From a virus (lineage: Duplodnaviria > Caudoviricetes): a DNA stretch of 64,000 bases. Positions within the stretch are counted from its first letter, which is position 1. Each line of letters opens with the position of its first letter. The stretch lies in IMG/VR virus record IMGVR_UViG_3300025129_000005. The stretch is one strand, 5' to 3'. The notes beneath the pieces were generated by a model, which was not told the origin of the DNA, did no database searches, and saw nothing but the letters and a program-made list of their open reading frames with translations. Both the position numbers and the translations under genes were made by a program. This document shows positions 1-64,000 of this stretch, piece by piece.

Positions 1-17
1 TTTTGTCTTACTTATTA

Positions 18-233
18 TTAGACTAAATCTCTCAACTGTTTTTCTAATTTTCTCATTTCTGTTTCTATTTTCATTATCTTCTTCTTTAATTCTTTATCAG
101 TCACCCTAACAGAAACATATCTAAAATATTCATCAAACTCATTCCATTTAATTAATGCACTTTCTATTTGATGATAATCATTTATGTCTTTTTCACCAAT
201 ATATTTCTCTGTGATATAATTTATATTATTCAT
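18..233 (-). CDS. Hypothetical protein with capsid-targeting-like leader
   Basis: ORF in late cassette behind TATAAATA (850-857); N-terminus MNNINYITEKYIGE. Confidence 0.6.
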   Translation of the reverse strand: MNNINYITEKYIGEKDINDYHQIESALIKWNEFDEYFRYVSVRVTDKELKKKIMKIETEMRKLEKQLRDLV

Positions 234-244
234 TTATAATCCTC

Positions 245-556
245 CTATGATATGTAAGCATTAAGTTCGTAAGTATTTCTGTCCGTATCTCTGTTATAAA
301 CCTGAAAATGAAGAGCTTTTCGTTGCTTTTTACCACCTTTGTATAGCGGAATGCTCAATTTAACAGTTTTACCTTTTGAAGGTTTCTTTGGTCCTGTTCC
401 TATAATATCAAATGTCTCAGAATCATCAGTCTCATATCCCATTCTTTTTGCCAAAGCAAGAGCCTCGTCAGCAGCAGAGGTATACGTGTCATGATACAAT
501 TCATAATCACTTTTGGCTTCATTAATATACTTTGTTATTTTGCTTACAATATCCAT
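245..556 (-). CDS. Hypothetical protein, putative internal head protein
   Basis: RBS (GGAG); leader MDIVSKITKYINE|A resembles I/L-x-E prohead protease site. Confidence 0.65.
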   Translation of the reverse strand: MDIVSKITKYINEAKSDYELYHDTYTSAADEALALAKRMGYETDDSETFDIIGTGPKKPSKGKTVKLSIPLYKGGKKQRKALHFQVYNRDTDRNTYELNAYIS

Positions 557-568
557 TTATTTTCTCCT

Positions 569-823
569 TTATATCATCACATAAACATATTTATTGTCAC
601 TATATTTTTCCAATGATATATCACGAGTATATCTATGACCTCTTTTATCCTCAAGGGTAATGCTATCAGAATCGGGTAAAAGGTTCTTGTCAATTAAAAT
701 GGTTTGATTTGATTGTCTCACCCCTTTTACTTTCTTTGTTCTGGATATATGACCCAATACATCGAAAACTTCTGTAGTGGATTCACATAGGTATTGCTCC
801 ACGATAGAATCAATGTTTTTCAT
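569..823 (-). CDS. Hypothetical protein with capsid-targeting-like leader
   Basis: AGGAGG RBS; MKNIDSIVEQYLCE|S; first gene after late promoter. Confidence 0.6.
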   Translation of the reverse strand: MKNIDSIVEQYLCESTTEVFDVLGHISRTKKVKGVRQSNQTILIDKNLLPDSDSITLEDKRGHRYTRDISLEKYSDNKYVYVMI

Positions 824-849
824 GTGATATTCCTCCTTTTTGATATTTG

Positions 850-857
850 TATTTATA
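850..857 (-). promoter_or_regulatory. T4-type late promoter TATAAATA
   Basis: Exact TATAAATA on minus strand 27 nt upstream of ORF start 823; same motif recurs upstream of many structural-type genes. Confidence 0.7.
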
Positions 858-863
858 ATTTTC

Positions 864-892
864 TTGACATACCACGAAGATTGACCTATACT
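864..892 (+). promoter_or_regulatory. sigma70-like early promoter
   Basis: TTGACA-N17-TATACT upstream of the 923-10681 plus-strand cluster. Confidence 0.75.
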
Positions 893-922
893 ATATTTAT
901 CGTTGGCATTTAGCGGAGAGGA

Positions 923-1201
923 TTGATTATGAAAGAAGTCACAAAAACCAAATTGAATGATTGGTCACATGGTTGGTTGTCGGTAAAACGTAAAGAACTT
1001 GATGAACTTGGTATTGCTGATGACATTACCCCCTACTCGTATCAACGTGGTCAATCTGTCTATCTCGAAGAAGATTATGATATGATTACCTACCTTCGGG
1101 CACAGGAAAGACGTGGTGTCAATGTCAACATTAAATATGGTAAAAGGTGTTATAAGAATTCCCCTGTCCGTTCCTATAAAAGCTATACAACAAGGGTATA
1201 A
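923..1201 (+). CDS. Hypothetical protein
   Basis: First ORF after early promoter, GGAG RBS; HGWL..V and YLEEDxD motifs. Confidence 0.65.
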   Translation: MIMKEVTKTKLNDWSHGWLSVKRKELDELGIADDITPYSYQRGQSVYLEEDYDMITYLRAQERRGVNVNIKYGKRCYKNSPVRSYKSYTTRV

Positions 1202-1203
1202 GT

Positions 1204-2226
1204 ATGAGAAAATTATCAAGTATTCAGAAAATTATGAACATTCAACCAATTGAAGGTGCTGATCGAATTGAAGTCGCAACTGTCAATGGTTGGAAAGTTG
1301 TTGTCGGGAAAGGTGATTTTAATGTAGGCGATTTGTGCGTCTATTTTGAAATTGATTCTATTCTCCCATTAGACAAATTCCCTGAATTAGAAAATTCCAA
1401 AGGGCGCATCAAAACTATTCGTCTTCGTGGTCAACTCTCACAGGGGTATTGCATTACTTTCGATAGATTTAAGAAAATTCTTGATGATGGTGATTTTTGG
1501 GATAAAATGGATGAAGATATCTCCATTGTTAACTGGAAAGTAGGGGATGATGTAACTAATTTCCTTGGTGTCGAAAAATACGAACCTCCTATTCTGTTCA
1601 AAAATGGTGATGCAAAGGGGGTCTTCCCTTCTTATATCCTCCCTAAGTCCGATGAAGATCGTATTCAATCCAACATGGATTACCTTGACAAGTTTAAAGG
1701 TCTTCCTTGGGTGGCAACCGTCAAATATGATGGTACTTCCGCGACTTTTGGATATGACAACGATGAGTTCTTTACATGTTCACGTAATCTTAAAATCCAT
1801 GATGGTGATAACGTTTATTGGAATATTGCCCGTAAATACAAACTTCACGAAATCCCCCCTTATCTTGTTGTTCAGGGTGAAGTTGTAGGACCTGGAATCC
1901 AAAATAACCGTCTCGGACTCAAAGATATAGAATTCCATATTTTTCGTGTTTATGACCAACTCAAAAAGAGGTATTTGTTTTATGATGAAAGAATTAAATT
2001 ATGCAAATCTTATGGTATTCCACATGTCGCATTAGACTCTCGCGGTGATCATTTTGATATGACACTCGAAAAAGTACTTGACATTGCAGAAGGAAAATAT
2101 AATAATACCAAGAATGAAAGGGAAGGACTCGTATTTGAAGTGGATGGTTTGGTGAACACTGAATTTGGTGGACACTTGAGTTTTAAAGTAATAAGTAACA
2201 AATTCTTACTTAAAGGCGGGGATTAA
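1204..2226 (+). CDS. ATP-dependent RNA ligase, DRB0094/Rnl2-like family
   Basis: N-terminal IEGADRIEVATVNGWKVVV module; motif I KYDGTS, EVVG, FRVYD, motif IV EGLV, motif V FKVIS. Confidence 0.9.
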   Translation: MRKLSSIQKIMNIQPIEGADRIEVATVNGWKVVVGKGDFNVGDLCVYFEIDSILPLDKFPELENSKGRIKTIRLRGQLSQGYCITFDRFKKILDDGDFWDKMDEDISIVNWKVGDDVTNFLGVEKYEPPILFKNGDAKGVFPSYILPKSDEDRIQSNMDYLDKFKGLPWVATVKYDGTSATFGYDNDEFFTCSRNLKIHDGDNVYWNIARKYKLHEIPPYLVVQGEVVGPGIQNNRLGLKDIEFHIFRVYDQLKKRYLFYDERIKLCKSYGIPHVALDSRGDHFDMTLEKVLDIAEGKYNNTKNEREGLVFEVDGLVNTEFGGHLSFKVISNKFLLKGGD

Positions 2227-2228
2227 TC

Positions 2229-2621
2229 ATGGGAAATCGTGCGGTTATTTGTCACAGTGAAGAACCCGATTCAGTAGGTATTTATCTTCATTGGAATGGT
2301 GGTCTTGAATCAGTTCTCGCATTCCTTGATGTAGCAAAGGATCGTGGATATCGCCTTCCCGCATCAGATGAACAATATAGCATGGCTCGTCTTTGTGGAT
2401 TGATTTGTGAATACTTTGAAGGTTCTACTTCCGTTGGTATTGGCTGTCTCAATCAACTTGACACGGACAATTACGACAATGGCACATATCTTATTGGGGG
2501 CAATTGGGAAATCATCAAACGGTTTGGTGATGGTTCCGAACCAGATAAGTTGAGCTATAGTGACCTGAACCATAATCAGACTGCATTATATCATAAGATC
2601 AAAGGGGAATTATCCAAATGA
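2229..2621 (+). CDS. Hypothetical protein
   Basis: Coupled ORF; YLHWNGG...YDNGTY motifs. Confidence 0.65.
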   Translation: MGNRAVICHSEEPDSVGIYLHWNGGLESVLAFLDVAKDRGYRLPASDEQYSMARLCGLICEYFEGSTSVGIGCLNQLDTDNYDNGTYLIGGNWEIIKRFGDGSEPDKLSYSDLNHNQTALYHKIKGELSK

Positions 2622-2854
2622 AAGTATATGAATTGATGGATATCCTGAAAGACCATGACCCCGAAATGAGGGTTGTGGTCAGGGGATATGAAGCAGGATA
2701 TGATGATGTTGACAGAGTTGTCAAACTTAATGTCTGTCTCAATGTCCACAAGGAATGGTACCACGGTAAACATGATATACTTGATAGTGCTGATGAGGCA
2801 GAAGAATATCAACAAGAGGAAGTTTTGTATCTAAGGGGAGACGGAAATGAGTGA
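2618..2854 (+). CDS. Hypothetical protein
   Basis: ATGA overlap with upstream gene. Confidence 0.6.
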   Translation: MKVYELMDILKDHDPEMRVVVRGYEAGYDDVDRVVKLNVCLNVHKEWYHGKHDILDSADEAEEYQQEEVLYLRGDGNE

Positions 2855-3065
2855 TGATTCTTGGTATAAACCATCAGAAAAACTGCCAGAATATACAACA
2901 CATGCTACGGGTAATCGTTTTTGTGTAATTATTGCAAGCTTTGGGGGGATGGTGACAGAGACACTGTATGAAGAGGGTGAATGGAAACCCATGCATATTG
3001 ACGGTGTAAATGTATCACCTGATTGGTGGAGATATATGCCGGTTCCCCCTGTAACAGACAAATAA
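2847..3065 (+). CDS. Hypothetical protein (DUF551-like)
   Basis: W..PSEKLPE...WWRYMPVPP pattern. Confidence 0.5.
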   Translation: MSDDSWYKPSEKLPEYTTHATGNRFCVIIASFGGMVTETLYEEGEWKPMHIDGVNVSPDWWRYMPVPPVTDK

Positions 3066-3078
3066 AAGAGATCATAAA

Positions 3079-3414
3079 ATGTCAGAATATACACCAGACA
3101 AATGGTTAATTGTAACAATAAGCGGTTATGATCCTCATTATAGAGTTTTTGCAACGTGGTCTGGTGGATATCTTGATGGTGACTCATGGAAGATGAATTC
3201 TGGTATCACATCAGTCACAGAAGACGATTATTATTACTACTTCAAGGGATCTTCTGGTTCTGTATATAATTGCCGTAAGACCTCTTATGGATCAAATGGT
3301 TACGGTTTGAGTGTTATTAATAACTTCATTAAACAAAGCGAAAAAGACGGGGTTTTTATCATTGAAATCATGGGTGAAGATTTTGATGTCATGAACACTG
3401 ATTGGATTATTTGA
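3079..3414 (+). CDS. Conserved phage hypothetical protein
   Basis: YTPDKW...WSGGYLDGDSWKMNSGI...GSSGSVY motifs. Confidence 0.7.
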   Translation: MSEYTPDKWLIVTISGYDPHYRVFATWSGGYLDGDSWKMNSGITSVTEDDYYYYFKGSSGSVYNCRKTSYGSNGYGLSVINNFIKQSEKDGVFIIEIMGEDFDVMNTDWII

Positions 3415-3716
3415 TGATAAAAGTAGGTCAAAACGTTAGAATAATCAATTATGGTGGAATGTATAGTTCCTATAACGATATGGCGAAACACATGGGTTTG
3501 CTGTATTTCAAGACACATGAACTGGTAACATTTGATTTTTCTCAAATCATGACCGTTATATATGTATCTCCGCATTTGAAATTCCCCGACAGTGCCACTT
3601 TAGTAGGAATAAGAGGAAAAGATATTAATGGAAATTTTCGTGACTATATCTATCACATAGATAGTCTTGAGGCTGTATCAGAAGATATTTTATCAGAAGA
3701 TTTATTTCGGATTTAG
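3402..3716 (+). CDS. Hypothetical protein
   Basis: In-operon ORF; likely start a few codons in (MIKVGQ). Confidence 0.55.
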   Translation: MDYLMIKVGQNVRIINYGGMYSSYNDMAKHMGLLYFKTHELVTFDFSQIMTVIYVSPHLKFPDSATLVGIRGKDINGNFRDYIYHIDSLEAVSEDILSEDLFRI

Positions 3717-3724
3717 GAGATGAA

Positions 3725-4036
3725 ATGTTAGATTTTGAGACATTTAGAAATGCTTTGTTTACCATTAAACAAAATGTTATACGAGATAGACAATTACAGA
3801 ACCTTGTTGGGGATGGTGTCGGCACATATACAGTTGACTCTAATGATTGTATCGTTGAGCTATTAGAACACCATTTTAACGGCGACAAAGACAAGTGGAT
3901 TGAGTGGTGGGCATGGGAATGTGATTTTGGTACAAAAGATTGTTATTACATAGAAAAAGACTCCAAGGAAAGGTATGATATTTCTGACCCAAGGGATTTC
4001 TATAATTTTATTGTTGAAATTTATGAGATGACGTGA
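3725..4036 (+). CDS. Hypothetical protein, paralog of 6283-6594
   Basis: Shares MxDFxTF...LVGxGxGTY...WxxWWxWECxxGT...EKDS...SDxRxFYxF with 6283-6594. Confidence 0.7.
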   Translation: MLDFETFRNALFTIKQNVIRDRQLQNLVGDGVGTYTVDSNDCIVELLEHHFNGDKDKWIEWWAWECDFGTKDCYYIEKDSKERYDISDPRDFYNFIVEIYEMT

Positions 4037-4110
4037 TATTATGTATTTGTTGGTGACGAAACCCCCTTAAGAAAGGAAAAATATGGTCGCCAAGAATTTC
4101 GAAAAAAATT

Positions 4111-4467
4111 ATGGAAGAAGCTAACATGGCCGCAGAAGCTGCAGGTGATAAATGGGTAGTGGAACACACTGAACCAGTATATGCTGTCTATAATGCTGAT
4201 GTTATTACTGGTAAAGCATATGGCAAAAGCCTTGGTACCATGTTAGATGTTTGTGGCATTGCGTATGTCCAGATTACCGATAAACGTACAGGGTTCGCCA
4301 AATATATCAAAAAGATTCAAAATGGTTATAATAATGCCGTTCATTTAAACAGCAAATATTCCGGGCGTCAAGAATGGGGTCTTCGTGAGGCATGTTCATA
4401 TGCCGCTCTTAACGTTCTCGACAGTCACGGTATTAAGGGTGTTTCTGTCTGGTCTCATATTGACTGA
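4111..4467 (+). CDS. Hypothetical protein
   Basis: Open frame with phage-like composition; start uncertain. Confidence 0.6.
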   Translation: MEEANMAAEAAGDKWVVEHTEPVYAVYNADVITGKAYGKSLGTMLDVCGIAYVQITDKRTGFAKYIKKIQNGYNNAVHLNSKYSGRQEWGLREACSYAALNVLDSHGIKGVSVWSHID

Positions 4468-4479
4468 AATATTAACCTA

Positions 4480-4956
4480 GTGAGGAGTAAAATGGATTAC
4501 GAATTAATATATGAAAAAAAGAAAAAACGAGACTTGGCATTAAAAGAAAAATATCCCAAAATTCTAAAAAATCTTGGTGGTAATGCAAGAGAAACTTGTA
4601 TGTCATGGGTTCATGATGGTATTTCTGTAAATGATGGATGGTTACCTTTGCTCGATAAATTAATGCATTGCCTTCAATTTCACCATGATAAAAATGGGTA
4701 TCCACAAGTCGTTGCTGACCAGATCAAAGAAAAATTCGGAACACTACGTTTTTACTATCATACAGAAGAAAATGATACTAATCATCCCTATAAAGGGGAA
4801 ACAAGAAGTTCTGATTACCTAAGTGGTATTATTAGTTTTGCAGAATCTATGTCTTCTATGATTTGTGAGAATTGTGGTGACCACGGAGAAATAACCAGAA
4901 ACGGATGGATTAAAGTTCGTTGTAAAAATTGTACAGATAACAAAGAAAAGGAGTAA
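4480..4956 (+). CDS. Conserved phage hypothetical protein with C-terminal Zn finger
   Basis: GWLPLL, QIKEKFGTLRFYY and CENCG...RCKNC motifs. Confidence 0.7.
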   Translation: MRSKMDYELIYEKKKKRDLALKEKYPKILKNLGGNARETCMSWVHDGISVNDGWLPLLDKLMHCLQFHHDKNGYPQVVADQIKEKFGTLRFYYHTEENDTNHPYKGETRSSDYLSGIISFAESMSSMICENCGDHGEITRNGWIKVRCKNCTDNKEKE

Positions 4957-5118
4957 TTTATACCACTATTTGAAGTATCAACCCGTCACAAGCATATGGT
5001 CGAAGCTAAATCACTTGAGAATTCTCACTGGATGGGTGAAGGACTCATTCATGAAGCATTGACATTCTTGAATCAAACGAGTAAACTACAATAAACTCTT
5101 AACAAGAAAGGAAAAGAC

Positions 5119-5562
5119 ATGCATTTCAAATACTCCGAACTTAAAAAATTGCGCCTCGAATACGATTTATCCGCAGAAGAACTACGTGAATTTGTTGAAC
5201 ATGTTATGGTATGTGATGATGATTTTGTAATTGGTCGCTATCGCTATATTAATGGAGATGAGATCGACAAAATCATGCAAGATGAGCTATCCAGTGATGA
5301 GTATATCCTTGGTTGCTTTAATGCATGGTTACTTGCTAGTGTTCTGGAAATTGACCAAGATGTGATTGAGGAAATGCAGAAGTGTGAGGCATATACCGCA
5401 ATTGGTAAACTGGTTCTGTCTTTGGGAAAACTGGAAAAACTACAGGAGTCATACGTTCAGGCTGATGGTTATGGTAACCACTTCGACCATTATAGCGGCT
5501 CGACTGACGAAATTCATTTCAGTGATGATATTCCTTCTTTCTACAGGTTCAGGAATGATTAA
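5119..5562 (+). CDS. Hypothetical acidic protein
   Basis: AAGGA RBS; ADGYGNHFDHYSG motif. Confidence 0.65.
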   Translation: MHFKYSELKKLRLEYDLSAEELREFVEHVMVCDDDFVIGRYRYINGDEIDKIMQDELSSDEYILGCFNAWLLASVLEIDQDVIEEMQKCEAYTAIGKLVLSLGKLEKLQESYVQADGYGNHFDHYSGSTDEIHFSDDIPSFYRFRND

Positions 5563-5770
5563 CGGTGTTACCATAGATTTCACCGAAGAAATGGTATTGA
5601 ACAATTCAAGTCTACCTAAAGGCATGAAAGATTTTAGATATTATCGCGCTGAAATATGGTCTGATAAAGATCAACATTATGCACATGAATTTGGTGGTCT
5701 ATGGTTACCAAAACATGTTGATATTTGTTTAATAGAAGACTTCATAAATGAGAGGATCAAAGAGTCATGA
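5555..5770 (+). CDS. Hypothetical protein
   Basis: Start reassigned from 5366 to ATG 5555, overlapping the upstream stop. Confidence 0.5.
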   Translation: MINGVTIDFTEEMVLNNSSLPKGMKDFRYYRAEIWSDKDQHYAHEFGGLWLPKHVDICLIEDFINERIKES

Positions 5771-6027
5771 ATTATGTCGTCACAATGTATCGTTGGGGTT
5801 GTAGGGAAAACCATAGTTATGTGGTAGGTGTTTATCACAACGAACAAGATGCCATCAATGCCGGTGAATTGGAAGCATGTGGTCGTGGTGGAAAGTATGA
5901 ATATGAAGTATTAGGTTTCGACGAAAACAATAACAAAACATATTCTCATAGTGAAGTTGATATAAACAAATTGACATTAGATGAATGGAAGCGGGATATA
6001 CAAAACGTCCAATTGGTTGAAAAATAA
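5767..6027 (+). CDS. Hypothetical protein
   Basis: ATGA overlap; YRWG..ENHSYVVGVY...RGGKY motif. Confidence 0.6.
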   Translation: MNYVVTMYRWGCRENHSYVVGVYHNEQDAINAGELEACGRGGKYEYEVLGFDENNNKTYSHSEVDINKLTLDEWKRDIQNVQLVEK

Positions 6028-6047
6028 TTATAAGAAAGGATTTTTAA

Positions 6048-6290
6048 ATGAAAGCGTTGTTTACGAAAGTTAATATGTTCCGTGAGGGTGATAATCCTAT
6101 TTTTGGTCACTCAGTCACAAACATAAGCATCGACGATGAGGGTGCTGGAATGTTTATATCCTTGAAGCAATTTCCTGATACAGGTGATCAAGAATTACGT
6201 TTTGATCTGGATGAAATTGATGACCTTATCAAAAATATTCAATATATGAAGGAATTAATTAAACAGTATGGAGGAGAAGATAATGATTGA
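6048..6290 (+). CDS. Hypothetical protein
   Basis: AAGGA RBS, in-operon. Confidence 0.55.
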   Translation: MKALFTKVNMFREGDNPIFGHSVTNISIDDEGAGMFISLKQFPDTGDQELRFDLDEIDDLIKNIQYMKELIKQYGGEDND

Positions 6291-6594
6291 TTTTGATACA
6301 TTCAAAAAAACAATAAAAATAATCAAAGATTATGACGAGAAAGACCAAAAACTTCATGATTTGGTTGGTGAAGGAATAGGTACATATTCATGTAATATCA
6401 TTAGTGTTGTTATTGAACTGTTATCAAAACACTTAGATAATGATGACTGTTGGCTTAGTTGGTGGATATGGGAGTGTAACTACGGTACCGAACACTGTTT
6501 ATACAACGAGAAAGATTCGGATGAGGATATTGACTTGTCTGATATCAGGGTTTTCTATGACTTTTTGGTGAGTCTAAAGAAAAAGGATAATTGA
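6283..6594 (+). CDS. Hypothetical protein, paralog of 3725-4036
   Basis: GGAG RBS before MIDFDTF; clear similarity to 3725-4036. Confidence 0.7.
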   Translation: MIDFDTFKKTIKIIKDYDEKDQKLHDLVGEGIGTYSCNIISVVIELLSKHLDNDDCWLSWWIWECNYGTEHCLYNEKDSDEDIDLSDIRVFYDFLVSLKKKDN

Positions 6595-6597
6595 TAA

Positions 6598-6783
6598 ATG
6601 ACCGAACAAGAAAAACAAAGGATTAATAGTATGAGTCAGTTTGATATGGCTTATATGTGGAGATTTTCTGTAATTGGCGAACCTCTTCTTCAAGGTGATA
6701 CAGGTGATTATTTTTCCAAGGTATTCAAAGAAAAGGGTGGAATGACACCCGAAATATCCAAAAGATTAGGTTGGGGGAGATAA
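6598..6783 (+). CDS. Hypothetical protein
   Basis: WRFS..G...LQGDTGDYF...GGMTPEISKRLGW. Confidence 0.6.
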   Translation: MTEQEKQRINSMSQFDMAYMWRFSVIGEPLLQGDTGDYFSKVFKEKGGMTPEISKRLGWGR

Positions 6784-6809
6784 AAAAATATTCAGGAGAA
6801 CTATATTTA

Positions 6810-7382
6810 ATGAGCGAAAAAAATGAACGTGGACACGAAATGATGTATCCTATGATGCAAAGTACGCGCCATAACGGGCGTATATTGTATCTGGCAGGTG
6901 ACATAAACGAACACGTAGCGTCAGAAATAAATATCGAAATGATTAAACTTCAAAGAGAAGATCCGCTACAAGATATTACATTAATTGTGGATAGTTATGG
7001 TGGCGATTTATTCGCAGCATTCTCTATTGTTGATTGTATGGAAATGTTAACATGTGACATCAAAACCATTTGTATGGGAAAGGCAATGTCTGCTGGACAA
7101 TTTATTTTCTCAACGGGGGCAAAGGGAAAAAGATTTATGAGTAAACATGCCCGTTTGATGCTCCATAATCCTGTGGCTGGATATGAAGGATCTGTTCCTG
7201 ATATTGAAGTGGAAATTGAAGAATTACAGCGTTGTAGAGACCTATTCATCAAACATATTGGTGATAAATCAGGAAAAACTCCAGAAGAGATTAAAGATCT
7301 CATTAATAGAAACAAGTATTTAGATGCAAATGAAGCAATCGAACTCGGTTTTGCTGATGCTATTGTTAGTAGATTAAAGTGA
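6810..7382 (+). CDS. clpP: ClpP-family protease subunit
   Basis: SYGGD, GKAMSAG (catalytic Ser), MLHNP (His), EAIELGFAD; AGGAG RBS places start at 6810; triad Asp position is Asn. Confidence 0.9.
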   Translation: MSEKNERGHEMMYPMMQSTRHNGRILYLAGDINEHVASEINIEMIKLQREDPLQDITLIVDSYGGDLFAAFSIVDCMEMLTCDIKTICMGKAMSAGQFIFSTGAKGKRFMSKHARLMLHNPVAGYEGSVPDIEVEIEELQRCRDLFIKHIGDKSGKTPEEIKDLINRNKYLDANEAIELGFADAIVSRLK

Positions 7383-7436
7383 GAATGATGTTATGAGTAA
7401 ATACAGTGGAACGCATTTAAAAGGGTGGCATAAGTC

Positions 7437-8183
7437 ATGGTTTTAAATCACAGCAAAAACGAAAAACCAAACGGTCGTATCCTCGCCATTGGTGATGTGC
7501 ATGGTTGCGCTAAGACACTTGAAAGTCTTATTGACCAAGTTATGCCGATGCATGATGATGTTATGGTTTTCCTTGGTGACCTAGTTGATAGAGGGGATAA
7601 AGTATTCGAAACTATTGAGTTTTGTATTAAACTCAAAGAAATGTTTCCTGAGACTGTATTCCTCATGGGTAACCACGAAGAAATGTTCATTCATTACCTT
7701 AAGGGCAATGGGACCCCGGACAGTGACGGTATATTTCGATATAATGGTGGTAATGCCACAATCGATAGCTACTTAGAGAATCTTAGGATTTTGGATGAAA
7801 TTGATAATCCGTTATGTTGGGATGATCTTCCCCAGAGTCACAGGAATTTCTACGATAACCTGAAAATTTACCACGAGATTGATGAATATGTCTTTGTCCA
7901 TGCTGGTGTACGTCCCAAGGTACCATTAGCTGACCAGTTGGCATATGATATTATTTGGATTCGTGATGAGTTCTTGTACTTCTCTAGCCCTGTTATGCCG
8001 GGTCGTATCATCGTCCACGGTCATACCCCTATGGAAAGAGAAGAAATTAATAAATACAACGAAAAATATAACGATAAATATAACTTGGATAGTGCTTGTG
8101 TTTTCGGTCTCGATTTAACCTGCCGTGATCTGACCAATGGCATTGTCACAAGAGTAAAACGTCGTGACAGGAGAGTTGGATAA
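7437..8183 (+). CDS. Metallophosphoesterase, PPP Ser/Thr phosphatase family
   Basis: GDVHG, GDLVDRG, GNHE, VHAG and HGHTP motifs. Confidence 0.9.
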   Translation: MVLNHSKNEKPNGRILAIGDVHGCAKTLESLIDQVMPMHDDVMVFLGDLVDRGDKVFETIEFCIKLKEMFPETVFLMGNHEEMFIHYLKGNGTPDSDGIFRYNGGNATIDSYLENLRILDEIDNPLCWDDLPQSHRNFYDNLKIYHEIDEYVFVHAGVRPKVPLADQLAYDIIWIRDEFLYFSSPVMPGRIIVHGHTPMEREEINKYNEKYNDKYNLDSACVFGLDLTCRDLTNGIVTRVKRRDRRVG

Positions 8184-8497
8184 TGGAAGAATTTATTTTA
8201 TATTTAGAAGACAATACGGAACTTGTGGAGTCAGTATTTGTAGAGTATTATAACGAACAAGCTACAGTTGAGGGTGAGAATATGCAGGGGAATGAAATGT
8301 TTGGGGGTTCCGATAGTTATGACGAAGATCCTATAACCCTCTATGAAGATTTTGCTCACACAACAGGACACTCGGCGCATTACGCTGGTGCCGAAGGTGT
8401 AATACGTGAAATTGGGATTCAGGGTGGATTCGAGGTTGAAGTTGATGACGAAGAACTCCAATGGGAGATTTTAGTACTTCTCGATAGAGAGTTTTAA
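8183..8497 (+). CDS. Highly acidic hypothetical protein
   Basis: 28 Asp/Glu, 2 Arg and 0 Lys in 104 aa; TAATG coupling. Confidence 0.7.
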   Translation: MEEFILYLEDNTELVESVFVEYYNEQATVEGENMQGNEMFGGSDSYDEDPITLYEDFAHTTGHSAHYAGAEGVIREIGIQGGFEVEVDDEELQWEILVLLDREF

Positions 8498-8498
8498 T

Positions 8499-9059
8499 AT
8501 GGCAGTTGTGGTATATGATGACAATCAATACAGAAGATTGGTTGATCATGAGAACAGGATTCTTAGTCGATACATAGACCTTTTTGGTGAAGATCCGTTT
8601 GAAAAGGTCATACATGACGATGAGGGTATGGATGACAATGCTCTTTCTCGCCTTGGTCTTAATGTTACACCAACACCCGAATCACAATGGTATGGTGATA
8701 GTGTTGTTGGTACTGTCGGTACATCAAGAGAGAGTAATGTTGGTGTGTTGGGGGTGGAAGGTGATGCCATCATAACTGATATTACCAGTGTCAACAATAT
8801 AATGACCGATACTATAACCACCATTGGCATGGCAAACCTAACTCACACAACAAATACAGGTATATTTGATAATTTTAGTAATGCCTGTATAAATAATCTT
8901 AACGTCCAGAACTCGTTGAACTTCAACGGTCAAGATTTGATTGAACGTATTGATAGGATGGAGAGGCAATTAAATCAACAGGATGACGAGATTCTTAGAC
9001 TAAACGAAAAAGTAAGGAGATTAGAGGAAAACAATGGGCAAGACGGAGCACAGAGATAA
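8499..9059 (+). CDS. Hypothetical protein with C-terminal coiled coil
   Basis: LIERIDRMERQLNQQDDEILRLNEKVRRLEE heptads. Confidence 0.65.
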   Translation: MAVVVYDDNQYRRLVDHENRILSRYIDLFGEDPFEKVIHDDEGMDDNALSRLGLNVTPTPESQWYGDSVVGTVGTSRESNVGVLGVEGDAIITDITSVNNIMTDTITTIGMANLTHTTNTGIFDNFSNACINNLNVQNSLNFNGQDLIERIDRMERQLNQQDDEILRLNEKVRRLEENNGQDGAQR

Positions 9060-9183
9060 CTTTAAATTCGGCAAAGAGCCAAAGAAAAAGGAAAAGTACA
9101 AAATCAAGGATTATTACAAAGGCAAATCATCGAAAGACTTGGTGAATGAATCTGAAGAGTTAGAAGACGATTATAAGCATTAA
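9034..9183 (+). CDS. Small charged protein (49 aa, not in ORF track)
   Basis: MGKTEHRDNFKFGKEPKKKEKYKIKDYYKGKSSKDLVNESEELEDDYKH; GAGG upstream; fills the gap. Confidence 0.45.
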   Translation: MGKTEHRDNFKFGKEPKKKEKYKIKDYYKGKSSKDLVNESEELEDDYKH

Positions 9184-9194
9184 AAAGGATTATA

Positions 9195-9764
9195 ATGAAA
9201 TATGAAGATTTTAAACTATTACACGAAACTAAGCCTACATTCTCAAAAAACAACGTTTCTGGTGGAATAATTTTCGTTTTATTCACGATTTGTATATTCA
9301 TGTCAGCATTTCTGCACCAAGAAAGGCACACAACAGATTACGTCAATAAAATAAAAAAAAGTTTGCAAGTAGAAAGAGAACATCATCGTTACTACAAAGC
9401 CCTCGCAGAAGAAAGAAGGCGTGTTATCATTAAATATAATGCCGAAAGAACACAAACAGTAGATGTATCGTTCTATACAAGATCTGTCGCTGAGACGGAT
9501 TCAACCCCAAATCAAACAGCAATTATAACCTTCGCCAGACCTGATTTCACTGTAGCGGTCAGTCACGATTTAAAGTGGATGTTAGGTCATTACATATATA
9601 TTTACAAAAAAGGAGTCTTCTATGTGGAAGACTTGATGAATGAAAGATACAAAAAAAGAGTTGACATTTTAGTCGATAAAGTTAAAGATATACCTTCTGA
9701 GGGGGTTTTAAAGAACATGGAAGTTATGGTATTAGGGAAAGAGTTAGATCTATATTACGAGTAA
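9195..9764 (+). CDS. Membrane-anchored 3D-domain protein (putative lytic transglycosylase)
   Basis: TM helix, coiled coil, then SFYT...ETDSTPNQTA...VAVSHDL...VEDLMN...RVDI. Confidence 0.7.
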   Translation: MKYEDFKLLHETKPTFSKNNVSGGIIFVLFTICIFMSAFLHQERHTTDYVNKIKKSLQVEREHHRYYKALAEERRRVIIKYNAERTQTVDVSFYTRSVAETDSTPNQTAIITFARPDFTVAVSHDLKWMLGHYIYIYKKGVFYVEDLMNERYKKRVDILVDKVKDIPSEGVLKNMEVMVLGKELDLYYE

Positions 9765-9778
9765 GAAAGGTCTATGGA

Positions 9779-10681
9779 ATGAAAAACAAAGTAGATGTAT
9801 TGGTGCTGGGGCATGTTGACCCAGACGGGTATTGCGCCGCTGGTATAGTGAGTTATTTTGAAACGGGCACCAAAGAGTGGTATGGAATGAATTATGGATA
9901 TAAGATTCCATGGAACAAAATCAAACGTTCAAGAAAGATCTACATGGTAGATTTTTCGCTTCCTCCACAGGAAATGGCAAAAATCCGTGATATGGTTGGA
10001 TATGATAATTTTATTTGGATTGACCACCACAAAACTGTTATCGAAGATGTTGATAAGTCAGGACAAAAAATCAAAGGATTACGAAGAATTGGTAACTCTG
10101 GATGTGAATTAACATGGGAATGGTTTTCTGATCAACACATGCCAAAAGCTGTTCGGATGATCGGAAGATATGATGTATGGGATATAGAGTATACCAACAT
10201 CAAAGAAGGTATTGTTAAACAAGATCTATTTCCTTTTGTGACTGGCATCAAATTTCATGATCCTGATGGTGATAGTAATCAATTTTGGTTTAAATTGTTC
10301 GAATCCGAGGAATATTGTGATAAAATTATAGAAGAAGGTAGAATATGCTACGAATATCAACAAAAAATGTATGCTAAGTATTGTAAATCACACTCATTCG
10401 ATATGGAGTGGGAAGGTCTGCGTTTTCTCGTTGTCAACGCATTGAACTGTAATAGTCAAATGTTTGATTCAAAATTCAATCATGATGACTATGACGCGGT
10501 TATGGCATATGGATATACTAACAAGAACTGGTCAGTTAGTATGTACACCGATAAACCGGGGATTGATGTTGGTACCTTGGCACATAAGTATGGTGGGGGT
10601 GGACATACCGGGGCTTGTGGAATGAGTTTTATCCGAGATTTGCCTTTTCAACATCTATTACAATGGAAAGACAGAGAATAA
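9779..10681 (+). CDS. DHH/DHHA1 phosphoesterase
   Basis: HVDPDG, MVDFS, WIDHHK and GGGGHTGACG motifs. Confidence 0.85.
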   Translation: MKNKVDVLVLGHVDPDGYCAAGIVSYFETGTKEWYGMNYGYKIPWNKIKRSRKIYMVDFSLPPQEMAKIRDMVGYDNFIWIDHHKTVIEDVDKSGQKIKGLRRIGNSGCELTWEWFSDQHMPKAVRMIGRYDVWDIEYTNIKEGIVKQDLFPFVTGIKFHDPDGDSNQFWFKLFESEEYCDKIIEEGRICYEYQQKMYAKYCKSHSFDMEWEGLRFLVVNALNCNSQMFDSKFNHDDYDAVMAYGYTNKNWSVSMYTDKPGIDVGTLAHKYGGGGHTGACGMSFIRDLPFQHLLQWKDRE

Positions 10682-10684
10682 AAG

Positions 10685-10717
10685 AAAAAGGGAGTCTTTA
10701 ATAGAGACTCCCTTTTT
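10685..10717. terminator. Bidirectional intrinsic terminator
   Basis: AAAAAGGGAGTCT-N7-AGACTCCCTTTTT between convergent genes. Confidence 0.85.
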
Positions 10718-10719
10718 AG

Positions 10720-12345
10720 TTAATCCCAATAATTTAACCTATAATCAGGTGACTTTTTCTTCTGAGTCTGGACATACCATGCATATGATGAGGTATCTGC
10801 ACCAGCACTAACCTTGACGTAAGGAAAATATATATCATACGAGTCTTTAAGTTTACCAGATAAATCTAACAAAGGAGATATCGTTGACCATGATCCTAAA
10901 ATTAAAAATGAATTAGCCTCATTATATTCTATAACAAAATCATTCAAATACCATGAATTATCAAACAGTATTACATATAATCCCATACCAGACGTATATA
11001 ATGGCGTCTGATCGGAAAGCGTTACCAGCGTATCCAAACCACTCTGAGTAAATATCCCATTATACCTTTTAGCTACACTGAAATCCAACACACCGGGGTT
11101 TTGAGGTGCGAATACAGGAAGACCCGTAGATATATTATATTTTGTTATAGAAGTGATAGTATCCATTGTTGATTCGTAAAATTTGATATCTCCGTAAGAA
11201 TTAATCCATGAATACCATACACCTACGTTAGTACTGCCACTTACAACAAAAGAATCGGGTTCGACCCCTTGATTCGGGATAGTATCATCATAAGGACCAT
11301 TTCTATCACTACATCCTATAATTCTACATCCTTTAGATGCTTCAAACCATACTGCGTCAAGTATCTTACAATTTATAAAAGTTGACCATCTATCAAAAAA
11401 GAATCCATTTTTTGAGATACAATTAATAAATGTTGATCCTGATGATGGAGATACATCACCACCGAAATAACTATCTAAGACGACAGACCTGCCGCCAAGG
11501 TCAAGACCTCAACCACTAGACGTTCGAACGTTCCTGACATAACATCCTGTGGACAATGCTCCGTTTGCTATAGTTAAACCATTATTGCCATCGTTATATT
11601 TAAGTAATCCGTTAACATTTTCAATAATCCATTTGATACCAGCTTTATCATGCCAAGGTCTGCTGCTATTGTCAAAGATATCATCCAGACCATTTGATGA
11701 TATAAGTGTGGGTGGATTATCCCATACACCAATAGAAAGATTTTTCATTTCTATCAAAATTTCTCTATTAATAGCGAAAGGTATTATCCCTTCATATGAT
11801 TCATATGAATTATATTCTTTCAATACCAGTGTTGTATCACTAATAATATCTGTAATGGTGAACAGAGTATTCGTGTTATTTGGCTCAAAAAAGTCCCCTA
11901 TGACCGGAGCTTTAGTGTATGTTGTTTCTAATGAAGACCATACAAAGTTATTAGCCACGACAATATTTGTACCATATTCAAACGTAATTGAATATGTTTG
12001 TGATTCTGGTGACAAAACCGGGGGATCTTGTGTATAGTCATAAGATGAATTATAGTTATCAGGGTAATGGACATCAAATCTATAAAAATTTGTTCCTTCT
12101 GTAACATGAATTCTAGTGTTATCCTCACCCTTACCATAAAAACGTATTGGTGTCACTGAAACCGATAAATCAACATCTATATCATTATAGATTTGATGAT
12201 CTCCTTCGGATAATAACATATTCCTCTGACCAGCATTCCAAGAGTCTTCTATTGTAAGGAAGTCTCCGGCTCCAGTCGGATCTATAATAGACCATGTGAG
12301 ACTATCAACAGATCTTTTTGGAAAAAATTTATTCAATTGTGTCAT
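10720..12345 (-). CDS. Beta-helix-like virion/receptor-binding paralog with one in-frame TGA (codon 279; candidate Sec readthrough or nonsense allele)
   Basis: ORFs 11509-12345 and 10720-11166 are in the same frame; the 114 intervening codons have no stop; the joined 541 aa aligns end to end with the three 553-561 aa paralogs at 31730-36811. Confidence 0.8.
11479..11511 (-). promoter_or_regulatory. Candidate bacterial SECIS element after UGA
   Basis: mRNA UGA-GGUCUUGACCUU-GGCGGCA GGUC UGUCGUC: 7-bp stem with G-led loop, apex matching fdhF SECIS GCAGGUCUG. Confidence 0.55.
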
Positions 12346-12387
12346 TCATCTCTCCTATAATTTTCTTCGAAATGGTTGGTAGTAATA

Positions 12388-13914
12388 TTAGTTTTCTTCT
12401 CTGTCCTCTTTCTCTACCTTCTTCTTTTTTTTATTCTTGATATAATCAGGTCTATTGGTAACCATATAAACTCTAGCAGGATTAACCACTGATCCAGATC
12501 TTATCATAAAATCTTTATTGATTAGAACAGGTGTTGTTTTATGACTACGATCATTTAAATTAAACGGTACTTTTGAATAATTAACACCTTCAAATGTGAC
12601 ATTTAATTCTACAACTACCCTCTTCTCATCCAATTTTTCTTCCGAATCAGAATTATTTTTCATTCTAATTTCGTTTAATTTCGTCCCTGACATCTTTTTA
12701 CCCATAGTAGACCATGTTACCTTAGACCCTTCGACATTAACGTCTTGTGCGTCAAGTGAGGAGCTACCAGCGGCATTTCCGGTGTCAAACCGAGCATGTA
12801 ATTGACCGATACCCTCGATCTCTATGGATTCAATCACACCAATCTGCTGTGGTGGTCTATTCCAATTTATGGTATTCTTTGCATATTGCATCACCATATC
12901 AACAATATCTAATTTGGTCAGTTCCTCTATACCATCTGTACCGGGGGAAGAGTTAACCTCAAGAATATATGGGTTTCCTTCAACATCAAACATGATATCC
13001 ACGCCGCACCATTTACACTGAACTGATTTTGCAGCTTTAACTGCCAATTCTCGTATTTCCTTGGTTGGTCTATATTTACCAGTCTTTCCGCCTAGATGAA
13101 CGTTTGAACGGAAATCGTTATCAACGACCTTTCGCTTCATTGCCGCAATAACCTTGTCACCCAAAACATGAAGTCGAACATCATGGTCAGACTTAACGTA
13201 TCTCTGCAACATCATCTCAACTTCATCACCAACAGCCCATATAGCTTGAAGTGTGGACTTTAATGCTTTGTACTCATTGACAATGAATACACCTTTCCCC
13301 TGAGTACCACTTAATGTCTTAACAACAACAGGAAATCCACCGCCAACTTTTTTGTGTGCCAACTCAAGCATTTCCTCTGTAGGAACTAGCGCAGTATCAG
13401 GAACAGGAAGACCAGCTTCAACTAGCTTTAATGTTGTTAAATACTTGTCTTCACATGTTTGAATAGAAGACTTTTCGTTCAAGAAACAAAAACGATATCT
13501 CTCAAGACGTGACATAAGGTTTTGTGAATATCGATGAAACATAACACCGCGTCTGGCAATGACAAAAGTTTTATCACGATCAATCTCATGACCTTCTTTA
13601 TCACCAACGTTATAGATCTTGATAGTTCCTTCGTCGCCTTTCTCAAGATAAGCAGTGTCAGCGAATGCTGTGTAAAAAGGAACATCATTTTTGCTACACC
13701 ATTTCTCTATTTTGATGATAGTTGGGTTCTTTTTTGACATCTTTCTATTCTTGGAATCGGTAGATGATGTTAGTATAAGGATATTAAACCCTTCAACCTC
13801 ATCAATATCAACCATTTCCTCTTCGGGATCAGAGTCAATACCATCTGCTTCATGGATAACAGAATTTAACTTTAACTTTTCAAATTCTTCTTTAAGTGAC
13901 ATTTGATACCCCAT
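12388..13914 (-). CDS. RimK-family ATP-grasp ligase fused to RimK-associated aspartic-type protease domain
   Basis: DKYLT, VVKTLSGTQGKGV, DFRSNVHLGG, CGVDI, ILEVNSSPG; C-terminal ARFDTGN...LNDRSH...VLI. Confidence 0.85.
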   Translation of the reverse strand: MGYQMSLKEEFEKLKLNSVIHEADGIDSDPEEEMVDIDEVEGFNILILTSSTDSKNRKMSKKNPTIIKIEKWCSKNDVPFYTAFADTAYLEKGDEGTIKIYNVGDKEGHEIDRDKTFVIARRGVMFHRYSQNLMSRLERYRFCFLNEKSSIQTCEDKYLTTLKLVEAGLPVPDTALVPTEEMLELAHKKVGGGFPVVVKTLSGTQGKGVFIVNEYKALKSTLQAIWAVGDEVEMMLQRYVKSDHDVRLHVLGDKVIAAMKRKVVDNDFRSNVHLGGKTGKYRPTKEIRELAVKAAKSVQCKWCGVDIMFDVEGNPYILEVNSSPGTDGIEELTKLDIVDMVMQYAKNTINWNRPPQQIGVIESIEIEGIGQLHARFDTGNAAGSSSLDAQDVNVEGSKVTWSTMGKKMSGTKLNEIRMKNNSDSEEKLDEKRVVVELNVTFEGVNYSKVPFNLNDRSHKTTPVLINKDFMIRSGSVVNPARVYMVTNRPDYIKNKKKKKVEKEDREEN

Positions 13915-14144
13915 TATGAGTTACTATTTCTAATATCTTTGTCTACCTCAGCGCCCAATTTACGTAAATCGCTGATAATTCTATGAACTTTCTTTCTGAT
14001 ATTAAAATTAATTATTTCCATTTCCGATATAGTTTCTAATTGAAACTGGATATCCTCAAACATCTTATCAACATCGTTTGCGATATCTTTAGGAGTGTTA
14101 CGACCATTTAATATTTCTTTAAGATATTCTCTTATATTACTCAT
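13914..14144 (-). CDS. Hypothetical protein with capsid-targeting-like leader
   Basis: MSNIREYLKE; TAATG coupling to the RimK gene. Confidence 0.55.
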   Translation of the reverse strand: MSNIREYLKEILNGRNTPKDIANDVDKMFEDIQFQLETISEMEIINFNIRKKVHRIISDLRKLGAEVDKDIRNSNS

Positions 14145-14194
14145 TCATTAGACCCTACCTATTAATTATATTTTTCTGTTACATTTATCAGGTC

Positions 14195-15622
14195 TTACTG
14201 TAGCTTTTTATCCTTCATCTCTTTAGCCACTTCATACATAATAGGTTTGAGTAATTCATCTGGATATCCCTTACCCCAAAAATTCAACCCCTGTACATTG
14301 GTGATATCTTTATGACCGCCTGATTGTGTTGTAATAATATCCCATAGATTTACGGTAATTTTATCTAACATGCTCTTCTGCTTGAATGACAACGAATCAA
14401 ACTTTGACTTTGATATGCTTTTGATGAATGAAGTCCAACCACCCTCACTGTCAAGTTCGACACCGTTGACTTGTTTTTGATCAAACATGGCAACAAAGTC
14501 TTCCCATTTGAAACCCATTGCATCCAAATCACCCTTAATATCACTCTCCATGATACGCTTGATATCACCAAGGCTAACCTTTTTTTTCTGCATCTTTGAT
14601 TTAAATTTGGACATAATATTATTCATAACCAAATCACCTAAATGATAAGGGTTTTTCCCTGATTTAAATGGATTTTTGGAAACCTGAACGAGACCCATAG
14701 CCCACCCAATACAAAGATAATCAGCATCAGGATAAAGTTTGAATGGTGTATATCTATCATATACATTACTACCACCCATAAAGCCACCACCGTATTGAAC
14801 AATTGTGTTTCCCCATAAAGTTGATTGCCCCATTTTCAGCTTAGAGGGGTTTGTCTCTGATTTAACCATGCCACCCTTCTGCTGTGATACATAATTTTCG
14901 GTACCCTTTTTAATGACATTTGATGGTCTGAATCCATCTTTTTTTGCTAAATCAACGATAACATTGTACATACTAATAAGAGAAGGTTTTGATTTCATAA
15001 CAACGTCTTGTAGAAAGTTCTTTTTTCCTTTATTGGCCAGAAGCAATTTATTAACAACCATACCCATAGCAAAGTGATTTTTTTCAACATCTATTGTATC
15101 ATCATATCCAAACGCTCCATTCATAACTTGATCTGGATTAATACCGTGTTTCGCATAATCAGCACTATCAACCATTTTGATGACTTCAAGGTCTTTAGTT
15201 GGAAATATTTCACTAGGAGATATTTTTGCTGAAATTGCTGCTACGTTAGCAGGATCATGAGCAAAATCAGTTGAAGTGGTTGTATTAACACCCGTCTGAC
15301 CATCATGGTGATCTGTATGAATATCAAGAAAAGGTTTGCCATGGGCAAAATCAACCATCCATGTTAACGTTCCCTTTTGTGGCTTTGCGGCTTTAAACTC
15401 GTTCCCTCCATAATTAATGGGTATGACTTTTGTTGTTTTAATACCATATCGCTCAAGATAGGATTTCATACCAAGGGCTGAGGTTACACCATCTAAGTCC
15501 ATATGAAAATAACCAGTTGCAGTCTTATATTTCTTGGCCAAATCTTTGATATTACGAAGACCTGACTCGTTTACCTTACTATGTACCGCTTCTGCTTGCT
15601 CTAAATGTTCAAATATATTCAT
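14195..15622 (-). CDS. DHH-superfamily phosphoesterase-like protein
   Basis: HMDLDG, VDFAH, TDHHD and C-terminal SGGH motifs; leader ...VNE|S. Confidence 0.65.
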   Translation of the reverse strand: MNIFEHLEQAEAVHSKVNESGLRNIKDLAKKYKTATGYFHMDLDGVTSALGMKSYLERYGIKTTKVIPINYGGNEFKAAKPQKGTLTWMVDFAHGKPFLDIHTDHHDGQTGVNTTTSTDFAHDPANVAAISAKISPSEIFPTKDLEVIKMVDSADYAKHGINPDQVMNGAFGYDDTIDVEKNHFAMGMVVNKLLLANKGKKNFLQDVVMKSKPSLISMYNVIVDLAKKDGFRPSNVIKKGTENYVSQQKGGMVKSETNPSKLKMGQSTLWGNTIVQYGGGFMGGSNVYDRYTPFKLYPDADYLCIGWAMGLVQVSKNPFKSGKNPYHLGDLVMNNIMSKFKSKMQKKKVSLGDIKRIMESDIKGDLDAMGFKWEDFVAMFDQKQVNGVELDSEGGWTSFIKSISKSKFDSLSFKQKSMLDKITVNLWDIITTQSGGHKDITNVQGLNFWGKGYPDELLKPIMYEVAKEMKDKKLQ

Positions 15623-15701
15623 ACTAACTCCTAGTTATAATTTATATTAGTATTTATCTTATATTACTACATATATACTTTGACCGATATTAAAACTCTA
15701 T

Positions 15702-16361
15702 TCACAATAACTTGGTCAATTCATCCTCAAAAAACGGGTCTATCAGGTAGTATTCTTTGCATCTCCACATAGATTCAAAAGTCCTCTGACTTAACCACGT
15801 TTTCATACCACTATCTCTGAAACCTTCAACCCTTTTCTTCCATTTTTCAAGTTTCTTACGATCATAGTCATCATCCCCATTAGTACCAGCAATATCATTA
15901 ATAAGTTCACCATTTTTATCAAAGTTTATGACACGATGTGGTGTGTTTATAAATAAATCATCAACGTCAGGGTTATATATGTATTTGTATTGACCTATTG
16001 GCATGAATATCAATCCGTAACCATAAGTATAAGTCTCGCTATAATTATGTGTTGCAAATACACCAGTATTACGAGGCATCCAACCAAATTTCTTTTTAAA
16101 TATTTTATTCAAATAATCCTGTATGTCCTGTCTCATGTTCATAGGTTTTCTATTCATACGAGGTTTTTTCTTGAATATGGCAAATTTATCTTTATCATTC
16201 TTACCCAGAGACCTAACGCCACGATAGAAATACCAATCAGTACCAAATTCACGAAGATATGGTGCGCATTTTCTTTTAAGTTCATCAGCAATCTCTTCGA
16301 CAGAATTAAATTCAACCCTTTCAGCCGAGGATTCTTCGGTTATATATCGAACTAATCTCAT
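15702..16361 (-). CDS. ADP-ribosyltransferase-like paralog A
   Basis: Leader MRLVRYITE; FYRG, GVFAT, YG and late FESMW..YY. Confidence 0.5.
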   Translation of the reverse strand: MRLVRYITEESSAERVEFNSVEEIADELKRKCAPYLREFGTDWYFYRGVRSLGKNDKDKFAIFKKKPRMNRKPMNMRQDIQDYLNKIFKKKFGWMPRNTGVFATHNYSETYTYGYGLIFMPIGQYKYIYNPDVDDLFINTPHRVINFDKNGELINDIAGTNGDDDYDRKKLEKWKKRVEGFRDSGMKTWLSQRTFESMWRCKEYYLIDPFFEDELTKLL

Positions 16362-17008
16362 TAATACCTCTCAATGCCCAGATATTTTGATAATTCATCT
16401 ATGATAACCATGTCAACATAATAGTAACCATTAGGGCAATTAAATATAACCTCTCGTGCTTGTTTATCACGCCAAGCTTTTTTTAGATTACCGCCGAAAT
16501 AACCATCAACCAAAAAATCAACATCCTTCTGTTCCAAAAAATACAAAGGATCTTTATAACGTAATCTAAGTTCAGATTCTATTTGGCTTTGTGCTATAAA
16601 AAAATCATAATGATCTTCTGAATACACAAACTTATACCCATTCACAGGAAACATTAAATATAAGTTTTTTCCGTACCCCCTAGACATACCGGGTCTTGTT
16701 GCGGTAAACACTCCCTCACTTCTGACTTTCCAACCAAATTTTTTCATGAATGATTTGTCTGCCATATCGTGGACACGTTTTCTTGTATCAACAGGTCTTC
16801 GATTCAGCCTTGGTTTTTGTTTAGAGATAAAAACGCCCCTTTCCAATTGTCGGTTAGTCCCTCTATAAAGAAACCCCCCAGTCTCTCTTATAAACAGAGA
16901 ACAATCCTTTTGTAATATTGTTAAAACATTATCAAGATCTGGATCCTCTCCACGTATTCTGGTACCTTGCTCCGTGATAAGGTCTGTTATGTACTGTTCA
17001 AATTTCAC
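16361..17008 (-). CDS. ADP-ribosyltransferase-like paralog B
   Basis: Leader MKFEQYITDLITE; LYRG, RSEGVFTAT, YG and REVIF. Confidence 0.5.
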   Translation of the reverse strand: MKFEQYITDLITEQGTRIRGEDPDLDNVLTILQKDCSLFIRETGGFLYRGTNRQLERGVFISKQKPRLNRRPVDTRKRVHDMADKSFMKKFGWKVRSEGVFTATRPGMSRGYGKNLYLMFPVNGYKFVYSEDHYDFFIAQSQIESELRLRYKDPLYFLEQKDVDFLVDGYFGGNLKKAWRDKQAREVIFNCPNGYYYVDMVIIDELSKYLGIERY

Positions 17009-17038
17009 TAAAAATACCCTCTACAATTCAACTTAATT

Positions 17039-17782
17039 TTATTGGGATGCGGCGATTTTCTCTCGTATTTTTCTGACCGCAGGTAATTCCGATTTTGCTG
17101 TATGTTTAATTCCAGTATAAAATATGGCTAACATAAGGTTGTATATTGTTCTACCCAACCATGGAACAGAAATAATAGATCCCGTGGCAAACAAACCAAT
17201 CAACATCAGCCCGTCAGGAGATCCAAAAATGTCCTCAAGACTATAAGCACCCTTCAATGCTAATGCTATATTTGTGAAATCGAAATCATAATCCAAATTA
17301 CCTATAAATGTCATCTGAGTCCACATAAAAAATAACAGCCCTGCAACAACCGATCCAGTAACTTTCTTAAGTAGAGGATACTTTTCGGCAAACTCATCAA
17401 ACTTAATCGTCCCCTGTCGTATCTTCTGATATATTTTGGTTTTGTATAATTCACTGAATATCTCAAACAATCCTTGTCTAATAAACATCGTCAGAGTATT
17501 GACAGACTTAAAAATAACTTTTAATGAAAACCCAAATGATTTAAGCAACTTGAACATATTCTTTTCACTAAAAGCATTGATTATCTCTACGGCACTTAGA
17601 CCAAAATCAAATATCATCTGATCGAGAATTTCGCCCGCCTCTTTAAACTTCCTGACAATAAACCCGACCGCCTTGTCCTTTAAATCAACAAGACCCTCGT
17701 CTACACCAAAGTAATAGTTTATTCCTTGGATGTATTGTTCATATGTAACATCAGATTCATTTATATACTGCTCAAATCTCAT
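17039..17782 (-). CDS. Hydrophobic protein with capsid-targeting-like leader
   Basis: MRFEQYINE|S; C-terminal hydrophobic helices. Confidence 0.6.
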   Translation of the reverse strand: MRFEQYINESDVTYEQYIQGINYYFGVDEGLVDLKDKAVGFIVRKFKEAGEILDQMIFDFGLSAVEIINAFSEKNMFKLLKSFGFSLKVIFKSVNTLTMFIRQGLFEIFSELYKTKIYQKIRQGTIKFDEFAEKYPLLKKVTGSVVAGLLFFMWTQMTFIGNLDYDFDFTNIALALKGAYSLEDIFGSPDGLMLIGLFATGSIISVPWLGRTIYNLMLAIFYTGIKHTAKSELPAVRKIREKIAASQ

Positions 17783-18518
17783 ATAAATATTCTCCCTGTG
17801 AAGAACTAACCATCACCGTCTTTGTTGACCACCACACTTCCTTGTTAAACGGTAATACATCACCAACCTTTCGCAAAACAAACCCATTCTTTGCCGGATC
17901 AAGGTAATCAGTACACGCCTGTAACATGTTACCATTGTAAAACTCCTTAAAAAAACGGGACACTGGCTTATTTTTATGCGGCGAGCTTAATACCTCATCC
18001 ATTTTTTCAAATTGTTTAAGTAAAGTTCCCCATTTATCAGAAGGTGATTCCTTTATATACGTTTCGAATGCAAACTTAAGATCTTCATTGAAAGTATCAA
18101 GCGAAGGACTAAAGGAATCCCATAAATCATCCTCTGGACATACACCAATATCAGTACCATCAATGGGTAGCATTATATAAGTTTTTCCTATGTGACGATC
18201 GACCCTGCTGGGGCTTGAAGCACCAATTACTGACTTACTTCTCTTTGGATATTTGTTCCATAACGACATATTATCCATCATAACAGTATAATAATTATAG
18301 GTATATCGAGAATCTCTTTTGAATCTTGATGGTTCAACAACACCATAGTCATTTGTGTAATTTTCGGAACTTCTATATAAACCACGACCCTCTGTATACA
18401 TTCTCAGTGAATTACTGCATCTCTTTTTAATGAATTCAAACGCATCTTCACGACTGATCGGCTTGGTTCGACCACTAGTTCGTTTAGAATCCTCTATTAA
18501 AAAATTTTCTAATCTCAT
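17772..18518 (-). CDS. ADP-ribosyltransferase-like paralog C
   Basis: Leader MRLENFLIE; LYRS, YPKRSKSVIGASS and KEVWW. Confidence 0.5.
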   Translation of the reverse strand: MRLENFLIEDSKRTSGRTKPISREDAFEFIKKRCSNSLRMYTEGRGLYRSSENYTNDYGVVEPSRFKRDSRYTYNYYTVMMDNMSLWNKYPKRSKSVIGASSPSRVDRHIGKTYIMLPIDGTDIGVCPEDDLWDSFSPSLDTFNEDLKFAFETYIKESPSDKWGTLLKQFEKMDEVLSSPHKNKPVSRFFKEFYNGNMLQACTDYLDPAKNGFVLRKVGDVLPFNKEVWWSTKTVMVSSSQGEYLYEI

Positions 18519-18533
18519 AGTAGCTCCTAAATA

Positions 18534-19370
18534 TCAATCAATCTGCGGTAAATTGTGACGATGCAAGAAAAAACAAGCCTCTCCTTGTTCATACAACAAT
18601 CTCCCTATATCATCAAAGGTAATATAACACTCACCATTCATCCCCCATGACTTACCCCATGAATTATGTATAGTGAATCTTTGTTTGGATACATTAACAG
18701 AATTAACTAAAACACAATGACCACCAGCTATTTCACCTTTTGCATAGATATATCCATTAGAATCAGGATAGAACATTCCGGTATACCAATTAATCCCAAT
18801 TACTGCTGGACCGTTATATCCAACACCCAATATCAAGTCCTCCAATCCGAATGCCCAACGATACTCCTCTATCCACCCGAGTTTCTTCGCAACCTTGGCT
18901 CCAGCCAAAACACTCGTCCCTTCATAAAACGGGAATCCTCCGGGATATGACCCACCATTCCATTCATCGATTTTCTGTGCTTCCCAATATATTTTTTCTT
19001 TGGCATATCGTTCCGTGATACCTCTGACTTCTGCTGGTCTGGCGATCAATTCATGGGCAATACCAAAACCAACACAGGCTCCATCAGGTCCCTGATCCAG
19101 TTGAGCATCGCATCTCCATGTATAGGAACGTCTCTTCTTGGTACTGACTGTCGACCTTATACCATATCCACGACTACGTTCATCGAACTGGACTATACGA
19201 TCAAGTCTAGCGTCACTCGTAATAACATGACCCTTCAATAATATACTTCCGTCAACTCGCATCTCATTTACAATTGAATTGAGTTTTTCGTCTTCAAGCT
19301 TCTTGATGTGTTTCATTTCTTTAACTTTTTCCAGATAATCATTATGTCTTGATTGTACAGTGCTACCCAT
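18534..19370 (-). CDS. Papain-like (C1) cysteine peptidase
   Basis: DQGPDGACVGFG (Gln/Cys), GGHCV (His), HNSWGKSWG (Asn). Confidence 0.85.
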   Translation of the reverse strand: MGSTVQSRHNDYLEKVKEMKHIKKLEDEKLNSIVNEMRVDGSILLKGHVITSDARLDRIVQFDERSRGYGIRSTVSTKKRRSYTWRCDAQLDQGPDGACVGFGIAHELIARPAEVRGITERYAKEKIYWEAQKIDEWNGGSYPGGFPFYEGTSVLAGAKVAKKLGWIEEYRWAFGLEDLILGVGYNGPAVIGINWYTGMFYPDSNGYIYAKGEIAGGHCVLVNSVNVSKQRFTIHNSWGKSWGMNGECYITFDDIGRLLYEQGEACFFLHRHNLPQID

Positions 19371-19388
19371 ATCAAATCTCCTTTGTTT

Positions 19389-20222
19389 TTATTGAATATA
19401 AGCTTCCATTTTATCTTTAAAACTTGGATCATTCCATAGACTCAATTCAACTAAAATACAGTAACCATCAGTCCATACCTCTTTTCTGCGGGGAATGGCA
19501 TTACCGACCTTTTTTAATTGAAAATTTTTATCAGGTTCCATGACTGTTTTATAAAATCCAAAAAGGTCTTTGCTATCGAACCACATATCAATCAAATTAT
19601 CCGTCGGACTGTAACTTGATAAAATTTTTGACAAATCTTTTCTTATGTCACGGTCAGTATTCATTCGCCCTATTATATCATTTATCGTTGAAAGCTTTGA
19701 CCAAGATCCGTCATAGGGTCTGGCTATAGTAGGATAATTATAACTCTTTTCTTCTATATAACCCATATATGACCAAATAGTATCATCAACAAACGCATTT
19801 ATTTGACCTAAATCTTCGCCGGTACTTTTATAACTTACAGAAAATATATCATCGTAATTAACAACACCCACTGTAGACCCATCTTCTGGAAGAACAACAT
19901 AAAGTCTGTTCCCATAAGACATAGCTTTACCCATATCAGTAGAACATATAACACTTTCACTTCTTTTGGGATATCCCGAGAAAGTACCTCCATTGTCCAT
20001 GAAAAGGGTATAATAATTAAAGGTGTTTCTGGATTCTCTTTTTCTGTTCTGCTTAGGATCAATCTCCATAACAGTACCTTTACCAAGTACACCACGAAAG
20101 ATAAGATTATTTTTAAGTGATCTATTATAAGCCTTCATGCATCTTTTGGATATAATCTCAAGACCCTTATCAAGGTTAATACTTTTGCTCCTGCCTTCAT
20201 TTAAGTAATGTTCTAATTTCAT
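19389..20222 (-). CDS. ADP-ribosyltransferase-like paralog D
   Basis: Leader MKLEHYLNE; IFRG, YPKRSESVICST, SYG and KEVWT. Confidence 0.5.
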   Translation of the reverse strand: MKLEHYLNEGRSKSINLDKGLEIISKRCMKAYNRSLKNNLIFRGVLGKGTVMEIDPKQNRKRESRNTFNYYTLFMDNGGTFSGYPKRSESVICSTDMGKAMSYGNRLYVVLPEDGSTVGVVNYDDIFSVSYKSTGEDLGQINAFVDDTIWSYMGYIEEKSYNYPTIARPYDGSWSKLSTINDIIGRMNTDRDIRKDLSKILSSYSPTDNLIDMWFDSKDLFGFYKTVMEPDKNFQLKKVGNAIPRRKEVWTDGYCILVELSLWNDPSFKDKMEAYIQ

Positions 20223-20592
20223 AATGATTTCTTAAGCCTTTGTAAGAATTTCGTATCAAATGCATTATTTTCGAATGATACGATATAATATTCATAACAT
20301 TTGAACATGGCCTCATGGGATGACTCTGCTTTCCACCCATGATATTTAAAAAACAACTCATCCATGAGATCATGTAAATGTTTCGGAGTGTCTTTAGGAA
20401 CCATTTTTCGTCTCGACCTGACTTTTAGGATATAATCACTCATCTCTTTTTGTGTGCCACGATATACGGGGTTATATGGTTGTACTCCAAACTCTTTAAT
20501 GAATGGTTGACAATCCCTTTTGAGGACATCAATGATATCATCCATTTCCAGTTCGCGCTTTGTTGGTTCTTCTTCATTTTATACAGTTTCAT
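20219..20592 (-). pseudogene. Decayed ART-like paralog E
   Basis: ATG at 20592 overlaps the upstream stop (TAATG) but a 1-nt deficit shifts the leader (MKLY/NEEE); the body keeps KRDC, YRG, GWKA and E..FKC..YY but lacks about 100 central residues. Confidence 0.65.
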
Positions 20593-21278
20593 TACGACCT
20601 CGATATATAAAGAGTGCCATCTTTTATTTTTCCGGTTAAAAAATATTCCTTAATATATTTATGATAATCCACGTCGATCAAATAATATCCGCTACACTTC
20701 CATACGACTTCTATGACATAGTGGTGACCGTTGACGTTCTGATATTTTTTCAGCCCTTTATCTGTATATTTTGGTAAAAATTCCTCAATATACGATTTGC
20801 CTTTATTATACGCAAATTTATCAGACGTGTCGCCTTCTTTGTATTTTTTTATCCATTCATATGTGATAGAAAAATCAGCTATATCAATCACATCTTTGTT
20901 GTAGAGATAACTGTATGCTCCGACTGGAAAGAATAGAAACGATTTATTCCCATATTTAAGCGAATTACGATAGTCTGTTGATGTGTATACCCCCTCTGAA
21001 CGCCATTTCCACCCCCATTTTTTCTTACTCCATTCATCGAGAAAATAATGCATCAACAACTCGGAATCCTTCGGTCTTCTGTCCTGTCTTGCTGTACGAT
21101 ACATAACTGCATGTGTATTAATATTTGTCCCCCGGAAAAAACGGCTACCGGATACATTAAATTCCTTTAACCACGGAGCGCAGTCTTTCTTGATCATTTC
21201 ACAAACATCAATTAGGTCTGATACATTTTTAATATCTCTACTCTGATACCCCTCGGTCAAATAATGTTCAAGTCTCAT
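20592..21278 (-). CDS. ADP-ribosyltransferase-like paralog F
   Basis: Start reassigned to MRLEHYLTE (21278); FFRG, RSEGVYTST, YG and IEVVWKC..YY. Confidence 0.5.
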   Translation of the reverse strand: MRLEHYLTEGYQSRDIKNVSDLIDVCEMIKKDCAPWLKEFNVSGSRFFRGTNINTHAVMYRTARQDRRPKDSELLMHYFLDEWSKKKWGWKWRSEGVYTSTDYRNSLKYGNKSFLFFPVGAYSYLYNKDVIDIADFSITYEWIKKYKEGDTSDKFAYNKGKSYIEEFLPKYTDKGLKKYQNVNGHHYVIEVVWKCSGYYLIDVDYHKYIKEYFLTGKIKDGTLYISRS

Positions 21279-21921
21279 GATAAAATTTCTCCTCCAACCG
21301 TTTAAAGCCAAAATCAATCAATTTCTTAAAAAAATACGCGAACATAGGTAATAATACTATATTTATAAAAGGGTTTTTGGCATCAATTTTGAACAATGTC
21401 ATAACATCTTCGATTTCTTTGGCAATATGCCCCTTCTCTGACAGATATGCTTGTTTTTCCTTTTCTAATTCATCAATGCGATTTTGTAACTTATCGACAA
21501 TAGGTTCTACAGGAACCGGTGTGACTGATGAAGGTTCAGGACATCCATCCTCACGAACAACCATATTAAGTGGAGTATTTGGGCATTTATCATAGGTATC
21601 CGGGACATTATCACTATCACTATCACTATCTATGGGATATGGTGATGCGGCAATTGGTGGCGAAGCCGGTAATCGTGACGGTTCAACTATCATAGCTAAT
21701 GATTCATCACGATACGCACGTTGTACTTGTCTCAACTCCATTTGCTTGGTCTCGATATCTTCAACTGCGGTATCAATTAAATTGTTATTCAGCTTGATCT
21801 GTGCATAAGTAGCTTGCTCTACTTGGACATAATTGATATAGTTGGTGTATCCCCATATACCTAAAATAATGAATCCAACTATTAAGTAAATAAAAAATCT
21901 CGTCCACCTGAATTTTTCCAT
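21268..21921 (-). CDS. Membrane protein with thrombospondin type-3-like Ca-binding repeat
   Basis: Start MEKFRW after AGGAG; N- and C-terminal TM helices, coiled coils, DSDSDNVPDTYDKCPNTP...DGCP. Confidence 0.6.
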   Translation of the reverse strand: MEKFRWTRFFIYLIVGFIILGIWGYTNYINYVQVEQATYAQIKLNNNLIDTAVEDIETKQMELRQVQRAYRDESLAMIVEPSRLPASPPIAASPYPIDSDSDSDNVPDTYDKCPNTPLNMVVREDGCPEPSSVTPVPVEPIVDKLQNRIDELEKEKQAYLSEKGHIAKEIEDVMTLFKIDAKNPFINIVLLPMFAYFFKKLIDFGFKRLEEKFYHET

Positions 21922-22104
21922 AAAAAATCTCCTGAGAGTTATGTAAATATTTATGAAAACTTGATATACGATAGTGACTGTGATATGATAATTAAATGAG
22001 GGAATATTCGGAACAATATAAACCCAATGAATTGAATGTTGACTGTCACCCGGATGATTAAACCTTATTAGAATGATCATATTTTTAGAAGATTTATTTG
22101 AGAT

Positions 22105-22488
22105 ATGAAGCGGAAGAAATTGACATACGAACCAAGGGAACCACAATCACGTGCTTCCCTTTTAGCATTGAGATTTCAGTATCTTAGTGACCCAATGGTT
22201 GACAGTCGTGAGCCATGTGAAGTATGGCTTGACTTTCGTATGTCACTTCTGTCTCAATGGGAAAAAGAACGCGGTACACTCACCTGTCATTACTGTGGAC
22301 GTGACAATCTACAGAAGGTTACGGAGGGTGTTGAACCTCGCAACCAAGCAACTCTTGACCATGTTATGCCACGTGCAAGGGGGGGCGCGGAATTTGATGA
22401 ATCGAATCTTGTAGTTGCGTGTAGACCATGCAACGAACGCAAAGCAGATAACCCGCCCACGAAAATAATTCTTGCTGAAAATCCTTGA
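22105..22488 (+). CDS. HNH endonuclease
   Basis: CHYC...TLDHVMPRARGG...NLVVACRPCNERK. Confidence 0.9.
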   Translation: MKRKKLTYEPREPQSRASLLALRFQYLSDPMVDSREPCEVWLDFRMSLLSQWEKERGTLTCHYCGRDNLQKVTEGVEPRNQATLDHVMPRARGGAEFDESNLVVACRPCNERKADNPPTKIILAENP

Positions 22489-22553
22489 CTATAAACGGGA
22501 TCGATGTTAATCTGTAGTTGTGATTGACGTTAACCCTTCTTTGTGAGGACACT

Positions 22554-22748
22554 ATGAACCAAATCGAAATGAACATCATCACAAAAATCAAAAACACCAA
22601 TAATAACAAACTTTTGGTATGTCGTTTTGAAAAAGAGGAAATCCCCGTTCTTGACCAGATGCGTAACAAGGGTATTATTGCCCCTGCACGATTCTGTGGT
22701 GAACCTGCCGCAGCACTCTCTCAACGTTACCTGAAAGGACTTGTGTAA
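22554..22748 (+). CDS. Hypothetical protein
   Basis: GAGG RBS; start reassigned to ATG 22554. Confidence 0.55.
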   Translation: MNQIEMNIITKIKNTNNNKLLVCRFEKEEIPVLDQMRNKGIIAPARFCGEPAAALSQRYLKGLV

Positions 22749-23033
22749 TGAAAATCAATAAACGTTTCCAAGACTATGTTGACCACCATAACCTTTGGTA
22801 TGAGGTTATTGGTAAACCTGAAAAATAGTATCAAATTTCCCCTGTCACAAGAAGACGTTAACGTGCTGGGTAATAAACTTTCCAATGAACTTTCCCCTGA
22901 GAATCTGCACTGTGATGGTGAAATTTCACGCAATCAAGCACAACGTAAATACAACAAACTGATGAACGTGGTCAAAGACCTGAATGTATACGCAAAGAAG
23001 AATGGTTTGTGTGAACCCAACATTTATTGTTAA
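22748..23033 (+). pseudogene. Frameshifted hypothetical gene (LSPENLHCDGE motif)
   Basis: TAATG-coupled ATG at 22748 stops early; removing one A from the A5 run (22821-22825) joins it to ORF 22776-23033. Confidence 0.5.
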
Positions 23034-23044
23034 GGAGATAGATT

Positions 23045-23194
23045 ATGGATACTTTTACCGCAACAATGATTGCAGAAGGCGTTGAGCCAGTTGATACCGA
23101 AGAAGGATATTTTAGTGCATGGCAACTCCAAGGTTGGTTTGGTCATACAGCATCCCAATTAATCGAACTTGGTCATTGTACCTACAACAAATAA
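23045..23194 (+). CDS. Small hypothetical protein (49 aa, not in ORF track)
   Basis: AAGGAG RBS; MDTFTATMIAEG...AWQLQGWFGHTA. Confidence 0.55.
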   Translation: MDTFTATMIAEGVEPVDTEEGYFSAWQLQGWFGHTASQLIELGHCTYNK

Positions 23195-23197
23195 CTC

Positions 23198-23226
23198 TTG
23201 ACTGTAAACGGGGTTAGTGGTACTAT
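23198..23226 (+). promoter_or_regulatory. sigma70-like early promoter
   Basis: TTGACT-N17-TACTAT. Confidence 0.65.
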
Positions 23227-23270
23227 CTTTATGTAGTCACCGTTAACCCCCTTCTGCATTGGAGTTTCCC

Positions 23271-23726
23271 TTGAAAAAATTCAGAGCTAAAACTGATATT
23301 TTCCTTTCCATGTGTGCTGATTCTAAATCTCTCGGTGAAGATAATGACTGTACTGTGAAAGCTATCGCAATCACCACTGGTATTCCTTATAAAAAGGTAC
23401 ATGAAACGTTGAAAAAAGGGGGTCGTGGTGATGGTAAATGCGCTACCCTGAGTCAAATGCAAAATGCTTGTCTTGACCTTGGTTTCAAGATGAAAAATAT
23501 CCCTCTCGAGACTATCAAGGAAAAGTATCCTGCTGCGGGTCGCAAACTCAAGAGTATCACCACGAATCACCCCGAACTATTCAATAAGGCATGGAAAGAT
23601 GGTAAGAATTATATCCTTCATTGTCGGGGTCATGTTGCCGCAGTCATCGATGGTGTGAACCACGATTGGACTTTTGGGCGGAAATATCGCGTTAATAATA
23701 TTTACGAGGTTGTCCCTGCAAAATAA
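23271..23726 (+). CDS. Hypothetical protein, possible papain-like (C39-related) fold
   Basis: GGAG then TTG start; NDCTVKAIA ... GHVAAVIDG suggests a Cys-His-Asp set. Confidence 0.45.
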   Translation: MKKFRAKTDIFLSMCADSKSLGEDNDCTVKAIAITTGIPYKKVHETLKKGGRGDGKCATLSQMQNACLDLGFKMKNIPLETIKEKYPAAGRKLKSITTNHPELFNKAWKDGKNYILHCRGHVAAVIDGVNHDWTFGRKYRVNNIYEVVPAK

Positions 23727-23729
23727 CAG

Positions 23730-23757
23730 TTGACACTATCCGTGGATATGATAGTAT
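23730..23757 (+). promoter_or_regulatory. sigma70-like early promoter
   Basis: TTGACA-N16-TAGTAT. Confidence 0.55.
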
Positions 23758-23806
23758 ATAGATGTGGTCGCGGAGTGATCACCACTTTTTGAAAGGATAT
23801 AAAATC

Positions 23807-24145
23807 ATGGCTTATATGAGTCAGGAACTAAAAGCTAAAATGGCACCCGGTATCAAAGCGGTACTTAAAAAAATATGGTGTTAAAGGTAGCATTTCTGTT
23901 AGAAACCATTCGACTTTGGTCGTTACCCTGTATAAAGGTCGCCTTGATCTCAAAGAGTCCCCGAATATTTTTTGGATTGATCGTCACTATGAAGGCAAGA
24001 TTAAAGAATTTTTGAAGAATTGCGTCAAGCCATGAGCATTGGATACTATGATAACAGTGACCCAATGATTGACTATCATGATGTCGCATACTATCGTAAA
24101 ATCCAAGTCGGGACATACATTAAACCCTATGTATTAGAAAAATAG
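23807..24145 (+). pseudogene. Hypothetical gene with two compensating frameshifts
   Basis: MAYMSQELKAKMAPGIKAVLKK, then extra A (A7 at 23867-23873), YGVKGSISVRNHSTLVV..., second shift near 24015 into ELRQAM...YYDNSDPMIDYHDVAYY. Confidence 0.6.
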
Positions 24146-24174
24146 AGATGATCGTTTGGAGAGAAAAAAAAATA

Positions 24175-25278
24175 ATGAAACCTTATAAGATATTCGCAGA
24201 ATTAATAGAACAAGATGCATTGGATCAATTCCATCAAGCAATGGAACAAAAGTTTGTCGTTAAAGGTGCATTGATGCCTGATGCCCATAAAGGATACTCT
24301 TTGCCTATAGGAGCCGTTGTCGCCACAAAAAACGTCATTGTTCCTTCTTGGGTTGGATATGATATCGGTTGCGGTATGTGCGCAATCCCTACTTCATTCA
24401 CCCTTTCCGATATATATCAAAACGCTCAAGCGATATGGGCTAGAATTCAAGAAGCTATACCTGTTGGATTTAATCATCATGATACACACCAGACATGGGA
24501 TCGATATAGCACTATCGAAAAAACTGAAACCGCTATCAATATTTTTAATTACAAAAACGGTATTGGTTGGAGACAACTCGGAACCCTTGGCGGCGGCAAC
24601 CATTTCATTGAAATCGGTTCAGACGAAAATGGAGTCATATGGATCATTGTTCACTCAGGATCTCGTGGTATCGGTCATGCCATAGCTACCCATTACATGA
24701 AAATTGCAGGTGGAGGTAAAGCCCGTGAAGGATCCTATGGATTGGATGTTAATTCTCCAAACGGAAAAGACTACATCATTGATTTAAATTTTGCTCTTGA
24801 ATTCGCATTAGAAAACCGATTTAAAATTATAAATCAAGTCAGCAATGTTATAGAGGAATACTGTAAAGGGAGTTTGGACTGGTCTTGTTTTATAAACAGA
24901 AACCATAACCACGCAGAAGAAAAAGACGGTCTGTGGATTCATAGAAAAGGCGCAACCCATGCAGAAGCAGGCATGGAAGGAGTCATTCCCGGTAACATGA
25001 GAGACGGATCATTCATTGTTGTCGGAAAAGGTAACCCTGAATCACTATACTCCAGTTCCCATGGTGCCGGTCGAGTTTTAGGTCGAAACGTCGCAAAGAA
25101 GATATTAGATATAAATGACTTCACAGAAACTATGAAAGGTATTGTAGCAAACGTAGATGATAGTACATTAGATGAATCCCCTTTTGCTTATAAAAATATT
25201 TTTGATGTCATGAAACAACAAGAGGAATTAGTCTCAGTTAAATATTACGTCAAACCAATAATTAATGTTAAAGGATGA
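24175..25278 (+). CDS. rtcB: RtcB RNA-splicing/repair ligase
   Basis: MPDAHKG, VGYDIGCG, LGTLGGGNHF, HSGSRG, HNH, HRKGAT, HGAGR, LDESP..YK; GGAG RBS before 24175. Confidence 0.95.
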   Translation: MKPYKIFAELIEQDALDQFHQAMEQKFVVKGALMPDAHKGYSLPIGAVVATKNVIVPSWVGYDIGCGMCAIPTSFTLSDIYQNAQAIWARIQEAIPVGFNHHDTHQTWDRYSTIEKTETAINIFNYKNGIGWRQLGTLGGGNHFIEIGSDENGVIWIIVHSGSRGIGHAIATHYMKIAGGGKAREGSYGLDVNSPNGKDYIIDLNFALEFALENRFKIINQVSNVIEEYCKGSLDWSCFINRNHNHAEEKDGLWIHRKGATHAEAGMEGVIPGNMRDGSFIVVGKGNPESLYSSSHGAGRVLGRNVAKKILDINDFTETMKGIVANVDDSTLDESPFAYKNIFDVMKQQEELVSVKYYVKPIINVKG

Positions 25279-25324
25279 ATTGAAACCATTAAAAAGATTA
25301 AAGCCAAGAGGTAGGTAGGAAGAT

Positions 25325-25562
25325 ATGTATATAAAAATAATGCAACAATCACAAGACCAATACAAAGAGAAAATGTATCAATGCACCAATTACACCTATG
25401 TCGAGAATGATGTAACAACAAAGTTTTTCCATTATTCACGATGAAGACAATGTTACCACTATCACATTTGACAACATACCAACAACCAAGATATGGATAA
25501 TGAATGATAACGGAGTCACGATAGACAGTTACAAGTACAATGAACACGGAAAGTTAAAATAA
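25325..25562 (+). pseudogene. Frameshifted small hypothetical gene
   Basis: MYIKIM...TTKF, extra T in T5 run (25424-25428), then SIIHDED...IWIMNDNGVTIDSY. Confidence 0.45.
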
Positions 25563-25594
25563 AATAAACCAAACAAAAATCTATTTACCTGCCG

Positions 25595-25634
25595 ACCCTT
25601 TTCTGATAATAATACCAGAAAAGGGTTTATTTTT
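25595..25634 (+). terminator. Intrinsic terminator of the rtcB operon
   Basis: ACCCTTTTCTG-N10-CAGAAAAGGGT followed by a T-rich tract. Confidence 0.8.
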
Positions 25635-27205
25635 TACCAGAGGAACTATTCTCTTCAAATCTTATCTTGGATCATGGAATAACTGATGATGAAAACAGAA
25701 TGATAGTCATTGAACCAAGTCTTTAACACTTTTCACCACCATTTAACACTAATATCCTCTAATAAATGGATAACAATAACCCCTTGAAATATAAGGGGGT
25801 TTTTAATGCCCTGATATAGTCAATAGAAGGTATACCATACAGGAGTATAATTAGGTATAATAAAAGATGATTCAATACCATAATAGACCATGACCGTTCG
25901 GATCAGATGAATTTAGACCGCTTTTAAGTGTAGTCATTTAAAAATAAAAATAGAAGAAATTCTTATAAAATATAAGGAAAATAAAGGTGCGAAAAAAGGT
26001 AAAAATAGATAAAGAAACAAAAAACCCTTTGTTTATAAGGGAAAGAAGTGTGTACTAATTCCTTGGAAGTATAATCACCCTCTACATTTTGCGTTAAAAT
26101 AAATGTTCAGTAATTTTCTGGGGGTTGTCTGGTACAAAGTCCCACCTGACCGCATGTTTTAGGTCAATAGAGGAAAACGATTCATTAAAATAGGTTCACT
26201 CCCAGACCAAACTCCCGTTCTACAGCCTAAAACACTCGACATGAGGGGATTTTTAATGAAAAGTTATAAAGAGGTTTAATTTTTCATCTGAATACCACTA
26301 TATATAGTGGTGTGAATGAATCATGGCTCAACACATATGATTTTCCATATACACTGATTTTTACTGACCTGAATGACACTTTTGGCCTAGACAGAACACC
26401 CATTTTTATTAAAATGACCCACCACTATATATAGTGTTTGATTTTTTCAAAATTTATATAATAAAATGGGACTGACAACCCGTTTTCTTGTACCATATGT
26501 GATGTATTTCTTTATTAGGGCATAAACCATACCAAATTTTATCCACAACAGGAACTGTCTAGTTTACATAATACTAGTTATCGGTCATTAAGAAAATTAT
26601 AATAATTTTTTTCCTCTTGTAAATTAGCCACTTGAAAGTATGAAAAAATACTGGATAATCGACATTATATCGGTTTTCATATATGTTGATAACTATTGAT
26701 TTGATTACTTGATATGGTATGGGGTAGATGAATGATAAAATATACTCTATATGGTATAGCATAAACGCCATTTTCAGTATAACACAGAGTGTCTGTGTAG
26801 TCAAATAATAAATTTCAAAGGAAAAGGGTTATTTTTTTGTATTCTGGCACAAACAATGCTATGACACAATAACCTATACAAAAATGTGTCAATTCATTAA
26901 AAATATTCCATTAATATGAAACACTGTGACGCAAAATAACTCCTCTTATCCCCTGTAAAATTATATATGAATATATATATTATATATGAAAAACCAATCG
27001 GTCAACTCGTCAAGGGGTAGGGGAGGTAATTGCTATACTCTTTACTTATGTAATTTTTAAGTTTTTATATGTCCCAATCTACGTATATACAAAATCCCTT
27101 TTTGAAAAGTAAATCGCATCCTGAATGGTCATACCCTAAATTTTGTGTATAAAATTTTTTTTCCATGGGAACCTGTCAGAATTGTATATACATGTGTTTA
27201 TTTTA
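25635..27205. other. Long AT-rich non-coding block
   Basis: About 1.6 kb with no credible ORF; several palindromes. Confidence 0.6.
26294..26438. promoter_or_regulatory. Pair of NrdR-box-like palindromes
   Basis: ACCACTATATATAGTGGT (26294-26311, perfect) and ACCACTATATATAGTGTT (26421-26438). Confidence 0.4.
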
Positions 27206-27213
27206 TATAAATA
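27206..27213 (+). promoter_or_regulatory. T4-type late promoter TATAAATA
   Basis: Exact motif followed by AAGGAG RBS and ATG 27245. Confidence 0.6.
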
Positions 27214-27244
27214 GGTATAGATTGGAACAAAAGGAGATTTTATT

Positions 27245-27394
27245 ATGGGTGAGAACCGGGATAAAACTTATCCGATAAGGATGAATGAGGAAGAGTTAAA
27301 GATGACGAAGGAGTTAGCGAAGAGGGTTAAATTACCTGATATGGTACGGAGGTATATTAAGGAGTTGTATGATGAACATATATCGTCTGTATAG
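27245..27394 (+). CDS. Ribbon-helix-helix (CopG/Arc-like) DNA-binding protein, 49 aa (not in ORF track)
   Basis: KTYPIRMNEEELKMTKELAKRVKLPDMVRRYIKELYDE: beta strand plus two helices; strong RBS. Confidence 0.6.
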   Translation: MGENRDKTYPIRMNEEELKMTKELAKRVKLPDMVRRYIKELYDEHISSV

Positions 27395-27416
27395 AAGATC
27401 CCTCTTTTTGTTGATA

Positions 27417-27665
27417 TTAACCTTTTACTTCTTTTAAGATACAGTCGATACTGGAATACAGATCATCATTTGAGACACCAAGTGAATCCAAATATTCCAT
27501 CCAGTTGAGTACCTCGTGAAGTTGCTCGTACATTTCTGGTGCCACGGATTCTATTCTTTTTGTCTTGGCTTCTATGCCGCAGTTGCAAGGCAGGTGAGGA
27601 TATAGAGATCCTGTTTTGTTTTTGAGAATGTTACAAGTTGGTTTGTGTTCATTTATTATGTTCAT
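27417..27665 (-). CDS. Hypothetical protein
   Basis: ATGA-type coupling to the methyltransferase; CNIL...PCNCG. Confidence 0.55.
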   Translation of the reverse strand: MNIINEHKPTCNILKNKTGSLYPHLPCNCGIEAKTKRIESVAPEMYEQLHEVLNWMEYLDSLGVSNDDLYSSIDCILKEVKG

Positions 27666-28393
27666 TTATTTTGAATTCTTTCTTTGGCTGTATTGAAATA
27701 GGTTTCGTCAAGTTCAATTCCTATGAATTTACGATTAAGGTGTTTACAAGCAAGACCTGTTGTTCCACTCCCCATTGTTGAGTCTAAAACGGTTTGTTGT
27801 TCTAGTGTGTATGTTTTTATGAGGTATTTCATAAGCTCAAGAGGTTTTTGTGTTGGGTGAAAACCTTTACGATCTTGTTTGAACTTTTTGATGGATTTTG
27901 GGTATCTGATTCCGTTGTTTTCTTTATGTTGAGATTTACCAGATCCGTAAACTTCACCAATGGTTGCATCATCTTGAGCCATGAATGATTTGTAAGGGTC
28001 GCCTTTTTCCATTTGGGGAAAATACCGTCCTCTTTTTTTAGAAAATACTAATATTTGTTCATGGTTTTTCATGGGTTGGTGTTTTGCTAATAGAGGATTC
28101 ATACCTTGGGGGTTTTCCCATATCCATTCATATTTGAACCATTCAGGATTTGACATGACAAGGTGAGAAGAAAATGGTTGTGTGGCGGTTAGTACAATAT
28201 TACCATCATCCATAATGATACGTTTATATTGAGTCCACATGTGTTCTATATCAATGACTGAATCCCATTTACAGGCTGTAACTCCATAGGGTAGGTCTGT
28301 TAAGATCAGATCAATAGATTTATCTGGTATGTTTTTCATGACGTCCAGACAGTCTCCATGTATAAGTGTGACAGGGTTTTGTATCAGGTTCAA
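27662..28393 (-). CDS. DNA methyltransferase, N6A/N4C beta class
   Basis: IHGDCL, TDLPYG (motif IV), HPTQKP, VLDSTMGSGTT (motif I). Confidence 0.92.
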   Translation of the reverse strand: MNLIQNPVTLIHGDCLDVMKNIPDKSIDLILTDLPYGVTACKWDSVIDIEHMWTQYKRIIMDDGNIVLTATQPFSSHLVMSNPEWFKYEWIWENPQGMNPLLAKHQPMKNHEQILVFSKKRGRYFPQMEKGDPYKSFMAQDDATIGEVYGSGKSQHKENNGIRYPKSIKKFKQDRKGFHPTQKPLELMKYLIKTYTLEQQTVLDSTMGSGTTGLACKHLNRKFIGIELDETYFNTAKERIQNK

Positions 28394-28430
28394 TATAAAA
28401 AGATCTCCTGTTTATAGTCCAATATTAATT

Positions 28431-28459
28431 AGTATATGGTATATAGAATTCTATGTCAA
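28431..28459 (-). promoter_or_regulatory. sigma70-like early promoter for the methyltransferase
   Basis: TTGACA-N17-TATACT on minus strand. Confidence 0.7.
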
Positions 28460-28519
28460 CATCGTTTCATCGTTGTTAAATCTAAAAAAATGATGTTTTG
28501 TCGGGGGATGAATAAATAA

Positions 28520-28527
28520 TATAAATA
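28520..28527 (+). promoter_or_regulatory. T4-type late promoter TATAAATA
   Basis: Exact motif 40 nt upstream of ORF 28567, with GGAGG RBS. Confidence 0.65.
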
Positions 28528-28566
28528 CTTGTACCTGATAGAATCATTACGGAGGATTTTAATATA

Positions 28567-29280
28567 ATGGCAATATTAACAGATTTTTATGGAAAGATAC
28601 CCAAATATGATGACAACACGTTTGAATATGATATAAAAAGCACAACGCTCTTAGATTTTAGTGGATCAACAGCCGGTTCGCCTTGTTTTGTAGATATATA
28701 CATGAATGCATATATAAGAGATTTAATTACGGCTGGAGCGGCGGATGCAAAAGTCTTTGATTCAAGACATTGTACAATCACTCGAATAGAATCATATGAT
28801 AGTGTAACAGGTGTACCTACCACATATAACTTTTATGCAGGTGGACACCCCAATTTAAAATGGATTGATTTAAGTCATTGCGGAAGAATTTATACCAATA
28901 TTGATGATATTATTCCGGTTGATAATATTACGACAATTGATATTATTGTGCCAAATCATGGCATTCCTTTGAATACAGAAAATCTATCCAGTGGTTATAT
29001 TAAAATGGGTGTAAGTGATTATGGAACAAGTGGTATTTTATCAAGTGTTGATAATTTACCGATAAATGCCATCATTGATGAGAATACTCTACGATTAGGA
29101 ATAACATTGGAATTTTGGAATTTGTCAAAATCAAATGCTGCGGGACAGAATCTTTATATAGATAACCCTATTATACATAATGTCGGTGGACAAAATTTTA
29201 CAGGAAATAGATTAGACATTCATTGGAAATTTGATAGGAATGATCCATACTTCTTGGAGAGCATTTTCTGTGACTATTGA
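28567..29280 (+). CDS. Hypothetical late protein
   Basis: Own late promoter and RBS; beta-rich composition. Confidence 0.7.
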   Translation: MAILTDFYGKIPKYDDNTFEYDIKSTTLLDFSGSTAGSPCFVDIYMNAYIRDLITAGAADAKVFDSRHCTITRIESYDSVTGVPTTYNFYAGGHPNLKWIDLSHCGRIYTNIDDIIPVDNITTIDIIVPNHGIPLNTENLSSGYIKMGVSDYGTSGILSSVDNLPINAIIDENTLRLGITLEFWNLSKSNAAGQNLYIDNPIIHNVGGQNFTGNRLDIHWKFDRNDPYFLESIFCDY

Positions 29281-29514
29281 ATTTCAAATAAGTCTTCTGG
29301 TAGATTATTTTTATAAAATTTTTCCAAAGCGTTGTTTTTATATTATTTCCAATAACAAAGCATCTTTTTAGTATCTTCCTCGGAAAGATAAGATGCATGA
29401 ATGATCCTAACCGTTACTTGAAAAGTAATAAAACTTATCATGCTTTGCAACAGGAACCGTACATTCCTGTAACGAACCCAATAACATCTAAAAGGTTAAC
29501 AACTTCGTCGCATG

Positions 29515-30453
29515 TCATACAATCATCTTAGCCAAAGATTCATCTATAGTTGTTGAAGGTGACCACCCGACTAAATTCTTAATCTTTGTTATATCAGGAA
29601 CACGCCTCAAAGTATCTTCATACATTTTGTTATAAGCTTGTTCATATGTAAAATATTCTTTACCTGATGAACTTTTTGTGATACTAATAACCCGATCAGC
29701 AAGTTCATTGATAGATATTTCCTCGTTATTTCCGATGTTGAATAATTGACCGTCTGTTCTAGAATCTTTAATCATAAACATTAACGCATCAATACAATCA
29801 TTAATATAAGTAAAAGATCTGGTTTGTTCACCTGTACCAAATATAGTCAGATTTTCTCCTGATAATGATTGTTTGATAAATCGAGGGACAACCATACCAT
29901 ATTTACCGGTTTGCCTCTTTCCGATAATATTAAATAACCTGACAATGGATATCCTTAAATCATGAACATTTTTGTTACTAAACATCATCTGTTCCATCAA
30001 TAATTTATTAGTGGCATACCCCCATCGACATTTTTCTGAGGTTCCAAATACAATATCATCACATTCAAACATCGGAATTTTGTTAGATTTACCATAAACT
30101 TCTGACGTACTGGAAAATATCAATTTAGAATTATATTTCTTGGCTTTCTCTAATATTGACTGATTAATAATCTCATCATTAATCATATGTTTAGCGGGGT
30201 CTTGATGTTGCATCATTTGACCTATACTTGATGCCAAATGAACAATGATATCGACTGGTTCTAAATAAAATTCTGTGGTCAAATCTTTAAAATAAAAATC
30301 AAAATTTGATTTATTGAATAATTGTTGGATATTCTCTCTACATCCTGTAGAAAAATTATCAACACCTATAACATGATACTTAAGATTAACCAATCTATCA
30401 CATAAATGTGATCCAATGAAACCTGCTGCTCCTGTAACTAAAATCTTTATCAT
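29515..30453 (-). CDS. NAD-dependent NDP-sugar epimerase/dehydratase (extended SDR)
   Basis: TGAAGFIG, HLA, SSTSEVYG, YATNK, RLFNIIG, RSFTYIND, RRVPD. Confidence 0.9.
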   Translation of the reverse strand: MIKILVTGAAGFIGSHLCDRLVNLKYHVIGVDNFSTGCRENIQQLFNKSNFDFYFKDLTTEFYLEPVDIIVHLASSIGQMMQHQDPAKHMINDEIINQSILEKAKKYNSKLIFSSTSEVYGKSNKIPMFECDDIVFGTSEKCRWGYATNKLLMEQMMFSNKNVHDLRISIVRLFNIIGKRQTGKYGMVVPRFIKQSLSGENLTIFGTGEQTRSFTYINDCIDALMFMIKDSRTDGQLFNIGNNEEISINELADRVISITKSSSGKEYFTYEQAYNKMYEDTLRRVPDITKIKNLVGWSPSTTIDESLAKMIV

Positions 30454-30795
30454 TGAATAATAATTGCGATCTATGAGTAAAACATTTAATAAACCGCTTC
30501 CTAATTTATTTTATTTTTGTATTGAAAATTATAGTTCATAATATTTTTATGAATAATGGTATCTCCTGATTTAATATAAACGGTGTTCATACCAAATACT
30601 CGAATGATAACATCTTTGCCATATTTTTCTTTGAATGAATTGATAATCTCAGAATTAATCATAGAAGAAACCTTTCATAGTGTTATGTTTGATGTAAAAA
30701 AAGAATACCAAAACGATACATAAATGTCAAGATTTTTTGGGCGGTGAGACAATGAGACCACCGTATCACGTTACGTATAAAGCTGTGTACAAGTG

Positions 30796-31044
30796 TCATT
30801 TGATTAAATCAAAACTATGTTTAGTTGGTATGGACAGCCCAAACGAATCCGACCAAAATTGAACTTTTTCGAAATTCATGGTTGTTTCGGAAATACTATA
30901 ATCATGAACGTAATCCATATCAAATTCACGTTTAAGTAAAAAATATTGTTTCATGAAGGTTTTTGTTCCAATAGACATTTTAATGGTATACTGATACCCT
31001 TCAATTATTCTGAATCTTTTTTTAAACCAAAATTTTCTTTTCAC
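30796..31044 (-). CDS. Hypothetical protein
   Basis: GAGG RBS, open frame. Confidence 0.5.
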   Translation of the reverse strand: MKRKFWFKKRFRIIEGYQYTIKMSIGTKTFMKQYFLLKREFDMDYVHDYSISETTMNFEKVQFWSDSFGLSIPTKHSFDLIK

Positions 31045-31064
31045 ATTTATAAAACCTCTTTTTA

Positions 31065-31697
31065 TTATAACTTTTCGAGAATAATAAATTTAACTTTGAT
31101 ATCATCTCCATAATCAGGGTCACCGGGCAAATAAGGAAAATCCTTGGTTACTTTGATAACTTTAACTTTGCTGTGGTTATTTAAATACCTTTCATACCCC
31201 TGAGATTCATACATATCTGATCTATGAGATAAAACAATAACACCTTTAGGATTAGTAAGCGAAAATATATTCTCTAATATCCCCTTACTATCAAAATATG
31301 TTAATGATCCGATACAAGTGACAAGATCAAAGGTTCCATTGGACAGAAATGGTTTGTTCATATCATGCCGGGTTAAAGTTTTATAGATATTTTTACTTTT
31401 AGCTATATCCAACATCCGTTGACTTAAATCAACACCATGAATATTAGTGAAACCATTCTGTAATAAAGTAGTTCCGACTAGACCCGTTCCACAACAAACA
31501 TCCAGTACTGACATATCACGTGCAAAATGACCTCTAACGTGACGAACCCATTTTCTCCAAGCCGTGTATCCAAGTTCTTTAATTAAATACATATCATATT
31601 CTTTAGCAACAATGTTATACTCTTCTCGATTTAGTTCAATAGAACTGGATGGGTCTTTAGCCCAACTACTAACAATATCTTTAATGCTTTTTGACAT
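31065..31697 (-). CDS. Class I SAM-dependent methyltransferase
   Basis: VLDVCCGTG, GVDLSQRML, FDLVTCIG motifs. Confidence 0.85.
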   Translation of the reverse strand: MSKSIKDIVSSWAKDPSSSIELNREEYNIVAKEYDMYLIKELGYTAWRKWVRHVRGHFARDMSVLDVCCGTGLVGTTLLQNGFTNIHGVDLSQRMLDIAKSKNIYKTLTRHDMNKPFLSNGTFDLVTCIGSLTYFDSKGILENIFSLTNPKGVIVLSHRSDMYESQGYERYLNNHSKVKVIKVTKDFPYLPGDPDYGDDIKVKFIILEKL

Positions 31698-31729
31698 AAA
31701 TATCCTTTTCTCTCTCTTTTTTTTATTTT

Positions 31730-33415
31730 TTAAGTCACATTAATTCTATGCGAAATGTCTTTTGCTTGAATCTGTATACGATAAAATTTTGTTGTATAAT
31801 CACCAGAAGTCGTATAGTGCGCATAATTAAAATGGAGTGCTGCTCCGACCAGATAACCATCTCCATTAATATATGGACTTAGTATCGACCAAGAATCACG
31901 AATCCTGATTTCGTTTGAATTTAATGATACATTATCTATAACAAACAAATTATCAACAGATGAACTGCTATCAATTTTAAACCTAACAGTCATATTATCA
32001 GTGTCAACAATCGGTGTTGTTATTAAAGTTTCATCCGCTGATAATATAGTGTGATCTGTTGTCCCATCCTGTATCAGAATTCCGTAATATTTTTTTATTT
32101 TTGACAAATCGATATAATTCATATCTTCTGATAATAATGTCAAACCTTCGCCACCATCATAAACTTGAATTGATGTAATAACATCAACATCAGATTCATA
32201 CAAAGGTGCGACCCCTATACCGGATGAAATAAAAGATCCAATATCTTGATAGGCATATACATAAGAAGAGGGCGATATATCTCTTCCCTGAAAATACAAA
32301 GATTCTGTAATATAACCATCCAAAGGCATAACATCATCAACGGGACCATAAAAATCCTCACACCCCATAATTCTAGCGTCATAGTTTTGGTTATTTACAA
32401 TTCTTCCGTTGAGATTTGTACAGTTAATAAGTTTACAATTTTTCGATACAATAATATCACCTTTATCAAAAACACAATCAACAAAGACATTATTACTATA
32501 CATATACCCAATATCAAAATAACATCCAATTGCATAGAGTTTGGCAATATAAACTCCATTTAAACTCATAAAATTACAATTAATGGCTTGGCTACCAGCA
32601 CCTTTTCCTGTTGTGGCAAATTCATTAAAATCCCCTCCATAAAAATCAAAAGTATCAAGATTATATGACATTGACACATAATAATTCCATTGATTTAACG
32701 TAATACTACTTGATCTGTGAGAAAAAAATTCAACATTCTGGTTTATTATCTCTTGACCATCAACAGTCATCGCGAAATTCTTAAATTCTATACGACAATT
32801 CTTTGAAACTCTCCAACCAATTTCTTCAACAAAATCAATAACATCGTTATGGTCTTCTATGGTCAAGAATGTACCAGACTCATCAATGGATTGTATTCTA
32901 AAATATACTATTCCTTCACCAAGTTCTATGTAATCACCCACTTCAATGCGATAAGGTGTAAGTGAAGTTAAACCATCAGATGCAAGAGTATTCCAATTAA
33001 AATTATCAGCATAAACTCTATCGCCACCTAAACTACAGGAAATAGTCTTATAACCCGATTGTATAATTGTAGGAGGATTAACAGAATAATCATAGTAGTT
33101 TTGATAATCCTTATCATAATAAATTTTCATATTATGAAAAGTAGCGCCGTCATTAATAATAACTTTCGTTGTACTTCTACTCACACCATGGATACGTAAT
33201 ACGTCATCTGGTCTGTTATTCATATCCCTAAGTATATCTCTGGTTAACACGTGATTACCTTCTCGCAGAAAAATATTCCAGTCACCGGCATCATATGCAT
33301 CGTTGATTGAAGTGTAATCCCCTTTACCAGATAAATCAACAACCTTCCATTCCCCTGTCATTGGGTGAAGTGTTGTTTTTTTGTCTTTTATATAAAAATC
33401 ATTTAATTCTGACAT
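31730..33415 (-). CDS. Beta-helix-like virion/receptor-binding paralog 1
   Basis: VDLSGKGDYTSINDA N-cap typical of beta-helix proteins; Cys/Asn-rich FxxCxF rungs; late-promoter context. Confidence 0.6.
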   Translation of the reverse strand: MSELNDFYIKDKKTTLHPMTGEWKVVDLSGKGDYTSINDAYDAGDWNIFLREGNHVLTRDILRDMNNRPDDVLRIHGVSRSTTKVIINDGATFHNMKIYYDKDYQNYYDYSVNPPTIIQSGYKTISCSLGGDRVYADNFNWNTLASDGLTSLTPYRIEVGDYIELGEGIVYFRIQSIDESGTFLTIEDHNDVIDFVEEIGWRVSKNCRIEFKNFAMTVDGQEIINQNVEFFSHRSSSITLNQWNYYVSMSYNLDTFDFYGGDFNEFATTGKGAGSQAINCNFMSLNGVYIAKLYAIGCYFDIGYMYSNNVFVDCVFDKGDIIVSKNCKLINCTNLNGRIVNNQNYDARIMGCEDFYGPVDDVMPLDGYITESLYFQGRDISPSSYVYAYQDIGSFISSGIGVAPLYESDVDVITSIQVYDGGEGLTLLSEDMNYIDLSKIKKYYGILIQDGTTDHTILSADETLITTPIVDTDNMTVRFKIDSSSSVDNLFVIDNVSLNSNEIRIRDSWSILSPYINGDGYLVGAALHFNYAHYTTSGDYTTKFYRIQIQAKDISHRINVT

Positions 33416-33435
33416 TATTATCTCCTTGAAAATAA

Positions 33436-35097
33436 TTAATAATAATCTATCCTTGGTATATGGAGAGGTTTTGGTTGAACTTGGACATAATAAACGTTAC
33501 CGAATCTATTCACCGAACCACCATCGTATACATAGGGAAAATATAGAGAAGATCCTTTTAACACACCATCATAGATAAAAGGTTCTAATATTGACCACGA
33601 ATCTTTTAACCTTATATTATAATAATCTATAGACTCAATTAAAAATGTTTCACTAACAGCGCCCTCATATTGACCTTGATACAACATACCTATATTATCA
33701 CTTTGTGTTATATTATTATTATGTAAAATGTTACCCTGATCAGATGTTAGAATAGTGTCATCCGTAAGACCATCACGGGTTAATATTCCATAATACCGTT
33801 TCATCCCAGAGAAATCAAATCCCTTTATATCATGATATGGTTGTATTGTTCCACTATTATACACATCGATAGCTGTTATAAGATCATGAGTAGCTTCATA
33901 TGCTCCGGTATTCGAGATAAACTGCCCTGCTTTATAAAAGCGATCTTTAGTTGAAACGATAGTTCTTCCTGAAAAAGTTAAAGTTTCGGTAAGTCTACCA
34001 TTTCTGGGAATAATACTATCAATTTTACCATCAACATCCAAACATCCAACGAATCTGACCTTATTATCATAATTATACAATTTACACTTTATACCTCTAC
34101 ACCCAATTAAGGATAAGTTTGTACCATCATCAATAAAAAAATTTTCATCAAAGATGCAATTAATAAAAGTTGAATTTCCATAACATACGATATCTTCAAA
34201 ATAACAATCAAAGAATTTACCTCTTGATATATAAGGGGATAGATCCTCAGAAAGAGTATTGAAATTTCTGATAGTACTACCAGAACCCATACCATCATAA
34301 CAAAAGTTGATAGAACCACCCGTGAGAGGCAAATAACCACCTGTGACATCAACATTATCTATTTTATATGCAACGGGACATGATACATTCCAGTCGTTAC
34401 TTCTGTTATCATGATTGATAAAATCTCGTCTACCAGAATCATAGGTATCAATTAATTCTGGATGATCCGCATATAAGTGGATGTTAGAAAGTTCTAGTTT
34501 GAATTCTTTGGTTATAAAGAAATAGTCATAATTGATGATATCTTCGCAGTCATTATGACCATCAATTACAAGGTAACTACCATCAGCGGATATCTCCCTT
34601 ATCCTGAAATATTGTGAATAAGTGAGTGATATATAACTTCCGACTTGTATACAAGGTCTTGTTTCTGATAACAAAATCCAATCAAAATTGTTTGCATAAA
34701 CTTTGTTATCACCAAGTGAACAAGATATAAATCTTTCTTTTATTGCGCCACTTGGTGGGTTTGTGTTATAATCATAACCGTTATCAAAATCTTCCGTAAA
34801 ATAAGGAATTATATTATACATAATATTACCATTAGTATATATCAACTTTGTCGTTGATTTACTCTCACCATGTATTCTAAGGGGTATATCACCTTGAACT
34901 GACAAGTCATAACGCATACTATCTGTCATGACATGATCACCTGTGGTTAAAAATAAGTTATAATGACCATCATTAAATGCATCTGTAACCGACACATAAT
35001 CACCGTCACCATTCACATCAACAATCGTCCAATCACCATACATTGGATGAAGTGTTGTTTTTTTATATTTTGTATATAAGTTATTTAATTGTGTCAT
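33436..35097 (-). CDS. Beta-helix-like virion/receptor-binding paralog 2
   Basis: Same architecture; VDVNGDGDYVSVTDA. Confidence 0.6.
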   Translation of the reverse strand: MTQLNNLYTKYKKTTLHPMYGDWTIVDVNGDGDYVSVTDAFNDGHYNLFLTTGDHVMTDSMRYDLSVQGDIPLRIHGESKSTTKLIYTNGNIMYNIIPYFTEDFDNGYDYNTNPPSGAIKERFISCSLGDNKVYANNFDWILLSETRPCIQVGSYISLTYSQYFRIREISADGSYLVIDGHNDCEDIINYDYFFITKEFKLELSNIHLYADHPELIDTYDSGRRDFINHDNRSNDWNVSCPVAYKIDNVDVTGGYLPLTGGSINFCYDGMGSGSTIRNFNTLSEDLSPYISRGKFFDCYFEDIVCYGNSTFINCIFDENFFIDDGTNLSLIGCRGIKCKLYNYDNKVRFVGCLDVDGKIDSIIPRNGRLTETLTFSGRTIVSTKDRFYKAGQFISNTGAYEATHDLITAIDVYNSGTIQPYHDIKGFDFSGMKRYYGILTRDGLTDDTILTSDQGNILHNNNITQSDNIGMLYQGQYEGAVSETFLIESIDYYNIRLKDSWSILEPFIYDGVLKGSSLYFPYVYDGGSVNRFGNVYYVQVQPKPLHIPRIDYY

Positions 35098-36803
35098 TAC
35101 GTTCTCCTACTTTCATGTGAATGATTGATCATAAACTTAACCAAAACCTTGAAATATTGTCTCTTATCTGAGCTTGAACATAAAAGGTATAATATGGATT
35201 ATATACAGGGTTATACACATAAGGGAAGTATATAGATCTATTATTAATAAATTTACCCTCATATAAATAGGGGCTTAATATTGTCCATGAATTATTTAAC
35301 CTCATTTCTTGGTTAGGATCTAAATCACTAGTGTCAATAATAAATGATGTAGTTGTTTGTCCAGATGAAACAAGCCACACAGATAAATTATCGGATAACA
35401 ATACTTCATTATTAAAAAGAACATTATCAGTACCAAAATTAAAAATGGTATGGTCAGTAACACCATCTTGAGTGAATGTACCATAATAACGTTTTATTTT
35501 ACTGAAATCTAATTGATTATATTGATATTCATATCTAACACCTGTTGGTGTATATATTACTTCAACAGAAGTTATCATATCTTCATTACTTTCGTATGCA
35601 CGGTATAGGGATTTGAAATTATCAACAAAAACAAATTTATCTGCGACAGTCGCACCATTGGTACCAGTAAAAACAAGCAATTCAGTTTTCCTGCCCTGTG
35701 AGGGCATTACATCTTCAACATCACCGTTCACATCTCTACATCCTATTACTCTAGACGTGGAAGTAATATTAAGTATTCTGCTGTTAAGTAAACTACAACC
35801 TATAAGTGTACACCTATCAGACATATACAAATCATCACTGTCATCTATAACACAGTTTATTAGTGTAGAGTTATTATAAAGCTCAATTTCATCAAAATAA
35901 CAGTTTGTTGCTGACAACCCCGGTAGATATAATCGCCCTTTTGATAATGTATTAAAATTATTGACAGTTGAAATGCTCCCAACTCCATCATAAGAAAACC
36001 TGATAACGTCCCCGTTACCCGTATTGCCACCATAAAAATCAACGCATTTAATATCACATGATATTCCTGCTCCTACACACCAACTATTCGTTGCAATACC
36101 ATTTAAACTCCCACTCGGGAATATAATAAATTCGGTATTGTATTCCTCAAACGTATCAATTACTGACGCATCAGCAAATATAGTAATATTTTCAAGATTT
36201 AGTTTGATCTCTTTGGATATAATCCAATAAGTTTGATTAATAAAATCACCTGAAATATTATGCCTGTTTAGTACAATAAATGCACCAGCAGGATCAATTG
36301 AAATTATTTCATAAAACTCATTATTATTCAATACTATACAATCACCGACATTAATACTATATTTTGAGGGATAAGCTGTTGCCAGAGTATTCCAATTAAA
36401 ATTATCCGCGTAAACTTTATCAGAACCATTTATAACTGTTATACTATTTACCGATTCATAATAATCCGGCGTTTCCAATGAGTAATCATAATTTGAAGTA
36501 TATCCGGTTTGTGTATAAGGTACAAGTTGATGCATAACATTTGCAGTATTCAATATAAGTCTTGTTGTCGCTTTAGTTACTCCATGAATTCGTAATGGAA
36601 TGTTACCCATAGTATCAAGGTCGTAATATATACTTTCAGTTAAATAATGATCACCTTCTTGTAGAAATAAATCATATTTACCATCATTAAATGCATCTGT
36701 AACCGACACATAATCACCGTCACCATTCACATCAACAATCGTCCAATCACCATACATTGGATGAAGTGTTGTTTTTTTATATTTTGTATATAAGTTATTT
36801 AAT
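34966..36803. repeat. 124-bp identical direct repeat (34966-35089 and 36680-36803)
   Basis: Identical DNA encoding the N-termini of paralogs 2 and 3. Confidence 0.85.
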
Positions 36804-36811
36804 CGGGCCAT
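35129..36811 (-). CDS. Beta-helix-like virion/receptor-binding paralog 3
   Basis: Same architecture; CATAAATA late-promoter variant near 36853-36860. Confidence 0.6.
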   Translation of the reverse strand: MARLNNLYTKYKKTTLHPMYGDWTIVDVNGDGDYVSVTDAFNDGKYDLFLQEGDHYLTESIYYDLDTMGNIPLRIHGVTKATTRLILNTANVMHQLVPYTQTGYTSNYDYSLETPDYYESVNSITVINGSDKVYADNFNWNTLATAYPSKYSINVGDCIVLNNNEFYEIISIDPAGAFIVLNRHNISGDFINQTYWIISKEIKLNLENITIFADASVIDTFEEYNTEFIIFPSGSLNGIATNSWCVGAGISCDIKCVDFYGGNTGNGDVIRFSYDGVGSISTVNNFNTLSKGRLYLPGLSATNCYFDEIELYNNSTLINCVIDDSDDLYMSDRCTLIGCSLLNSRILNITSTSRVIGCRDVNGDVEDVMPSQGRKTELLVFTGTNGATVADKFVFVDNFKSLYRAYESNEDMITSVEVIYTPTGVRYEYQYNQLDFSKIKRYYGTFTQDGVTDHTIFNFGTDNVLFNNEVLLSDNLSVWLVSSGQTTTSFIIDTSDLDPNQEMRLNNSWTILSPYLYEGKFINNRSIYFPYVYNPVYNPYYTFYVQAQIRDNISRFWLSL

Positions 36812-36881
36812 ACAAGTGCGCCTCCTGTAATATAAAGAACTATGTCTTATGTATATTTATGAAAAAAAATAAATACACAAA

Positions 36882-36908
36882 AACCCTGACCAGTAAATGA
36901 TCAGGGTT
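36882..36908 (-). terminator. Intrinsic terminator after NADAR
   Basis: AACCCTGA-N11-TCAGGGTT with T tract on minus strand. Confidence 0.6.
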
Positions 36909-36936
36909 ATAAAACGGAAGGGTGACGATATTATTA

Positions 36937-37386
36937 TTATTTGATGTAATGGGATCGTATTCTTTCTCGTATCAACATCAAAATTTTACCAAGAAAATTA
37001 TTTTTGGTATAACCGATACAATTAACACAGTAACAATGACCCCAATAGCAGTCATGCCACCAGTTACCTTCGATCAGTCTATCATCACCTGTATTCAATA
37101 ATTTTTCGCGTAATATCTTATCACTGAATTTCTCGACAATAATATCATACATAACAGAAACTTTTATTTTGTCCCAATCGTCACGCTTTTTTATTTTCTG
37201 ACCAAGCTTCTTTGATTCTTTGGGACTCAATTTAACAAATTCTTGGTGTAATTTTATATCCAAAGACTTATGTGCTTGATATGCGGTCTCAGATGAAGAA
37301 TATGTTAACCCTTTATAAGTCACCGGATTTTCATAAAAATTACTTAACCAATTGTATTCATTATGAAATTGTTTAACCGAATTCAC
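36937..37386 (-). CDS. NADAR family protein (YbiA-like)
   Basis: WLSNFY, SSETAYQAHK, RDDWD...M...KFS...LLNTG..LIEGN...YWG...NFLGKILM; GTG start with AGGGG RBS. Confidence 0.9.
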   Translation of the reverse strand: MNSVKQFHNEYNWLSNFYENPVTYKGLTYSSSETAYQAHKSLDIKLHQEFVKLSPKESKKLGQKIKKRDDWDKIKVSVMYDIIVEKFSDKILREKLLNTGDDRLIEGNWWHDCYWGHCYCVNCIGYTKNNFLGKILMLIRERIRSHYIK

Positions 37387-37390
37387 AAAA

Positions 37391-37591
37391 TTAACACCCC
37401 CTGAAAGGGTCTGTCCCGGTAAACCACTCCTTTTGATCAATCATTGACTCAACGACAGCCATAGAAACATTGTTATAATTATATTCTCTACCATCACGTG
37501 AATTAAAGGTTACTCCGAATAGACCATTGTTAAGATCTTCAACAATACACCCTATGAACTTTTCTGAATAAAAGAAATCTCCAACTTTCAT
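37391..37591 (-). CDS. Hypothetical protein
   Basis: ATGA overlap, in-operon. Confidence 0.55.
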   Translation of the reverse strand: MKVGDFFYSEKFIGCIVEDLNNGLFGVTFNSRDGREYNYNNVSMAVVESMIDQKEWFTGTDPFRGC

Positions 37592-37836
37592 GAAAACCCC
37601 CGTCTCCCACCTCGACTTTGATTTGTTTCGAATCGCTTGTCTTGTAACTCAAACCTCAATCGTTCATTTTCTTCTAGTAGAAATAAGTTATCTTCCTGCA
37701 GATCATCAACGATATCGATGCATTTTTCAACAATCATAGTCATATTTATAACTTTTTTATCAGTCGTGGTAGAACGAATGGATTCCATTAGTTCTGAAAT
37801 TTTGTTGATTGTTTTCTTATTCATTTTCAGATTCAT
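37588..37836 (-). CDS. Hypothetical coiled-coil protein
   Basis: In-operon ORF with heptad-like C-half. Confidence 0.55.
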   Translation of the reverse strand: MNLKMNKKTINKISELMESIRSTTTDKKVINMTMIVEKCIDIVDDLQEDNLFLLEENERLRFELQDKRFETNQSRGGRRGFS

Positions 37837-37935
37837 TGAGTGATACCTATATTAAAAATTTCAACTTTTTCATTTACCCGTTTATAATCAGAACCTCGTG
37901 ATTTTTGTTAACATCATTAAACTCAATAATTATTT

Positions 37936-38136
37936 TTAACCTTTTGTGGCAGGGATATTACCATCCATGTCCAGATTTTCGTAAGGATCAAGTCTACCCT
38001 CACATACAGGACAACTCCACTCATCAAACGATTCCTTATTTACAAAAAATGCATGCTGTGTATGTTCACATTTATCACATTTTTTGGGTATCATAACCAG
38101 TATAATTTTTTTAGGATCAATTGTTCTGTTAGTCAT
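37936..38136 (-). CDS. Small Zn-ribbon protein
   Basis: CDKC ... CPVC. Confidence 0.55.
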   Translation of the reverse strand: MTNRTIDPKKIILVMIPKKCDKCEHTQHAFFVNKESFDEWSCPVCEGRLDPYENLDMDGNIPATKG

Positions 38137-38428
38137 GATTAAATTTATCTACTACCAGCATAATACCGTAAACAATTAACAATACGACAACAAACAGAAG
38201 GATAATTGATAGCAATACTAACAATGATCCAAGGACTACCGACAACGGAATCCATATAGGTGCTAATACAATAACCCAGCTAATGTCTGCTATACCGGTA
38301 ATTTTAATGATAGCCAAAATAAATAACATAATCCATAAAATATTTCCACTATAAAGTTCTGTAGAATTTTCTACAGTCTCATCCGGTTCAACAGTTTCAC
38401 TTGTTTTAACTTCATATTTAAATGACAT
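38129..38428 (-). CDS. Small membrane protein
   Basis: LAIIKITGIADISWVIVLAPIWIP TM motif; AAGGA RBS. Confidence 0.7.
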   Translation of the reverse strand: MSFKYEVKTSETVEPDETVENSTELYSGNILWIMLFILAIIKITGIADISWVIVLAPIWIPLSVVLGSLLVLLSIILLFVVVLLIVYGIMLVVDKFNHD

Positions 38429-38596
38429 AATAATTCCTTTTTAATTTAAAATCCATTGGTGTTTCTTTTTAAAAGAACATCGGAAGATACGGAATGTATT
38501 GGTAGTAATAAGAAAAATAAAACACAATGTCAGCGGCACAATTGTATAGAGCGTTCTTCATTATAAATCTCCTTATGTTAGATTTGTTTGGTATTT

Positions 38597-38899
38597 TTAC
38601 CGAAGGTAGGCTGGACCGTAAGGACCCATAGTCGCAAGACCATTCTTCTCATCAAAAATGTTTCCCCTTGAATGTTTCGCGGGTTTCGACCAGCCCGCTG
38701 GCTTAAGAACATTACCGTTGGTCATATCAACAAAAGAATGAACACTCGAACCATTGATAACTTTGACGTACCTGTGACCAACTTTATAATCAAAGACACT
38801 CTTTTCGTGGATGAAACCGTTATTTTCCCAATATTGATCAAAAATATCTTTACATCCTTGGAGATACAGATCAAAAGACTTTTTAAATTCGGGGGTCAT
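38597..38899 (-). CDS. Conserved phage hypothetical protein
   Basis: RYVKV...SVHSFVD...VLKPAGWSKPAKHSRGNIF. Confidence 0.75.
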   Translation of the reverse strand: MTPEFKKSFDLYLQGCKDIFDQYWENNGFIHEKSVFDYKVGHRYVKVINGSSVHSFVDMTNGNVLKPAGWSKPAKHSRGNIFDEKNGLATMGPYGPAYLR

Positions 38900-38942
38900 C
38901 TTTTTTTTCCTTTCTCAAGGGGTTTTCGTCACCAACAAATAT

Positions 38943-38971
38943 ATAATACATCTATATTTCACGGTTGTCAA
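38943..38971 (-). promoter_or_regulatory. sigma70-like early promoter
   Basis: TTGACA-N17-TATTAT on minus strand. Confidence 0.7.
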
Positions 38972-39249
38972 CAAATACCTAGTCGTGATAGATAAGAATC
39001 ATGAATCTCGTCACCACAAGAACCGACATCAGAGAGTTTAGTGATAATTAATTTTTCCCCATTAGGCTGACCCACATTCATACTAAGTTTATTTAATTTT
39101 GATTTACAAATGGTACATGTTACGCGATCAGTGACTTTTGTGAACCGATATCTAGGCGTCATCTCACGGTTACATAAAGTTTTGATTGATGTATGCTCGT
39201 CATACGTCCGTGGATCTATTTCTGAATAATGAACAACTCGTCTATCCAT
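38968..39249 (-). CDS. Hypothetical protein
   Basis: AAGGA RBS; TLC...VTCTIC motif. Confidence 0.55.
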   Translation of the reverse strand: MDRRVVHYSEIDPRTYDEHTSIKTLCNREMTPRYRFTKVTDRVTCTICKSKLNKLSMNVGQPNGEKLIITKLSDVGSCGDEIHDSYLSRLGIC

Positions 39250-39322
39250 ACAAATATCCTTTCGTTTGAGTTACTAATAACAGTATCATGGTATAAACAC
39301 AAAGTCAACACAAAAATAATCA

Positions 39323-39351
39323 TTGACTATAAAATTCATCAGGTGTATTAT
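39323..39351 (+). promoter_or_regulatory. sigma70-like early promoter
   Basis: TTGACT-N17-TATTAT, divergent from the minus-strand promoters. Confidence 0.7.
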
Positions 39352-39398
39352 GTGTATGTATCAAGGGCTTGCGTGACAAAACATAATAGGAGTTTTAG

Positions 39399-39698
39399 AT
39401 GAAAAATCCTTTAATCGCAAAGACAATAGCTGAGCAAATGGGTGGGTTTGGTTGTCTCAAATGTATGGTGGGTGCTTATAATTTCATCGATTGTGGCGCA
39501 GGAGTTTCGTTCCGATTCAAGGGTTCAAAAATTGCCAATTACATTAAAGTAACCCTCACCCCCCTTGATGAGTATGATGTTGAAATTGGTAAAGTTTTCG
39601 GTACTAAATACACCATTAAGAAAGAATGTAAGGGTATATATTTTGATCAACTTAAACCTGTATTTGAAAGCACCACAAAACTCTACCTCTCTCTTTAA
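39399..39698 (+). CDS. Conserved phage hypothetical protein
   Basis: AGGAG RBS; TIAEQMGG...MVGA...FRFKGSK.ANYIKVTL...DEY. Confidence 0.75.
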   Translation: MKNPLIAKTIAEQMGGFGCLKCMVGAYNFIDCGAGVSFRFKGSKIANYIKVTLTPLDEYDVEIGKVFGTKYTIKKECKGIYFDQLKPVFESTTKLYLSL

Positions 39699-40021
39699 AG
39701 TTCAGTTGTAATTATCCCTAACACAAGGAGTTTTTTATGTTTGAAGTATTGATGGTTTTAATGTTCCTCATTCTCCCCTTAACTCATATCATCCCAGAGG
39801 AAGGTCTCGTTTTGGTCAAAGTAAAGACCACACCAAATAAAAATTAAAGGGAGGTTGACATATACATTTTTTCATGTTAGACTAAGGTTATCCACCAAAG
39901 GGAAATATAATTATATATAAGGGTATATATGAATTTTAATTCATATATACCCTTTTTAGTATCATTAGTGCATTTTAGATAAATAAAAGAAACGATAAAA
40001 AAAAAACACAAAGGAGAAAAA

Positions 40022-40186
40022 ATGGAATTTGATATAAAAAAATTAACTGATAAAATAACTGATAAGATGATCACTTTTGGAAAAGATGCTCTTGATTGGT
40101 TGGATATTAAATCAGAAAAAATTCGTAGATCATATTTGATTATTGCAGTGGTAGTTTTGCTAGTTGCATTTGTTATTGCACTTTAA
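40022..40186 (+). CDS. Small membrane protein (54 aa, not in ORF track)
   Basis: AAGGAG RBS; C-terminal TM YLIIAVVVLLVAFVIAL. Confidence 0.55.
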   Translation: MEFDIKKLTDKITDKMITFGKDALDWLDIKSEKIRRSYLIIAVVVLLVAFVIAL

Positions 40187-40194
40187 TTATTTAA

Positions 40195-40225
40195 TTGAGA
40201 GGGCTTCTTAAAAAAGCCTTCTCAA
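40195..40225. terminator. Bidirectional hairpin terminator
   Basis: TTGAGAGGGCTT-N7-AAGCCTTCTCAA between convergent ORFs. Confidence 0.6.
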
Positions 40226-40232
40226 AGTTTTA

Positions 40233-40541
40233 TCAGTCATGACAAGATGTACATCCTTGATCCTCTTGTATTTTCATCTCTTCTGGCGTAAGGACTGTTA
40301 AAGGTCTTAATCTTCCGTCTGGCTCCATTGCGAACTTACTTTGATAATCCCCCCAATGGGTGTCGTTATACCCCCATGATTTCATTTTATCTTCATCAGT
40401 GAGATATGGGTTGGTCTGATCATTTATGATCCATCCATAGGTAGGTGATTTGGATATTTTTTCAAAAACACCTAAATGTTCCAATCCGATTATTAAGCAT
40501 ATAGCTAATAACATGTATATAGTGAATTTACCATATATCAT
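40233..40541 (-). CDS. Membrane-anchored protein with C-terminal CxxCH (putative c-type cytochrome)
   Basis: N-terminal hydrophobic helix; ends GCTSCHD. Confidence 0.5.
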   Translation of the reverse strand: MIYGKFTIYMLLAICLIIGLEHLGVFEKISKSPTYGWIINDQTNPYLTDEDKMKSWGYNDTHWGDYQSKFAMEPDGRLRPLTVLTPEEMKIQEDQGCTSCHD

Positions 40542-40563
40542 GATTCTTTCCCCGTAACATTTT

Positions 40564-41085
40564 TCAAAAGTTTTTGGCTAACTCCTCGTTATCAGTATCA
40601 CCCATGGCATGAAGAGTGGCGATAATTTTAGTCATGTTTTTATATACATAGTCATGGTTTGATTGGAAATTATCATAAGTTGATATGGATATTCCTAGTA
40701 TATTTTGCATAATGTGTCGTGGTATAGAAGTTATACCCAGAAACGTTTTATCTATATTAACAATAAAAGAAATTATATCTTCTTTTTGAACTTTACTGAA
40801 CTGTAATTTAATATCTTTTTCCAGCTGTAATAAAGGTTCTTTATCTAAGATGTCAGCGTGTACGGAATAATCCAGTATTAATTTCATTAAATGGAGAACA
40901 CCTTTACCAGCTTTACCTAATTGCTCTTGAAATGTTTTTGATTTACGGACTTTTATGCCCATCTTTTGACCGAGTTTTTGAAGTGAAGCTAAAAACTCAT
41001 CAGAAACTTCATTAATTTCATTAGTTAGATATATAAATCCTAATATATTAAATTCACGTTCGTTTAAATATTGCTGAAATTTCAT
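40564..41085 (-). CDS. Leader-bearing hypothetical protein, paralog of 45444-46052
   Basis: MKFQQYLNE; KEDIISFIVNIDK..LGITSIPRHI vs KEQVLDFLLKLDM..LHLVSGPLHL; late promoter 41118-41125. Confidence 0.65.
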   Translation of the reverse strand: MKFQQYLNEREFNILGFIYLTNEINEVSDEFLASLQKLGQKMGIKVRKSKTFQEQLGKAGKGVLHLMKLILDYSVHADILDKEPLLQLEKDIKLQFSKVQKEDIISFIVNIDKTFLGITSIPRHIMQNILGISISTYDNFQSNHDYVYKNMTKIIATLHAMGDTDNEELAKNF

Positions 41086-41131
41086 AAAAAATTAATATCC
41101 TTAATGTAATATAAACATATTTATATATTAT

Positions 41132-41359
41132 CTACAAATAATTCATTTTAATATCATTCACATATTTTTTGTAATCATGGATTATCTCAAGGCGACCTTC
41201 TTCGAGAATAAAGCCATCATCATCAACGATGCGGTGGTACTCATACGGGCTAAAGCGATAAATTTTAACCCATAGATTATCCTTGATTTTCTCTTTGTAT
41301 AAGAGACCGAATTCGTTTCCTAGCACTTCATGGACAGGTTCTTTTTTCATCATAGTCAA
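41132..41359 (-). CDS. Hypothetical protein
   Basis: GGGAG RBS, open frame. Confidence 0.55.
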   Translation of the reverse strand: MTMMKKEPVHEVLGNEFGLLYKEKIKDNLWVKIYRFSPYEYHRIVDDDGFILEEGRLEIIHDYKKYVNDIKMNYL

Positions 41360-41386
41360 TGTCTCCCTTCACTGACATTATACACA

Positions 41387-42307
41387 TTATACCCTCTTAC
41401 GTCTACGAATATTTACGGTATCTGACGTTTTTGGAATATTATTTTTTATAAAGTCTCTCAGGTCATCCCAATTCAACATTTCATTTTCGAAATCTTTACT
41501 TGATTTCATGGGTTTACCTGACTCCTTAACGTTTATATATTTAAAGCTTTTGATTATAAAGGTCTTATCTTTGCTGTATTTTCCTATTTGTTCTATTCTT
41601 TCTCCGGGTTGTTGTATGTACTTATTTTTACCCTTCATCGTCTCTTTGGTATCACCTGTTGTCATATACACGGTGTTTTTGTTACCACCAAGAATAATAT
41701 TTATATCACCATCTATATGAGTTCCTATAATGTTATATTTATGTCTTAATATATCCGTAACTGTATTTGCGGCTCCAGAATGAGTTTTTAGCATAATATC
41801 ATAAGGAACCCTTCTTTCCCGTGTTTTATTTTGTTCCACTGCTACATAGAAGTCTGTCAGCACCCATGTTAAATGAACATCTTTTGGTTTATATCCCACT
41901 TCTAATAATTGAGGTATAATTTCAGTTATATCATTTATATCTTTCAACGTTACATCAAACATTATATTAGGTAGATTATTTTTTGATGCGCCTGCTAGAA
42001 GTAATTCAAGAGTTTCGTCTTTCCACCCTTTATCTTTTACAAATTGATGTAATCTTTTAATGTCATCTGGATTACTCCAAACTGTATTAGCAATTTCAGG
42101 ATTTTCTTTCTTTAGCTTTGATATTTTAACTGCCATTTTTTTTAATTCATCCACATCTCTGACCTTAAACTTGTTTTTTTCCATGAAATTGGACGAGGAG
42201 AATCCCTTTCCGCTCCCGGCACCTCCAGCGAGAAAAACAATTTGACCGTATGACTTTCCCCCGCCAACGATAATTTGTTTTTCTGTAATATAACTTTCAA
42301 AACGCAT
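41387..42307 (-). CDS. P-loop kinase/ATPase (zeta-toxin/AAA_33-like) with capsid-targeting-like leader
   Basis: MRFESYITE; Walker A GGAGSGKG; MFDVT; RERRVP lid; late promoter 42344-42351. Confidence 0.7.
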   Translation of the reverse strand: MRFESYITEKQIIVGGGKSYGQIVFLAGGAGSGKGFSSSNFMEKNKFKVRDVDELKKMAVKISKLKKENPEIANTVWSNPDDIKRLHQFVKDKGWKDETLELLLAGASKNNLPNIMFDVTLKDINDITEIIPQLLEVGYKPKDVHLTWVLTDFYVAVEQNKTRERRVPYDIMLKTHSGAANTVTDILRHKYNIIGTHIDGDINIILGGNKNTVYMTTGDTKETMKGKNKYIQQPGERIEQIGKYSKDKTFIIKSFKYINVKESGKPMKSSKDFENEMLNWDDLRDFIKNNIPKTSDTVNIRRRKRV

Positions 42308-42355
42308 GATAAGACCCCTAATGTTATGATTGGTATTTAATGTTATTTATAAAAA

Positions 42356-42385
42356 AATAGGGGTGACCCGAAGACCACCCCTATT
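42356..42385 (-). terminator. Intrinsic terminator
   Basis: AATAGGGGTG-N10-CACCCCTATT with T tract on minus strand. Confidence 0.75.
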
Positions 42386-42408
42386 GTATTACATTATATT
42401 ATAATGTT

Positions 42409-43974
42409 TTATTTAAAAACTACGGTAGGATCTTGTTGAAAGGATCCTTCGCGGTTATGTCCATCACCAAAATCAGCGCCATCATAACATGCACCGGCAA
42501 TCCATACATGACCTGCTGATATACAGTCTGCCTTTGTGGTAAGGACACTGTGATCAGAATCGGCAATACATGTACGAAGACCTGAATTCCAACGGTGACC
42601 GTATTGTTTACATGTCAACTCTGCGTATTGGAGAGCGGATGACGTGGTATTATAGTTAAAATTAACAAGACTAAAATTACCCGGCGTACTTGCATCAATA
42701 CACTCCGAACCAGCAACTGCTTTAGGCTCCCAATGATTACCTGATGCTATACATTCATCACGTTTGATTTGGGTGGATGATTGAGTCAAAGCATTAACTT
42801 CTGCCGCAGTATACTTTGTGCAACCAGTTCCACCATCAAATTTATATCCAACAGGGCAGTCGTCGTCGGATGCCGCGACTAGGGTGCAAACACCGCCACC
42901 CGAAACATACTCATTAACAGTCAGACCTGAAATTGCATTACATCCGGCTTGGTCATCGGTTGATCCAAGAGCAACAGGGTCAAATGTAACAGGGAGATCT
43001 TGACAATATCCATAATCACCTTGATTAGCATCACCTGTGTTGTTTGTTCCCGGATTCCAGAAAAATCCGTTTGCCTGACAGCGTGATTTGTCCACGATAT
43101 CTTCTGCGCGAACGGTATTTCCAACTACATATCCATTTTTATCGACAATTGTTGGTTCTGCGTATACAGTAACATTCCCGTTTACAATAGCAACCGTTTT
43201 TTTCTGAACAGACAATTGAGCCATATCAGGTTTTCTGACGGTTTTGATTGTAGGAGTATTATCTGTGGTATAAGGTGGAATTGTATATGATCCACTAGGA
43301 GTATATGAAGATGTTGTGTTGGGTGACAAATCTGCGTTTGTATATTCCGTAACTACCCCACCCAATTCATATAGATTATGATTAACATAATCTGTGGACG
43401 GAATTCCAACTTCACCTGTTCCTATATACGAGATTGTTTCAGTATCACCATCAACATAATTGATACCGGCATTAACAACGGTAAATCCAGAAACCACTCC
43501 AGCGTTCGCTGTTACTGTACCAGTAAGACCGGTACCAACAAGATCCGATTCAAGTTCATTAACAGAAATGATATCTCCTGTTAACCAACCAGTTCCACCA
43601 TCAGTAACAGTAACTGTATTAACCGCACCAGTGACAGATGATACGGTACTGTCGATAGTTCCTGTGTCTGCATCAGAAAAATCCAAAGATTCTGCGAGAG
43701 TGATTGAATCTCCTACAGCATATCCAATACCTTTTGTTACGATACTCAGTGTTGGGACAAGACCTGCGGTAACTTCCAGAGATACAGTACAGCCAGTACC
43801 ACCACCATCGGTTGTTGTTGCATAACCTAAACCACTATTATCATAAACACCTTCTACAAGTACTCCGCCAGCATTATCAACGGTTGCGCCTAAGCTAGTT
43901 GGTTCACCAACGATAGTGGTGATTGTAAACACAAAAGGTGTTACGGGACGATTTGATTGTTGACCTAAAGACAT
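42409..43974 (-). CDS. Putative virion surface protein with Gly/Thr beta repeats and Cys-paired C-terminal repeats
   Basis: Repeated VxxxGxGYxxGD.I units; 12 Cys in the C-terminal part; late promoter 44029-44036. Confidence 0.6.
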   Translation of the reverse strand: MSLGQQSNRPVTPFVFTITTIVGEPTSLGATVDNAGGVLVEGVYDNSGLGYATTTDGGGTGCTVSLEVTAGLVPTLSIVTKGIGYAVGDSITLAESLDFSDADTGTIDSTVSSVTGAVNTVTVTDGGTGWLTGDIISVNELESDLVGTGLTGTVTANAGVVSGFTVVNAGINYVDGDTETISYIGTGEVGIPSTDYVNHNLYELGGVVTEYTNADLSPNTTSSYTPSGSYTIPPYTTDNTPTIKTVRKPDMAQLSVQKKTVAIVNGNVTVYAEPTIVDKNGYVVGNTVRAEDIVDKSRCQANGFFWNPGTNNTGDANQGDYGYCQDLPVTFDPVALGSTDDQAGCNAISGLTVNEYVSGGGVCTLVAASDDDCPVGYKFDGGTGCTKYTAAEVNALTQSSTQIKRDECIASGNHWEPKAVAGSECIDASTPGNFSLVNFNYNTTSSALQYAELTCKQYGHRWNSGLRTCIADSDHSVLTTKADCISAGHVWIAGACYDGADFGDGHNREGSFQQDPTVVFK

Positions 43975-44060
43975 AATATTTCCTCCATATTATATTAATA
44001 TTATTTTTACCCAAAAGGGTCTTATTTTTATTTATAAAAATATGAATATATTTTTTATAA

Positions 44061-44324
44061 TTAGAGGGAGATTATATGGGATAACTTCATGTTAACATTG
44101 ACTTTTTCAGCATCTATACCTAACTCATCAATAATATAAAATGCTATTAGACCGGGTAAATGTATGCTAGGATTACCTACATACATTTTATAAACTTCTT
44201 CTAAGGTGGAGTTTTCAGAGACCATCGCAATTTGTTCTGATAGAGTAATAAGGGGAGTTTCCATATCAAGAGTGTTGTATGTCACTCCCCAATTATTTTT
44301 TATGATTTTTAATAATTTTTTCAT
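44061..44324 (-). CDS. Hypothetical protein
   Basis: Open frame between terminator and promoter. Confidence 0.5.
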   Translation of the reverse strand: MKKLLKIIKNNWGVTYNTLDMETPLITLSEQIAMVSENSTLEEVYKMYVGNPSIHLPGLIAFYIIDELGIDAEKVNVNMKLSHIISL

Positions 44325-44341
44325 GTATTACATTATATTAT

Positions 44342-44390
44342 AATTAAATGCCCCTGTAAACAGAACTCATGTAAACAGGGGCATTTAATT
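44342..44390 (-). terminator. Hairpin terminator
   Basis: AATTAAATGCCCCTGT ... ACAGGGGCATTTAATT 16-bp inverted repeat. Confidence 0.7.
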
Positions 44391-44624
44391 TTATCGAGGT
44401 GCTACGGTTGATACTGCGACACTACCACTTTTCACGGGTTTTGATTTACTTTTTACAGACTCTTCTGAATCATCATCATCACTTTTCTTTTTCTTTTTAT
44501 TGATGATGTTATTACGTGTCTGTAATTTAGCAACATCCCCGGTAGTTGTTCCGGTTGAAATTCCTGTAGGTGTACCAGATATTTCTTCCCCTATGTATGT
44601 ACTAATCCTTTCCAATATATCCAT
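44391..44624 (-). CDS. Small leader-bearing protein
   Basis: MDILERISTYIGE|E; low-complexity tail. Confidence 0.55.
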   Translation of the reverse strand: MDILERISTYIGEEISGTPTGISTGTTTGDVAKLQTRNNIINKKKKKSDDDDSEESVKSKSKPVKSGSVAVSTVAPR

Positions 44625-44633
44625 GATATCCTC

Positions 44634-45434
44634 TTATGGTAGTGCCGGTATAGGATTAACAATCACAGGATCAACCACAACAGGATCAACCACAACAGGA
44701 TTAACGACTGTTGGTGTTGCTGTTTGATTTTCATAATCGTTACGATTATCGCTGTTATTGCTGTTATCACTGTTATCAGACAAATCATTTCCTTGATTGC
44801 TGTTATTACTGTTATCAGACAAATCATTTCCTTGATTGCTGTTATTACTGTTATCAGACAAATCATTTCCTTGATTGCTGTTATCACTTTGATTATTATA
44901 GCTATCAGCAATAGGAGATGTAGATGTCGTTGCTACACCATTAACACCATTGTTAACCGCTTGATCTCCTCCAGCAGTGTATACAGTAGATCTGGTTCCC
45001 ATAGCTCCTGTAACCCTATCCACAGCAAACCCCATTAAAGTGAATCGTGCTATATCTTTTACGACACCAAATCCCTCTTTTACCACAGAAGACTCTACAG
45101 GGGAATATCCATTTGTGGATGCTATAGCATGTAAGCCTGTTATTTCTGCGGTTTTGTCTGCTTTGTTGATAATTCCTTGACCGATAAATACTGTTTTTAA
45201 TTTACCTTCATCATCGGTTTCTACAAGAAAACCTGCACTTGAGTATTTACCATCGAGTTGTGATGGTTGTGGTTTTGGTGCGGCGGCTTTTGCTTCTTCG
45301 ATTGCTTGTATCGCCTCTATTCTTTTTTGGTCAAATTCTATTTTTTTCATCTGAACATCATTGAAATTCGTACCACATCCAACTAATAAAAAGATCATGA
45401 TAAAGCTTATTACATATTTGATATAATTCATCAT
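44634..45434 (-). CDS. Lipoprotein with Asn-rich tandem repeats
   Basis: Signal peptide II ending LLVG-C20; SDNSNNSNQGNDL repeats; VVVDP repeats. Confidence 0.7.
   Translation of the reverse strand: MMNYIKYVISFIMIFLLVGCGTNFNDVQMKKIEFDQKRIEAIQAIEEAKAAAPKPQPSQLDGKYSSAGFLVETDDEGKLKTVFIGQGIINKADKTAEITGLHAIASTNGYSPVESSVVKEGFGVVKDIARFTLMGFAVDRVTGAMGTRSTVYTAGGDQAVNNGVNGVATTSTSPIADSYNNQSDNSNQGNDLSDNSNNSNQGNDLSDNSNNSNQGNDLSDNSDNSNNSDNRNDYENQTATPTVVNPVVVDPVVVDPVIVNPIPALP
44772..44888. repeat. 39-bp coding tandem repeat x3
   Basis: GTTATCAGACAAATCATTTCCTTGATTGCTGTTAT(T/C)ACT at 44772, 44811 and 44850. Confidence 0.9.
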
Positions 45435-45443
45435 TTCACTCCT

Positions 45444-46052
45444 TTATATAGATTTAATTACTGACTGCAAATCATCAAGACCGAATAATCTTGCTATGCC
45501 ATGCATCAATTGCTTTAATTTATTCTTAACTTCATCGCCTGCCTCTTTTGCCGCATCTGTTAGGTTGGTTATGGCATTTTTAGCTTTAGTTAACATATCT
45601 TCACTTTTGGTTTTTATGTGTGCCCATATATGCCATCCAGTAACAGCGTCTATGAGATGTAAGGGTCCCGATACTAGATGAAGGGTTGCCATATCAAGTT
45701 TTAGAAGAAAATCCAAAACCTGTTCTTTTGTTATTTGGGTGTTGGCTAATTCTTTCATTCGAACTTTTGAATCTTCATTACCAGCAGCAGCCCGAAGTGT
45801 GTGCCAGATAAATTCTGCCATTAACTTTCCAGATTTGAGTGCGACCTGAATAAGACCGTCACCTGATTTATGTGCCCCTCCACCTATACTTTTAAGTAAG
45901 GCACCAGCCCCTTTTTTAAGGGTATTGAGATCGAATGCCTCGTTCATATTCGCGCTATCATCAAGTATCATTGATATTTCTAATACAATCTCCATGTCTC
46001 TATATTCCTCATGGGTGTATAGTCTCTGATTAATTTTGTTTAAAATATCCAT
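45444..46052 (-). CDS. Hypothetical helical protein, paralog of 40564-41085
   Basis: MDILNKI leader type; similarity noted above. Confidence 0.65.
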   Translation of the reverse strand: MDILNKINQRLYTHEEYRDMEIVLEISMILDDSANMNEAFDLNTLKKGAGALLKSIGGGAHKSGDGLIQVALKSGKLMAEFIWHTLRAAAGNEDSKVRMKELANTQITKEQVLDFLLKLDMATLHLVSGPLHLIDAVTGWHIWAHIKTKSEDMLTKAKNAITNLTDAAKEAGDEVKNKLKQLMHGIARLFGLDDLQSVIKSI

Positions 46053-46119
46053 TAATTATAATCTCCTTCTACTGTATTAATATAACTATCAATCAGGATT
46101 ATATGACATCATTTACATG

Positions 46120-46572
46120 TCAGATTCCTGATTTATCTTCGTACATCTTCCATTTACTTTGTTCTTTTTTGGGAATGCGCTCATACGTTTCTTCTGGGGT
46201 CAGCCATTTTATTGAGTTTTTACTGGTTAATTCGATAGTGTCCTTCCAAGGATTTACAATATAAATATCTTTTCCATTTTTATCAGCATATTCACATTCA
46301 CGCCATGTACCATTACCCATTTTACCGTCTTTAAATGTCATAGCACATACATGTTCAACTGTATCAATAACTTTAAAGAATATATCAAACCCCATATCAT
46401 CAACTCGACCTTGTATCCAGTTAACATTGGGATTAACAATAATAAATTCTGGAAATTTTTCTGTTATGATGTTGATGGATTTTTTTTCTTCTGGTTTGTC
46501 ATAAAATGCACGTGGATGTGCAAAATATATTTTACGGCGGTTAGCCTCGGTTAAATAGTTGCTAAACTTCAT
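46120..46572 (-). CDS. Nucleoside 2-deoxyribosyltransferase-like protein with capsid-targeting-like leader
   Basis: MKFSNYLTE; IYFAHP, VNPN, GNGTWRECEYA..NGKDIY. Confidence 0.55.
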   Translation of the reverse strand: MKFSNYLTEANRRKIYFAHPRAFYDKPEEKKSINIITEKFPEFIIVNPNVNWIQGRVDDMGFDIFFKVIDTVEHVCAMTFKDGKMGNGTWRECEYADKNGKDIYIVNPWKDTIELTSKNSIKWLTPEETYERIPKKEQSKWKMYEDKSGI

Positions 46573-46581
46573 AATATCCTC

Positions 46582-47274
46582 TCATATTAGGTGTAAGTCT
46601 CCCTTATCGTCGATCCATAACGTATAGAAACTAATAGGTGGTATTTTTTCTGTTGTTATATCCAAATTGTATTTATTTATAACCTTATCTTCTATGTCCT
46701 TGGAAAGATTCTTTTCTATATCCTTCAATGCTTTAAGGTTAGGTTTGTGATCATCTATTAATCGAACACGTCTGAATTCCCCGGTTTTTATATACCTTAA
46801 CATGACATTTTTTTTAACACCATCAATCGTTTTTCCGGGCTTCCACTCATCACCTGACATTTCAACGTCAACAATCTTACCATCGATATTGACACCATTT
46901 TGAATAAACGTTTTCTTAAATTCATCCATATCATTAAATGATGCTCTTGCTGTGAGAAAAATAATCTTACTACCAGAGTCCATTTCTTTGATTTTAGCAA
47001 TCATATTTCTAATTCTGGTGAATGTTTTTGGTATAGGTATACTCGTTTCCCTAAATATCTTAGCACTACGAAATTGATGAAAGTCGTACTCTTCACCATC
47101 TTTTAATTTATAGCTATTATATTCTGTATTGGTTAACTCCCGTACAACTTTACCGTTCTTTTTTACTAATACTTTAGCAAAGGTCTTGAATATAGTTTCG
47201 TCGATATCAACAAAGGTAATACCTTTACCATAACGTTCACGTGAAAATTCATTTAAATATCTATCAAACCTCAT
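46582..47274 (-). CDS. HAD-superfamily phosphatase with capsid-targeting-like leader
   Basis: MRFDRYLNE; FVDIDETI, FLTAR, K, LIDD motifs. Confidence 0.75.
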   Translation of the reverse strand: MRFDRYLNEFSRERYGKGITFVDIDETIFKTFAKVLVKKNGKVVRELTNTEYNSYKLKDGEEYDFHQFRSAKIFRETSIPIPKTFTRIRNMIAKIKEMDSGSKIIFLTARASFNDMDEFKKTFIQNGVNIDGKIVDVEMSGDEWKPGKTIDGVKKNVMLRYIKTGEFRRVRLIDDHKPNLKALKDIEKNLSKDIEDKVINKYNLDITTEKIPPISFYTLWIDDKGDLHLI

Positions 47275-47642
47275 TTATATAACTTTCCTTTGTTTATTAA
47301 GTCGTTATATTTTTCTTTACCATAATAATTGTATAGAACCATATGTACATATTCATGACCTGTTACTTCAAAGTCTAGTAAGCTATGCACTATAATTGTT
47401 TGTCTATTATCAACACCAGAAAAGAAAAAATATCCAGTATTAATGAAATCTTTTCTTACTATTAGTCTATGCTCGGGTATTATTATCTCAAAATTAATTG
47501 GGGTATTTGACCCAAACTGTTCAATTCTTTGTTTATATAAAGGATCTCCTTTTCTAATATCCAGAGGTGTTGGATTAGATACATCACAACTCGGTATTAA
47601 TATAAAGAGTAATACACTAATTATTGATATTATATATTTCAT
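47271..47642 (-). CDS. Putative lipoprotein with HExxH motif
   Basis: Hydrophobic N-terminus ending ILIPS-C; GHEYVH. Confidence 0.5.
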   Translation of the reverse strand: MKYIISIISVLLFILIPSCDVSNPTPLDIRKGDPLYKQRIEQFGSNTPINFEIIIPEHRLIVRKDFINTGYFFFSGVDNRQTIIVHSLLDFEVTGHEYVHMVLYNYYGKEKYNDLINKGKLYK

Positions 47643-48136
47643 TATGCCTCTAAAGCGTAACTCTCTAGTACCTTTTCCCCTGCTATATAATTTCTTGATG
47701 CTGATATTACCGAATCAGCCCCTATATCAGGTTTACGACCGACTACAGGGCATGATTGTCCATCAGTAACTGTCAAATTACTATCAACTGTTATATCATA
47801 CACGCCTGTTTTGTTGTTTCTGTATATTGAAGTTACTGTTGCAACATTAGAGCCGTCAGTGATAACAAATCGACCTATACCAGTAAAACCGGTGTCCATT
47901 CTGGTATCAAAATTCACAAAATTTGCAGTGAATGTTGTTCCTGCTATAACACCCGTATCAACTCTTAGAAATAATCCTGAGTTTTTCCATTCAGTGTTGT
48001 CTATTGATACTATACCTACACCTAATCCATCATAGTCCAACGAATCAAGTTTAGTGTTTAATGTTATAGGGATAGATGTAATGAATGGTTCTGTGTATCC
48101 CGTTCCTTGATAACCGTTTTTTCCTAAGTCGGCCAT
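47642..48136 (-). CDS. Hypothetical late (structural) protein
   Basis: Late promoter 48175-48182; GGAGG RBS; beta-rich. Confidence 0.65.
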   Translation of the reverse strand: MADLGKNGYQGTGYTEPFITSIPITLNTKLDSLDYDGLGVGIVSIDNTEWKNSGLFLRVDTGVIAGTTFTANFVNFDTRMDTGFTGIGRFVITDGSNVATVTSIYRNNKTGVYDITVDSNLTVTDGQSCPVVGRKPDIGADSVISASRNYIAGEKVLESYALEA

Positions 48137-48224
48137 ATTATAAAATCCTCCGTTTAATATATAATGTTCATATGTATTTATAAAAACATAAATACACTTA
48201 ACTGGTAGAGTGAGGAGTTAATAT

Positions 48225-48734
48225 ATGAAATTTGGTACATTTATTTTAAACGAAAATATGATAGATAAATCCAAATCATTTTTAAAAAAAATGGATTTTT
48301 CAAAGTCAAAGAATTTCCTTAAAAATGAATTTGATAAGTTTGTGCATGCATCGATATCCAGTGGTATAGAAGAACAGGTTATATCTCTGATCAACAAAGC
48401 CTTTGGTACACATTTTCGTAATCTAAACCAACTAAAAAAAGAAAGATTGAAAGAATCGGATGAATTGATTAACGAAGACCTTGCTCATTGGTGGGATGTA
48501 GTTAAAACAGAGGCATTTCCTACCTTAGCATTTTATCCGGCATTAACGGTTTGGTTAGAGATTGATAAACTGTTCAAAATGCAGGACATGGATATAACTA
48601 AAACTATTGTGTATTCTTTGTTTTGGATATTACTTATAAGCGGTAAATACGTAAAGGGTTGGTCACAATGGAAAAAACAAAACCCTGATGAATATAATGC
48701 TGAAAGGTTACAAGGTAAAGGAGGAATAATATAA
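48225..48734 (+). CDS. Membrane-helix protein with capsid-targeting-like leader
   Basis: MKFGTFILNE; second INE|D site; two hydrophobic helices. Confidence 0.65.
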   Translation: MKFGTFILNENMIDKSKSFLKKMDFSKSKNFLKNEFDKFVHASISSGIEEQVISLINKAFGTHFRNLNQLKKERLKESDELINEDLAHWWDVVKTEAFPTLAFYPALTVWLEIDKLFKMQDMDITKTIVYSLFWILLISGKYVKGWSQWKKQNPDEYNAERLQGKGGII

Positions 48735-48923
48735 TTAGTAAAATCGGAAGGCTATTAAAACGATTGGGTTGAATATGGATGTTGACACTAAAACACTCAC
48801 AGATCCAACGATACTTTGAAACGTTGGTATGACGATACATCAAAAATGGATACAGGAATAAGAAAATTACAAGATAAACTGATTCATAGTGAAATAAAAA
48901 AATGAGGCTTATTGGAGGATAAA

Positions 48924-49304
48924 ATGGATTTATTGAATAAGATTGATATGTTTGTTGGTTATACTGTTGAGGATATCAACGAGGAAACTGAGTACCAAAA
49001 ATTTTTCAAAAAGAAGTTGAAGGCATATAATATATCTTCACCTTCTGAACTTGATGACGAAAAGAAGAAGAAATTCTTTGATGAGATTAAAAAAGAGTGG
49101 ACTTCTGGCAAAGGTGAGAAAAAAACCAACGAAGGTGAACTACCACCCGCATTGAAGAAGGCCATTGAAGCGAAAAAGAAGAAAGATGGTGATGATGGTG
49201 ATGGGGAAGAGGGTGAGTCCAAAAAACATGAAGACTCTGAGTCTGATAAAGAAGAAAAAGAGGAACACAAGAAAGGATCTAAAAAAGACAAAGCCGATAA
49301 ATAA
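48924..49304 (+). CDS. Highly charged putative prohead core/internal protein
   Basis: GGAGG RBS before MDLLNKID; DINE|E and TNE|G sites; Lys/Glu-rich. Confidence 0.55.
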   Translation: MDLLNKIDMFVGYTVEDINEETEYQKFFKKKLKAYNISSPSELDDEKKKKFFDEIKKEWTSGKGEKKTNEGELPPALKKAIEAKKKKDGDDGDGEEGESKKHEDSESDKEEKEEHKKGSKKDKADK

Positions 49305-49780
49305 TGAACAATCGTTCTATTAAGAGTCATATAACATCAGGTTGTACAAAGTATGTCCCTGTATACCCTGAGAAGTATAAAGGCAAACCACCCATTATAT
49401 GTAGATCGGGTTGGGAAGAGGTATTCTGTCGATGGGCTGATCACTCAGGAGGCATCAAATCTTGGGCGAGCGAAGAGGTTTCGATTAGATATCAAGACCC
49501 CATTCAGCCCATCAAGAATAATAAACCACATTTCAAGACCTATTGGCCTGATTATGTGATTGAGACAATACATGATGAGATATATCTTATTGAGGTCAAG
49601 CCCTTTAAGTATACAAAACCACCAACAAAAAACAAGAATAAATCTCGAAAGACAATTATGACTGAGAACAAATCTTGGTTGGTTAATCAGGCTAAATGGA
49701 AAGCAGCCGACGTATACTGTTTTAAGAAGGGCTGGATATTTAAAATAATCACGGAAAAGGAATTATTTGGGAAATTATAA
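49304..49780 (+). CDS. Head completion nuclease, T4 gp4-like
   Basis: PEKYKG...RSGWE..FCRWAD...WASEE...YWPD...EVKP...VNQAKW.AA PD-(D/E)xK pattern. Confidence 0.85.
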   Translation: MNNRSIKSHITSGCTKYVPVYPEKYKGKPPIICRSGWEEVFCRWADHSGGIKSWASEEVSIRYQDPIQPIKNNKPHFKTYWPDYVIETIHDEIYLIEVKPFKYTKPPTKNKNKSRKTIMTENKSWLVNQAKWKAADVYCFKKGWIFKIITEKELFGKL

Positions 49781-50298
49781 TGGCTATTAGGGTAATCATG
49801 AGAAAGAATTTCCAGAATGTCGCATGGCGTTCTGGTCATATCTATAAATTTAAATATCAGGCATGGTCGAATGATCCAGAACCTGTGATAATTCTAATGT
49901 ATGCGTTGAGTGGTACACATCCTAACACTGGTCATGAGTGGAGATTTTTTCAGGGAATAAATTTCACTTATATAGATAGGTCTCATCGCAGACAATTTGC
50001 AAAGTCATGGGTCAGGGAATGGGAAACTACAGGTGGAAGTTTTCAGTTCACCTATGAGAGGGTGAAGAGACAATATCCCTATCTACAGACGGCGGTTAGG
50101 AGGTATTTCTTTAGCCCTGCTTATTATATACAAAACCCTATAGAAGTGCCATTAGAGGATATAGAAAGTGTCATTGTTAGTACATGGTCTAAAGATTTTA
50201 GTAAAAAATTAAGAACCAATCTTGTTCAAAAGTTTAAAGGGGCAAAACAAAGAATTGCACAGGGGTTGGAGACAGGTATATTCAAATCAAGACGATGA
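49780..50298 (+). CDS. DNA end protector, T4 gp2-like
   Basis: GHIYKFKY...P......GINFTYI...R...YERVK...AVRRY; adjacent to gp4-like as in T4-like phages. Confidence 0.6.
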   Translation: MAIRVIMRKNFQNVAWRSGHIYKFKYQAWSNDPEPVIILMYALSGTHPNTGHEWRFFQGINFTYIDRSHRRQFAKSWVREWETTGGSFQFTYERVKRQYPYLQTAVRRYFFSPAYYIQNPIEVPLEDIESVIVSTWSKDFSKKLRTNLVQKFKGAKQRIAQGLETGIFKSRR

Positions 50299-50528
50299 AA
50301 TATGTAAAGTTAAACTTGACATTTGGGGATAAACTTAAAATGTTGTTATTTGGTTTGGTGCCAGAGGACAAACTCCCCGTCAAAGAAGTCGTCCGTGAAG
50401 ATATTGTCGAAAATGAGATTCGGCGTGTATATAATGACCATAAAGAAGTTATAAATACAAAAGATGATGAGAAATTTCATGTTCCATTTTTTGAGTTACA
50501 AGACGATGACGTGAAGAGTAATTTCTAA
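50295..50528 (+). CDS. Hypothetical protein
   Basis: ATGA overlap; VPFFEL motif. Confidence 0.6.
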   Translation: MKYVKLNLTFGDKLKMLLFGLVPEDKLPVKEVVREDIVENEIRRVYNDHKEVINTKDDEKFHVPFFELQDDDVKSNF

Positions 50529-50537
50529 GGAGTTTTT

Positions 50538-50975
50538 ATGAAAATAGATGAAGTTATAGATAGATATTTGGTGGAAATGGATATTGATAAAGTACTTAAA
50601 TCTTTGTTTGATGGTAAAACTAAAAGAAAAGCTTTAATAAAAAAATCTAGTTTTATTGATAAACTATTAGGTATTTTTGTCGATGTTAATTCAATTGATG
50701 GTGAACTTGGATTGAATGCCGACGCTATGCGAGATGTGTTAGATAGTGAAGGTTTCACTGATGAGGAAATAAAAGCCATAAGAGAAGTTGTTATTAAAGC
50801 ATCTAAGACTGTATCACGTTATATTGCGAACAAATATAAAATGAAGGTGTCAGAAATACCATCAAATTTTGGTGTTTATACTGTAGTTAATATGTCCCTT
50901 TCTGATAGTAAAATGGAGAAAGAATTTAACGATCTATTAAAGAAACAGGTATATCAAAGATTGAATAAGATATAA
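50538..50975 (+). CDS. Leader-bearing hypothetical protein
   Basis: AAGGAG RBS; MKIDEVIDRYLVE. Confidence 0.6.
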   Translation: MKIDEVIDRYLVEMDIDKVLKSLFDGKTKRKALIKKSSFIDKLLGIFVDVNSIDGELGLNADAMRDVLDSEGFTDEEIKAIREVVIKASKTVSRYIANKYKMKVSEIPSNFGVYTVVNMSLSDSKMEKEFNDLLKKQVYQRLNKI

Positions 50976-51045
50976 GAGCAATTTCTAAGGTGTAAATATG
51001 TATGATATCGACAATATGATATTTCAGGATAAGGAGAAAATAGAA

Positions 51046-52113
51046 ATGAGTGATACACAAACTGTTACCGAAAAAAGAACCGTTGTGAAAAGTGAAACTA
51101 AGGCTAAGAAAAACAAGCCGGGTATTGGATTAGATGTTGGTACAGGGTTTCTTGTTGGCGCGGGTTATGATGGAGCAAAAGTAAAATTCGCACCTCTCAG
51201 GGACGCATTTTATACTTTAGATAAAGATACATTTAATCGTTCAATGTTTGATAAGGGTAGTATGAAATATATAGAAATAGGTGGTAGTGTTCATGTTATT
51301 GGTGAGGATGCGTTAACTCTTGCCAAGATTAGAAATACTTCTGCCTCTCGTCCTTTGAGTGAAGGTGTAATTAACCCTAAAGAAAGGAATGCTGCACCTA
51401 TTTTAAAAGAAATGTTCAGATATTGTGTACAACCATTCATAAATCGAGAAGGAGAGACAATAGTTTTTTCTGTGCCTGCACAAAAGATTGGTGATGAAGG
51501 ATTTAACGTTGATTATCACTCTATGTCTATACAGTCATTGGCAAAAACCTTTGGACTTAATGCGGTACCTTTAAACGAAGCGTATGCTGTAATTCTTTCT
51601 GAGATGGAAAGTACTGATGATGTTACTGGATTAGGGTTTTCTTTCGGCGCAGGTTTAGTAAATGTGTGTTTTGTGTATAAATCTATGTTGTTGTTTGAAT
51701 TCAGCATAGGAAAATCAGGTGATTTTATTGATACAGAATCAGCAAAAGCGTGTGGAATTTCCACTTCTGTAATAAATCATATTAAAGAGAAGGAATTAGT
51801 TTTGACAGCTGATGAATTTTCTGCCTCTCCTGAAATTAGAGCGTTGATTTTTACTTATAGATACGTGATTAAGAATACCCTAAAAGAGGTACTCAGAGCA
51901 TTTACTACAACAAGTGATATTAATGTTATTGATCCAATTCCGATTGTTATTTCAGGTGGAACGAGTATTCCAGAGGGGTTTATTGATTTATTTCAAGAAG
52001 AGCTTAAAAACGTTAACTTGCCGTTCAAGGTAACAGAAGTTATCCCGGCTAAAAATAGGTTGGCGGCGGTTGCGCATGGCTGTTTGATCTGGGCGAACCA
52101 CCTAGAAAAATAA
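51046..52113 (+). CDS. Actin-like ATPase
   Basis: GLDVGTG (phosphate 1), LNEAYAV (connect 1), GFSFGAG (phosphate 2), ISGGTS (adenosine), AVAHG (connect 2); AAGGAG RBS before 51046. Confidence 0.8.
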   Translation: MSDTQTVTEKRTVVKSETKAKKNKPGIGLDVGTGFLVGAGYDGAKVKFAPLRDAFYTLDKDTFNRSMFDKGSMKYIEIGGSVHVIGEDALTLAKIRNTSASRPLSEGVINPKERNAAPILKEMFRYCVQPFINREGETIVFSVPAQKIGDEGFNVDYHSMSIQSLAKTFGLNAVPLNEAYAVILSEMESTDDVTGLGFSFGAGLVNVCFVYKSMLLFEFSIGKSGDFIDTESAKACGISTSVINHIKEKELVLTADEFSASPEIRALIFTYRYVIKNTLKEVLRAFTTTSDINVIDPIPIVISGGTSIPEGFIDLFQEELKNVNLPFKVTEVIPAKNRLAAVAHGCLIWANHLEK

Positions 52114-52126
52114 GAGAGAGGTAGTT

Positions 52127-52495
52127 ATGTCAGATGACAAAACGCCCATTCATTCCGAAGGCTGGAAGCAATGGTCAATGCAGGTAAAAGAGTCCCTTGA
52201 AAAATTAGAGAAGAAAGTAGAATTGTTAGAGGGTCGTACTACAAAACACAGAGAAGAATTTTTAGTTGAAACAACTACGCTAAAGGTTAAAGCTGGTGTT
52301 GTAGGTACGGTTGCAGGTATTATAGCATCTTTGGTGACTACTATTATGGGGGGTTTTATTGTATACCAGTTAACTACCGCTAGACATAGTAGCCCCCCTG
52401 AAACCTACAAACATCCATCACAGACAGAGCAGCCAGTCGGTATGATATCCCCTAGCTCACTAAATATTTTGAATATAAAGGGGGATATTAGCTAA
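52127..52495 (+). CDS. Coiled-coil plus single-TM protein (holin-like)
   Basis: ESLEKLEKKVELLE then hydrophobic AGVVGTVAGIIASLVTTIMGGFIVY. Confidence 0.45.
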   Translation: MSDDKTPIHSEGWKQWSMQVKESLEKLEKKVELLEGRTTKHREEFLVETTTLKVKAGVVGTVAGIIASLVTTIMGGFIVYQLTTARHSSPPETYKHPSQTEQPVGMISPSSLNILNIKGDIS

Positions 52496-53622
52496 TGGGG
52501 TGGATTGATAATTTATCGAGACGTATCGGCGAAAGAAAGGTTAAATCAATGATAGAAAAGGAACATCAGGAAACTCCTATGCCAGATATCAAAAAAGATC
52601 TTGATGACCTTGAAGAGTTGAGATTACAGTTGGTAAAAAAAGACGAGGAACTCGAAAAAACTCGCCTCGAATGGGATCGGACTTTTGATTCAATCATCGA
52701 TAACATAGTATTAATTGACAGGGATATGTGTATAACAAAGGCTAACAATTCTTTCCATGATTGCATGGAAAGAGAGGTTGGTCATATAGAATATCTGGGT
52801 ATGAGATGGTCTGATTTTAGAAGCATTTCGGGTATACCAAGTGACGTATGTCCTGTAGAAAGATGCTTTGAAACCGGAGTTCATCAAGAAGCAACTATTC
52901 CGATTCGAGGTAAAATAGTGGCTGTCACGGTTAATCCTATATATATTAACACAACAATGGGTAAAGAGATACTTGGTGTCGTTCGTGTATCAAGAGATAT
53001 AACCTCTGTGGAGAAGATTAAAACCACATTAGAGAGACGATCTACTATATACCACGCTATATCAGAAATGAGTAAAATATTAGTTAATCATAGGAATTGG
53101 AGTTCTGCTGTTAATTTGATCCTTGGTGATCTCGGTAGAGCAATAGGTGCTAGCAGGGTATATATTTTTAAAAATGAAATAAGGGGTGATTGTATCTGTT
53201 CAATCCGACAGAGTGTTTTTCATAACAAACAAAGGGATTATTGTGATTCTGGTGATTTAACTGATTGTATTAATTATGATTTATTACCGGAATGGCGTTC
53301 TAAAATGGAACATGGTTTGTCTGTTGAGGGGAGTATCATAGATTGTGATTTGTGTCCCAATAAACATGCATGTAAATGCTCGGATGAGGTCTTGGTTTGC
53401 GCTGTCCCTGTTTTTGTTGATGGTAGCTGGTGGGGTTTTATTGGATTTGACTATCAGAACGGAACACGTATTTGGAAGGACGAGGATGCCACTTTGTTAC
53501 GAATTGCGGCAGATATCCTTGGTGGCGTCATTTATCACCGCAGTAGATATTTTGATGCTTTGAATGCTTTGAATGGTTTGGAAGATTGTGTAGATGAACT
53601 GGTTCATGAAAGGGAATTATAG
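52495..53622 (+). CDS. PAS-GAF sensor-like protein lacking an output domain
   Basis: EWDRTFDSIIDNIVLIDRD..ITKAN (PAS); LGRAIGASRVYIF...AVPVFVDGSWWGFIGFD...W...D..LL (GAF); ends at ELVHER. Confidence 0.8.
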   Translation: MGWIDNLSRRIGERKVKSMIEKEHQETPMPDIKKDLDDLEELRLQLVKKDEELEKTRLEWDRTFDSIIDNIVLIDRDMCITKANNSFHDCMEREVGHIEYLGMRWSDFRSISGIPSDVCPVERCFETGVHQEATIPIRGKIVAVTVNPIYINTTMGKEILGVVRVSRDITSVEKIKTTLERRSTIYHAISEMSKILVNHRNWSSAVNLILGDLGRAIGASRVYIFKNEIRGDCICSIRQSVFHNKQRDYCDSGDLTDCINYDLLPEWRSKMEHGLSVEGSIIDCDLCPNKHACKCSDEVLVCAVPVFVDGSWWGFIGFDYQNGTRIWKDEDATLLRIAADILGGVIYHRSRYFDALNALNGLEDCVDELVHEREL

Positions 53623-53625
53623 GTT

Positions 53626-55071
53626 ATGGCGGTAACAGTAAATACCAGTAATTATTCACTATTAAGTAACTGTGATTCATTAACCAGTGGTGGGACGTGG
53701 ACTGGCGGTAATGCCAGAACCATTGAAACAGATTTTTATAAATTTGATGGTGGTGGTGGTACACCCGCGTGTATCGCTTATACAATAAGAACTATCTCAA
53801 ACTATCAGCTGAATTTTTCACCAACGACCTCCGTTAATTTAACAGTAGGATCTCCTATTATACGATTGTGGTTCTTGTCGTCTCAACAATTTGCTTCTCA
53901 AGCATTAGGTGGTATTAGATTTTATATAACCAATGGTGTAAACACAGCGTACTGGAATGTATTAGGAGGGGACACGTACCCCGGTGGTTGGTATATGATT
54001 GCTGTTGACACTGACACAACACAAACCAGCGGAACAAAACCTACCATGACATCCATCACCGGGATCGGTTTGGATATCACGACAACAGCCGCTTCAAAGA
54101 ATATTCCCACTACATATATAGATCATTTGCATAGGTTGGATAGTTTGATTACATATGGTGATGTTGGAGGTGTAAGCCCGTATGGTATAGAAGAGGTATA
54201 TCAGGCACAGAATACAACCACAACAGCATATGGTGTAATAAGAAAGGTTAACTCTGTTTATTTCCTCGCAGGTTCTTATGGTATAGGTGATGCCACTGGT
54301 GCAAACAATACGGATTACGCTGATAGTGATGAAGTTATCATATATGACGGATCGCCTATGGCCGATGGTAAATTCAATATAATCGTGGTTGAGGGAACCG
54401 GTGTAACCGATGCATCATTTAACCAATGTGTTATAAAAGCATCAGGAAATCCTTTTGATTTTAATGGTACGGACACTGGTGTACCTATATCACTAACTGG
54501 TAACAGTTTCATTAATTGTCGATTGCCTGAGTTTTCCTCTGATGATACTGTAACAAGCAATAATTTTATTGGTTGTAATGCAGTATATCCATATTCAAGT
54601 ACTTTTGAGAATAATACAATTTCTGCCAGTATTGAGACTGTCACGGGATCGTTATATATAGATTCTACATCAACGGCAACTAATTGTGTTAATTTAACAT
54701 TTAATACTTATAGTGGAAAATATGCGGTTTATATTCCGGCAACGGTAACGGGATCTATAACATTTGATAATTGGCAGTTTGATGGTAGCGGTACGGATGC
54801 TTATTCAGGGAACATGCTTGATGCTGCTAAACCTTCAACTGGTGTGTTTGGTATGACCTCTCAGGCAAATACCATGTATACTACATTGATGAAAGATGGT
54901 TATGTTCAACTTGATCTTAGAGAACACTTTGAACGTAATACAGAATTGATGTATAGAAAGGCAGAGTTAGACGACGAGCCGGACAATTGGGCTATACGAG
55001 TTAAAACATTTAATGATGCGGATACAGCACAGCTGGCATTTGCTATTTCGTGGTTGGAAATTAGAGCCTAA
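53626..55071 (+). CDS. Putative virion structural protein
   Basis: Thr/Gly/Asn-rich beta protein in late cluster with beta-helix-like middle (NSFINC, NNFIGC). Confidence 0.6.
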   Translation: MAVTVNTSNYSLLSNCDSLTSGGTWTGGNARTIETDFYKFDGGGGTPACIAYTIRTISNYQLNFSPTTSVNLTVGSPIIRLWFLSSQQFASQALGGIRFYITNGVNTAYWNVLGGDTYPGGWYMIAVDTDTTQTSGTKPTMTSITGIGLDITTTAASKNIPTTYIDHLHRLDSLITYGDVGGVSPYGIEEVYQAQNTTTTAYGVIRKVNSVYFLAGSYGIGDATGANNTDYADSDEVIIYDGSPMADGKFNIIVVEGTGVTDASFNQCVIKASGNPFDFNGTDTGVPISLTGNSFINCRLPEFSSDDTVTSNNFIGCNAVYPYSSTFENNTISASIETVTGSLYIDSTSTATNCVNLTFNTYSGKYAVYIPATVTGSITFDNWQFDGSGTDAYSGNMLDAAKPSTGVFGMTSQANTMYTTLMKDGYVQLDLREHFERNTELMYRKAELDDEPDNWAIRVKTFNDADTAQLAFAISWLEIRA

Positions 55072-55904
55072 TGTTACAGAGTATTGCTTGGGGTAACCAA
55101 TGGGATTACTGGAAATACTTTGATGGTGAAGTTGATGACCATAGAGTCATGTTTGATGGTCCCACAAAAACTATTTGGATACTTGAAGGAATTTCTGAGA
55201 TCTTTGTTAAAGAACATCTTTATTCTGATTGGAAAGAGTGGATTTCTTTATACGATCATACCAAGTACCCACAAGCATTTGAAACAGAGGGCGGTAGACC
55301 CATTTCTGCAACAGAACGATTAGGTGATTCCTATCTCTTGATCAACGATTGGACTATTAGACAAAGAGATTCAAGAACTACGGTTAATGTCATAGGAAAC
55401 CTATATGCATATGATTCTAATAACGAGGCAAAAGATCCATACGGTGTTGATCCATATGGAGGTAGGAGTATCACATCAAAGGTTTCCAGTATAGTGAATA
55501 CCATATCACCTGATGTTAGTGGTATAGTAATAGATTACAATCAGGTTGCTTCTGCTGTTTGGAATGCGATGAAAATATCACATACGTCCAATGGCACGAT
55601 GGGACAACAAATGTCCAACATCCCCACAACGCAGCAAATTGTTAATGGTGTTTGGGATGAGAGCGCAACTAATCACAGGGGCGTTGGAAGTATTGGTGAA
55701 CAACAATATTTAACACATGAAGAATCAAAACGATCCAGACAGATGGCAACCAACAATGTTGAGATATCAAGGATTGGTTCTGGTGTATCACAAGTTGATA
55801 TGATTAATGTTTATGATGATGACGGTATAACTCTATTATACACTATTAAAGTAACAGGTGAGGATGCTGACAACAGAGAAGTCACTTACACTAAACCGTA
55901 TTAA
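55071..55904 (+). CDS. Putative virion structural protein
   Basis: TAATG coupling; FDGPTKTI...LYSDWKEW; IASAVWN/IVNGVWDE repeats. Confidence 0.6.
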   Translation: MLQSIAWGNQWDYWKYFDGEVDDHRVMFDGPTKTIWILEGISEIFVKEHLYSDWKEWISLYDHTKYPQAFETEGGRPISATERLGDSYLLINDWTIRQRDSRTTVNVIGNLYAYDSNNEAKDPYGVDPYGGRSITSKVSSIVNTISPDVSGIVIDYNQVASAVWNAMKISHTSNGTMGQQMSNIPTTQQIVNGVWDESATNHRGVGSIGEQQYLTHEESKRSRQMATNNVEISRIGSGVSQVDMINVYDDDGITLLYTIKVTGEDADNREVTYTKPY

Positions 55905-55916
55905 GGGGATTTATTA

Positions 55917-56174
55917 ATGGGCGTATATCCAATGTGGATGAATAGAAGGGGCTGTAAACCCATTACTATCGAAATCCCTGTCCCCGGTAACGGCGGTAGT
56001 GGAGGTGGCGGTAGTGGAGGTGGCGGTAGTGGAGGTGGCGGTGGTGCAGTTATACCAATAAAACAACCACTCCCTAAAGTAAGGATTAAGAAAGTCATCG
56101 TAATGGATGAGTATGAACATATGAATGTAACGGTATTACAGGTAATTGACCTGTCATTGAATGGAGGAATATAA
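55917..56174 (+). CDS. Small protein with Gly-Ser linker
   Basis: 15-bp repeat GGCGGTAGTGGAGGT x3 encoding GGSGG. Confidence 0.6.
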   Translation: MGVYPMWMNRRGCKPITIEIPVPGNGGSGGGGSGGGGSGGGGGAVIPIKQPLPKVRIKKVIVMDEYEHMNVTVLQVIDLSLNGGI

Positions 56175-56665
56175 TGTTAACGTTTGAAAAGAGGAAGACA
56201 AAGAAATTGTCCATGCCTGTTCTCGTTGAAGGTATTGATCAATCATTCCTTAGATTCAAGTTTGTTATTGAATCAAATGGAGTAGAATATGCCTTCCCTG
56301 CAGAGAGAGGTGGTGATAGCGTAAACTTCATCATCCCGCCTTTGGATACAGTTATTAGAGATATTGAGGATGGTACCTATAATGCCAAACTCGAAGTTTC
56401 TGCTATCACAGAGGGTGACAGAGGATTTTTTATGCAGCCATGGGGCGAGCAGATCAGGGTTAAGAATTCGGTTATGGTTAAACTTGAAGACCCGGTAGTG
56501 GAAGAGGATAAAATCGAAGAGGCTCCTTCCGAAAAGGTCAAACTTAAGATTACCAGTATATTTACAGAAGAAGATATTAGCACTCCAGTTAAAGAGGAAT
56601 GTGACGACGATAATAATAATGAAAAGAAAAAGAAAAATGACAAAATGAGAAAGAAATTTCTCTAA
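56174..56665 (+). CDS. Hypothetical late protein
   Basis: TAATG coupling; Ig-like beta pattern then acidic tail. Confidence 0.6.
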   Translation: MLTFEKRKTKKLSMPVLVEGIDQSFLRFKFVIESNGVEYAFPAERGGDSVNFIIPPLDTVIRDIEDGTYNAKLEVSAITEGDRGFFMQPWGEQIRVKNSVMVKLEDPVVEEDKIEEAPSEKVKLKITSIFTEEDISTPVKEECDDDNNNEKKKKNDKMRKKFL

Positions 56666-56734
56666 TAAAGTTTACATATATGGTAAAAATTGCTATCATA
56701 TGATTAAATTAAATAATTTGTGGAGGTTTGTAAT

Positions 56735-57088
56735 ATGAAGTTTGCGTTAGGTGAAATCCGAGGAATGAAAGATCCTCTTACGGTGTTAATCGAAAAGCAG
56801 ATACCCATTAAAGCGGCGTGGAAACTAAATCGTCTCATTAAGTCTTTTGATAAAGAACTCGGAGAAATCGAAGAATTTCGTGTTAACCTAGTTCAAAAAC
56901 TAGGCGATACGGGTGAGGACGGTAATATACAAGTACCTAAAGATAAAATGTCAATTTTTGTAGAAGAGTTCAATGAACTTCTTTCTCAAGAAGTTGATAT
57001 TGAATTTGATCCAATTGATATTGATGTTTTCGGTGATGTCTCGCTCAGTGCCAAGGATATGTTATTGTTAGATAAAATTTTTAAATAG
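56735..57088 (+). CDS. Hypothetical protein upstream of tail fibre (possible assembly factor)
   Basis: GGAGG RBS before MKFALG; IPIKAAWKLNR...ELLSQEVDI pattern. Confidence 0.6.
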   Translation: MKFALGEIRGMKDPLTVLIEKQIPIKAAWKLNRLIKSFDKELGEIEEFRVNLVQKLGDTGEDGNIQVPKDKMSIFVEEFNELLSQEVDIEFDPIDIDVFGDVSLSAKDMLLLDKIFK

Positions 57089-57115
57089 AAAATTTACAAA
57101 AAAATGAACAATTAT

Positions 57116-57143
57116 AGGGATGCCTGATGGTATCCTTTTTTTT
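57116..57143 (+). terminator. Intrinsic terminator
   Basis: GGATGCC-TGAT-GGTATCC followed by a long T run. Confidence 0.75.
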
Positions 57144-57246
57144 ATGTCAAAAGAGTATTTATACACTATATGTATATTTTTAAAACTTGTTGAAAAAGTC
57201 AATCATTAAACAATAAATGAGAAACCACGATGAGTGTTATTTTTTT

Positions 57247-57254
57247 TATAAATA
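57247..57254 (+). promoter_or_regulatory. T4-type late promoter TATAAATA
   Basis: Exact motif upstream of the tail fibre gene; further copies at 41118, 42344, 44029, 48175 (minus) and 63859 (plus). Confidence 0.75.
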
Positions 57255-57290
57255 ACTTATAGATGAAATTAAGTTATTGGAGACACTAAT

Positions 57291-60200
57291 ATGGCTGATA
57301 CATTATATAAGTTTTACGTAAGAAACACAACAGATGATGGTTGGGTTAATATCCTAACAGAAGATAACATAAGTGTTGTCGATTCTAATAATATATTTTT
57401 GGGTAATAGATTAGATGAGGTTCTATATGAACTTAACACAAAATTAGAAAGCATTGATGGTGGTGGACCTGGATGGGATGGAAGTCCTGTACATATCATA
57501 GAAACAGGAAATACATCAGGTTTTAATGATAACACTGCTTCCTTCTCAACAGAAGGGGGCGCTACTATATTTTTGGATGCTAACATTGGCGGTAATCTCG
57601 GAGTTCAAGGAACATCATCTTTTAGTGGTGATATGACCCTTGTAGGATCTGATATTAATATCGGTGGTGATATATTTTCTGTTGTGAACATTTCAGGTGA
57701 TGGCACTGGTGACATTGATGGATTTGTTAATGCAACAGTAACTGGTACTATAGAAGGTAATGTCCTTATTGTAACAGGAACCGTAAAATCCGATCTCATT
57801 CCCGATGAGACTGATATGTATGACCTTGGTTCTAGTGGGGTGGTATGGAATAACATCTACGCTGCAATATATAACGGTGATCTTAAAGGTAATATTCGTA
57901 ACGGAAACGATACAATAATTCTTACTGTTGGTGATGATCTTACTCCTGCTGAATTCATAGGTAATGTTACAGGTAGTGTAACCGGCGATTTGATAGGTAA
58001 TGTCACAGGTGATGTTACTGGTAGTATTTTAAATACTGACCTGACTGTGATCCTTGATTCTGGTGATGATTTGATTCCTGCCATATTTACAGGTAACGTT
58101 ACCGGCGATTTGACCGGTAACGTTACCGGAAACATTATTGGTGATGTGACCGGTGATCTTACAGGAAATATACTATCCGATGGTGGTCAGTTAGTTATAA
58201 ACAATGGTACCGATGGTACGGATGCATTCTTTATCGGCGCTTTAACAGGAAATGTTACAGGTGATGTAACAGGTGATGTAACAGGTGACACTTTTGGTTT
58301 TCATACAGGTGATGTTACAGGTGATGTTACAGGTGATACTTTTGGTCTTCACACAGGTAACGTTATCGGTGATGTAACTGGTGACACTAACGGTCTCCAT
58401 ACTGGTAACGTGAGTGGTTATATTCTAGCATCAAATAATATTTCTGTAATTCTTGATAACGGTACCAATGGAACCGATGCTACATTTTATGGTGACGTAA
58501 CCGGTAATGTAACCGGTGACCTTACTGGTGACATTTTTAATGTTGACGATACTTTAATTTTCACCTCTGGTAGCAACGGGGTTCCTGCAGAATTTATTGG
58601 TAATGTAACAGGTGATTTAACTGGTGACACTAACGGTCTTCATACAGGAAATGTTACAGGTGATGTAACAGGTGATACTTTTGGTCTTCACACAGGTAAC
58701 GTTATCGGTGATGTAACTGGTGACACCAGTGGTCTTCATACTGGCGATGTTATTGGTAATGTGGATGGTAATCTCGAAGGTGATGTAACTGGTAACACTA
58801 ACGGTCTTCATACAGGTAATGTTATAGGAGATGTCACTGGTGATGTCACTGGTAACACTAACGGTCTCCATACCGGTAATGTTATAGGAGATGTTTTTTC
58901 CTCAGATGGTATTAATAAGATATTAGATAACGGTACCAATGGAACCGATGCCACCTTTGTGGGAACAACCACAGGTTATCATAATGGTAATGTGACAGGA
59001 AATGTAGTTGCGTCCGATGCCCCCTATCCTATTATTCTCAATAACGGAACAGATGGGACAGATGCAACTTTTCAGGGCGATGTATTAAATTCCGATTCAT
59101 CAATAGTTGTGAATGTTGGCTCTAATGCAATTCCAGCCGAATTTACCGGTAATTTAATAGGTAATGTTAATGGAAATACAGTAGGCGTCCATACAGGAGA
59201 ATCAAATGGTCTTCATACAGGTGATGTCACTGGTGATGTAACAGGTGATACTTTTGGTATCCATACAGGTAACGTTGTTGGTAACGTATCAGGTGACACC
59301 AGTGGTCTCCATACCGGGAACGTTGTTGGTAATGTAACAGGTGCAACTAACGGTCTTCATACCGGTAATGTTGTTGGTAATGTGACAGGTAACCTCGAAG
59401 GTGACGTAACCGGAGATTTAACTGGTGATACTTTTGGTACTCATACTGGTAGTGTTTTTGGTGATGTTACAGGTAACCTTAGCGGGGACACTGTCGGTAC
59501 GCATACCGGTAGTGTTATAGGTAATGTATCTGGAAATTTGACGGGTAATGTTACTGGTGATCTTGACGGTAATGTATTGAATGAAGATCTCACCATAATC
59601 CTTTCTTCTGGTTCTGATGTAACTCCTGCGGTGTTCGTTGGTAATGTGACAGGGAACGTGACAGGAACGTTAAATGGAAACTCAAACGGTCTTCATACAG
59701 GTAATGTCACTGGTGATGTAACTGGTGATACTTTTGGTATCCATACAGGTGATGTCGTTGGTAATCTCACTGGAGCATCAAATGGTCTTCATACTGGCGA
59801 CGTTATTGGTAACACTAATGGTCTTCATACAGGTAATGTTGTTGGTAATGTAACAGGTAATACTACTGGTAATATTCTTTCTGATAACGGCTTGGTGACA
59901 ATACTTAGTAACGGAGTATCACCTGATGGTGCTGATGCTATCTTTGTTGGTAGTGTAAACGGTAATGTAACAGGTAATACCTCGGGTATACATACAGGAA
60001 AAGTGGTAGGCGACCTTGACGGTAATGTATTAAACGAAGATCTCACCATAATTCTTTCTTCTGGTTCTGATGTAACTCCTGCAATTTTTGTTGGTAATGT
60101 TACAGGGAACGTGACCGGTGATCTTGATGGTGATGTAAACGGTAACGTTACAGGCAACACTTTTGGTATACATACCGGAGATGTTACAGGTAACGTAACT

Positions 60201-63200
60201 GGTGATACTTTCGGTTCACATACAGGCTCGACCAATGGTCTTCACACAGGTAATGTCGTTGGTAATGTAACAGGTGACACCACAGGAACACACATAGGAC
60301 CTGTTACCGGAGATGTTACAGGTAATCTTGTTGCGGCTATGACAACTGCCCATGATATGTCGGTTAGTGACATAGATGCTGTTAGTGTAACAACAGGTTC
60401 ACTCTCAACCTCATCTGTTAATTCAAGTTTCATCCCTTCAAGTCCTTTTAACTTGGGTTCAGCTGTTAATTCTTGGGGTGATTTACATATTAGTAGAATA
60501 TTAGGTGCTGTTAATATAGAATCGACCGTTGCCACAATTGGAACATTAAACGTATCTTCGATTAGCGGCGCAACTCTGACAGGATCATTTATAGGAAATT
60601 TAACAGGTGACGTTGATGCTGATATGGTTACAGCAAACACTTTGACAGGAAATTTCAATGGTAATATTGAGGGTGATACGACTCAGGTGACTTCTGGATG
60701 GGATCTGGTTAACGGAGTGGGATCAGCTAATGCGTTTGATGTTGTCGGTGGAGTTAGTATCGGAAAAAATTTAACAGTATCAGAAAGTGTTATGGTTGGT
60801 GGGGGTGTTACTGTAACAGGTGACGTTTTAGCGAATAATCTAGACTTTGCTAATTTCAACTCAGATATCATACCTGTCACTGATGATACATACAATTTAG
60901 GGTCTCCTACTCATAGATGGTCAAGCGTAAACGCGAATCAAATAACTGTTGATACCTTAGCGTTTAGCTTACTGTCCGGTGATATCATGGGTGACGTTCA
61001 ATCTGGGAATGGTGATATCGTTCTTGATAACGGGGTTGACGGAACCGATGCAACTTTTCAGGGTGATATAATTTCTCCTGATGGGACGACAATCTTTAGT
61101 AACGGTGATCTTATTGATGGTTCTGATTCTTTATTAACAAGTAATGTAATAGGTAATGTAACAGGGGGTATTACGGCAACTTCACTGAATGTTACTGGTA
61201 ATATCACATCAAATATTATACCGAATGTTACAAACACCTATACATTAGGTGACAATACCCATAGATGGGCTAATGTATATACCGGAACAATAACATCAGG
61301 GACAATTATTTCTACAAGCATCATAGGTACTGTTATTGGCGATTTAACTGGTGATTTGATTGCTATAACAACAAATGCTGTTAATATAACAACAACAGGT
61401 GATATTAATGTTGGTGGGACGTTAACATCTGATATTATTATAACACCACAACTTGACGGTAATATCAAGGGTAATATTTTAAATTCTGATGATGTTTTCA
61501 TTTTTAACAGTGGCGGTAATGGAAATGATGCTGAGTATACAGGCAACGTAACCGGTGATATAAGGTCTGGTAACGGTGTTGTTATATTAGATAACGGGTC
61601 TGATGGTACTGATGCAGTTTTTGTAGGTAATCTAACAAAGACAACAGGTGTTAGTGTTACGAGTGTATCAAACTCAGTGGATCAATATACAGGCGCTCTT
61701 AGGGTTGCTGGTGGTATTTCACTGGAAAAAGATATATGGATTGGAGGAACTGCACACGTTCTTGGTTCATTCATACTCTCAGGTGCATTCAGTGTCCCTT
61801 ATGCCACGATAGTTCAGGCTGAAATTACAAGTACAGCATCATCATTTGATAAAAATACAGGGGCTTTGGTTCTTACACACGGAGGTCTTGGTGTTGAAGA
61901 AAATGCCAACATAGGCGGTTACGTCACTATAGGCGAAACTCTCGATGTCATTGGTTCTACATATCTTCACAGCACGTTAAGAGTTGACGGTTCTGTTGAT
62001 ATAAACAATTACATTGACATAGATATAACTGGCGCTCCGGGTGACGCATTTTCACTTAACACTGATGGTTCTGTTACATTCGTTAACAATTCGTTTGATA
62101 TAGACAGTAACGATGTGATTGGTATTGATACAGACACAACCCTTACACTAACAGGTACAACTAATCTCGATATAAATGGTGGAGATGTAACTTTTGACAG
62201 CACTGGAACTATGGTTATAGGTTCTATAGGGTCAACTACTATAACATCGGGTGATACTTACAGTATAACCGCAGATAATCAACTTAACATCACAAGTACA
62301 GTTGGAGATTTGTGGTTGTATTCTGGTGACAATTTTAAAGTGGTAGGCTATAACACACTTAATATTGAAAGTCCTGTCTCAACCATCGGATTAAATAATA
62401 CTCAACTTCTTAACATAACTTCCAAGGTTAATAGTAATATTATACCAAGCGGTACAAATACGTTAGATATTGGTGGTGTTGGAGAAGCTTGGAGAGATTT
62501 TTATGTTAACAGAGTATTAGTTGAAGGTGGTAACACAACAACTAATAACAACACAGGAGACGTTATTGTTATCGGTGGTATTGCGACCCAGAATAATTTA
62601 TGGGTTGATGGTAACACTGATATCATTGGAACACTTGATGTTGTAAGTAATACAACTATTGGTGGAACACTTGATGTTGTAAGTAATACAACTATTGGTG
62701 GAACACTTGATATATCTGGCATCACAACCATAACAAATACAACACAATCAGTAGATGTTGCTACAGGTGCGTTGGTTGTTGATGGTGGTGTGGGTATAGC
62801 GAAAAATGTATTCATAGGTGGTAATATAGAAGCCGGTGATATTACGGCACATATAAGTTTTCATGGTCAATTAATCGGAAATGTCATTGGTAATGTTACA
62901 GGAACTCTTGATGGTGATCTTCTCAACATGGTGACACATGGTGTTGCAATGGAGCTTGCTGATTATTTAGCTGTTGGTACATCACTAAGTGTTAATGGTA
63001 TCTCAACACTAAATGATGATCTTTATGTTGATGGTAATACAACAGTTACCGGTAATTTAGATGTTATTGGTGATCTTATTGTTCAGGGAACTCAGACAAT
63101 AATTAACACCGAAACTATAACTTTACAAGATAATATGATCATCTTAAATAATGGTCAAACTGGTATTCCATCTACATCACTGGTATCAGGATTTGAAGTT

Positions 63201-63863
63201 AATCGTGGAACAGAAGATAATTATAGATTTATGTTCCGTGAAACTGATGACACTTTCCGTGTTGGTGCCGGGTTCTTATCAATAGAAGTTTCGCCGGGTG
63301 AAGGGGCTTTATTCCAAGTTGGTGAATTGGTAACAGATATAACCACAGGTGCTTCTGGTACTGTAATATTAATTACAGGTGATATTCTTGATATTAATAA
63401 AACAGCCAATACAGCTGATTTTGTAAACGGAAACACTATTGATAGTGCAAGTGTAGGAGCATCATCAACTATAGTATCAGTTATATATGGTGATCAAACA
63501 CAAGCTGTTGCGACAAGAGAGGATGTACCTCTTGATACTGGTATTGCGACATGGGATTCATCACAACAAATGTTTGTCGCCCTTTTATGGGAAACAGCGA
63601 CTGATGCAATGGAGTTGATTCTTGGTCGTAAATATATTGTTGATGATTCAGTTTCCACGTTAACATTACCTGCATCACCGTCAGAGGTCGGGCAAATTGT
63701 GACATTAAAAGACCTTGATGGTGTTTGGTTTTCTAACCCGGTAACACTAGGATCAAATGGTAACAACATTATGGGATCTGTACAAGATATAATTCTTAAT
63801 GTCACAGGTGATACCCTTGAATTAGTGTGGTCTGGTAATGTTCAGGGATGGATAATTTTATAA
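57291..63863 (+). CDS. Long tail fibre protein (2190 aa)
   Basis: Extensive G(D/N)VT/GLHT tetrapeptide repeats; C-terminal LTLPASP..GQ.V...D..G.W..NPVT...WII domain like T4 long-fibre repeats. Confidence 0.8.
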   Translation: MADTLYKFYVRNTTDDGWVNILTEDNISVVDSNNIFLGNRLDEVLYELNTKLESIDGGGPGWDGSPVHIIETGNTSGFNDNTASFSTEGGATIFLDANIGGNLGVQGTSSFSGDMTLVGSDINIGGDIFSVVNISGDGTGDIDGFVNATVTGTIEGNVLIVTGTVKSDLIPDETDMYDLGSSGVVWNNIYAAIYNGDLKGNIRNGNDTIILTVGDDLTPAEFIGNVTGSVTGDLIGNVTGDVTGSILNTDLTVILDSGDDLIPAIFTGNVTGDLTGNVTGNIIGDVTGDLTGNILSDGGQLVINNGTDGTDAFFIGALTGNVTGDVTGDVTGDTFGFHTGDVTGDVTGDTFGLHTGNVIGDVTGDTNGLHTGNVSGYILASNNISVILDNGTNGTDATFYGDVTGNVTGDLTGDIFNVDDTLIFTSGSNGVPAEFIGNVTGDLTGDTNGLHTGNVTGDVTGDTFGLHTGNVIGDVTGDTSGLHTGDVIGNVDGNLEGDVTGNTNGLHTGNVIGDVTGDVTGNTNGLHTGNVIGDVFSSDGINKILDNGTNGTDATFVGTTTGYHNGNVTGNVVASDAPYPIILNNGTDGTDATFQGDVLNSDSSIVVNVGSNAIPAEFTGNLIGNVNGNTVGVHTGESNGLHTGDVTGDVTGDTFGIHTGNVVGNVSGDTSGLHTGNVVGNVTGATNGLHTGNVVGNVTGNLEGDVTGDLTGDTFGTHTGSVFGDVTGNLSGDTVGTHTGSVIGNVSGNLTGNVTGDLDGNVLNEDLTIILSSGSDVTPAVFVGNVTGNVTGTLNGNSNGLHTGNVTGDVTGDTFGIHTGDVVGNLTGASNGLHTGDVIGNTNGLHTGNVVGNVTGNTTGNILSDNGLVTILSNGVSPDGADAIFVGSVNGNVTGNTSGIHTGKVVGDLDGNVLNEDLTIILSSGSDVTPAIFVGNVTGNVTGDLDGDVNGNVTGNTFGIHTGDVTGNVTGDTFGSHTGSTNGLHTGNVVGNVTGDTTGTHIGPVTGDVTGNLVAAMTTAHDMSVSDIDAVSVTTGSLSTSSVNSSFIPSSPFNLGSAVNSWGDLHISRILGAVNIESTVATIGTLNVSSISGATLTGSFIGNLTGDVDADMVTANTLTGNFNGNIEGDTTQVTSGWDLVNGVGSANAFDVVGGVSIGKNLTVSESVMVGGGVTVTGDVLANNLDFANFNSDIIPVTDDTYNLGSPTHRWSSVNANQITVDTLAFSLLSGDIMGDVQSGNGDIVLDNGVDGTDATFQGDIISPDGTTIFSNGDLIDGSDSLLTSNVIGNVTGGITATSLNVTGNITSNIIPNVTNTYTLGDNTHRWANVYTGTITSGTIISTSIIGTVIGDLTGDLIAITTNAVNITTTGDINVGGTLTSDIIITPQLDGNIKGNILNSDDVFIFNSGGNGNDAEYTGNVTGDIRSGNGVVILDNGSDGTDAVFVGNLTKTTGVSVTSVSNSVDQYTGALRVAGGISLEKDIWIGGTAHVLGSFILSGAFSVPYATIVQAEITSTASSFDKNTGALVLTHGGLGVEENANIGGYVTIGETLDVIGSTYLHSTLRVDGSVDINNYIDIDITGAPGDAFSLNTDGSVTFVNNSFDIDSNDVIGIDTDTTLTLTGTTNLDINGGDVTFDSTGTMVIGSIGSTTITSGDTYSITADNQLNITSTVGDLWLYSGDNFKVVGYNTLNIESPVSTIGLNNTQLLNITSKVNSNIIPSGTNTLDIGGVGEAWRDFYVNRVLVEGGNTTTNNNTGDVIVIGGIATQNNLWVDGNTDIIGTLDVVSNTTIGGTLDVVSNTTIGGTLDISGITTITNTTQSVDVATGALVVDGGVGIAKNVFIGGNIEAGDITAHISFHGQLIGNVIGNVTGTLDGDLLNMVTHGVAMELADYLAVGTSLSVNGISTLNDDLYVDGNTTVTGNLDVIGDLIVQGTQTIINTETITLQDNMIILNNGQTGIPSTSLVSGFEVNRGTEDNYRFMFRETDDTFRVGAGFLSIEVSPGEGALFQVGELVTDITTGASGTVILITGDILDINKTANTADFVNGNTIDSASVGASSTIVSVIYGDQTQAVATREDVPLDTGIATWDSSQQMFVALLWETATDAMELILGRKYIVDDSVSTLTLPASPSEVGQIVTLKDLDGVWFSNPVTLGSNGNNIMGSVQDIILNVTGDTLELVWSGNVQGWIIL

Positions 63864-63884
63864 ATAAAGAGTAGGAGATAATAT

Positions 63885-64000
63885 ATGTTATACCTGAGTA
63901 ATTTTAAGACGTACCCGAAGGTTGTTACAAATAACCAAACGTCAGGTACCGTGACTATTGACTCGCTTGATGCGAGTATGTATAGGATGATTAAATATGA
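63885..64000 (+). CDS. Partial late gene (runs off the window)
   Basis: TATAAATA at 63859, AGGAG RBS, MLYLSNFKTYPKVV... open to the end. Confidence 0.6.
   Translation, partial: MLYLSNFKTYPKVVTNNQTSGTVTIDSLDASMYRMIKY

Follow-up and report, generated by a model that had tools for sequence, protein, structure and literature searches.

A shared N-terminal leader as a candidate capsid targeting sequence on enzyme-like proteins of a T4-like jumbo phage

The window analysed here, a stretch of 64,000 nucleotides, comes from an uncultured, ~216-kb T4-like jumbo phage, and in it genes of different families open with nearly the same short peptide. The question is what this peptide does. The original prediction was that it is a portable tag like the capsid targeting sequence (CTS) of T4, ending in the gp21-type motif (I/L)-x-E and carried mostly by genes of late units. 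This view is strengthened by an S77 protease in the phage, by the correspondence with the functional CTS positions, by conservation in relatives and by homologues in the virion of phage Atu_ph07, as discussed below. We consider, with a probability of about three in four and on the basis of sequence comparison, that the shared N-terminus would be this clade's version of the T4 CTS, marking proteins that are packaged, cleaved by gp21 and probably injected.

The leader and its carriers

The strict (class I) leader, M-[KR]-[FL]-x-x-[YF]-[LI]-x-[ED], opens 10 genes of the window versus about 0.002 expected by chance at N-termini, and the core motif has no internal occurrence in the 97 called proteins (19,126 residues; 0.42 expected anywhere by composition), so that the shared leader is a real motif. 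Nine of the genes start with ATG and are matched by the regular expression ^M[KR][FL]xx[YF][LI]x[ED] (high coordinates 16361, 17782, 18518, 20222, 21278, 41085, 42307, 46572 and 47274), and the tenth starts with GTG at 17008 and reads VKFEQYITD and then LITE. An eleventh carrier (48225..48734, plus strand, 169 aa) has one residue inserted, MKFGTFILNE, and this extra residue is kept in its orthologue (MKFDNYLLNE); about eight further genes have longer or partial variants. All 18 start sites that had been proposed exist and translate as written, and most of the proposed leaders read as described, except that the 48225 gene has the extra residue and the 48924 gene is without the terminal Y-[IL]-x-E. 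The codons vary at every conserved position (AGA, AAA, CGT, AAG and AGG for K/R; TTA, TTT and CTT for F/L; GAA and GAG for E), which implies that selection acts at the protein level. A Shine-Dalgarno box is present for most of the leader genes. In both AF2 models that were made, a confident domain is preceded by a helix of low confidence (pLDDT 53-55) over residues 1-10.

The minus-strand array at 15702-21278 contains members of one ART-like superfamily: 15702..16361 (family A, 219 aa, MRLVRYITE, phrog_11975), 16361..17008 (family A, 215 aa, the GTG-start gene), 20592..21278 (family A, 228 aa, MRLEHYLTE, one of the AF2-modelled proteins), 17772..18518 (family B, 248 aa, MRLENFLIE, phrog_12810) and 19389..20222 (family B, 277 aa, MKLEHYLNE, with homologues in Atu_ph07, RsoM2USA, SCTP-2 and LR756508), plus a leaderless, truncated remnant of a paralogue (20219..20545, 108 aa). 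Within the array, a 247-aa protein with no Pfam or PHROG match (17039..17782) opens with MRFEQYINE. The strict leader is present in 97 of 152 ART-like proteins, namely the top 150 profile matches and two earlier homologues, and one profile match of 2645 aa (P0004) has five copies of the ART-like domain. Since this N-terminus is conserved throughout the family, common descent alone explains the presence of the leader there. With six of the eleven strict carriers being paralogous members of this superfamily, the description of the carriers as unrelated proteins was overstated; the leader occurs on at least six families that are unrelated at the BLAST level.

The other strict carriers, also on the minus strand except for the 48225 gene, are as follows. 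The 173-aa product of 40564..41085 opens with MKFQQYLNE. The 306-aa product of 41387..42307 (MRFESYITE; MKFQNYLTE in the orthologue) is a Zeta-toxin-type P-loop kinase-like protein (PF06414, 23.7 bits with a cut-off of 22.3; phrog_5268). The 150-aa product of 46120..46572 (MKFSNYLTE) has a nucleoside 2-deoxyribosyltransferase (NDT)-like fold (AF2 pLDDT 80; Foldseek match to NDT with E 2.5e-4); among its homologues, Glu stands at ungapped leader position 9 in 23 of 26, and a one-residue insertion shifts the other three, one of which keeps the corresponding Glu, giving 24/26 overall. The 230-aa product of 46582..47274 (MRFDRYLNE) is a candidate HAD-like phosphatase with a DIDET motif. The proposed cargo identities of kinase, HAD-like, NDT-fold and ART-like proteins thus hold as leads or better. 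By contrast, the RimK-protease (12388-13914) and a DHH-like protein (14195-15622), which had also been proposed as tagged cargo, do not have the core leader, and the other DHH-like gene (9779-10681) belongs to the early block.

Beyond the strict form, [YF][LIV]xE ending by residue 16 is found in 15 of 96 genes versus 2.3 expected (P about 8e-9); outside the strict set, this loose class amounts to 6 genes versus about 2 expected and is by itself only weakly above chance. Two loose leaders on the minus strand are MNNINYITE (18..233, 71 aa) and MSNIREYLKE (13914..14144, 76 aa). A second (class II) prefix, ^MD[IL][LV]x[KR]I, is common to four genes. In two of them, both on the minus strand, it runs into the class I core as [KR]Ixx Y I x E: 245..556 (103 aa), with leader MDIVSKITKYINE and a putative cleavage junction before AKS, and 44391..44624 (77 aa), with leader MDILERISTYIGE, the orthologue having MDILEKIELYIGE. 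The other two are weak members without the terminal Y-[IL]-x-E: 45444..46052 (minus strand, 202 aa), with the prefix MDILNKI alone, and 48924..49304 (plus strand, 126 aa), with MDLLNKIDMFVGY and the terminal Glu missing. Class II-type leaders are also seen at 569..823 (minus strand, 84 aa, MKNIDSIVEQYLCE) and 50538..50975 (plus strand, 145 aa, MKIDEVIDRYLVE). In the relative G001, a domain homologous to the 245-556 product is preceded by an internal GYLQE|AKR site, and the protein containing both opens with MKFETYLNE.

Genomic context and relatives

It is noted that the leader is absent from all 43 genes of the plus-strand, replication- or early-looking block, to which L022, upstream of the window, contributes 21. 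It is also absent from neighbouring late-unit genes, for example two lipoproteins and a 521-aa structural protein. The promoter-like box TATAAATA occurs 20 times in the window versus 11.8 expected, a number reached in none of 100 shuffles, and ten of the boxes precede a start codon on their own strand by 26-81 nt, coding sequence making up 89% of the window. On the minus strand, boxes lie 26 nt before start 823 (850..857), 81 nt before start 21278, where the ART-like array begins (21360..21367), 32 nt before start 41085 (41118..41125), 36 nt before start 42307, where a terminator-like hairpin immediately precedes (42344..42351), and 38 nt before start 48136 (48175..48182), the last heading the minus-strand run that contains 47274, 46572, 46052 and 44624. 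On the plus strand, a box lies 80 nt upstream of the 50538 gene. The same box precedes virion genes too, as seen at 57247..57254 (plus strand), 36 nt before a presumed structural gene of 2190 aa, and at 44029-44036, upstream of the gene 42409-43974 for a virion structural protein.

A T4-type head module, with portal, S77/gp21 protease, gp22-like scaffold and gp23 capsid protein, begins ~3.5 kb beyond the end of the window. The contig L016 overlaps window positions 54829-64000 over 9172 bases with 0 mismatches and further on encodes Portal_T4, Peptidase_S77, T4_CASP scaffold and Gp23. The phage's own gp21 begins with MKKGFLITE-9, followed by INE-18. The scaffold has 16 [LI]xE sites, or 6.15 per 100 aa (1.18 in the proteome), with 8.3 expected from composition. 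A point against capsid targeting is that the capsid protein is without a clean [LI]xE at the position equivalent to that of T4, the candidates being LDE-18 or MNE-49.

The leader is retained in relatives, with different codons and with substitutions. In one of them, whose kinase is 66% identical, a 51-kb contig contains 9 strict-leader ORFs versus 0 in the reversed control; the orthologues on this contig retain the leader with substitutions that respect the motif, and it also has tagged genes missing from the window. The kinase homologues of Straboviridae have T4-style leaders, MKSFKDFVSLDE before A in RB43, MKSFKQFTESTLTE before A in Matisse and MKMKFSEFVQLEE followed by K in AS-sw, and each is preceded by cAATAAATA. 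In the more distant huge phage LR756508 the S77 protease is present and the leader form was not found, which also counts against the CTS reading.

In the cultured relative Atu_ph07, the form M[KR]WxxLxE opens 13 genes (gp53-62, gp381, gp408 and gp482; control 0), and the paralogue gp63 opens with MRLFQLLE. All 13 products and gp63 are in the published ESI-MS/MS virion table, which has 140 proteins for a genome record of 714 annotated features (PMC6102473, Table S5); they were identified there by 2-31 unique peptides, and their molecular weights match exactly. The sample was purified by PEG only, so that abundant late non-virion proteins could contaminate it, and the proteome speaks to virion association only, not to leader removal.

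Proposed capsid targeting and the alternatives to it

The CTS of T4, MKTYQEFIAE (PMC8442874), is found on IPI, IPII, IPIII and the Alt propeptide and is removed by gp21. Its mutagenesis indicated that targeting proceeds mainly via residues 4 and 7 and processing via residues 8 and 10, with Asp at position 10, the cleavage position, stopping processing but not targeting; T4 gp21 itself has LIE-9 near its N-terminus (PMC9026906, section 2.6). When the two leaders are aligned at the cleaved Glu with one constant offset, positions 3, 6, 7 and 9 of the present leader fall on CTS positions 4, 7, 8 and 10. The GTG-start leader VKFEQYITD has Asp at the last of these. Both are short N-terminal leaders on otherwise unrelated proteins, ending in [LI]-x-E, with hydrophobic or aromatic residues at both targeting positions and [LI] and Glu at both processing positions (PMC9026906, PMC8442874). 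This genome moreover has gp20/21/22/23 homologues and upstream TATAAATA boxes, and an ADP-ribosyltransferase-like protein among its cargo recalls Alt. The differences are that the present leader is one residue shorter, with another sequence and a second, longer class; that at least 11-19 genes are tagged in 64 kb, with more outside, versus IPI-III and Alt in T4; and that the predicted cargo is mostly enzyme-like rather than small basic proteins.

The following pathway is proposed. A helix-prone leader, either M-[KR]-[FL]-x-x-[YF]-[LI]-x-E of 9 residues or one of 12-14 residues with an MD[IL][LV]x or xID prefix, would be made on proteins expressed from T4-type late promoters. It would confer affinity for the gp22-type scaffolding core during prohead assembly and would then be cut off behind the Glu of [LI]-x-E by the prohead protease of the gp21 type (Peptidase_S77), with the mature proteins remaining in the head together with the DNA and probably entering the host at infection. 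In the window, the tagged cargo would comprise the divergent ART-like array, the Zeta-toxin-type kinase-like protein, the NDT-fold protein, the HAD-like phosphatase and several others. It should be noted that we infer the late timing, the affinity for the core, the cut behind Glu9, the ejection and the role of the cargo in the host.

One may ask whether the leader brings proteins into the virion for a purpose other than injection, as proteins of assembly or of the core that are broken down or left behind, or as parts of the neck, tail or baseplate. Cleavage at [LI]xE is also seen in the T4 core proteins gp67, gp68 and gp22, which for the most part are driven out of the head (PMC9026906), some tagged genes adjoin neck and tail genes (L021 12862-13206, between terminase and gp13; RsoM2USA ORF403-405), and the mass spectrometry of Atu_ph07 speaks to virion association only. 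[quoted passage not shown]

It is quite improbable that the N-terminus is shared merely through paralogy or recombination, as a structural helix or the joint of a cassette-moving recombination with no targeting role. The six paralogous strict carriers, and a leader kept across thousands of homologues of the ART-like family, would be expected in that case; the occurrence on families without BLAST relationship would not. In addition, the non-conserved codons argue against a DNA-level joint, the helix lies outside the folded domain in both AF2 models, and the four conserved positions are the functional CTS positions, with the tagged proteins of Atu_ph07 being virion-associated.

Very unlikely is another sorting or turnover signal, such as an N-terminal degron for a phage ClpP-like protease, or a signal for another cellular location. 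Clp degrons can be short N-terminal motifs, and the window encodes a ClpP-family protease (6810-7382, PF00574 annotation); yet the end of the motif follows the gp21 rule [LI]-x-E and has its counterpart at the N-terminus of the phage's own gp21, the carriers cluster downstream of the same box as virion genes, homologues are present in virions, and the leader is too weakly hydrophobic for a signal peptide, with the lipoprotein signals in the same operons looking quite different. Finally, it is scarcely credible that the RNA is what is conserved, whether for translation initiation, as a downstream box or because late mRNAs are near-leaderless. Some tagged genes do start about 5 nt past an ATAAATA box (L016 17435, L021 12862), but every conserved position shows free synonymous variation, an ordinary Shine-Dalgarno box is found at most tagged genes, and in the class II genes and at the internal YLQE|AK site in G001 this peptide lies at a distance from the start codon.

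Relation to known packaging systems

The jumbo phages phiKZ, 201phi2-1 and SPN3US likewise have many inner-head proteins cut after Glu by a T4-gp21-type protease, with propeptides that are thought to target proteins into the prohead (PMC5694885). By contrast with the present phage, the cut there is at [S/A/G]-x-E, with another P3 preference, the propeptides are mostly of 80-160 residues without a common short motif, and no gp22 scaffold is recognisable, whereas this phage has the T4_CASP scaffold. The view that ARTs and nucleotide-targeting enzymes are packed into myovirus heads and delivered at infection is shared with the MuF/portal-fusion and polyvalent-protein effectors (Iyer, Burroughs, Anantharaman and Aravind 2022, PMC9503650), and P0004 with its five ART-like domains resembles a polyvalent protein. 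Packaging in those systems was deduced from covalent fusion to a structural domain (PMC9503650), whereas here the cargo genes are separate and small, each with a putatively cleavable tag of 9-14 residues.

The nearest counterpart of the array at 15702-21278 is the tandem gp53-gp63 array of Atu_ph07, of the same superfamily, with an equivalent leader M[RK]WxQLxE on each member and a T4 gp21 homologue (gp204) in the genome; its leader differs in its length of 8 residues and in the Trp at position 3. Attai et al. (2018) list gp53-gp63 as hypothetical virion-associated proteins, and the shared leader is apparently not discussed, as a term search of the main text found no mention of it (PMC6102473).

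Capsid targeting by the leader would be an extension of the known T4 mechanism and not a new kind of system. With it, the set of packaged and probably injected proteins of such a phage, about 11 to 19 in the window, can likely be read from the sequence.

Leader motif and its distribution among the genes

It is noted that all 18 start sites to which the original prediction had assigned a leader exist in the window, with translations as it had written them. ORF calling on the window gave 97 non-overlapping ORFs with 19,126 residues, and the motif scan that the prediction had called for, run over the window, gave 10 strict hits as compared with the 0.002 N-terminal ones expected from composition in the 97 called ORFs. 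The strict (class I) pattern, M[KR][FL]xx[YF][LI]x[ED] at the protein N-terminus, is present in nine ATG-start genes, named here by their start coordinates (16361, 17782, 18518, 20222, 21278, 41085, 42307, 46572 and 47274), and is also fitted by the GTG-start gene 17008. Inside the proteins the core motif occurs nowhere in the 19,126 residues, where composition expects 0.42 anywhere. Positions 7-9 of the leader read [LI]-x-E in nine of the ten, the tenth (17008) having Asp, followed by ITE-13.

At the conserved positions the codons vary, with K/R encoded by AGA, AAA, CGT, AAG and AGG, F/L by TTA, TTT and CTT, and Glu by GAA and GAG. Since the nucleotides are not conserved, the constraint is on the peptide, and an RNA-level signal is ruled out by this codon variation together with the internal and offset copies of the peptide. 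A normal Shine-Dalgarno box precedes most of the strict-leader genes. A signal-peptide reading is likewise ruled out, as the leader is short and charged and the true lipoprotein signals in the same operons differ from it.

Besides the strict form, variants are present. Gene 48225 has a one-residue insertion in its leader (MKFGTFILNE), and the insertion is kept in its orthologue. With a loose test, i.e., [YF][LIV]xE ending by residue 16, 15 of 96 genes are positive as compared with 2.3 expected; beyond the strict set this leaves six loose genes against about 2 expected, and the loose members therefore need other support. A second prefix, MD[IL][LV]x[KR]I (class II), is common to the four genes 556, 44624, 46052 and 48924, and in two of them it is followed by the class I core (K-I-x-x-Y-I-x-E in 556 and R-I-x-x-Y-I-x-E in 44624).

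The TATAAATA box occurs 20 times in the window as compared with 11.8 expected, a number reached in none of 100 shuffles. The window is 89% coding, and ten of the boxes are followed at 26-81 nt by a start codon on their own strand. Boxes stand before the tagged genes 823, 21278, 41085, 42307 and 50538 and before 48136, which heads a run with 47274, 46572, 46052 and 44624, and also before a virion structural protein gene (43974) and the gene of a 2190-aa protein (57291). By analogy with T4, the boxes may be late promoters. Equal frequency of the motif in early genes, which by the original prediction would refute the claim, is not seen: none of the 43 genes of the plus-strand replication/early-looking block, which includes DNA polymerase, RNA ligase, ClpP-like, Metallophos and DHH-like genes, has the leader. 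Nor is the leader general in the putative late units, being absent from two lipoproteins, a 521-aa structural protein and others. The lipoprotein-type signals belong to 44634-45434 (minus strand, ...LLVGCG) and 47271-47642 (minus strand, ...LIPSCD), which are interleaved with tagged genes in a putative late unit. Note also that in two loci of the same genome reaching past the window end, the tagged genes MKLLKYINE (L016, 17427-17437) and MRFVNYITE (L021, 12854-12864) start 5 nt after an ATAAATA box and have no Shine-Dalgarno sequence, so that late mRNAs with little or no 5' untranslated leader would be expected for them.

Families of the carriers and their predicted activities

The carriers had been described as unrelated, which holds in part. 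Based on all-against-all BLAST with the first 12 residues removed, plus alignment, 15702-16361, 16361-17008, 20592-21278 and the decayed fragment 20219-20545, together with, more weakly, 17772-18518 and 19389-20222, form one superfamily, the ART-like array (minus strand, 15702-21278). By contrast, 17039-17782, 40564-41085, 41387-42307, 46120-46572, 46582-47274 and 48225-48734 have no other match in the window, and thus at least six or seven independent families, unrelated as judged by BLAST, are tagged. Inheritance of a shared N-terminus through paralogy accounts for the tag on the ART-like array but gives no account of the tag on the other families, so that it explains the array only.

Several neighbours of the carriers are without the leader. 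The original prediction had counted a RimK-protease and a DHH protein among the tagged cargo. The corresponding genes, a fusion of RimK-ATP-grasp and Zn_protease (12388-13914) and a DHH-like gene (14195-15622), lie in the same strand run as the tagged genes; the core tag is absent from both, which have only [LI]xE triplets near the N-terminus, and this part of the claim is not supported. The former (minus strand, 508 aa), downstream of the ART-like array in the strand run, has a RimK-type ATP-grasp (PF08443, E 2e-41) fused to a C-terminal Zn_protease-family domain (PF05618). Within the array itself, 18534-19370 (minus strand) is a papain-like peptidase (phrog_16701, E 6e-58; weak Peptidase_C1 hit) without leader, and the decayed paralogue 20219-20545 (minus strand) still has its N-terminal helix, YRG motif and C-terminal strands and has lost the leader and mid-domain, with a possible leader remnant MKLYKM... 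in another frame. Elsewhere, 31730-36811 (minus strand) holds three tandem paralogues of about 555 aa each with 36-41% mutual identity, parts of which are matched by the shorter genes 11509-12345 (minus strand, N-terminal part) and 10720-11166 (minus strand, C-terminal part).

For most carriers, including 17039-17782, 40564-41085 and 48225-48734, Pfam and PHROGs searches gave nothing, and PDB sequence searches with three carriers gave nothing meaningful. The ART-like 20592-21278 gave a confident AF2 model (pLDDT 88.5, pTM 0.85), in which residues 2-8 at the N-terminus form a helix of low confidence. Foldseek against PDB returned nothing at E <= 1e-3 for this model, and no ART family of Pfam matched the genes in 15702-21278. 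In VIA-align, a search independent of Foldseek, proteins of ART fold make up about 25 of the first 31 rows (Arr, the catalytic domains of cholix, diphtheria and exotoxin A, DarT, CopC, OspC3 and PARPs), all with Z <= 4.8, below the safe level. In the family, R49 (YRG), R64, R67, R93 and E190 are invariant in 82 sequences, and a T/S-rich strand (GVFTST) is common, not invariant. The array is tagged, and ART-like character is a reasonable lead for its proteins, not an established identity.

The other proposed activities fared as follows. The tagged kinase is upheld as a kinase-like protein, with 41387-42307 passing Pfam Zeta_toxin (PF06414) at 23.7 bits against a cut-off of 22.3 and having a Walker A loop GGAGSGKG at residues 28-35. 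For the NDT-like enzyme, the tagged 46120-46572 had no Pfam hit; its model matched 2a0k in Foldseek (E 2.5e-4, probability 1.0, TM 0.46) among many NDT/DNPH1 rows, where TIR-domain proteins also appear, and the protein is predicted to have an NDT/DNPH1-like fold. The HAD phosphatase is a candidate only: the tagged 46582-47274 has DIDET at residues 23-27 (HAD motif I, DxDxT), PF03767 scores 18.3 bits, below the cut-off of 27, and phrog_415 'polynucleotide kinase' matches at E 7e-6.

Head module and the fit to the T4 capsid targeting sequence

Two segments of the window, run by megablast against 50,697 phage records, had no match, and an exact 44-mer had no hit in IMG/VR. Exact look-up of the window proteins led to contigs of 216,045, 216,276 and 217,960 bases, indexed in about 80-90 blocks of a public assembly collection, and the distant relatives are LR756508 (484 kb, with the S77 protease present), Atu_ph07, RsoM2USA and SCTP-2. 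The locus L016 matches window 54829-64000 with 0 mismatches over 9172 bases and runs on into head genes in T4 order (PF07230, PF03420, PF25623 and PF07068), namely Portal_T4 (523 aa), a 66-aa protein, the Peptidase_S77 homologue of the prohead protease gp21 (205 aa, L016 14432-15049), the T4_CASP scaffold (260 aa) and the capsid protein Gp23 (434 aa). These are followed by a tagged 159-aa gene (MKLLKYINE), PhoH and terminase and, further downstream, by gp13, gp15, tube and sheath, with two tagged genes among them, MRFVNYITE and MIDELVEKYINE. Because the locus runs on into this complete T4 head module, the phage is a T4-type myovirus of jumbo size with a full T4 head-assembly module.

Some further features of the genome are noted here. 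The 2190-aa late protein of 57291-63863 (plus strand) has lengths of 2178, 2190 and 2266 aa between samples where its neighbours are identical, which suggests a variable repeat or host-recognition region. Pfam and PHROGs searches gave nothing for genes 50998-56665. Precomputed Pfam assignments on identical proteins of public contigs give a ClpP-family protease at 6810-7382, an RNA ligase (PF09414) at 1204-2226, a Tn7 TnsA-like N-terminal domain at 49304-49780 and 'Volactin' (PF25216) at 50998-52113, at the start of the plus-strand late block, all on the plus strand.

In T4, the capsid targeting sequence (CTS) is MKTYQEFIAE (PMC8442874), and amber-suppressor mutagenesis showed targeting to depend mainly on residues 4 and 7 and processing on residues 8 and 10, with Asp at position 10 blocking processing, not targeting (PMC9026906). 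The leader of the present phage is one residue shorter than the T4 CTS and, when the two patterns are aligned at the cleaved Glu, its constrained positions 3, 6, 7 and 9 correspond with a constant offset to T4 residues 4, 7, 8 and 10. T4 gp21 has LIE-9 at its own N-terminus (PMC9026906); the gp21 homologue of the phage starts with MKKGFLITE-9, then has INE-18, and near its C-terminus IFE-162 and ITE-183. The phage scaffold has 16 [LI]xE triplets, or 6.15 per 100 residues as compared with 1.18 in the window proteome and 8.3 predicted by the composition of the scaffold. The fit is less clean for the capsid protein, where the only N-terminal candidates are LDE-18 or, at the position equivalent to the T4 site, MNE-49. 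A complex prediction of the scaffold (260 aa) with the 46120-46572 protein scored 0.00 against a mark of 0.32 and is counted neither for nor against.

Leader in relatives, the Atu_ph07 virion and interpretation

In the relative G001, a 51-kb IMG/VR contig whose kinase is 66% identical, nine ORFs have the strict leader, with 0 in a reversed-pattern control. Leaders of orthologues differ by allowed substitutions, MRFESYITE becoming MKFQNYLTE, MRFDRYLNE becoming MKFDLYLTE, MKFGTFILNE becoming MKFDNYLLNE and MDILERISTYIGE becoming MDILEKIELYIGE. Five tagged genes of G001 have no window homologue, and the set of cargo proteins is therefore subject to turnover from one relative to another. In G001, the domain of window gene 245-556 forms the C-terminal half of a protein starting MKFETYLNE, where it is preceded by an internal GYLQE|AKR; as this site aligns with the window leader KYINE|AKS, the Y-[IL]-x-E boundary travels with the domain. 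The two leader classes are linked, because one paralogue family of G001 has either MRLEKYLNE or xIDxLVEKYxT N-termini.

In the family of 46120-46572, Glu is at ungapped position 9 in 23 of 26 homologues; the other three have a one-residue insertion and one of these keeps Glu, giving 24/26 overall, with the x positions of the leader varying freely and the mature domain highly conserved. A word-index homologue search with the ART-like 20592-21278 gave 3 proteins only, and an exhaustive profile search, used instead, gave 8315 clusters at 50% identity (E <= 0.001). The strict leader is present in 97 of 152 ART-like proteins, i.e., the best 150 of the 8315 hits plus two earlier homologues. The best profile hit, P0004 (metagenomic, 2645 aa), has five copies of the domain in a polyvalent-protein-like architecture.

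Homologues of the kinase-like protein are present in 215 phage records. In Straboviridae, the true T4-like phages, they start with MKSFKDFVSLDE|ALITFGG in RB43, MKSFKDFTSLDE|A in leB, MKSFKQFTESTLTE|A in Matisse and MKMKFSEFVQLEE|K in AS-sw, each leader standing directly before the conserved kinase core and behind cAATAAATA; the same enzyme has leaders of T4 style there. The homologue of the unrelated RSP15 (Ackermannviridae) has a different start. In LR756508, which has the S77 protease, the leader DNA pattern gave 2 matches (MSFFVFFFE and MSFFVFIDE), neither a plausible leader. In RsoM2USA, ORF403-405 bear the leader, the virion analysis of that phage having covered 10 abundant bands only.

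The cultured relative Atu_ph07 (490 kb) has homologues of T4 gp20, gp21 and gp23 (PMC6102473, Table S3) and a tandem array of eleven ART-like paralogues, ten of which start M[RK]WxxLxE and one MRLFQLLE. The DNA pattern for M[RK]WxxLxE has 13 sites in its genome, ten in the array and three dispersed, with 0 in the control. The array corresponds to gp53-gp63 (87.07, 56.49, 29.65, 30.93, 30.16, 29.20, 31.19, 29.55, 29.96, 29.61 and 41.40 kDa) and the dispersed genes to gp381 (20.00 kDa), gp408 (30.60 kDa) and gp482 (31.68 kDa), the computed molecular weights agreeing to two decimals with those of Table S5 and the accession offset being the same throughout (PMC6102473). All 13 M[RK]WxxLxE genes, plus the MRLFQLLE paralogue, are in the published ESI-MS/MS virion proteome, with 2-31 unique peptides each (PMC6102473). 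As the virion table holds 140 proteins against 714 annotated features in the record, 13/13 by chance at a background of about 20% is very unlikely, with the array members not independent of one another. The stock was PEG-purified only, and the virion table is silent on N-terminal processing. In the main text of that paper, as searched by terms, the shared leader appears undiscussed (PMC6102473).

Two other roles can be considered for the tagged proteins. They may be packaged without being injected. The leader may also be a degron or another sorting signal, for which the ClpP-like gene of the phage speaks; such a role leaves both the gp21-type ending and the virion association in Atu_ph07 unexplained. 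A further-reaching reading, to which we give somewhat less than an even chance (about 0.45), is that the leader serves as a sequence-readable address code throughout a very large group of T4-related phages, most of them uncultured. It would define an injected arsenal of at least 20 proteins per genome, with fast turnover between relatives, in which a huge and undescribed ART-like family, borne by the virion in Atu_ph07, would predominate.

It is noted that the loading of cargo by CTS and gp21 is already known, and the present case extends a known mechanism. A CTS is all that the diverse internal proteins of the T-even phages have in common (PMC3012670), the CTS has been suggested as a possible general protein-loading route for T4-like phages (PMC9026906), and the packaging of ARTs into myovirus heads has been proposed on the basis of fusions and gene context (PMC9503650). 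Our literature search returned no description of this leader form, of its scale on enzyme-like cargo among jumbo phages related to T4 or of the correspondence between leader and virion in Atu_ph07. The value is mainly predictive, in a sequence-readable injectome and a testable handle in Atu_ph07, whose existing raw mass-spectrometry data could decide for or against the cleavage rule. Conservation of the four T4 CTS positions with a mapped function reaches far beyond the T-even phages, which is of use in engineering other phages for protein delivery.

Provided that the leader has the same function as in T4, the head-packed and probably injected proteins of this phage group would be predictable without culturing. 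The tagged set, with the ART-like array, the Zeta-toxin-type kinase-like protein, the NDT-fold protein and the HAD-like phosphatase, is much larger and more enzyme-rich than that of T4, and candidate functions of its members are very early takeover of the host or counter-defence. Should the further-reaching reading hold, a list of the 'injectome' of uncultured jumbo phages could be drawn up from sequence alone, and the enzymes of the ART-like family would form a major unstudied class that serves host takeover or acts against defence.

Follow-up and report, generated by a model that had tools for sequence, protein, structure and literature searches.

An in-frame UGA followed by an fdhF-like hairpin in the gene for a tailspike-like protein of an uncultured giant phage: a candidate phage selenoprotein

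The gene that occupies positions 12345 to 10720 on the minus strand of a 64,000-nucleotide stretch of DNA from an uncultured giant phage (the whole stretch is referred to here as the window) runs from an ATG at 12345 to a TAA at 10720–10722 and contains exactly one internal stop, a TGA at codon 279. The question raised by this locus is whether the UGA ends the protein, giving a product of 278 residues, or is itself translated, giving a read-through product of 541 residues, and in the latter case which amino acid is inserted. As a previous sequence-only reading of the DNA had stated, the TGA at 11509–11511 is the sole stop between the ATG and the TAA and splits what is otherwise one frame, and 114 stop-free codons, counted to the next in-frame start (ATG 11166), separate the two open reading frames that it leaves. 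All of the other statements made in that reading about the sequence itself were confirmed as well. The features of the locus, all on the minus strand, are the following.

10720..12345, minus strand: whole gene, encoding a tailspike-like right-handed beta-helix protein (translation, paralog and ortholog alignments, AlphaFold2, Foldseek)
11509..11511, minus strand: in-frame UGA, codon 279, the proposed Sec codon (TGA in the same column of orthologs L006, L007, and L008; TGC in L001)
11497..11508, minus strand: 12-nt spacer from the UGA to the hairpin, encoding G-(L/I)-D-(L/M) (equal length in five of five orthologs)
11479..11496, minus strand: proposed SECIS upper stem-loop with a 7-bp stem and a GGUC loop (pairing in five orthologs, RNAalifold)
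11469..11502, minus strand: possible 4-bp lower stem around the hairpin, weakly supported (RNAalifold consensus)
31730..36811, minus strand: three tandem paralogs of 561, 553, and 560 residues from the same beta-helix family, which served as outgroup and negative control (alignment, tree)

The UGA at codon 279 is real, fixed, and ancient. The same letters are present at 11509–11511 in contigs from four sequencing runs that belong to four studies (an aquifer, a hot spring, a second aquifer, and a cold spring), with word depths of 3–322 behind the comparison, and no other letter occurs at these positions in any of them. The truncated 278-residue product has entries in 101 blocks of public assemblies, in contigs of up to 221 kb, and no full-length variant of the 541-residue protein was found among 5.8 billion proteins. 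Orthologs were retrieved by exhaustive HMM search, and the set used for analysis comprises five sequences including that of the window. Three of these, L006, L007, and L008, come from other metagenomes that differ in sample and source and are 38–54% identical to the window protein. Each has a TGA at the alignment column occupied by the TGA of the window (5853–5855 in L006, 4989–4991 in L007, and 955–957 in L008), and the TGA of L008 is repeated in a second, separate soil run. The TGA-bearing orthologs are more than one substitution per site apart from each other in the maximum-likelihood tree. The fifth sequence, L001, has TGC (Cys) in the aligned column and consists of one continuous open reading frame. 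It is the sole Cys form found, so that the site is TGA in four sequences, Cys in one, and no other codon in any. In the tree, L001 is the sister of L006 (support 96/95) and lies within the TGA clade (100/100); this nested position implies one TGA-to-TGC change as opposed to three independent Cys-to-stop changes.

Further searches did not extend the family. No relatives were found in the INPHARED phages, by DNA or by protein, in IMG/VR, by protein patterns and a DNA pattern, or in the JGI metagenome contigs, by protein. The DNA pattern had no match in the GTDB genome contigs, and in metagenome contigs it recovered L008 again together with four chance matches. Word-index protein searches with the 278-residue fragment and with the N-terminal alignment returned already known members and nothing new.

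The alignments show the half of the gene downstream of the UGA to be protein-coding and under purifying selection. Identity between orthologs is 40–58% in the C-terminal halves and 38–60% in the N-terminal halves, and the C-terminal halves of the orthologs contain no other stops or frameshifts. In the first three codons after the UGA the differences are mostly synonymous and the sequence G-(L/I)-D is kept, indicating that the spacer stretch is translated; the motif around codon 279 is GG-U-G-(L/I)-D-(L/M)-GGRS. The joined protein had been said to resemble its paralogs on both sides of the stop, and it aligns with them (31730–33415, 33436–35097, and 35129–36811) from end to end with 27–30% identity. 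None of these three in-window paralogs has a UGA, a Cys, or a GGUC hairpin at the aligned site. The caveat that no paralog has Cys at this position is thus correct for the paralogs in the window but does not hold beyond it, where the true ortholog L001 has a Cys.

The hairpin that had been proposed 12 nt after the UGA is present as GGCGGCA-GGUC-UGUCGUC at 11496..11479 on the minus strand, where 11496–11490 pair with 11485–11479 in a perfect 7-bp stem that includes two G-U pairs and is closed by a loop at 11489–11486. The 12-nt spacer and the GGUC loop are found in five of five orthologs, all 35 of the pair cells in these sequences have standard pairs, and two of the pairs show compensatory C-G to U-A changes, although the covariation signal is modest in a shuffle control (11/500) with five sequences. 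RNAalifold recovers the 7-bp hairpin de novo and also gives the lower stem, in which 11502–11499 pair with 11472–11469; two of its four pairs are broken in one sequence each. Taken alone, the candidate SECIS hairpin is a short one of only moderate stability; its ΔG is -7.4 kcal/mol in the window, and the orthologs range from -5.5 to -8.1 (-5.5 to -7.4 among the TGA forms). The fold energy is not unusual relative to dinucleotide shuffles (z = -0.07 to -1.2), and in a longer context other pairings are preferred in some cases at minimum free energy (MFE). The case for the hairpin is one of conservation, covariation, and codon choice, not of energy. In five of five orthologs the loop is formed by an AGG codon for Arg and a TCT codon for Ser, AGG being a minority Arg codon in the window, and in synonymous resampling the 7-bp stem was in place in 3–5.5% of draws per sequence. 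A GGUC-capped hairpin with a 7-bp stem occurs only once on the two strands of the 64-kb window, namely at this site. The alternative GACCU/AGGUC pairing to which the sequence-only reading had drawn attention does exist in the window but is seen in this phage only and not in the orthologs. Since L001, which has Cys at the site, retains the hairpin, the peptide GGRS(V/T/I)(V/I) could explain part of the hairpin conservation. Rfam places no SECIS or other family on the site and no SECIS on L008 or L001, even at E values as high as 10, a negative result of little weight because the bacterial SECIS models of Rfam are lineage-specific.

The bSECIS consensus model of Zhang and Gladyshev, as PMC13188914 summarises it, comprises a loop of 3–9 nt, a stem of 4–16 bp, a G in the first two loop positions, a distance of 16–37 nt from the UGA, and an MFE of -7.5 or lower. 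The candidate falls within it, having a 4-nt GGUC loop, 7 bp, a distance of 19 nt, and 45-nt MFE values of -8.8 to -12.5. In Escherichia coli fdhF (NC_000913.3), the UGA is followed by 11 nt and then by GGUUGCA-GGUC-UGCACC, the sequence that the sequence-only reading had given. The 9-mer GCAGGUCUG of this element is identical in the phage hairpin, and the two share the same 4-nt GGUC loop, including the G-U contacted by SelB in E. coli; the fdhF loop is, however, 1 nt nearer to the UGA (an 11-nt versus a 12-nt spacer). The earlier description of a common apex with a GU shifted by one nucleotide and a missing bulged U is borne out. The determinants of E. coli SelB are the bulged U17 plus G23/U24 at exactly 11-nt spacing (PMC8659212), of which the phage hairpin has the loop GU but not the bulged U, and its spacer is 12 nt. 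The bulged U and the 11-nt spacing define the E. coli type and not bSECIS elements in general. Bacterial selenoprotein genes likewise have an in-frame UGA with a stem-loop just downstream, inside the coding region, and Sec/Cys pairs among orthologs, as seen here with L001. They are, in contrast, cellular genes for oxidoreductases, whereas the present gene is a phage gene for a tailspike-like beta-helix protein, and there is no CxxU or UxxC redox motif.

Codon 279 is most likely decoded as Sec, inserted by the SelB of the host. The proposal that the UGA is recoded by means of an fdhF-like SECIS is supported by the conserved TGA, the nested Cys form, the conserved C-terminal half, and the covarying hairpin, from which we infer both the identity of the inserted residue and the reading of the hairpin by host SelB. 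By this mechanism, the SelB-GTP-Sec-tRNA(Sec) complex of the host would bind the 7-bp GGUC-capped hairpin, acting as a bacterial-type SECIS inside the coding sequence, as the ribosome nears the UGA. The complex would deliver Sec in competition with RF2, and translation would then go on to complete the second half of the beta-helix, yielding the full-length, virion-type protein of 541 residues. No tRNA-Sec, other tRNA, or Sel genes are present within the 64-kb window. The host must on this reading be a Sec user, so that the UGA and hairpin could serve as a marker for host prediction; an epimerase of the phage has no close homologue in the genome contigs, and its ESM-Atlas taxa are scattered over many phyla.

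Programmed read-through independent of SelB likewise predicts that the UGA and the structure after it are conserved and that the downstream half is coding. The UGA would in this case be leaky, perhaps with assistance from the hairpin, and decoding by a near-cognate tRNA for Trp, Cys, or Arg would set a fixed ratio of 278-residue to full-length product, as for the A1 protein of Q-beta. The small size of the hairpin and its lack of the E. coli bulged U would be in keeping with such a mechanism. We nevertheless consider it unlikely because the sole sense codon seen at the site specifies Cys rather than Trp (TGG), Arg, or Gly, the loop is the GGUC of the fdhF SECIS in a geometry that lies within the bSECIS consensus, and a stop in the middle of the beta-helix would leave the 278-residue product with an incomplete fold and no obvious use.

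The sequence UGAGGU at the stop contains an SD-like GAGG and allows a different interpretation, a split gene in which translation stops at the UGA and re-initiates at a start 9 nt further on, the two halves then assembling. Behind the GAGG, at this distance from the UGA, there is an ATG in L007 and a TTG in L008, and gene callers began the C-terminal half of L007 (P0010) at that ATG. The corresponding codon is, however, CTT in the window and TTA in L006, neither of which is a start codon, and in the window 114 codons pass before another in-frame start is reached. As protein, the three codons that lead from the UGA to the supposed restart are conserved through synonymous changes, and the Cys ortholog is not split at all. 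These features make re-initiation very unlikely.

General suppression of UGA or a change of code late in infection, brought about by a phage suppressor tRNA with a UCA anticodon or by a host that uses code 4 or 25, could draw on the large tRNA array that the phage carries 59–66 kb upstream of the window and on the location of the UGA in a Gly-rich motif. Groundwater communities, moreover, include code-25 bacteria. But TGA terminates 24 of the 69 genes in the window, one paralog of this gene among them, and in the L007 ortholog the internal TGA is accompanied by a TGA that ends the gene. No further plausible split genes in the window are joined when TGA is taken as sense, the ortholog with a sense codon has Cys and not Gly or Trp, and a UCA tRNA is absent from the sequence-only annotations of the phage. 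Global reassignment of TGA, whether by code 4 or 25 or by a suppressor tRNA, was rejected on the grounds that there is one in-frame TGA in 64 kb and that so many genes end in this codon; phages with recoded stops have many of them in late genes and leave the codon unused as a terminator, a pattern that does not occur here. We regard this explanation as highly improbable. Elsewhere in the window, a possible TAG read-through joining 52495–53622 with 53626–55071 (889 residues when joined) was judged to represent two adjacent in-frame genes.

An inactivating nonsense mutation, leaving a pseudogene or a decaying paralog, would take only a single TGY-to-TGA change, and the three paralogs that are intact could stand in for the gene, but it retains almost no probability given the same stop in four such divergent orthologs, the fully open downstream halves that are conserved like the upstream halves, and a TGA fixed in every assembly sampled; the agreement of the four runs and the deep conservation of the TGA and of the downstream half likewise led us to reject an assembly error and the recent nonsense mutation that the sequence-only reading had thought plausible.

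The AlphaFold2 model of the 541-residue protein (mean pLDDT 76.7) is a right-handed parallel beta-helix. In Foldseek searches of the PDB and BFVD, it matched phage tailspikes and depolymerases with E values of 1e-8 to 1e-5 and a probability of 1.0, at low TM-scores (0.2–0.33), and its viral look-alikes carry the annotations tail spike, fibre, or pectate lyase. The protein has no match in Pfam (Beta_helix and Pectate_lyase_3 included) or in PHROG (tail families included). The predicted fold and the size are similar to those of the tailspikes and depolymerases phi297 gp61 (4RU5), AP22 gp54 (4Y9V), LKA1 gp49 (4RU4), and K1 lyase (7W1C). The presence of several paralogs is also a feature of multi-spike phages. 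In the predicted model, codon 279 falls in a loop midway along the beta-helix. Placed in this loop and in the best-conserved motif of the clade, Sec279 would probably not be neutral but have a function, as a nucleophile, redox centre, or ligand. To our knowledge, no tailspike contains Sec or needs recoding, and the literature searched yielded no beta-helix structural protein reported to have Sec. It is possible, although we hold this only tentatively, that the gene represents an undescribed phage-specific family of selenoproteins in the receptor-binding apparatus, with Sec279 catalytic or redox-active in a tailspike enzyme. That the UGA acts as a selenium- or host-dependent switch for the full-length protein is a matter of speculation.

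Apart from those of cells, selenoproteins are known in a small number of eukaryotic viruses. These reportedly include the GPx homologues of molluscum contagiosum and fowlpox, which resemble the present case in that a virus gene relies on the Sec insertion machinery of the host. They are captured cellular glutathione peroxidases with a eukaryotic SECIS in the 3'-UTR, whereas the phage gene encodes a structural-type protein with a bacterial SECIS inside the open reading frame. Phrase searches of the literature found no report of a phage selenoprotein, and phages and viruses go unmentioned in a review of the prokaryotic selenoproteome from 2026 (PMC13188914).

If confirmed, the decoding of this UGA as Sec would mean that phages are able to exploit the SelB/tRNA-Sec recoding of their hosts and that Sec is useful beyond the classical redox enzymes. 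It would also mean that gene callers systematically cut such phage genes in two; the database entries for this family are all fragments of 278 residues or of 148–266 residues. The element itself would provide a compact natural SECIS, consisting of the UGA, 12 nt, and then 18 nt, that has been kept over deep divergence. Should the more tentative reading as a tailspike enzyme prove true, the protein would represent a selenoenzyme of a new kind, distinct from the classical oxidoreductases, infectivity would depend on the Sec machinery of the host and on selenium supply, and trace-element status would be newly connected with the host range of phages.

The gene is one reading frame with a single interruption, followed at a short distance by a candidate SECIS upper stem-loop:

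12345 to 10720, minus strand: UGA gene, from the ATG at 12345 to the TAA at 10720–10722, single-frame ORF with one interruption
11511 to 11509, minus strand: internal TGA, codon 279, sole in-frame stop of the ORF
11496 to 11479, minus strand: hairpin GGCGGCA-GGUC-UGUCGUC, 12 nt after the UGA

Translation through codon 279 gives a 541-aa protein that aligns over its full length, both flanks of the stop included, with three tandem beta-helix-family paralogs without the UGA (31730–36811, minus strand) at 27–30% identity. The nearest in-frame start past the TGA lies 114 codons downstream. The sequence-only reading had proposed a phage selenoprotein here from a joined ORF with homology to the paralogs on both sides of its single TGA and from the hairpin; translation and alignment bear out the former, the hairpin lies where it was described, and the observation proved accurate in every detail checked.

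The 278-aa truncated product occurs exactly in 101 blocks of public assemblies, in contigs of up to 221 kb, and a query with the read-through protein among 5.8 billion proteins found no full-length variant of the gene from the same phage. Contigs from four runs of four studies (aquifer, hot spring, second aquifer, and cold spring) show a single SNP in the 600 nt of 11200–11800, and in all of them the TGA at 11509–11511 is unchanged, with no alternative letter. The TGA is neither an error nor private to one assembly. Near-identical sequence of the UGA gene and of the phage as a whole (all sampled words; 0–1 SNP in 600 nt) was present in 24 runs from 21 studies, labeled aquifer (2017), cold spring (2019), and hot springs (2025); either the phage is extraordinarily widespread and clonal, or a common site, laboratory, or contaminant links the samples.

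One full-length close relative (protein P0002) came out of an exhaustive HMM search of 1.84 billion representatives, along with several half-length proteins whose termini fall at the stop site; the contigs fetched for these show that each is one half of a gene interrupted at that very codon. The TGA-bearing orthologs each have exactly one internal stop and read through to 541–559 aa. The site is TGA in four sequences and Cys in one.

Codons from the stop site through the hairpin in the five orthologs
Window, TGA: TGA GGT CTT GAC CTT GGC GGC AGG TCT GTC GTC
L006 (Logan, 15.7-kb contig), TGA: TGA GGT ATC GAT TTA GGC GGC AGG TCT GTC GTT
L007 (ENA, 14.3-kb scaffold), TGA: TGA GGT ATC GAC ATG GGT GGT AGG TCT ACC ATC
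L008 (JGI, 2.2-kb contig), TGA: TGA GGT ATT GAC TTG GGC GGT AGG TCT ATC GTC
L001 (P0002), TGC: TGC GGC CTC GAT TTG GGC GGT AGG TCT ACC GTC

The TGA of L008 was reconfirmed in an independent soil run. Pairwise identity among the orthologs is similar in the N-terminal halves (38–60%) and the C-terminal halves (40–58%), from which it follows that purifying selection acts equally on both sides of the stop. The ML tree groups the five orthologs (100/100) to the exclusion of the paralogs and two distant relatives, with the topology ((window, L007), (L008, (L006, L001-Cys))); because the Cys form is nested (support 96/95 and 100/99), the most parsimonious history has TGA in the ancestor of the clade and a single subsequent change to TGC. 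An ancient UGA that is retained, but replaced by Cys in a single lineage, is what comparative analyses conventionally take as the mark of a selenoprotein. The Sargasso Sea selenoproteome study, for one, asked for Cys-containing homologs, a SECIS-like structure, and an in-frame TGA conserved across two or more different sequences (PMC1088965). Orthology of the window and L006 loci is supported by partial synteny, since both phages carry phrog_12810 paralogs near the UGA gene (window 17772–20222; L006 3529–4290), and the gene adjoining the Cys ortholog in L001 has a tail-protein domain.

Besides this hairpin, neither strand of the window has a GGUC-capped one with a stem of 7 bp, and nothing comparable is found at the aligned position of the paralogs. 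All five orthologs keep the 12-nt spacer and the GGUC loop, and all 35 pair cells of the stem are standard, including two pairs that are C-G or U-A and two that are G-U or G-C; offsetting the 3' partners by 1–3 columns lowers pairing to 29–66%. RNAalifold recovers the hairpin unguided, with a weak lower stem of 4 bp in addition. The hairpin is built from codons uncommon in the genome (GGC, 7.6% of Gly; AGG, 16% of Arg; GTC, 14% of Val), and the loop codons AGG and TCT are invariant in all five sequences, whereas the four codons just upstream vary freely at synonymous sites. On resampling of synonymous codons from the phage's own usage, a 7-bp stem was in place in 3–5.5% of draws per sequence; because synonymous sites are saturated at such divergence, that all five should retain it is very improbable unless selection acts on the RNA. 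In the TGA forms the hairpin by itself reaches a modest −5.5 to −7.4 kcal/mol, fold energies show no excess stability relative to dinucleotide shuffles, the MFE of some longer contexts favors other pairings, and the covariation shuffle control is moderately significant (11/500, with five sequences). A second GGUC-capped hairpin of 6 bp, GGUUGA-GGUC-UUGACC (11499–11514, minus strand), has the UGA within its stem and competes with the spacer; it is private to this phage, and the orthologs carry GGUA there.

The E. coli fdhF SECIS, which the sequence-only reading had given correctly, consists in NC_000913.3 of the UGA, 11 nt, and then GGUUGCA-GGUC-UGCACC, and has GCAGGUCUG in common with the phage element. 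The phage element differs in that it is without the bulged U17, which E. coli SelB needs (PMC8659212), and in that its loop is one nucleotide farther from the UGA, so it is no copy of the E. coli type. The published bacterial consensus specifies a 3–9-nt loop with G within its first two positions, an upper stem of 4–16 bp, a UGA-to-loop distance of 16–37 nt, and an MFE no higher than −7.5 kcal/mol (PMC13188914); in the phage element the loop is the 4-nt GGUC, the stem is 7 bp, the spacing is 19 nt, and the 45-nt MFE is −8.8 to −12.5. No Rfam model matches it.

The UGA is very probably decoded and the full-length protein made, and the residue is likely to be selenocysteine, inserted via the hairpin by the host SelB. 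Read-through of the UGA independent of SelB is an unlikely alternative, because Cys is the sole sense codon seen at the site and the loop is of the SelB type. Termination followed by re-initiation has little probability: a possible restart lies 9 nt downstream behind GAGG in L007 (ATG) and L008 (TTG), but no start codon stands there in the window (CTT) or in L006 (TTA), and the three intervening codons are kept as protein through synonymous changes. That a suppressor tRNA or a variant code reads UGA as sense is highly improbable, because TGA is a common terminator in the window (24 of the 69 confident genes, one paralog of the UGA gene included) and also terminates the L007 ortholog itself; reading TGA as sense heals no other window genes, and genome-wide reassignment is absent. 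A pseudogene is excluded by the constancy of the TGA across assemblies and by the conserved TGA and C-terminal halves in the orthologs.

The source is an uncultured giant phage, and no close relatives were found among isolate phages. The window (GC ~35%) encodes RtcB, an RNA ligase, a RimK-type ATP-grasp protein, an actin-like protein, and a 2190-aa structural protein, and a family-B DNA polymerase and a Mom-like gene lie upstream of it. Other features of the loci are as follows:

Window 12388–13914, minus strand: RimK-type ATP-grasp ligase fused to a RimB-like Zn-protease domain, 508 aa, immediately 5' of the UGA gene
Window 50998–52113, plus strand: giant-phage actin-like protein of 371 aa, matching Volactin (PF25216) along the full profile at E = 6e-59
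Window 52495–55071, plus strand: adjacent gene pair, 375 + 481 aa, in one frame, with TAG and one codon before the next ATG
L007 3471–3546, strand opposite to the gene: tRNA-Leu (anticodon TAG), ~600 nt upstream of the TGA ortholog

The RimK/RimB-like neighbor is kept in other assemblies of the same phage. The pair at 52495–55071, which read-through would join into 889 aa and which has no Pfam or PHROG match, is probably two genes. Other than the tRNA-Leu of L007, no tRNA or Sec genes were found in the window or the fetched ortholog loci.

The 541-aa protein has no family match in Pfam or PHROGs. Its AlphaFold2 model (10-sequence alignment) is all-beta with a mean pLDDT of 76.7, and Foldseek matches it to the right-handed beta-helix phage tailspikes and capsule depolymerases phi297 gp61, AP22 gp54, LKA1 gp49, and K1 lyase (E 1e-8 to 1e-5, probability 1.0, with low TM-scores), and further to viral tail spike, fiber, and pectate-lyase proteins. 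Residue 279 is placed in a loop between strands 269–275 and 288–290, in the middle of the beta-helix, and the 278-aa product would, on this model, be half a beta-helix. The clade has no longer invariant block than the one that contains this residue, G-(U/C)-G-(L/I)-D-(L/M)-G-G-R-S, and the block is missing from the non-Sec paralogs. No report of a phage-encoded selenoprotein was found in the literature searched, and phages go unmentioned in the prokaryotic selenoprotein reviews and databases of 2026, including PMC13188914. The mechanism, a UGA with a SECIS inside the ORF, is known; the candidate family of phage virion-type beta-helix selenoproteins is new.

Follow-up and report, generated by a model that had tools for sequence, protein, structure and literature searches.

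The interval 52127–53622 of the window (the whole 64,000-nucleotide stretch of viral DNA analysed here) raises the question of what a phage could do with a sensor-like protein that has no output domain and is encoded together with a small membrane protein. The interval comprises two genes on the + strand: an upstream gene for a 122-aa single-pass membrane protein (TM gene, 52127–52495; identified by open reading frame, hydropathy and an AlphaFold2 (AF2) model), and a gene for a 375-aa output-less coiled-coil/PAS/GAF protein (PAS-GAF gene, 52495–53622; identified by open reading frame, profiles, AF2 and Foldseek).

An accessory gene pair under late-promoter motifs

The two genes share a TAATG stop/start overlap (52493–52497, + strand), in which the TAA (52493–52495) and the ATG (52495–52497) have one base in common. 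The initial annotation had read this overlap as translational coupling to a coiled-coil/TM gene, and conservation bears it out, with a 1- or 4-nt overlap of the pair present in the window and in all eight of the eight independent relatives' loci (1 nt in L005, L006 and L072; 4 nt in L001, L003, L007 and L008). The numbers of clusters of the long TM form (approximately 35) and of PAS-GAF proteins (37) agree, on contigs of the same size. The pair diverges faster than its neighbours: among relatives, the TM and PAS-GAF proteins are 37–54% and 42–67% identical, compared with 66–82% for the gp2-like protein and 70–89% for the actin-like protein. The pair is accessory, because a syntenic relative, L226, lacks it at the corresponding site. 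It thus constitutes a two-gene accessory cassette carried by giant T4-like phages of one uncultured clade.

The operon is headed by a match to the T4-type late-promoter motif, TATAAATA (50450–50457, + strand), one of 20 matches to the motif in the window, against 11.8 expected. This site probably acts as a late promoter. No terminator-like site on the + strand was found between it and the first downstream terminator-like hairpin (57116–57137, + strand; terminator scan), where late transcription probably ends, in keeping with the late region first proposed. Between the promoter motif and the TM gene lies a separate accessory cassette, a gene for a 371-aa Volactin-like actin homologue (50998–52113, + strand; Pfam PF25216 Volactin, E 5.8e-59), which is present in the window, L006/L224, L007, L072, L225 and L226 and absent from L001, L003, L005 and L008. 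The late-promoter motif is found 61–68 nt upstream of the TM gene in L001 and L005, which have no actin insert, and in L006 and L007 it precedes the actin-like gene by approximately 90 nt. In the relatives the pair lies downstream of gp4-like and gp2-like head genes, under putative T4-type late promoters, and the neighbours across loci comprise gp4-like, gp2-like, actin-like, phrog_1401 and fibre genes.

Architecture and origin of the PAS-GAF protein

The Pfam PAS_4 and GAF profiles match the window protein with E-values of 0.0012 (19.5 bits) and 0.0018 (19.3 bits), under their respective cut-offs of 23.1 and 22.4 bits. Precomputed matches to PF01590, PF08448 or PF13426 are available for many members of the family, to PF01590 for more than 20, and both domains are recognizable by sequence profile when family and cellular alignments are included with the sub-threshold window protein. 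The AF2 model has a mean pLDDT of 81, and Foldseek aligns it with the PAS-GAF structures of DosP and phytochromes at a probability of 1.00; a sequence search of solved structures returned nothing at E≤0.01.

An N-terminal coiled-coil helix (residues 32–66, 52588–52692, + strand; AF2) leads into the PAS N-cap (EWDRTFDSI), and residues L39, L42, W60, D61, T63, F64 and D65 of this segment are invariant in the family. The PAS domain is composed of residues 67–170 (52693–53004, + strand), as delimited by the Pfam PAS_4 match (64–172), the AF2 strands and conservation. Its modelled fold is that of a PAS domain, with a five-stranded antiparallel sheet (residues 70–75, 79–83, 131–137, 140–153 and 156–168), flanking helices (85–127) and a closing DIT motif (SRDIT, residues 166–170; R164 and R167 invariant) that runs into a helical linker. 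The GAF domain, composed of residues 199–330 (53089–53484, + strand), matches the Pfam GAF profile, carries a WWGFIGFDY signature and aligns with approximately 400 cellular GAF domains.

The protein stops approximately 45 residues beyond the GAF domain in a single C-terminal helix (residues 331–375, 53485–53619, + strand; residues 329–374 in the AF2 model), at a position where cellular relatives go on into more PAS/GAF or kinase domains. Conservation in the family ends at about residue 352, and a cysteine-containing LE-x-CE-D motif occurs in the helix in 20 of 38 clusters. No DHp/H-box (HisKA) or HATPase_c domain was matched in Pfam at E≤0.1, and no enzymatic or DNA-binding output domain was detected in the protein. 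The output-less coiled coil-PAS-GAF architecture described in the initial annotation therefore stands, with its fold backed by AF2 and Foldseek and its end in a helix without a kinase.

An exhaustive HMMER search retrieved cellular kinases through their GAF and PAS-GAF modules (6914 matches at E≤1e-3); at E≤1e-10 there are 1225 proteins, for the most part aligned over residues ~160–350. Cellular relatives hold the same coiled-coil/PAS/GAF unit inside HisKA_3/HATPase_c multi-sensor kinases or PAS-GAF-PAS-TrmB/MarR (TrmB-HTH) regulators; coiled coil, PAS, linker and GAF align with residues ~31–357 of the phage protein at 23–35% identity. The phage protein differs in having no kinase or HTH output, and its gene in having a membrane partner gene and a late-promoter setting. 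By these alignments, the phage protein descends from input modules of cellular sensor kinases, as the proposal of a host-derived sensor had anticipated. The best cellular matches are distant and taxonomically scattered (Chloroflexota, Acidobacteriota, Desulfobacterota, methanogens and others), too much so to single out the Desulfobacterota-like host weakly suggested in the initial annotation; among representative genomes of 185,579 species, the nearest relatives are multi-sensor kinases of no more than ~35% identity, and the best match covers the GAF domain only.

Members of the PAS-GAF family fall into 38 sequence clusters that are 35–71% identical and ~330–383 aa long. The only shorter close relatives are fragments, one of 154 and one of 180 aa, and the exhaustive HMMER search found no longer one; recent truncation of a kinase is thereby ruled out, and the intact kinase that had been looked for among relatives is absent from the close ones. 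Given this uniform length, the PAS-GAF protein represents an old stand-alone family. Its age and diversity also bear on the earlier suggestion of a dominant-negative decoy that would form mixed dimers with host PAS/GAF histidine kinases through the coiled coils. That the protein derives from kinase input modules and has kept the dimerizing helices would suit a decoy, but the low identity to every cellular protein in those representative genomes, together with an obligatory membrane partner and late expression that a decoy leaves unexplained, makes this very unlikely.

Searches with tblastn of 50,697 GenBank phage records gave zero matches to the PAS-GAF and TM proteins, and zero to a short-form TM homologue (P0301), and no publication on this gene pair or family was found in the literature. 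Phages do carry such folds: BFVD contains a histidine kinase of an uncultured Caudovirales phage, a multi-sensor kinase of Agrobacterium phage Atu_ph07, and short phage proteins labelled 'PAS domain' and 'GAF domain'. These virus proteins match the PAS-GAF protein by fold only, at 9–17% identity. To our knowledge, none has such a cysteine cluster or a coupled TM partner.

Cysteines of the GAF pocket

The PAS-GAF protein contains 14 cysteines (3.7% of residues, against a window mean of 1.15%), and all three of the unusual cysteine clusters quoted in the initial annotation are found in it. Conservation singles out a subset of them. Eight cysteines are kept in 33 or more of the 38 clusters, comprising two in the PAS domain, at the F-alpha helix (C119 in 33 and C124 in 38), and six in the GAF pocket (C235 in 34, C250 in 36, C258 in 34, C284 in 35, C287 in 38 and C293 in 37); C295 and C302 follow with 26 and 21. 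C233, the first cysteine of the quoted DCICS, is present in only one of the 38. The cysteine-rich part of the GAF domain thus comprises C235, C250, C258, C284-x2-C287-x5-C293-x-C295 and C302 (53191–53400, + strand). In the metal-free AF2 model its two cysteine-rich loops have a low pLDDT of 57–67.

The same columns are rarely cysteine in the approximately 400 cellular GAF domains: those at 284, 293 and 302 are mainly L, F or M, and those from 250 to 302 are not commonly Cys. A cellular 'WGFIGFDDC' GAF subfamily shares the signature WWGFIGFD..R.W..E..LL..AA with the phage protein, but the signature cysteine of GFDDC is missing from the phage family, which has gained the six GAF cysteines instead. 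On this comparison, the GAF cysteine cluster is phage-specific in origin.

The C284-x2-C287-x5-C293 spacing is the same as that of Cys-20, Cys-23 and Cys-29 of FNR, which together with Cys-122 ligate its [4Fe-4S] cluster (PMC4601167); C250, C258 and C295 are candidates for a fourth ligand. FNR, SoxR and Wbl proteins have no sequence homology to the PAS-GAF protein, in which the putative site would lie in a GAF pocket, so that the phage protein is at most a functional analogue of FNR and Wbl sensors and not a member of these groups. Fe–S clusters have been described in the PAS sensors OrpR (PMC8359166) and NreB (PMC13478379), and the kinases MsmS and RdmS are documented PAS/GAF redox sensors (PMC6944256), while no precedent for such a cofactor site in a GAF pocket was found in the literature. 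Cys-Pro pairs of the haem-regulatory type (C119-P and C287-P) occur in the window protein, but the proline is poorly kept in the family alignment (~60% at 288, rare at 120).

The conserved cysteines could instead bind structural zinc, with the PAS and GAF folds serving as a scaffold or chaperone, for example for fibre or hub genes, and no sensing involved. CxxC...CxC patterns are typical of zinc sites too, the PAS-GAF gene lies within the structural module, with a giant fibre gene just downstream, and the corresponding slot in cyanophage Syn9 is occupied by gp26-like and gp51-like hub genes. However, the cysteines take mainly hydrophobic columns of cellular GAF domains and form no separate knuckle, and the gene is accessory and fast-evolving. 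The DIT motif that connects the PAS domain to the linker, a signalling element, is conserved in the family along with the helical connectors, which counts for sensing. We therefore consider a purely structural role distinctly unlikely.

Some GAF domains bind cyclic nucleotides. A protein of this kind without an output domain might therefore act, as sponges do, by sequestering a cyclic-nucleotide immune signal of the host defence. The GAF pocket is nevertheless full of cysteines, and a reading of a 27-sequence alignment revealed no conserved NKFDE-type cNMP-binding motif, the corresponding loops being cysteine-rich. As late-promoter expression and a membrane partner are also ill-suited to an early-acting sponge, such an anti-defence role is extremely improbable.

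The membrane protein and its family

The TM protein comprises an N-terminal GW..W motif and heptad helix (residues ~9–55), a Gly-rich TM helix (residues ~56–82, AGVxGxVAGxIxS) and a variable tail of approximately 40 aa. Its hydropathy peaks at 2.03 over residues 61–79 (19-aa window), and AF2 models a single helix (residues 9–85) followed by a disordered tail. DUF7201 (PF23831) was considered for this protein on an ESM Atlas score of 0.91 and was rejected, being absent by hmmscan and from the relatives' genomes.

The TM protein is one member of a broader family of tail-anchored phage proteins encoded among head genes. The family comprises 259 matches, and all 14 of the 14 members tested match phrog_1103, whose function is unassigned. 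Its neighbours include terminase, portal, head-tail adaptor, gp4 and gp2 genes, and in most of 49 viral loci a short TM homologue is placed between TerL and a gp20-type portal. In L168, a complete 47.6-kb phage, the short homologue lies between the major head protein and a head-tail adaptor and is present without any sensor; the existence of such forms indicates that the TM protein has a function of its own.

A second pairing was found in L166, where an intein-containing portal is followed by a PAS-only protein and a tightly coupled TM homologue. This partner is a differently built output-less PAS protein, to whose N terminus the N-terminal segment of the PAS-GAF protein is 43% identical, and we count it in favour of a sensor/membrane pairing. 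It is a single example, and no further PAS-only partners of this type were found in viral contigs.

Proposed function

We propose that the PAS-GAF protein is a membrane-tethered redox or metal sensor that acts through protein contact, most plausibly with the TM protein, to gate a late membrane-linked step, a reading that we regard as evenly poised between right and wrong. Since the protein has no output domain, its signalling must go through protein contact. The rebuilt cysteine pocket and the PAS cysteines make a metal-, Fe–S- or thiol-based redox sensor its most likely function.

Under this proposal, the N-terminal helical domain of the TM protein would most likely face the cytoplasm, and its Gly-rich helix could self-associate in the membrane. 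The PAS-GAF protein, made by translational coupling to the TM gene, would remain cytoplasmic, and its GAF pocket, rebuilt with six conserved cysteines that include the FNR-type C-x2-C-x5-C, would with the two further cysteines in the PAS domain respond to O2, NO, sulfide or redox potential. Contact with the TM protein, the likeliest partner, would then allow the state of the host to gate the late step, candidates for which are the timing of lysis and, at the membrane, head assembly or packaging. The pair would thus probably let the phage couple such a step to host redox or metal state.

The first candidate, the lysis timer of the initial annotation, is a specific case of the proposed sensor–membrane pairing, in which the TM protein would be a one-TMD holin or holin accessory and the PAS-GAF protein a cytoplasmic antiholin-like regulator that would hold back or set off lysis depending on redox state. 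The TM protein has the features expected of a holin in size, membrane topology and late setting, being a small protein with one Gly-rich TM helix and late-promoter motifs upstream. Precedent is provided by T4, in which the cytoplasmic antiholin RIII binds the cytoplasmic domain of the holin T (PMC11413866), and in which lysis inhibition, through T, the periplasmic RI and the cytoplasmic RIII, likewise sets a late membrane protein by a regulator that reads conditions (PMC11413866). A BFVD search with the PAS-GAF model also gave weak fold matches to T-holin proteins (E ~1e-3), which makes it plausible for a T4-type holin to carry a sensor-like fold.

For the TM protein itself, however, no homology to T was found, and the sensor here is a putatively cytoplasmic PAS-GAF protein. 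The 'holin-like' label of the initial annotation was not upheld: Pfam and PHROGs gave no significant holin, XhlA or T-holin match, phrog_1103 being the sole consistent one; phrog_198 was matched by one of 14 family members (E 0.079), and the matches to the 'hemolysin' PHROGs 1193 and 937, which would favour a lytic role, are weak (E at least 0.02). A 98%-complete relative, G001, has no match to T-holin (PF11031), which counts for a lytic role; T4 lysozyme (PF00959) is likewise unmatched there, and the two results are uninformative on where the lysis genes lie. None of the loci examined has an endolysin or spanin gene next to the TM gene, and the short TM homologues are found between terminase and portal or beside head-tail adaptors, not in lysis cassettes. 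Because L226 has no pair at the syntenic site, its lineage must own another holin, and the TM protein is unlikely to be the only one. We therefore hold control of lysis to be unlikely.

The same sensor–membrane pairing could alternatively act on head assembly or packaging, with the TM protein as a sensor-gated membrane factor of the portal, prohead or head completion. In T4, such steps occur at the inner membrane. The TM family recurs in the head modules of genomes with unrelated layouts, which points in this direction, and prohead initiation in T4 is membrane-bound and needs the viral chaperone gp40 (PMC9958956). T4 gp40 was rejected as a homologue, as it is dissimilar to the TM family (hhalign probability 0.1%) and has no hydrophobic TM segment. 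The family profile matched nothing in Syn9 or in the isolated relatives immuto and Mel-JY01, where phrog_1103 scores at chance level only, and in the latter two nothing of this kind separates TerL from the portal, which follows it directly. The pair is also dispensable in L226, and its late-module position may simply be a tolerated insertion site. A role in head assembly is accordingly quite unlikely.

In its fullest form, the proposal is that of an Fe–S- or thiol-based redox sensor in the GAF pocket that would time a late membrane event, either lysis or head assembly, through its tail-anchored partner, and we put this forward as tentative and, with all its parts taken together, rather improbable.

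Implications for virulent phages

Virulent phages are usually seen as running a fixed late programme, with T4 lysis inhibition, which senses superinfection, as the textbook exception. If the proposed sensor–membrane pairing is correct, there are large environmental phages that monitor host physiology and tune a late step accordingly, by a sensing route distinct from T4 lysis inhibition. Such sensing would be modular, a different output-less PAS protein being joined to the same membrane family in the L166 phage, and the cysteine cluster of the GAF pocket would represent a cofactor site for which no precedent was found, in a domain family that has been studied very thoroughly.

Architecture of the two coupled genes

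The interval 52127–53622 holds two genes, both on the plus strand: one for a transmembrane (TM) protein of 122 residues (52127–52495) and one for a PAS-GAF protein of 375 residues (52495–53622), with the TAA of the former and the ATG of the latter having one base in common. The AlphaFold2 model of the PAS-GAF protein (mean pLDDT of 81, with a 27-sequence alignment as input) comprises an N-terminal helix (residues 3–24), a long helix (residues 32–66), a PAS domain (residues 67–170), a linker helix (residues 170–198), a GAF domain (residues 199–330) and a terminal helix (residues 329–374). Foldseek searches with this model returned DosP and many phytochrome PAS-GAF structures (probability 1.00). 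The window protein scores slightly below the curated Pfam cut-offs, which many of its relatives exceed. It contains no kinase, cyclase or DNA-binding domain, which bears out the output-less PAS-GAF architecture described in the initial annotation.

A family standing alone

A word-indexed search identified 37 clusters beyond the window's own, 35–71% identical and 330–383 residues long, and an exhaustive HMMER search across 1.84 billion representatives recovered this family again, together with two fragments (154 and 180 residues). The next matches are giant multi-PAS/GAF proteins (600–3600 residues, 22–35% identity), aligned mostly via residues 160–350. Of seven such cellular proteins scanned, four carry an output domain (a HisKA_3/HATPase_c kinase in three, a PAS-GAF-PAS-TrmB/MarR regulator in one) and three consist of PAS and GAF domains alone; the complete coiled-coil/PAS/GAF unit can be aligned in several. 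Close relatives with an intact kinase, named in the initial annotation as the sign of a recent truncation, were not found, since the family keeps its length and the larger cellular proteins are all distant. Judged by these sequences, the family stands alone and is not a truncation. No relative encoded in GenBank phage records was found. The best prokaryotic matches among representative genomes of 185,579 species (23–35% identity) are scattered over Chloroflexota, Acidobacteriota, Desulfobacterota, methanogens, WOR-3 and others, and at that identity do not allow a host to be assigned.

The cysteine site

The PAS-GAF protein has 14 cysteines (3.7% of its residues, compared with a mean of 1.15% over 65 window ORFs), and the cysteine clusters that had been picked out as unusual prove to be conserved. 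Eight cysteines are kept in at least 33 of the 38 clusters: C119 (33), C124 (38), C235 (34), C250 (36), C258 (34), C284 (35), C287 (38) and C293 (37). Conservation is partial for C295 (26), C302 (21) and C90 (28). An alignment to the family profile of about 400 GAF domains, taken from 143 cellular homologues, has mainly L, F or M in columns 284, 293 and 302 and mixed residues in columns 250, 258, 287 and 295, where cysteine is not common. Because these columns are rarely cysteine in cellular GAF domains, and because the phage proteins have another residue in place of the cellular subfamily's signature cysteine (GFDDC, present in 264 of 398 domains), the set is, by this comparison, an innovation of the phage family. 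The set sits between the two β-hairpins of the GAF domain, the segment that accommodates ligands in this fold. The low-confidence stretches of the AlphaFold2 model, which contains no metal, are the two cysteine-rich loops.

The spacing C284-x2-C287-x5-C293 equals that of the FNR cluster ligands Cys-20, Cys-23 and Cys-29 (PMC4601167). Fe–S clusters are documented within the PAS sensor domains of OrpR and NreB (PMC8359166, PMC13478379), and MsmS and RdmS are documented PAS/GAF redox sensors (PMC6944256). Given this spacing and these precedents, a metal or Fe–S redox site is our best guess; binding of zinc by the cysteines is possible.

The membrane protein and its wider family

In the N-terminal region of the TM protein, the motif G12-W13..W16 is invariant and the segment LEKLEKKV is heptad-like. 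K53-x-K55 directly precedes a Gly-rich hydrophobic helix (A56–L82, hydropathy maximum at residues 61–79) with conserved G57, G60, G64 and G76, and a variable C-terminal tail of approximately 40 residues follows. AlphaFold2 predicts a single continuous helix (residues 9–85) and a disordered tail. A profile search returned 259 relatives. Approximately 35 are long forms (120–131 residues), found on contigs with lengths matching those of the PAS-GAF clusters. The short forms, which are far more numerous (70–88 residues), stop right past the TM helix, giving a tail-anchored topology, and share the GW..W motif, the heptads and the TLK[VA]KAGVWG motif. All 14 members tested against PHROGs matched phrog_1103 (unknown function; best E 1.3e-6); 'hemolysin' PHROGs matched weakly (E of at least 0.02), and there was no meaningful match to a holin or Pfam family. 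The label 'holin-like', initially given to this gene, is thus not upheld, and linkage to lysis genes is also absent. T4 gp40, the membrane-associated head-vertex chaperone, was considered as a relative and rejected as unrelated.

Across 49 viral loci, the usual position of the short forms is between the T4-type large terminase and gp20-type portal genes, and the complete 47.6-kb parent phage of locus L168 has the TM gene between the major head protein and the head–tail adaptors. This recurrent head-module position of the TM family would fit a speculative link between the pair and membrane-bound head assembly. Among viral contigs L172–L214, many fragments with T4-type head genes carry the abundant 70–88-residue tail-anchored family between large terminase and portal; it is absent from that position in two isolated relatives, Flavobacterium phage immuto and Microcystis phage Mel-JY01.

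In locus L166, a single base separates the stop codon of a 397-residue output-less protein of PAS domains from the ATG of a 78-residue TM homologue (TAAGATG), and the coiled coil at the N-terminus of the PAS-only protein shares 43% identity with residues 33–79 of the PAS-GAF family. Immediately before these two genes lies a T4-type portal (gp20) gene (830–4810, plus strand; 1326 residues) that is interrupted by domains for intein splicing, Hint and HNH endonuclease. This second, differently built sensor-plus-TM pairing, a single case, is the strongest indication that the sensor and the TM protein act together.

Gene order, late promoters and insertion site

The loci of relatives, drawn from viral and metagenome collections, have in common the order gp4-like head completion gene, gp2-like DNA end protector gene, TM gene and PAS-GAF gene, followed, where the contig extends, by a 122-residue phrog_1401 protein and a giant fibre gene. 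TM stop and PAS-GAF start overlap by 1 nt in the window, L005, L006 and L072 and by 4 nt in L001, L003, L007 and L008. In L001, a 236-kb phage, and in L005, the T4 late-promoter consensus TATAAATA precedes the TM gene by 68 and 61 nt, respectively. The proposed coupling to a coiled-coil/TM gene in a late setting agrees with these overlaps, the kept gene order and the upstream motifs. For the window, L006 and L007, this motif sits upstream of an inserted block consisting of a 77-residue ORF (50295–50528 in the window) beside a volactin-family actin gene (window 50998–52113, plus strand; PF25216, E 5.8e-59), and the actin, TM and sensor genes there probably belong to one late unit. The first plus-strand terminator-like hairpin after the window promoter is at 57116–57137. 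The window's fibre-like gene (57291–63863, plus strand), which encodes 2190 residues of mostly GNVTGDVTGD-type repeats, has its own upstream TATAAATA at 57247 and is kept with a length change in L003 (1866 residues).

The gap between the gp2-like and phrog_1401 genes (50298–56720) is an insertion hot spot, where a given relative has the actin and TM/PAS-GAF cassettes together or just one of them. The 70-kb contig L226 has gp4-like, gp2-like, 77-residue, actin-like and phrog_1401 genes at the syntenic site, and TM and PAS-GAF genes are absent there and elsewhere on the contig. Since L226 keeps the neighbours without either gene, the pair is, on this comparison, accessory. It diverges faster than its neighbours: identities among relatives are 37–54% (TM) and 42–67% (PAS-GAF), compared with 66–82% for the gp2-like gene and 70–89% for the actin homologue (L006, L007, L072, L225 and L226). 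The latter, itself an accessory cassette within the late operon of the pair, has ORF matches of approximately 30% identity in two huge uncultured phages (LR756511, LR745208); volactin is reported as a Haloferax volcanii cell-shape factor (PMC10869688). Further window ORFs in the gap have no family match (50538–50975; 53626–55071, 481 residues; 55071–55904, 277 residues; 55917–56174; 56174–56665). Elsewhere, the window encodes three tandem paralogues of 553–561 residues without a PHROG match (31730–36811, minus strand), an RtcB-type RNA ligase (24148–25278, plus strand; phrog_1075, E 7e-114) and a RimK-like 'ribosomal protein S6 glutaminyl transferase' homologue (12388–13914, minus strand; phrog_2599, E 8e-27).

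Proposed function

The best explanation is that the two proteins would form a membrane-tethered sensor. Three features make a cytoplasmic position of the TM protein's N-terminal helix probable: there is no signal peptide, residues 1–55 contain 11 Lys/Arg compared with three in the tail, and the short forms have hardly any residues past the TM helix. On that side of the membrane, the helix could come into contact with the PAS-GAF protein, which is cytoplasmic. A signal from the cysteine site would travel along the conserved DIT/linker helices as far as the terminal helices and alter the sensor's hold on its partner.

Control of lysis by the pair is possible: T4 RIII shows that an antiholin can be cytoplasmic (PMC11413866), and the weak fold matches to the PAS-GAF model include T-holin proteins, but homology and lysis-gene linkage are lacking and the pair is dispensable. 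The matches in BFVD are annotated T4-type holin T proteins of Proteus phages phiP4-3 and Stubb and Serratia phage PS2 (E ~1e-3, probability 1.00), on account of which the holin T soluble domain may have a PAS/GAF-like fold. Decoy, sponge and purely structural roles are less likely than the membrane-tethered sensor.

A full-text literature search found no published description of an output-less PAS-GAF/TM pair. The PAS and GAF domains here are ordinary, and virus-encoded PAS and GAF proteins are already known (BFVD). What is new is the stand-alone output-less form, in which the GAF pocket carries a family-specific cysteine cluster, together with its obligatory coupling to a membrane protein of the tail-anchored type and the apparent placement of the pair under late promoters in virulent T4-like phages.
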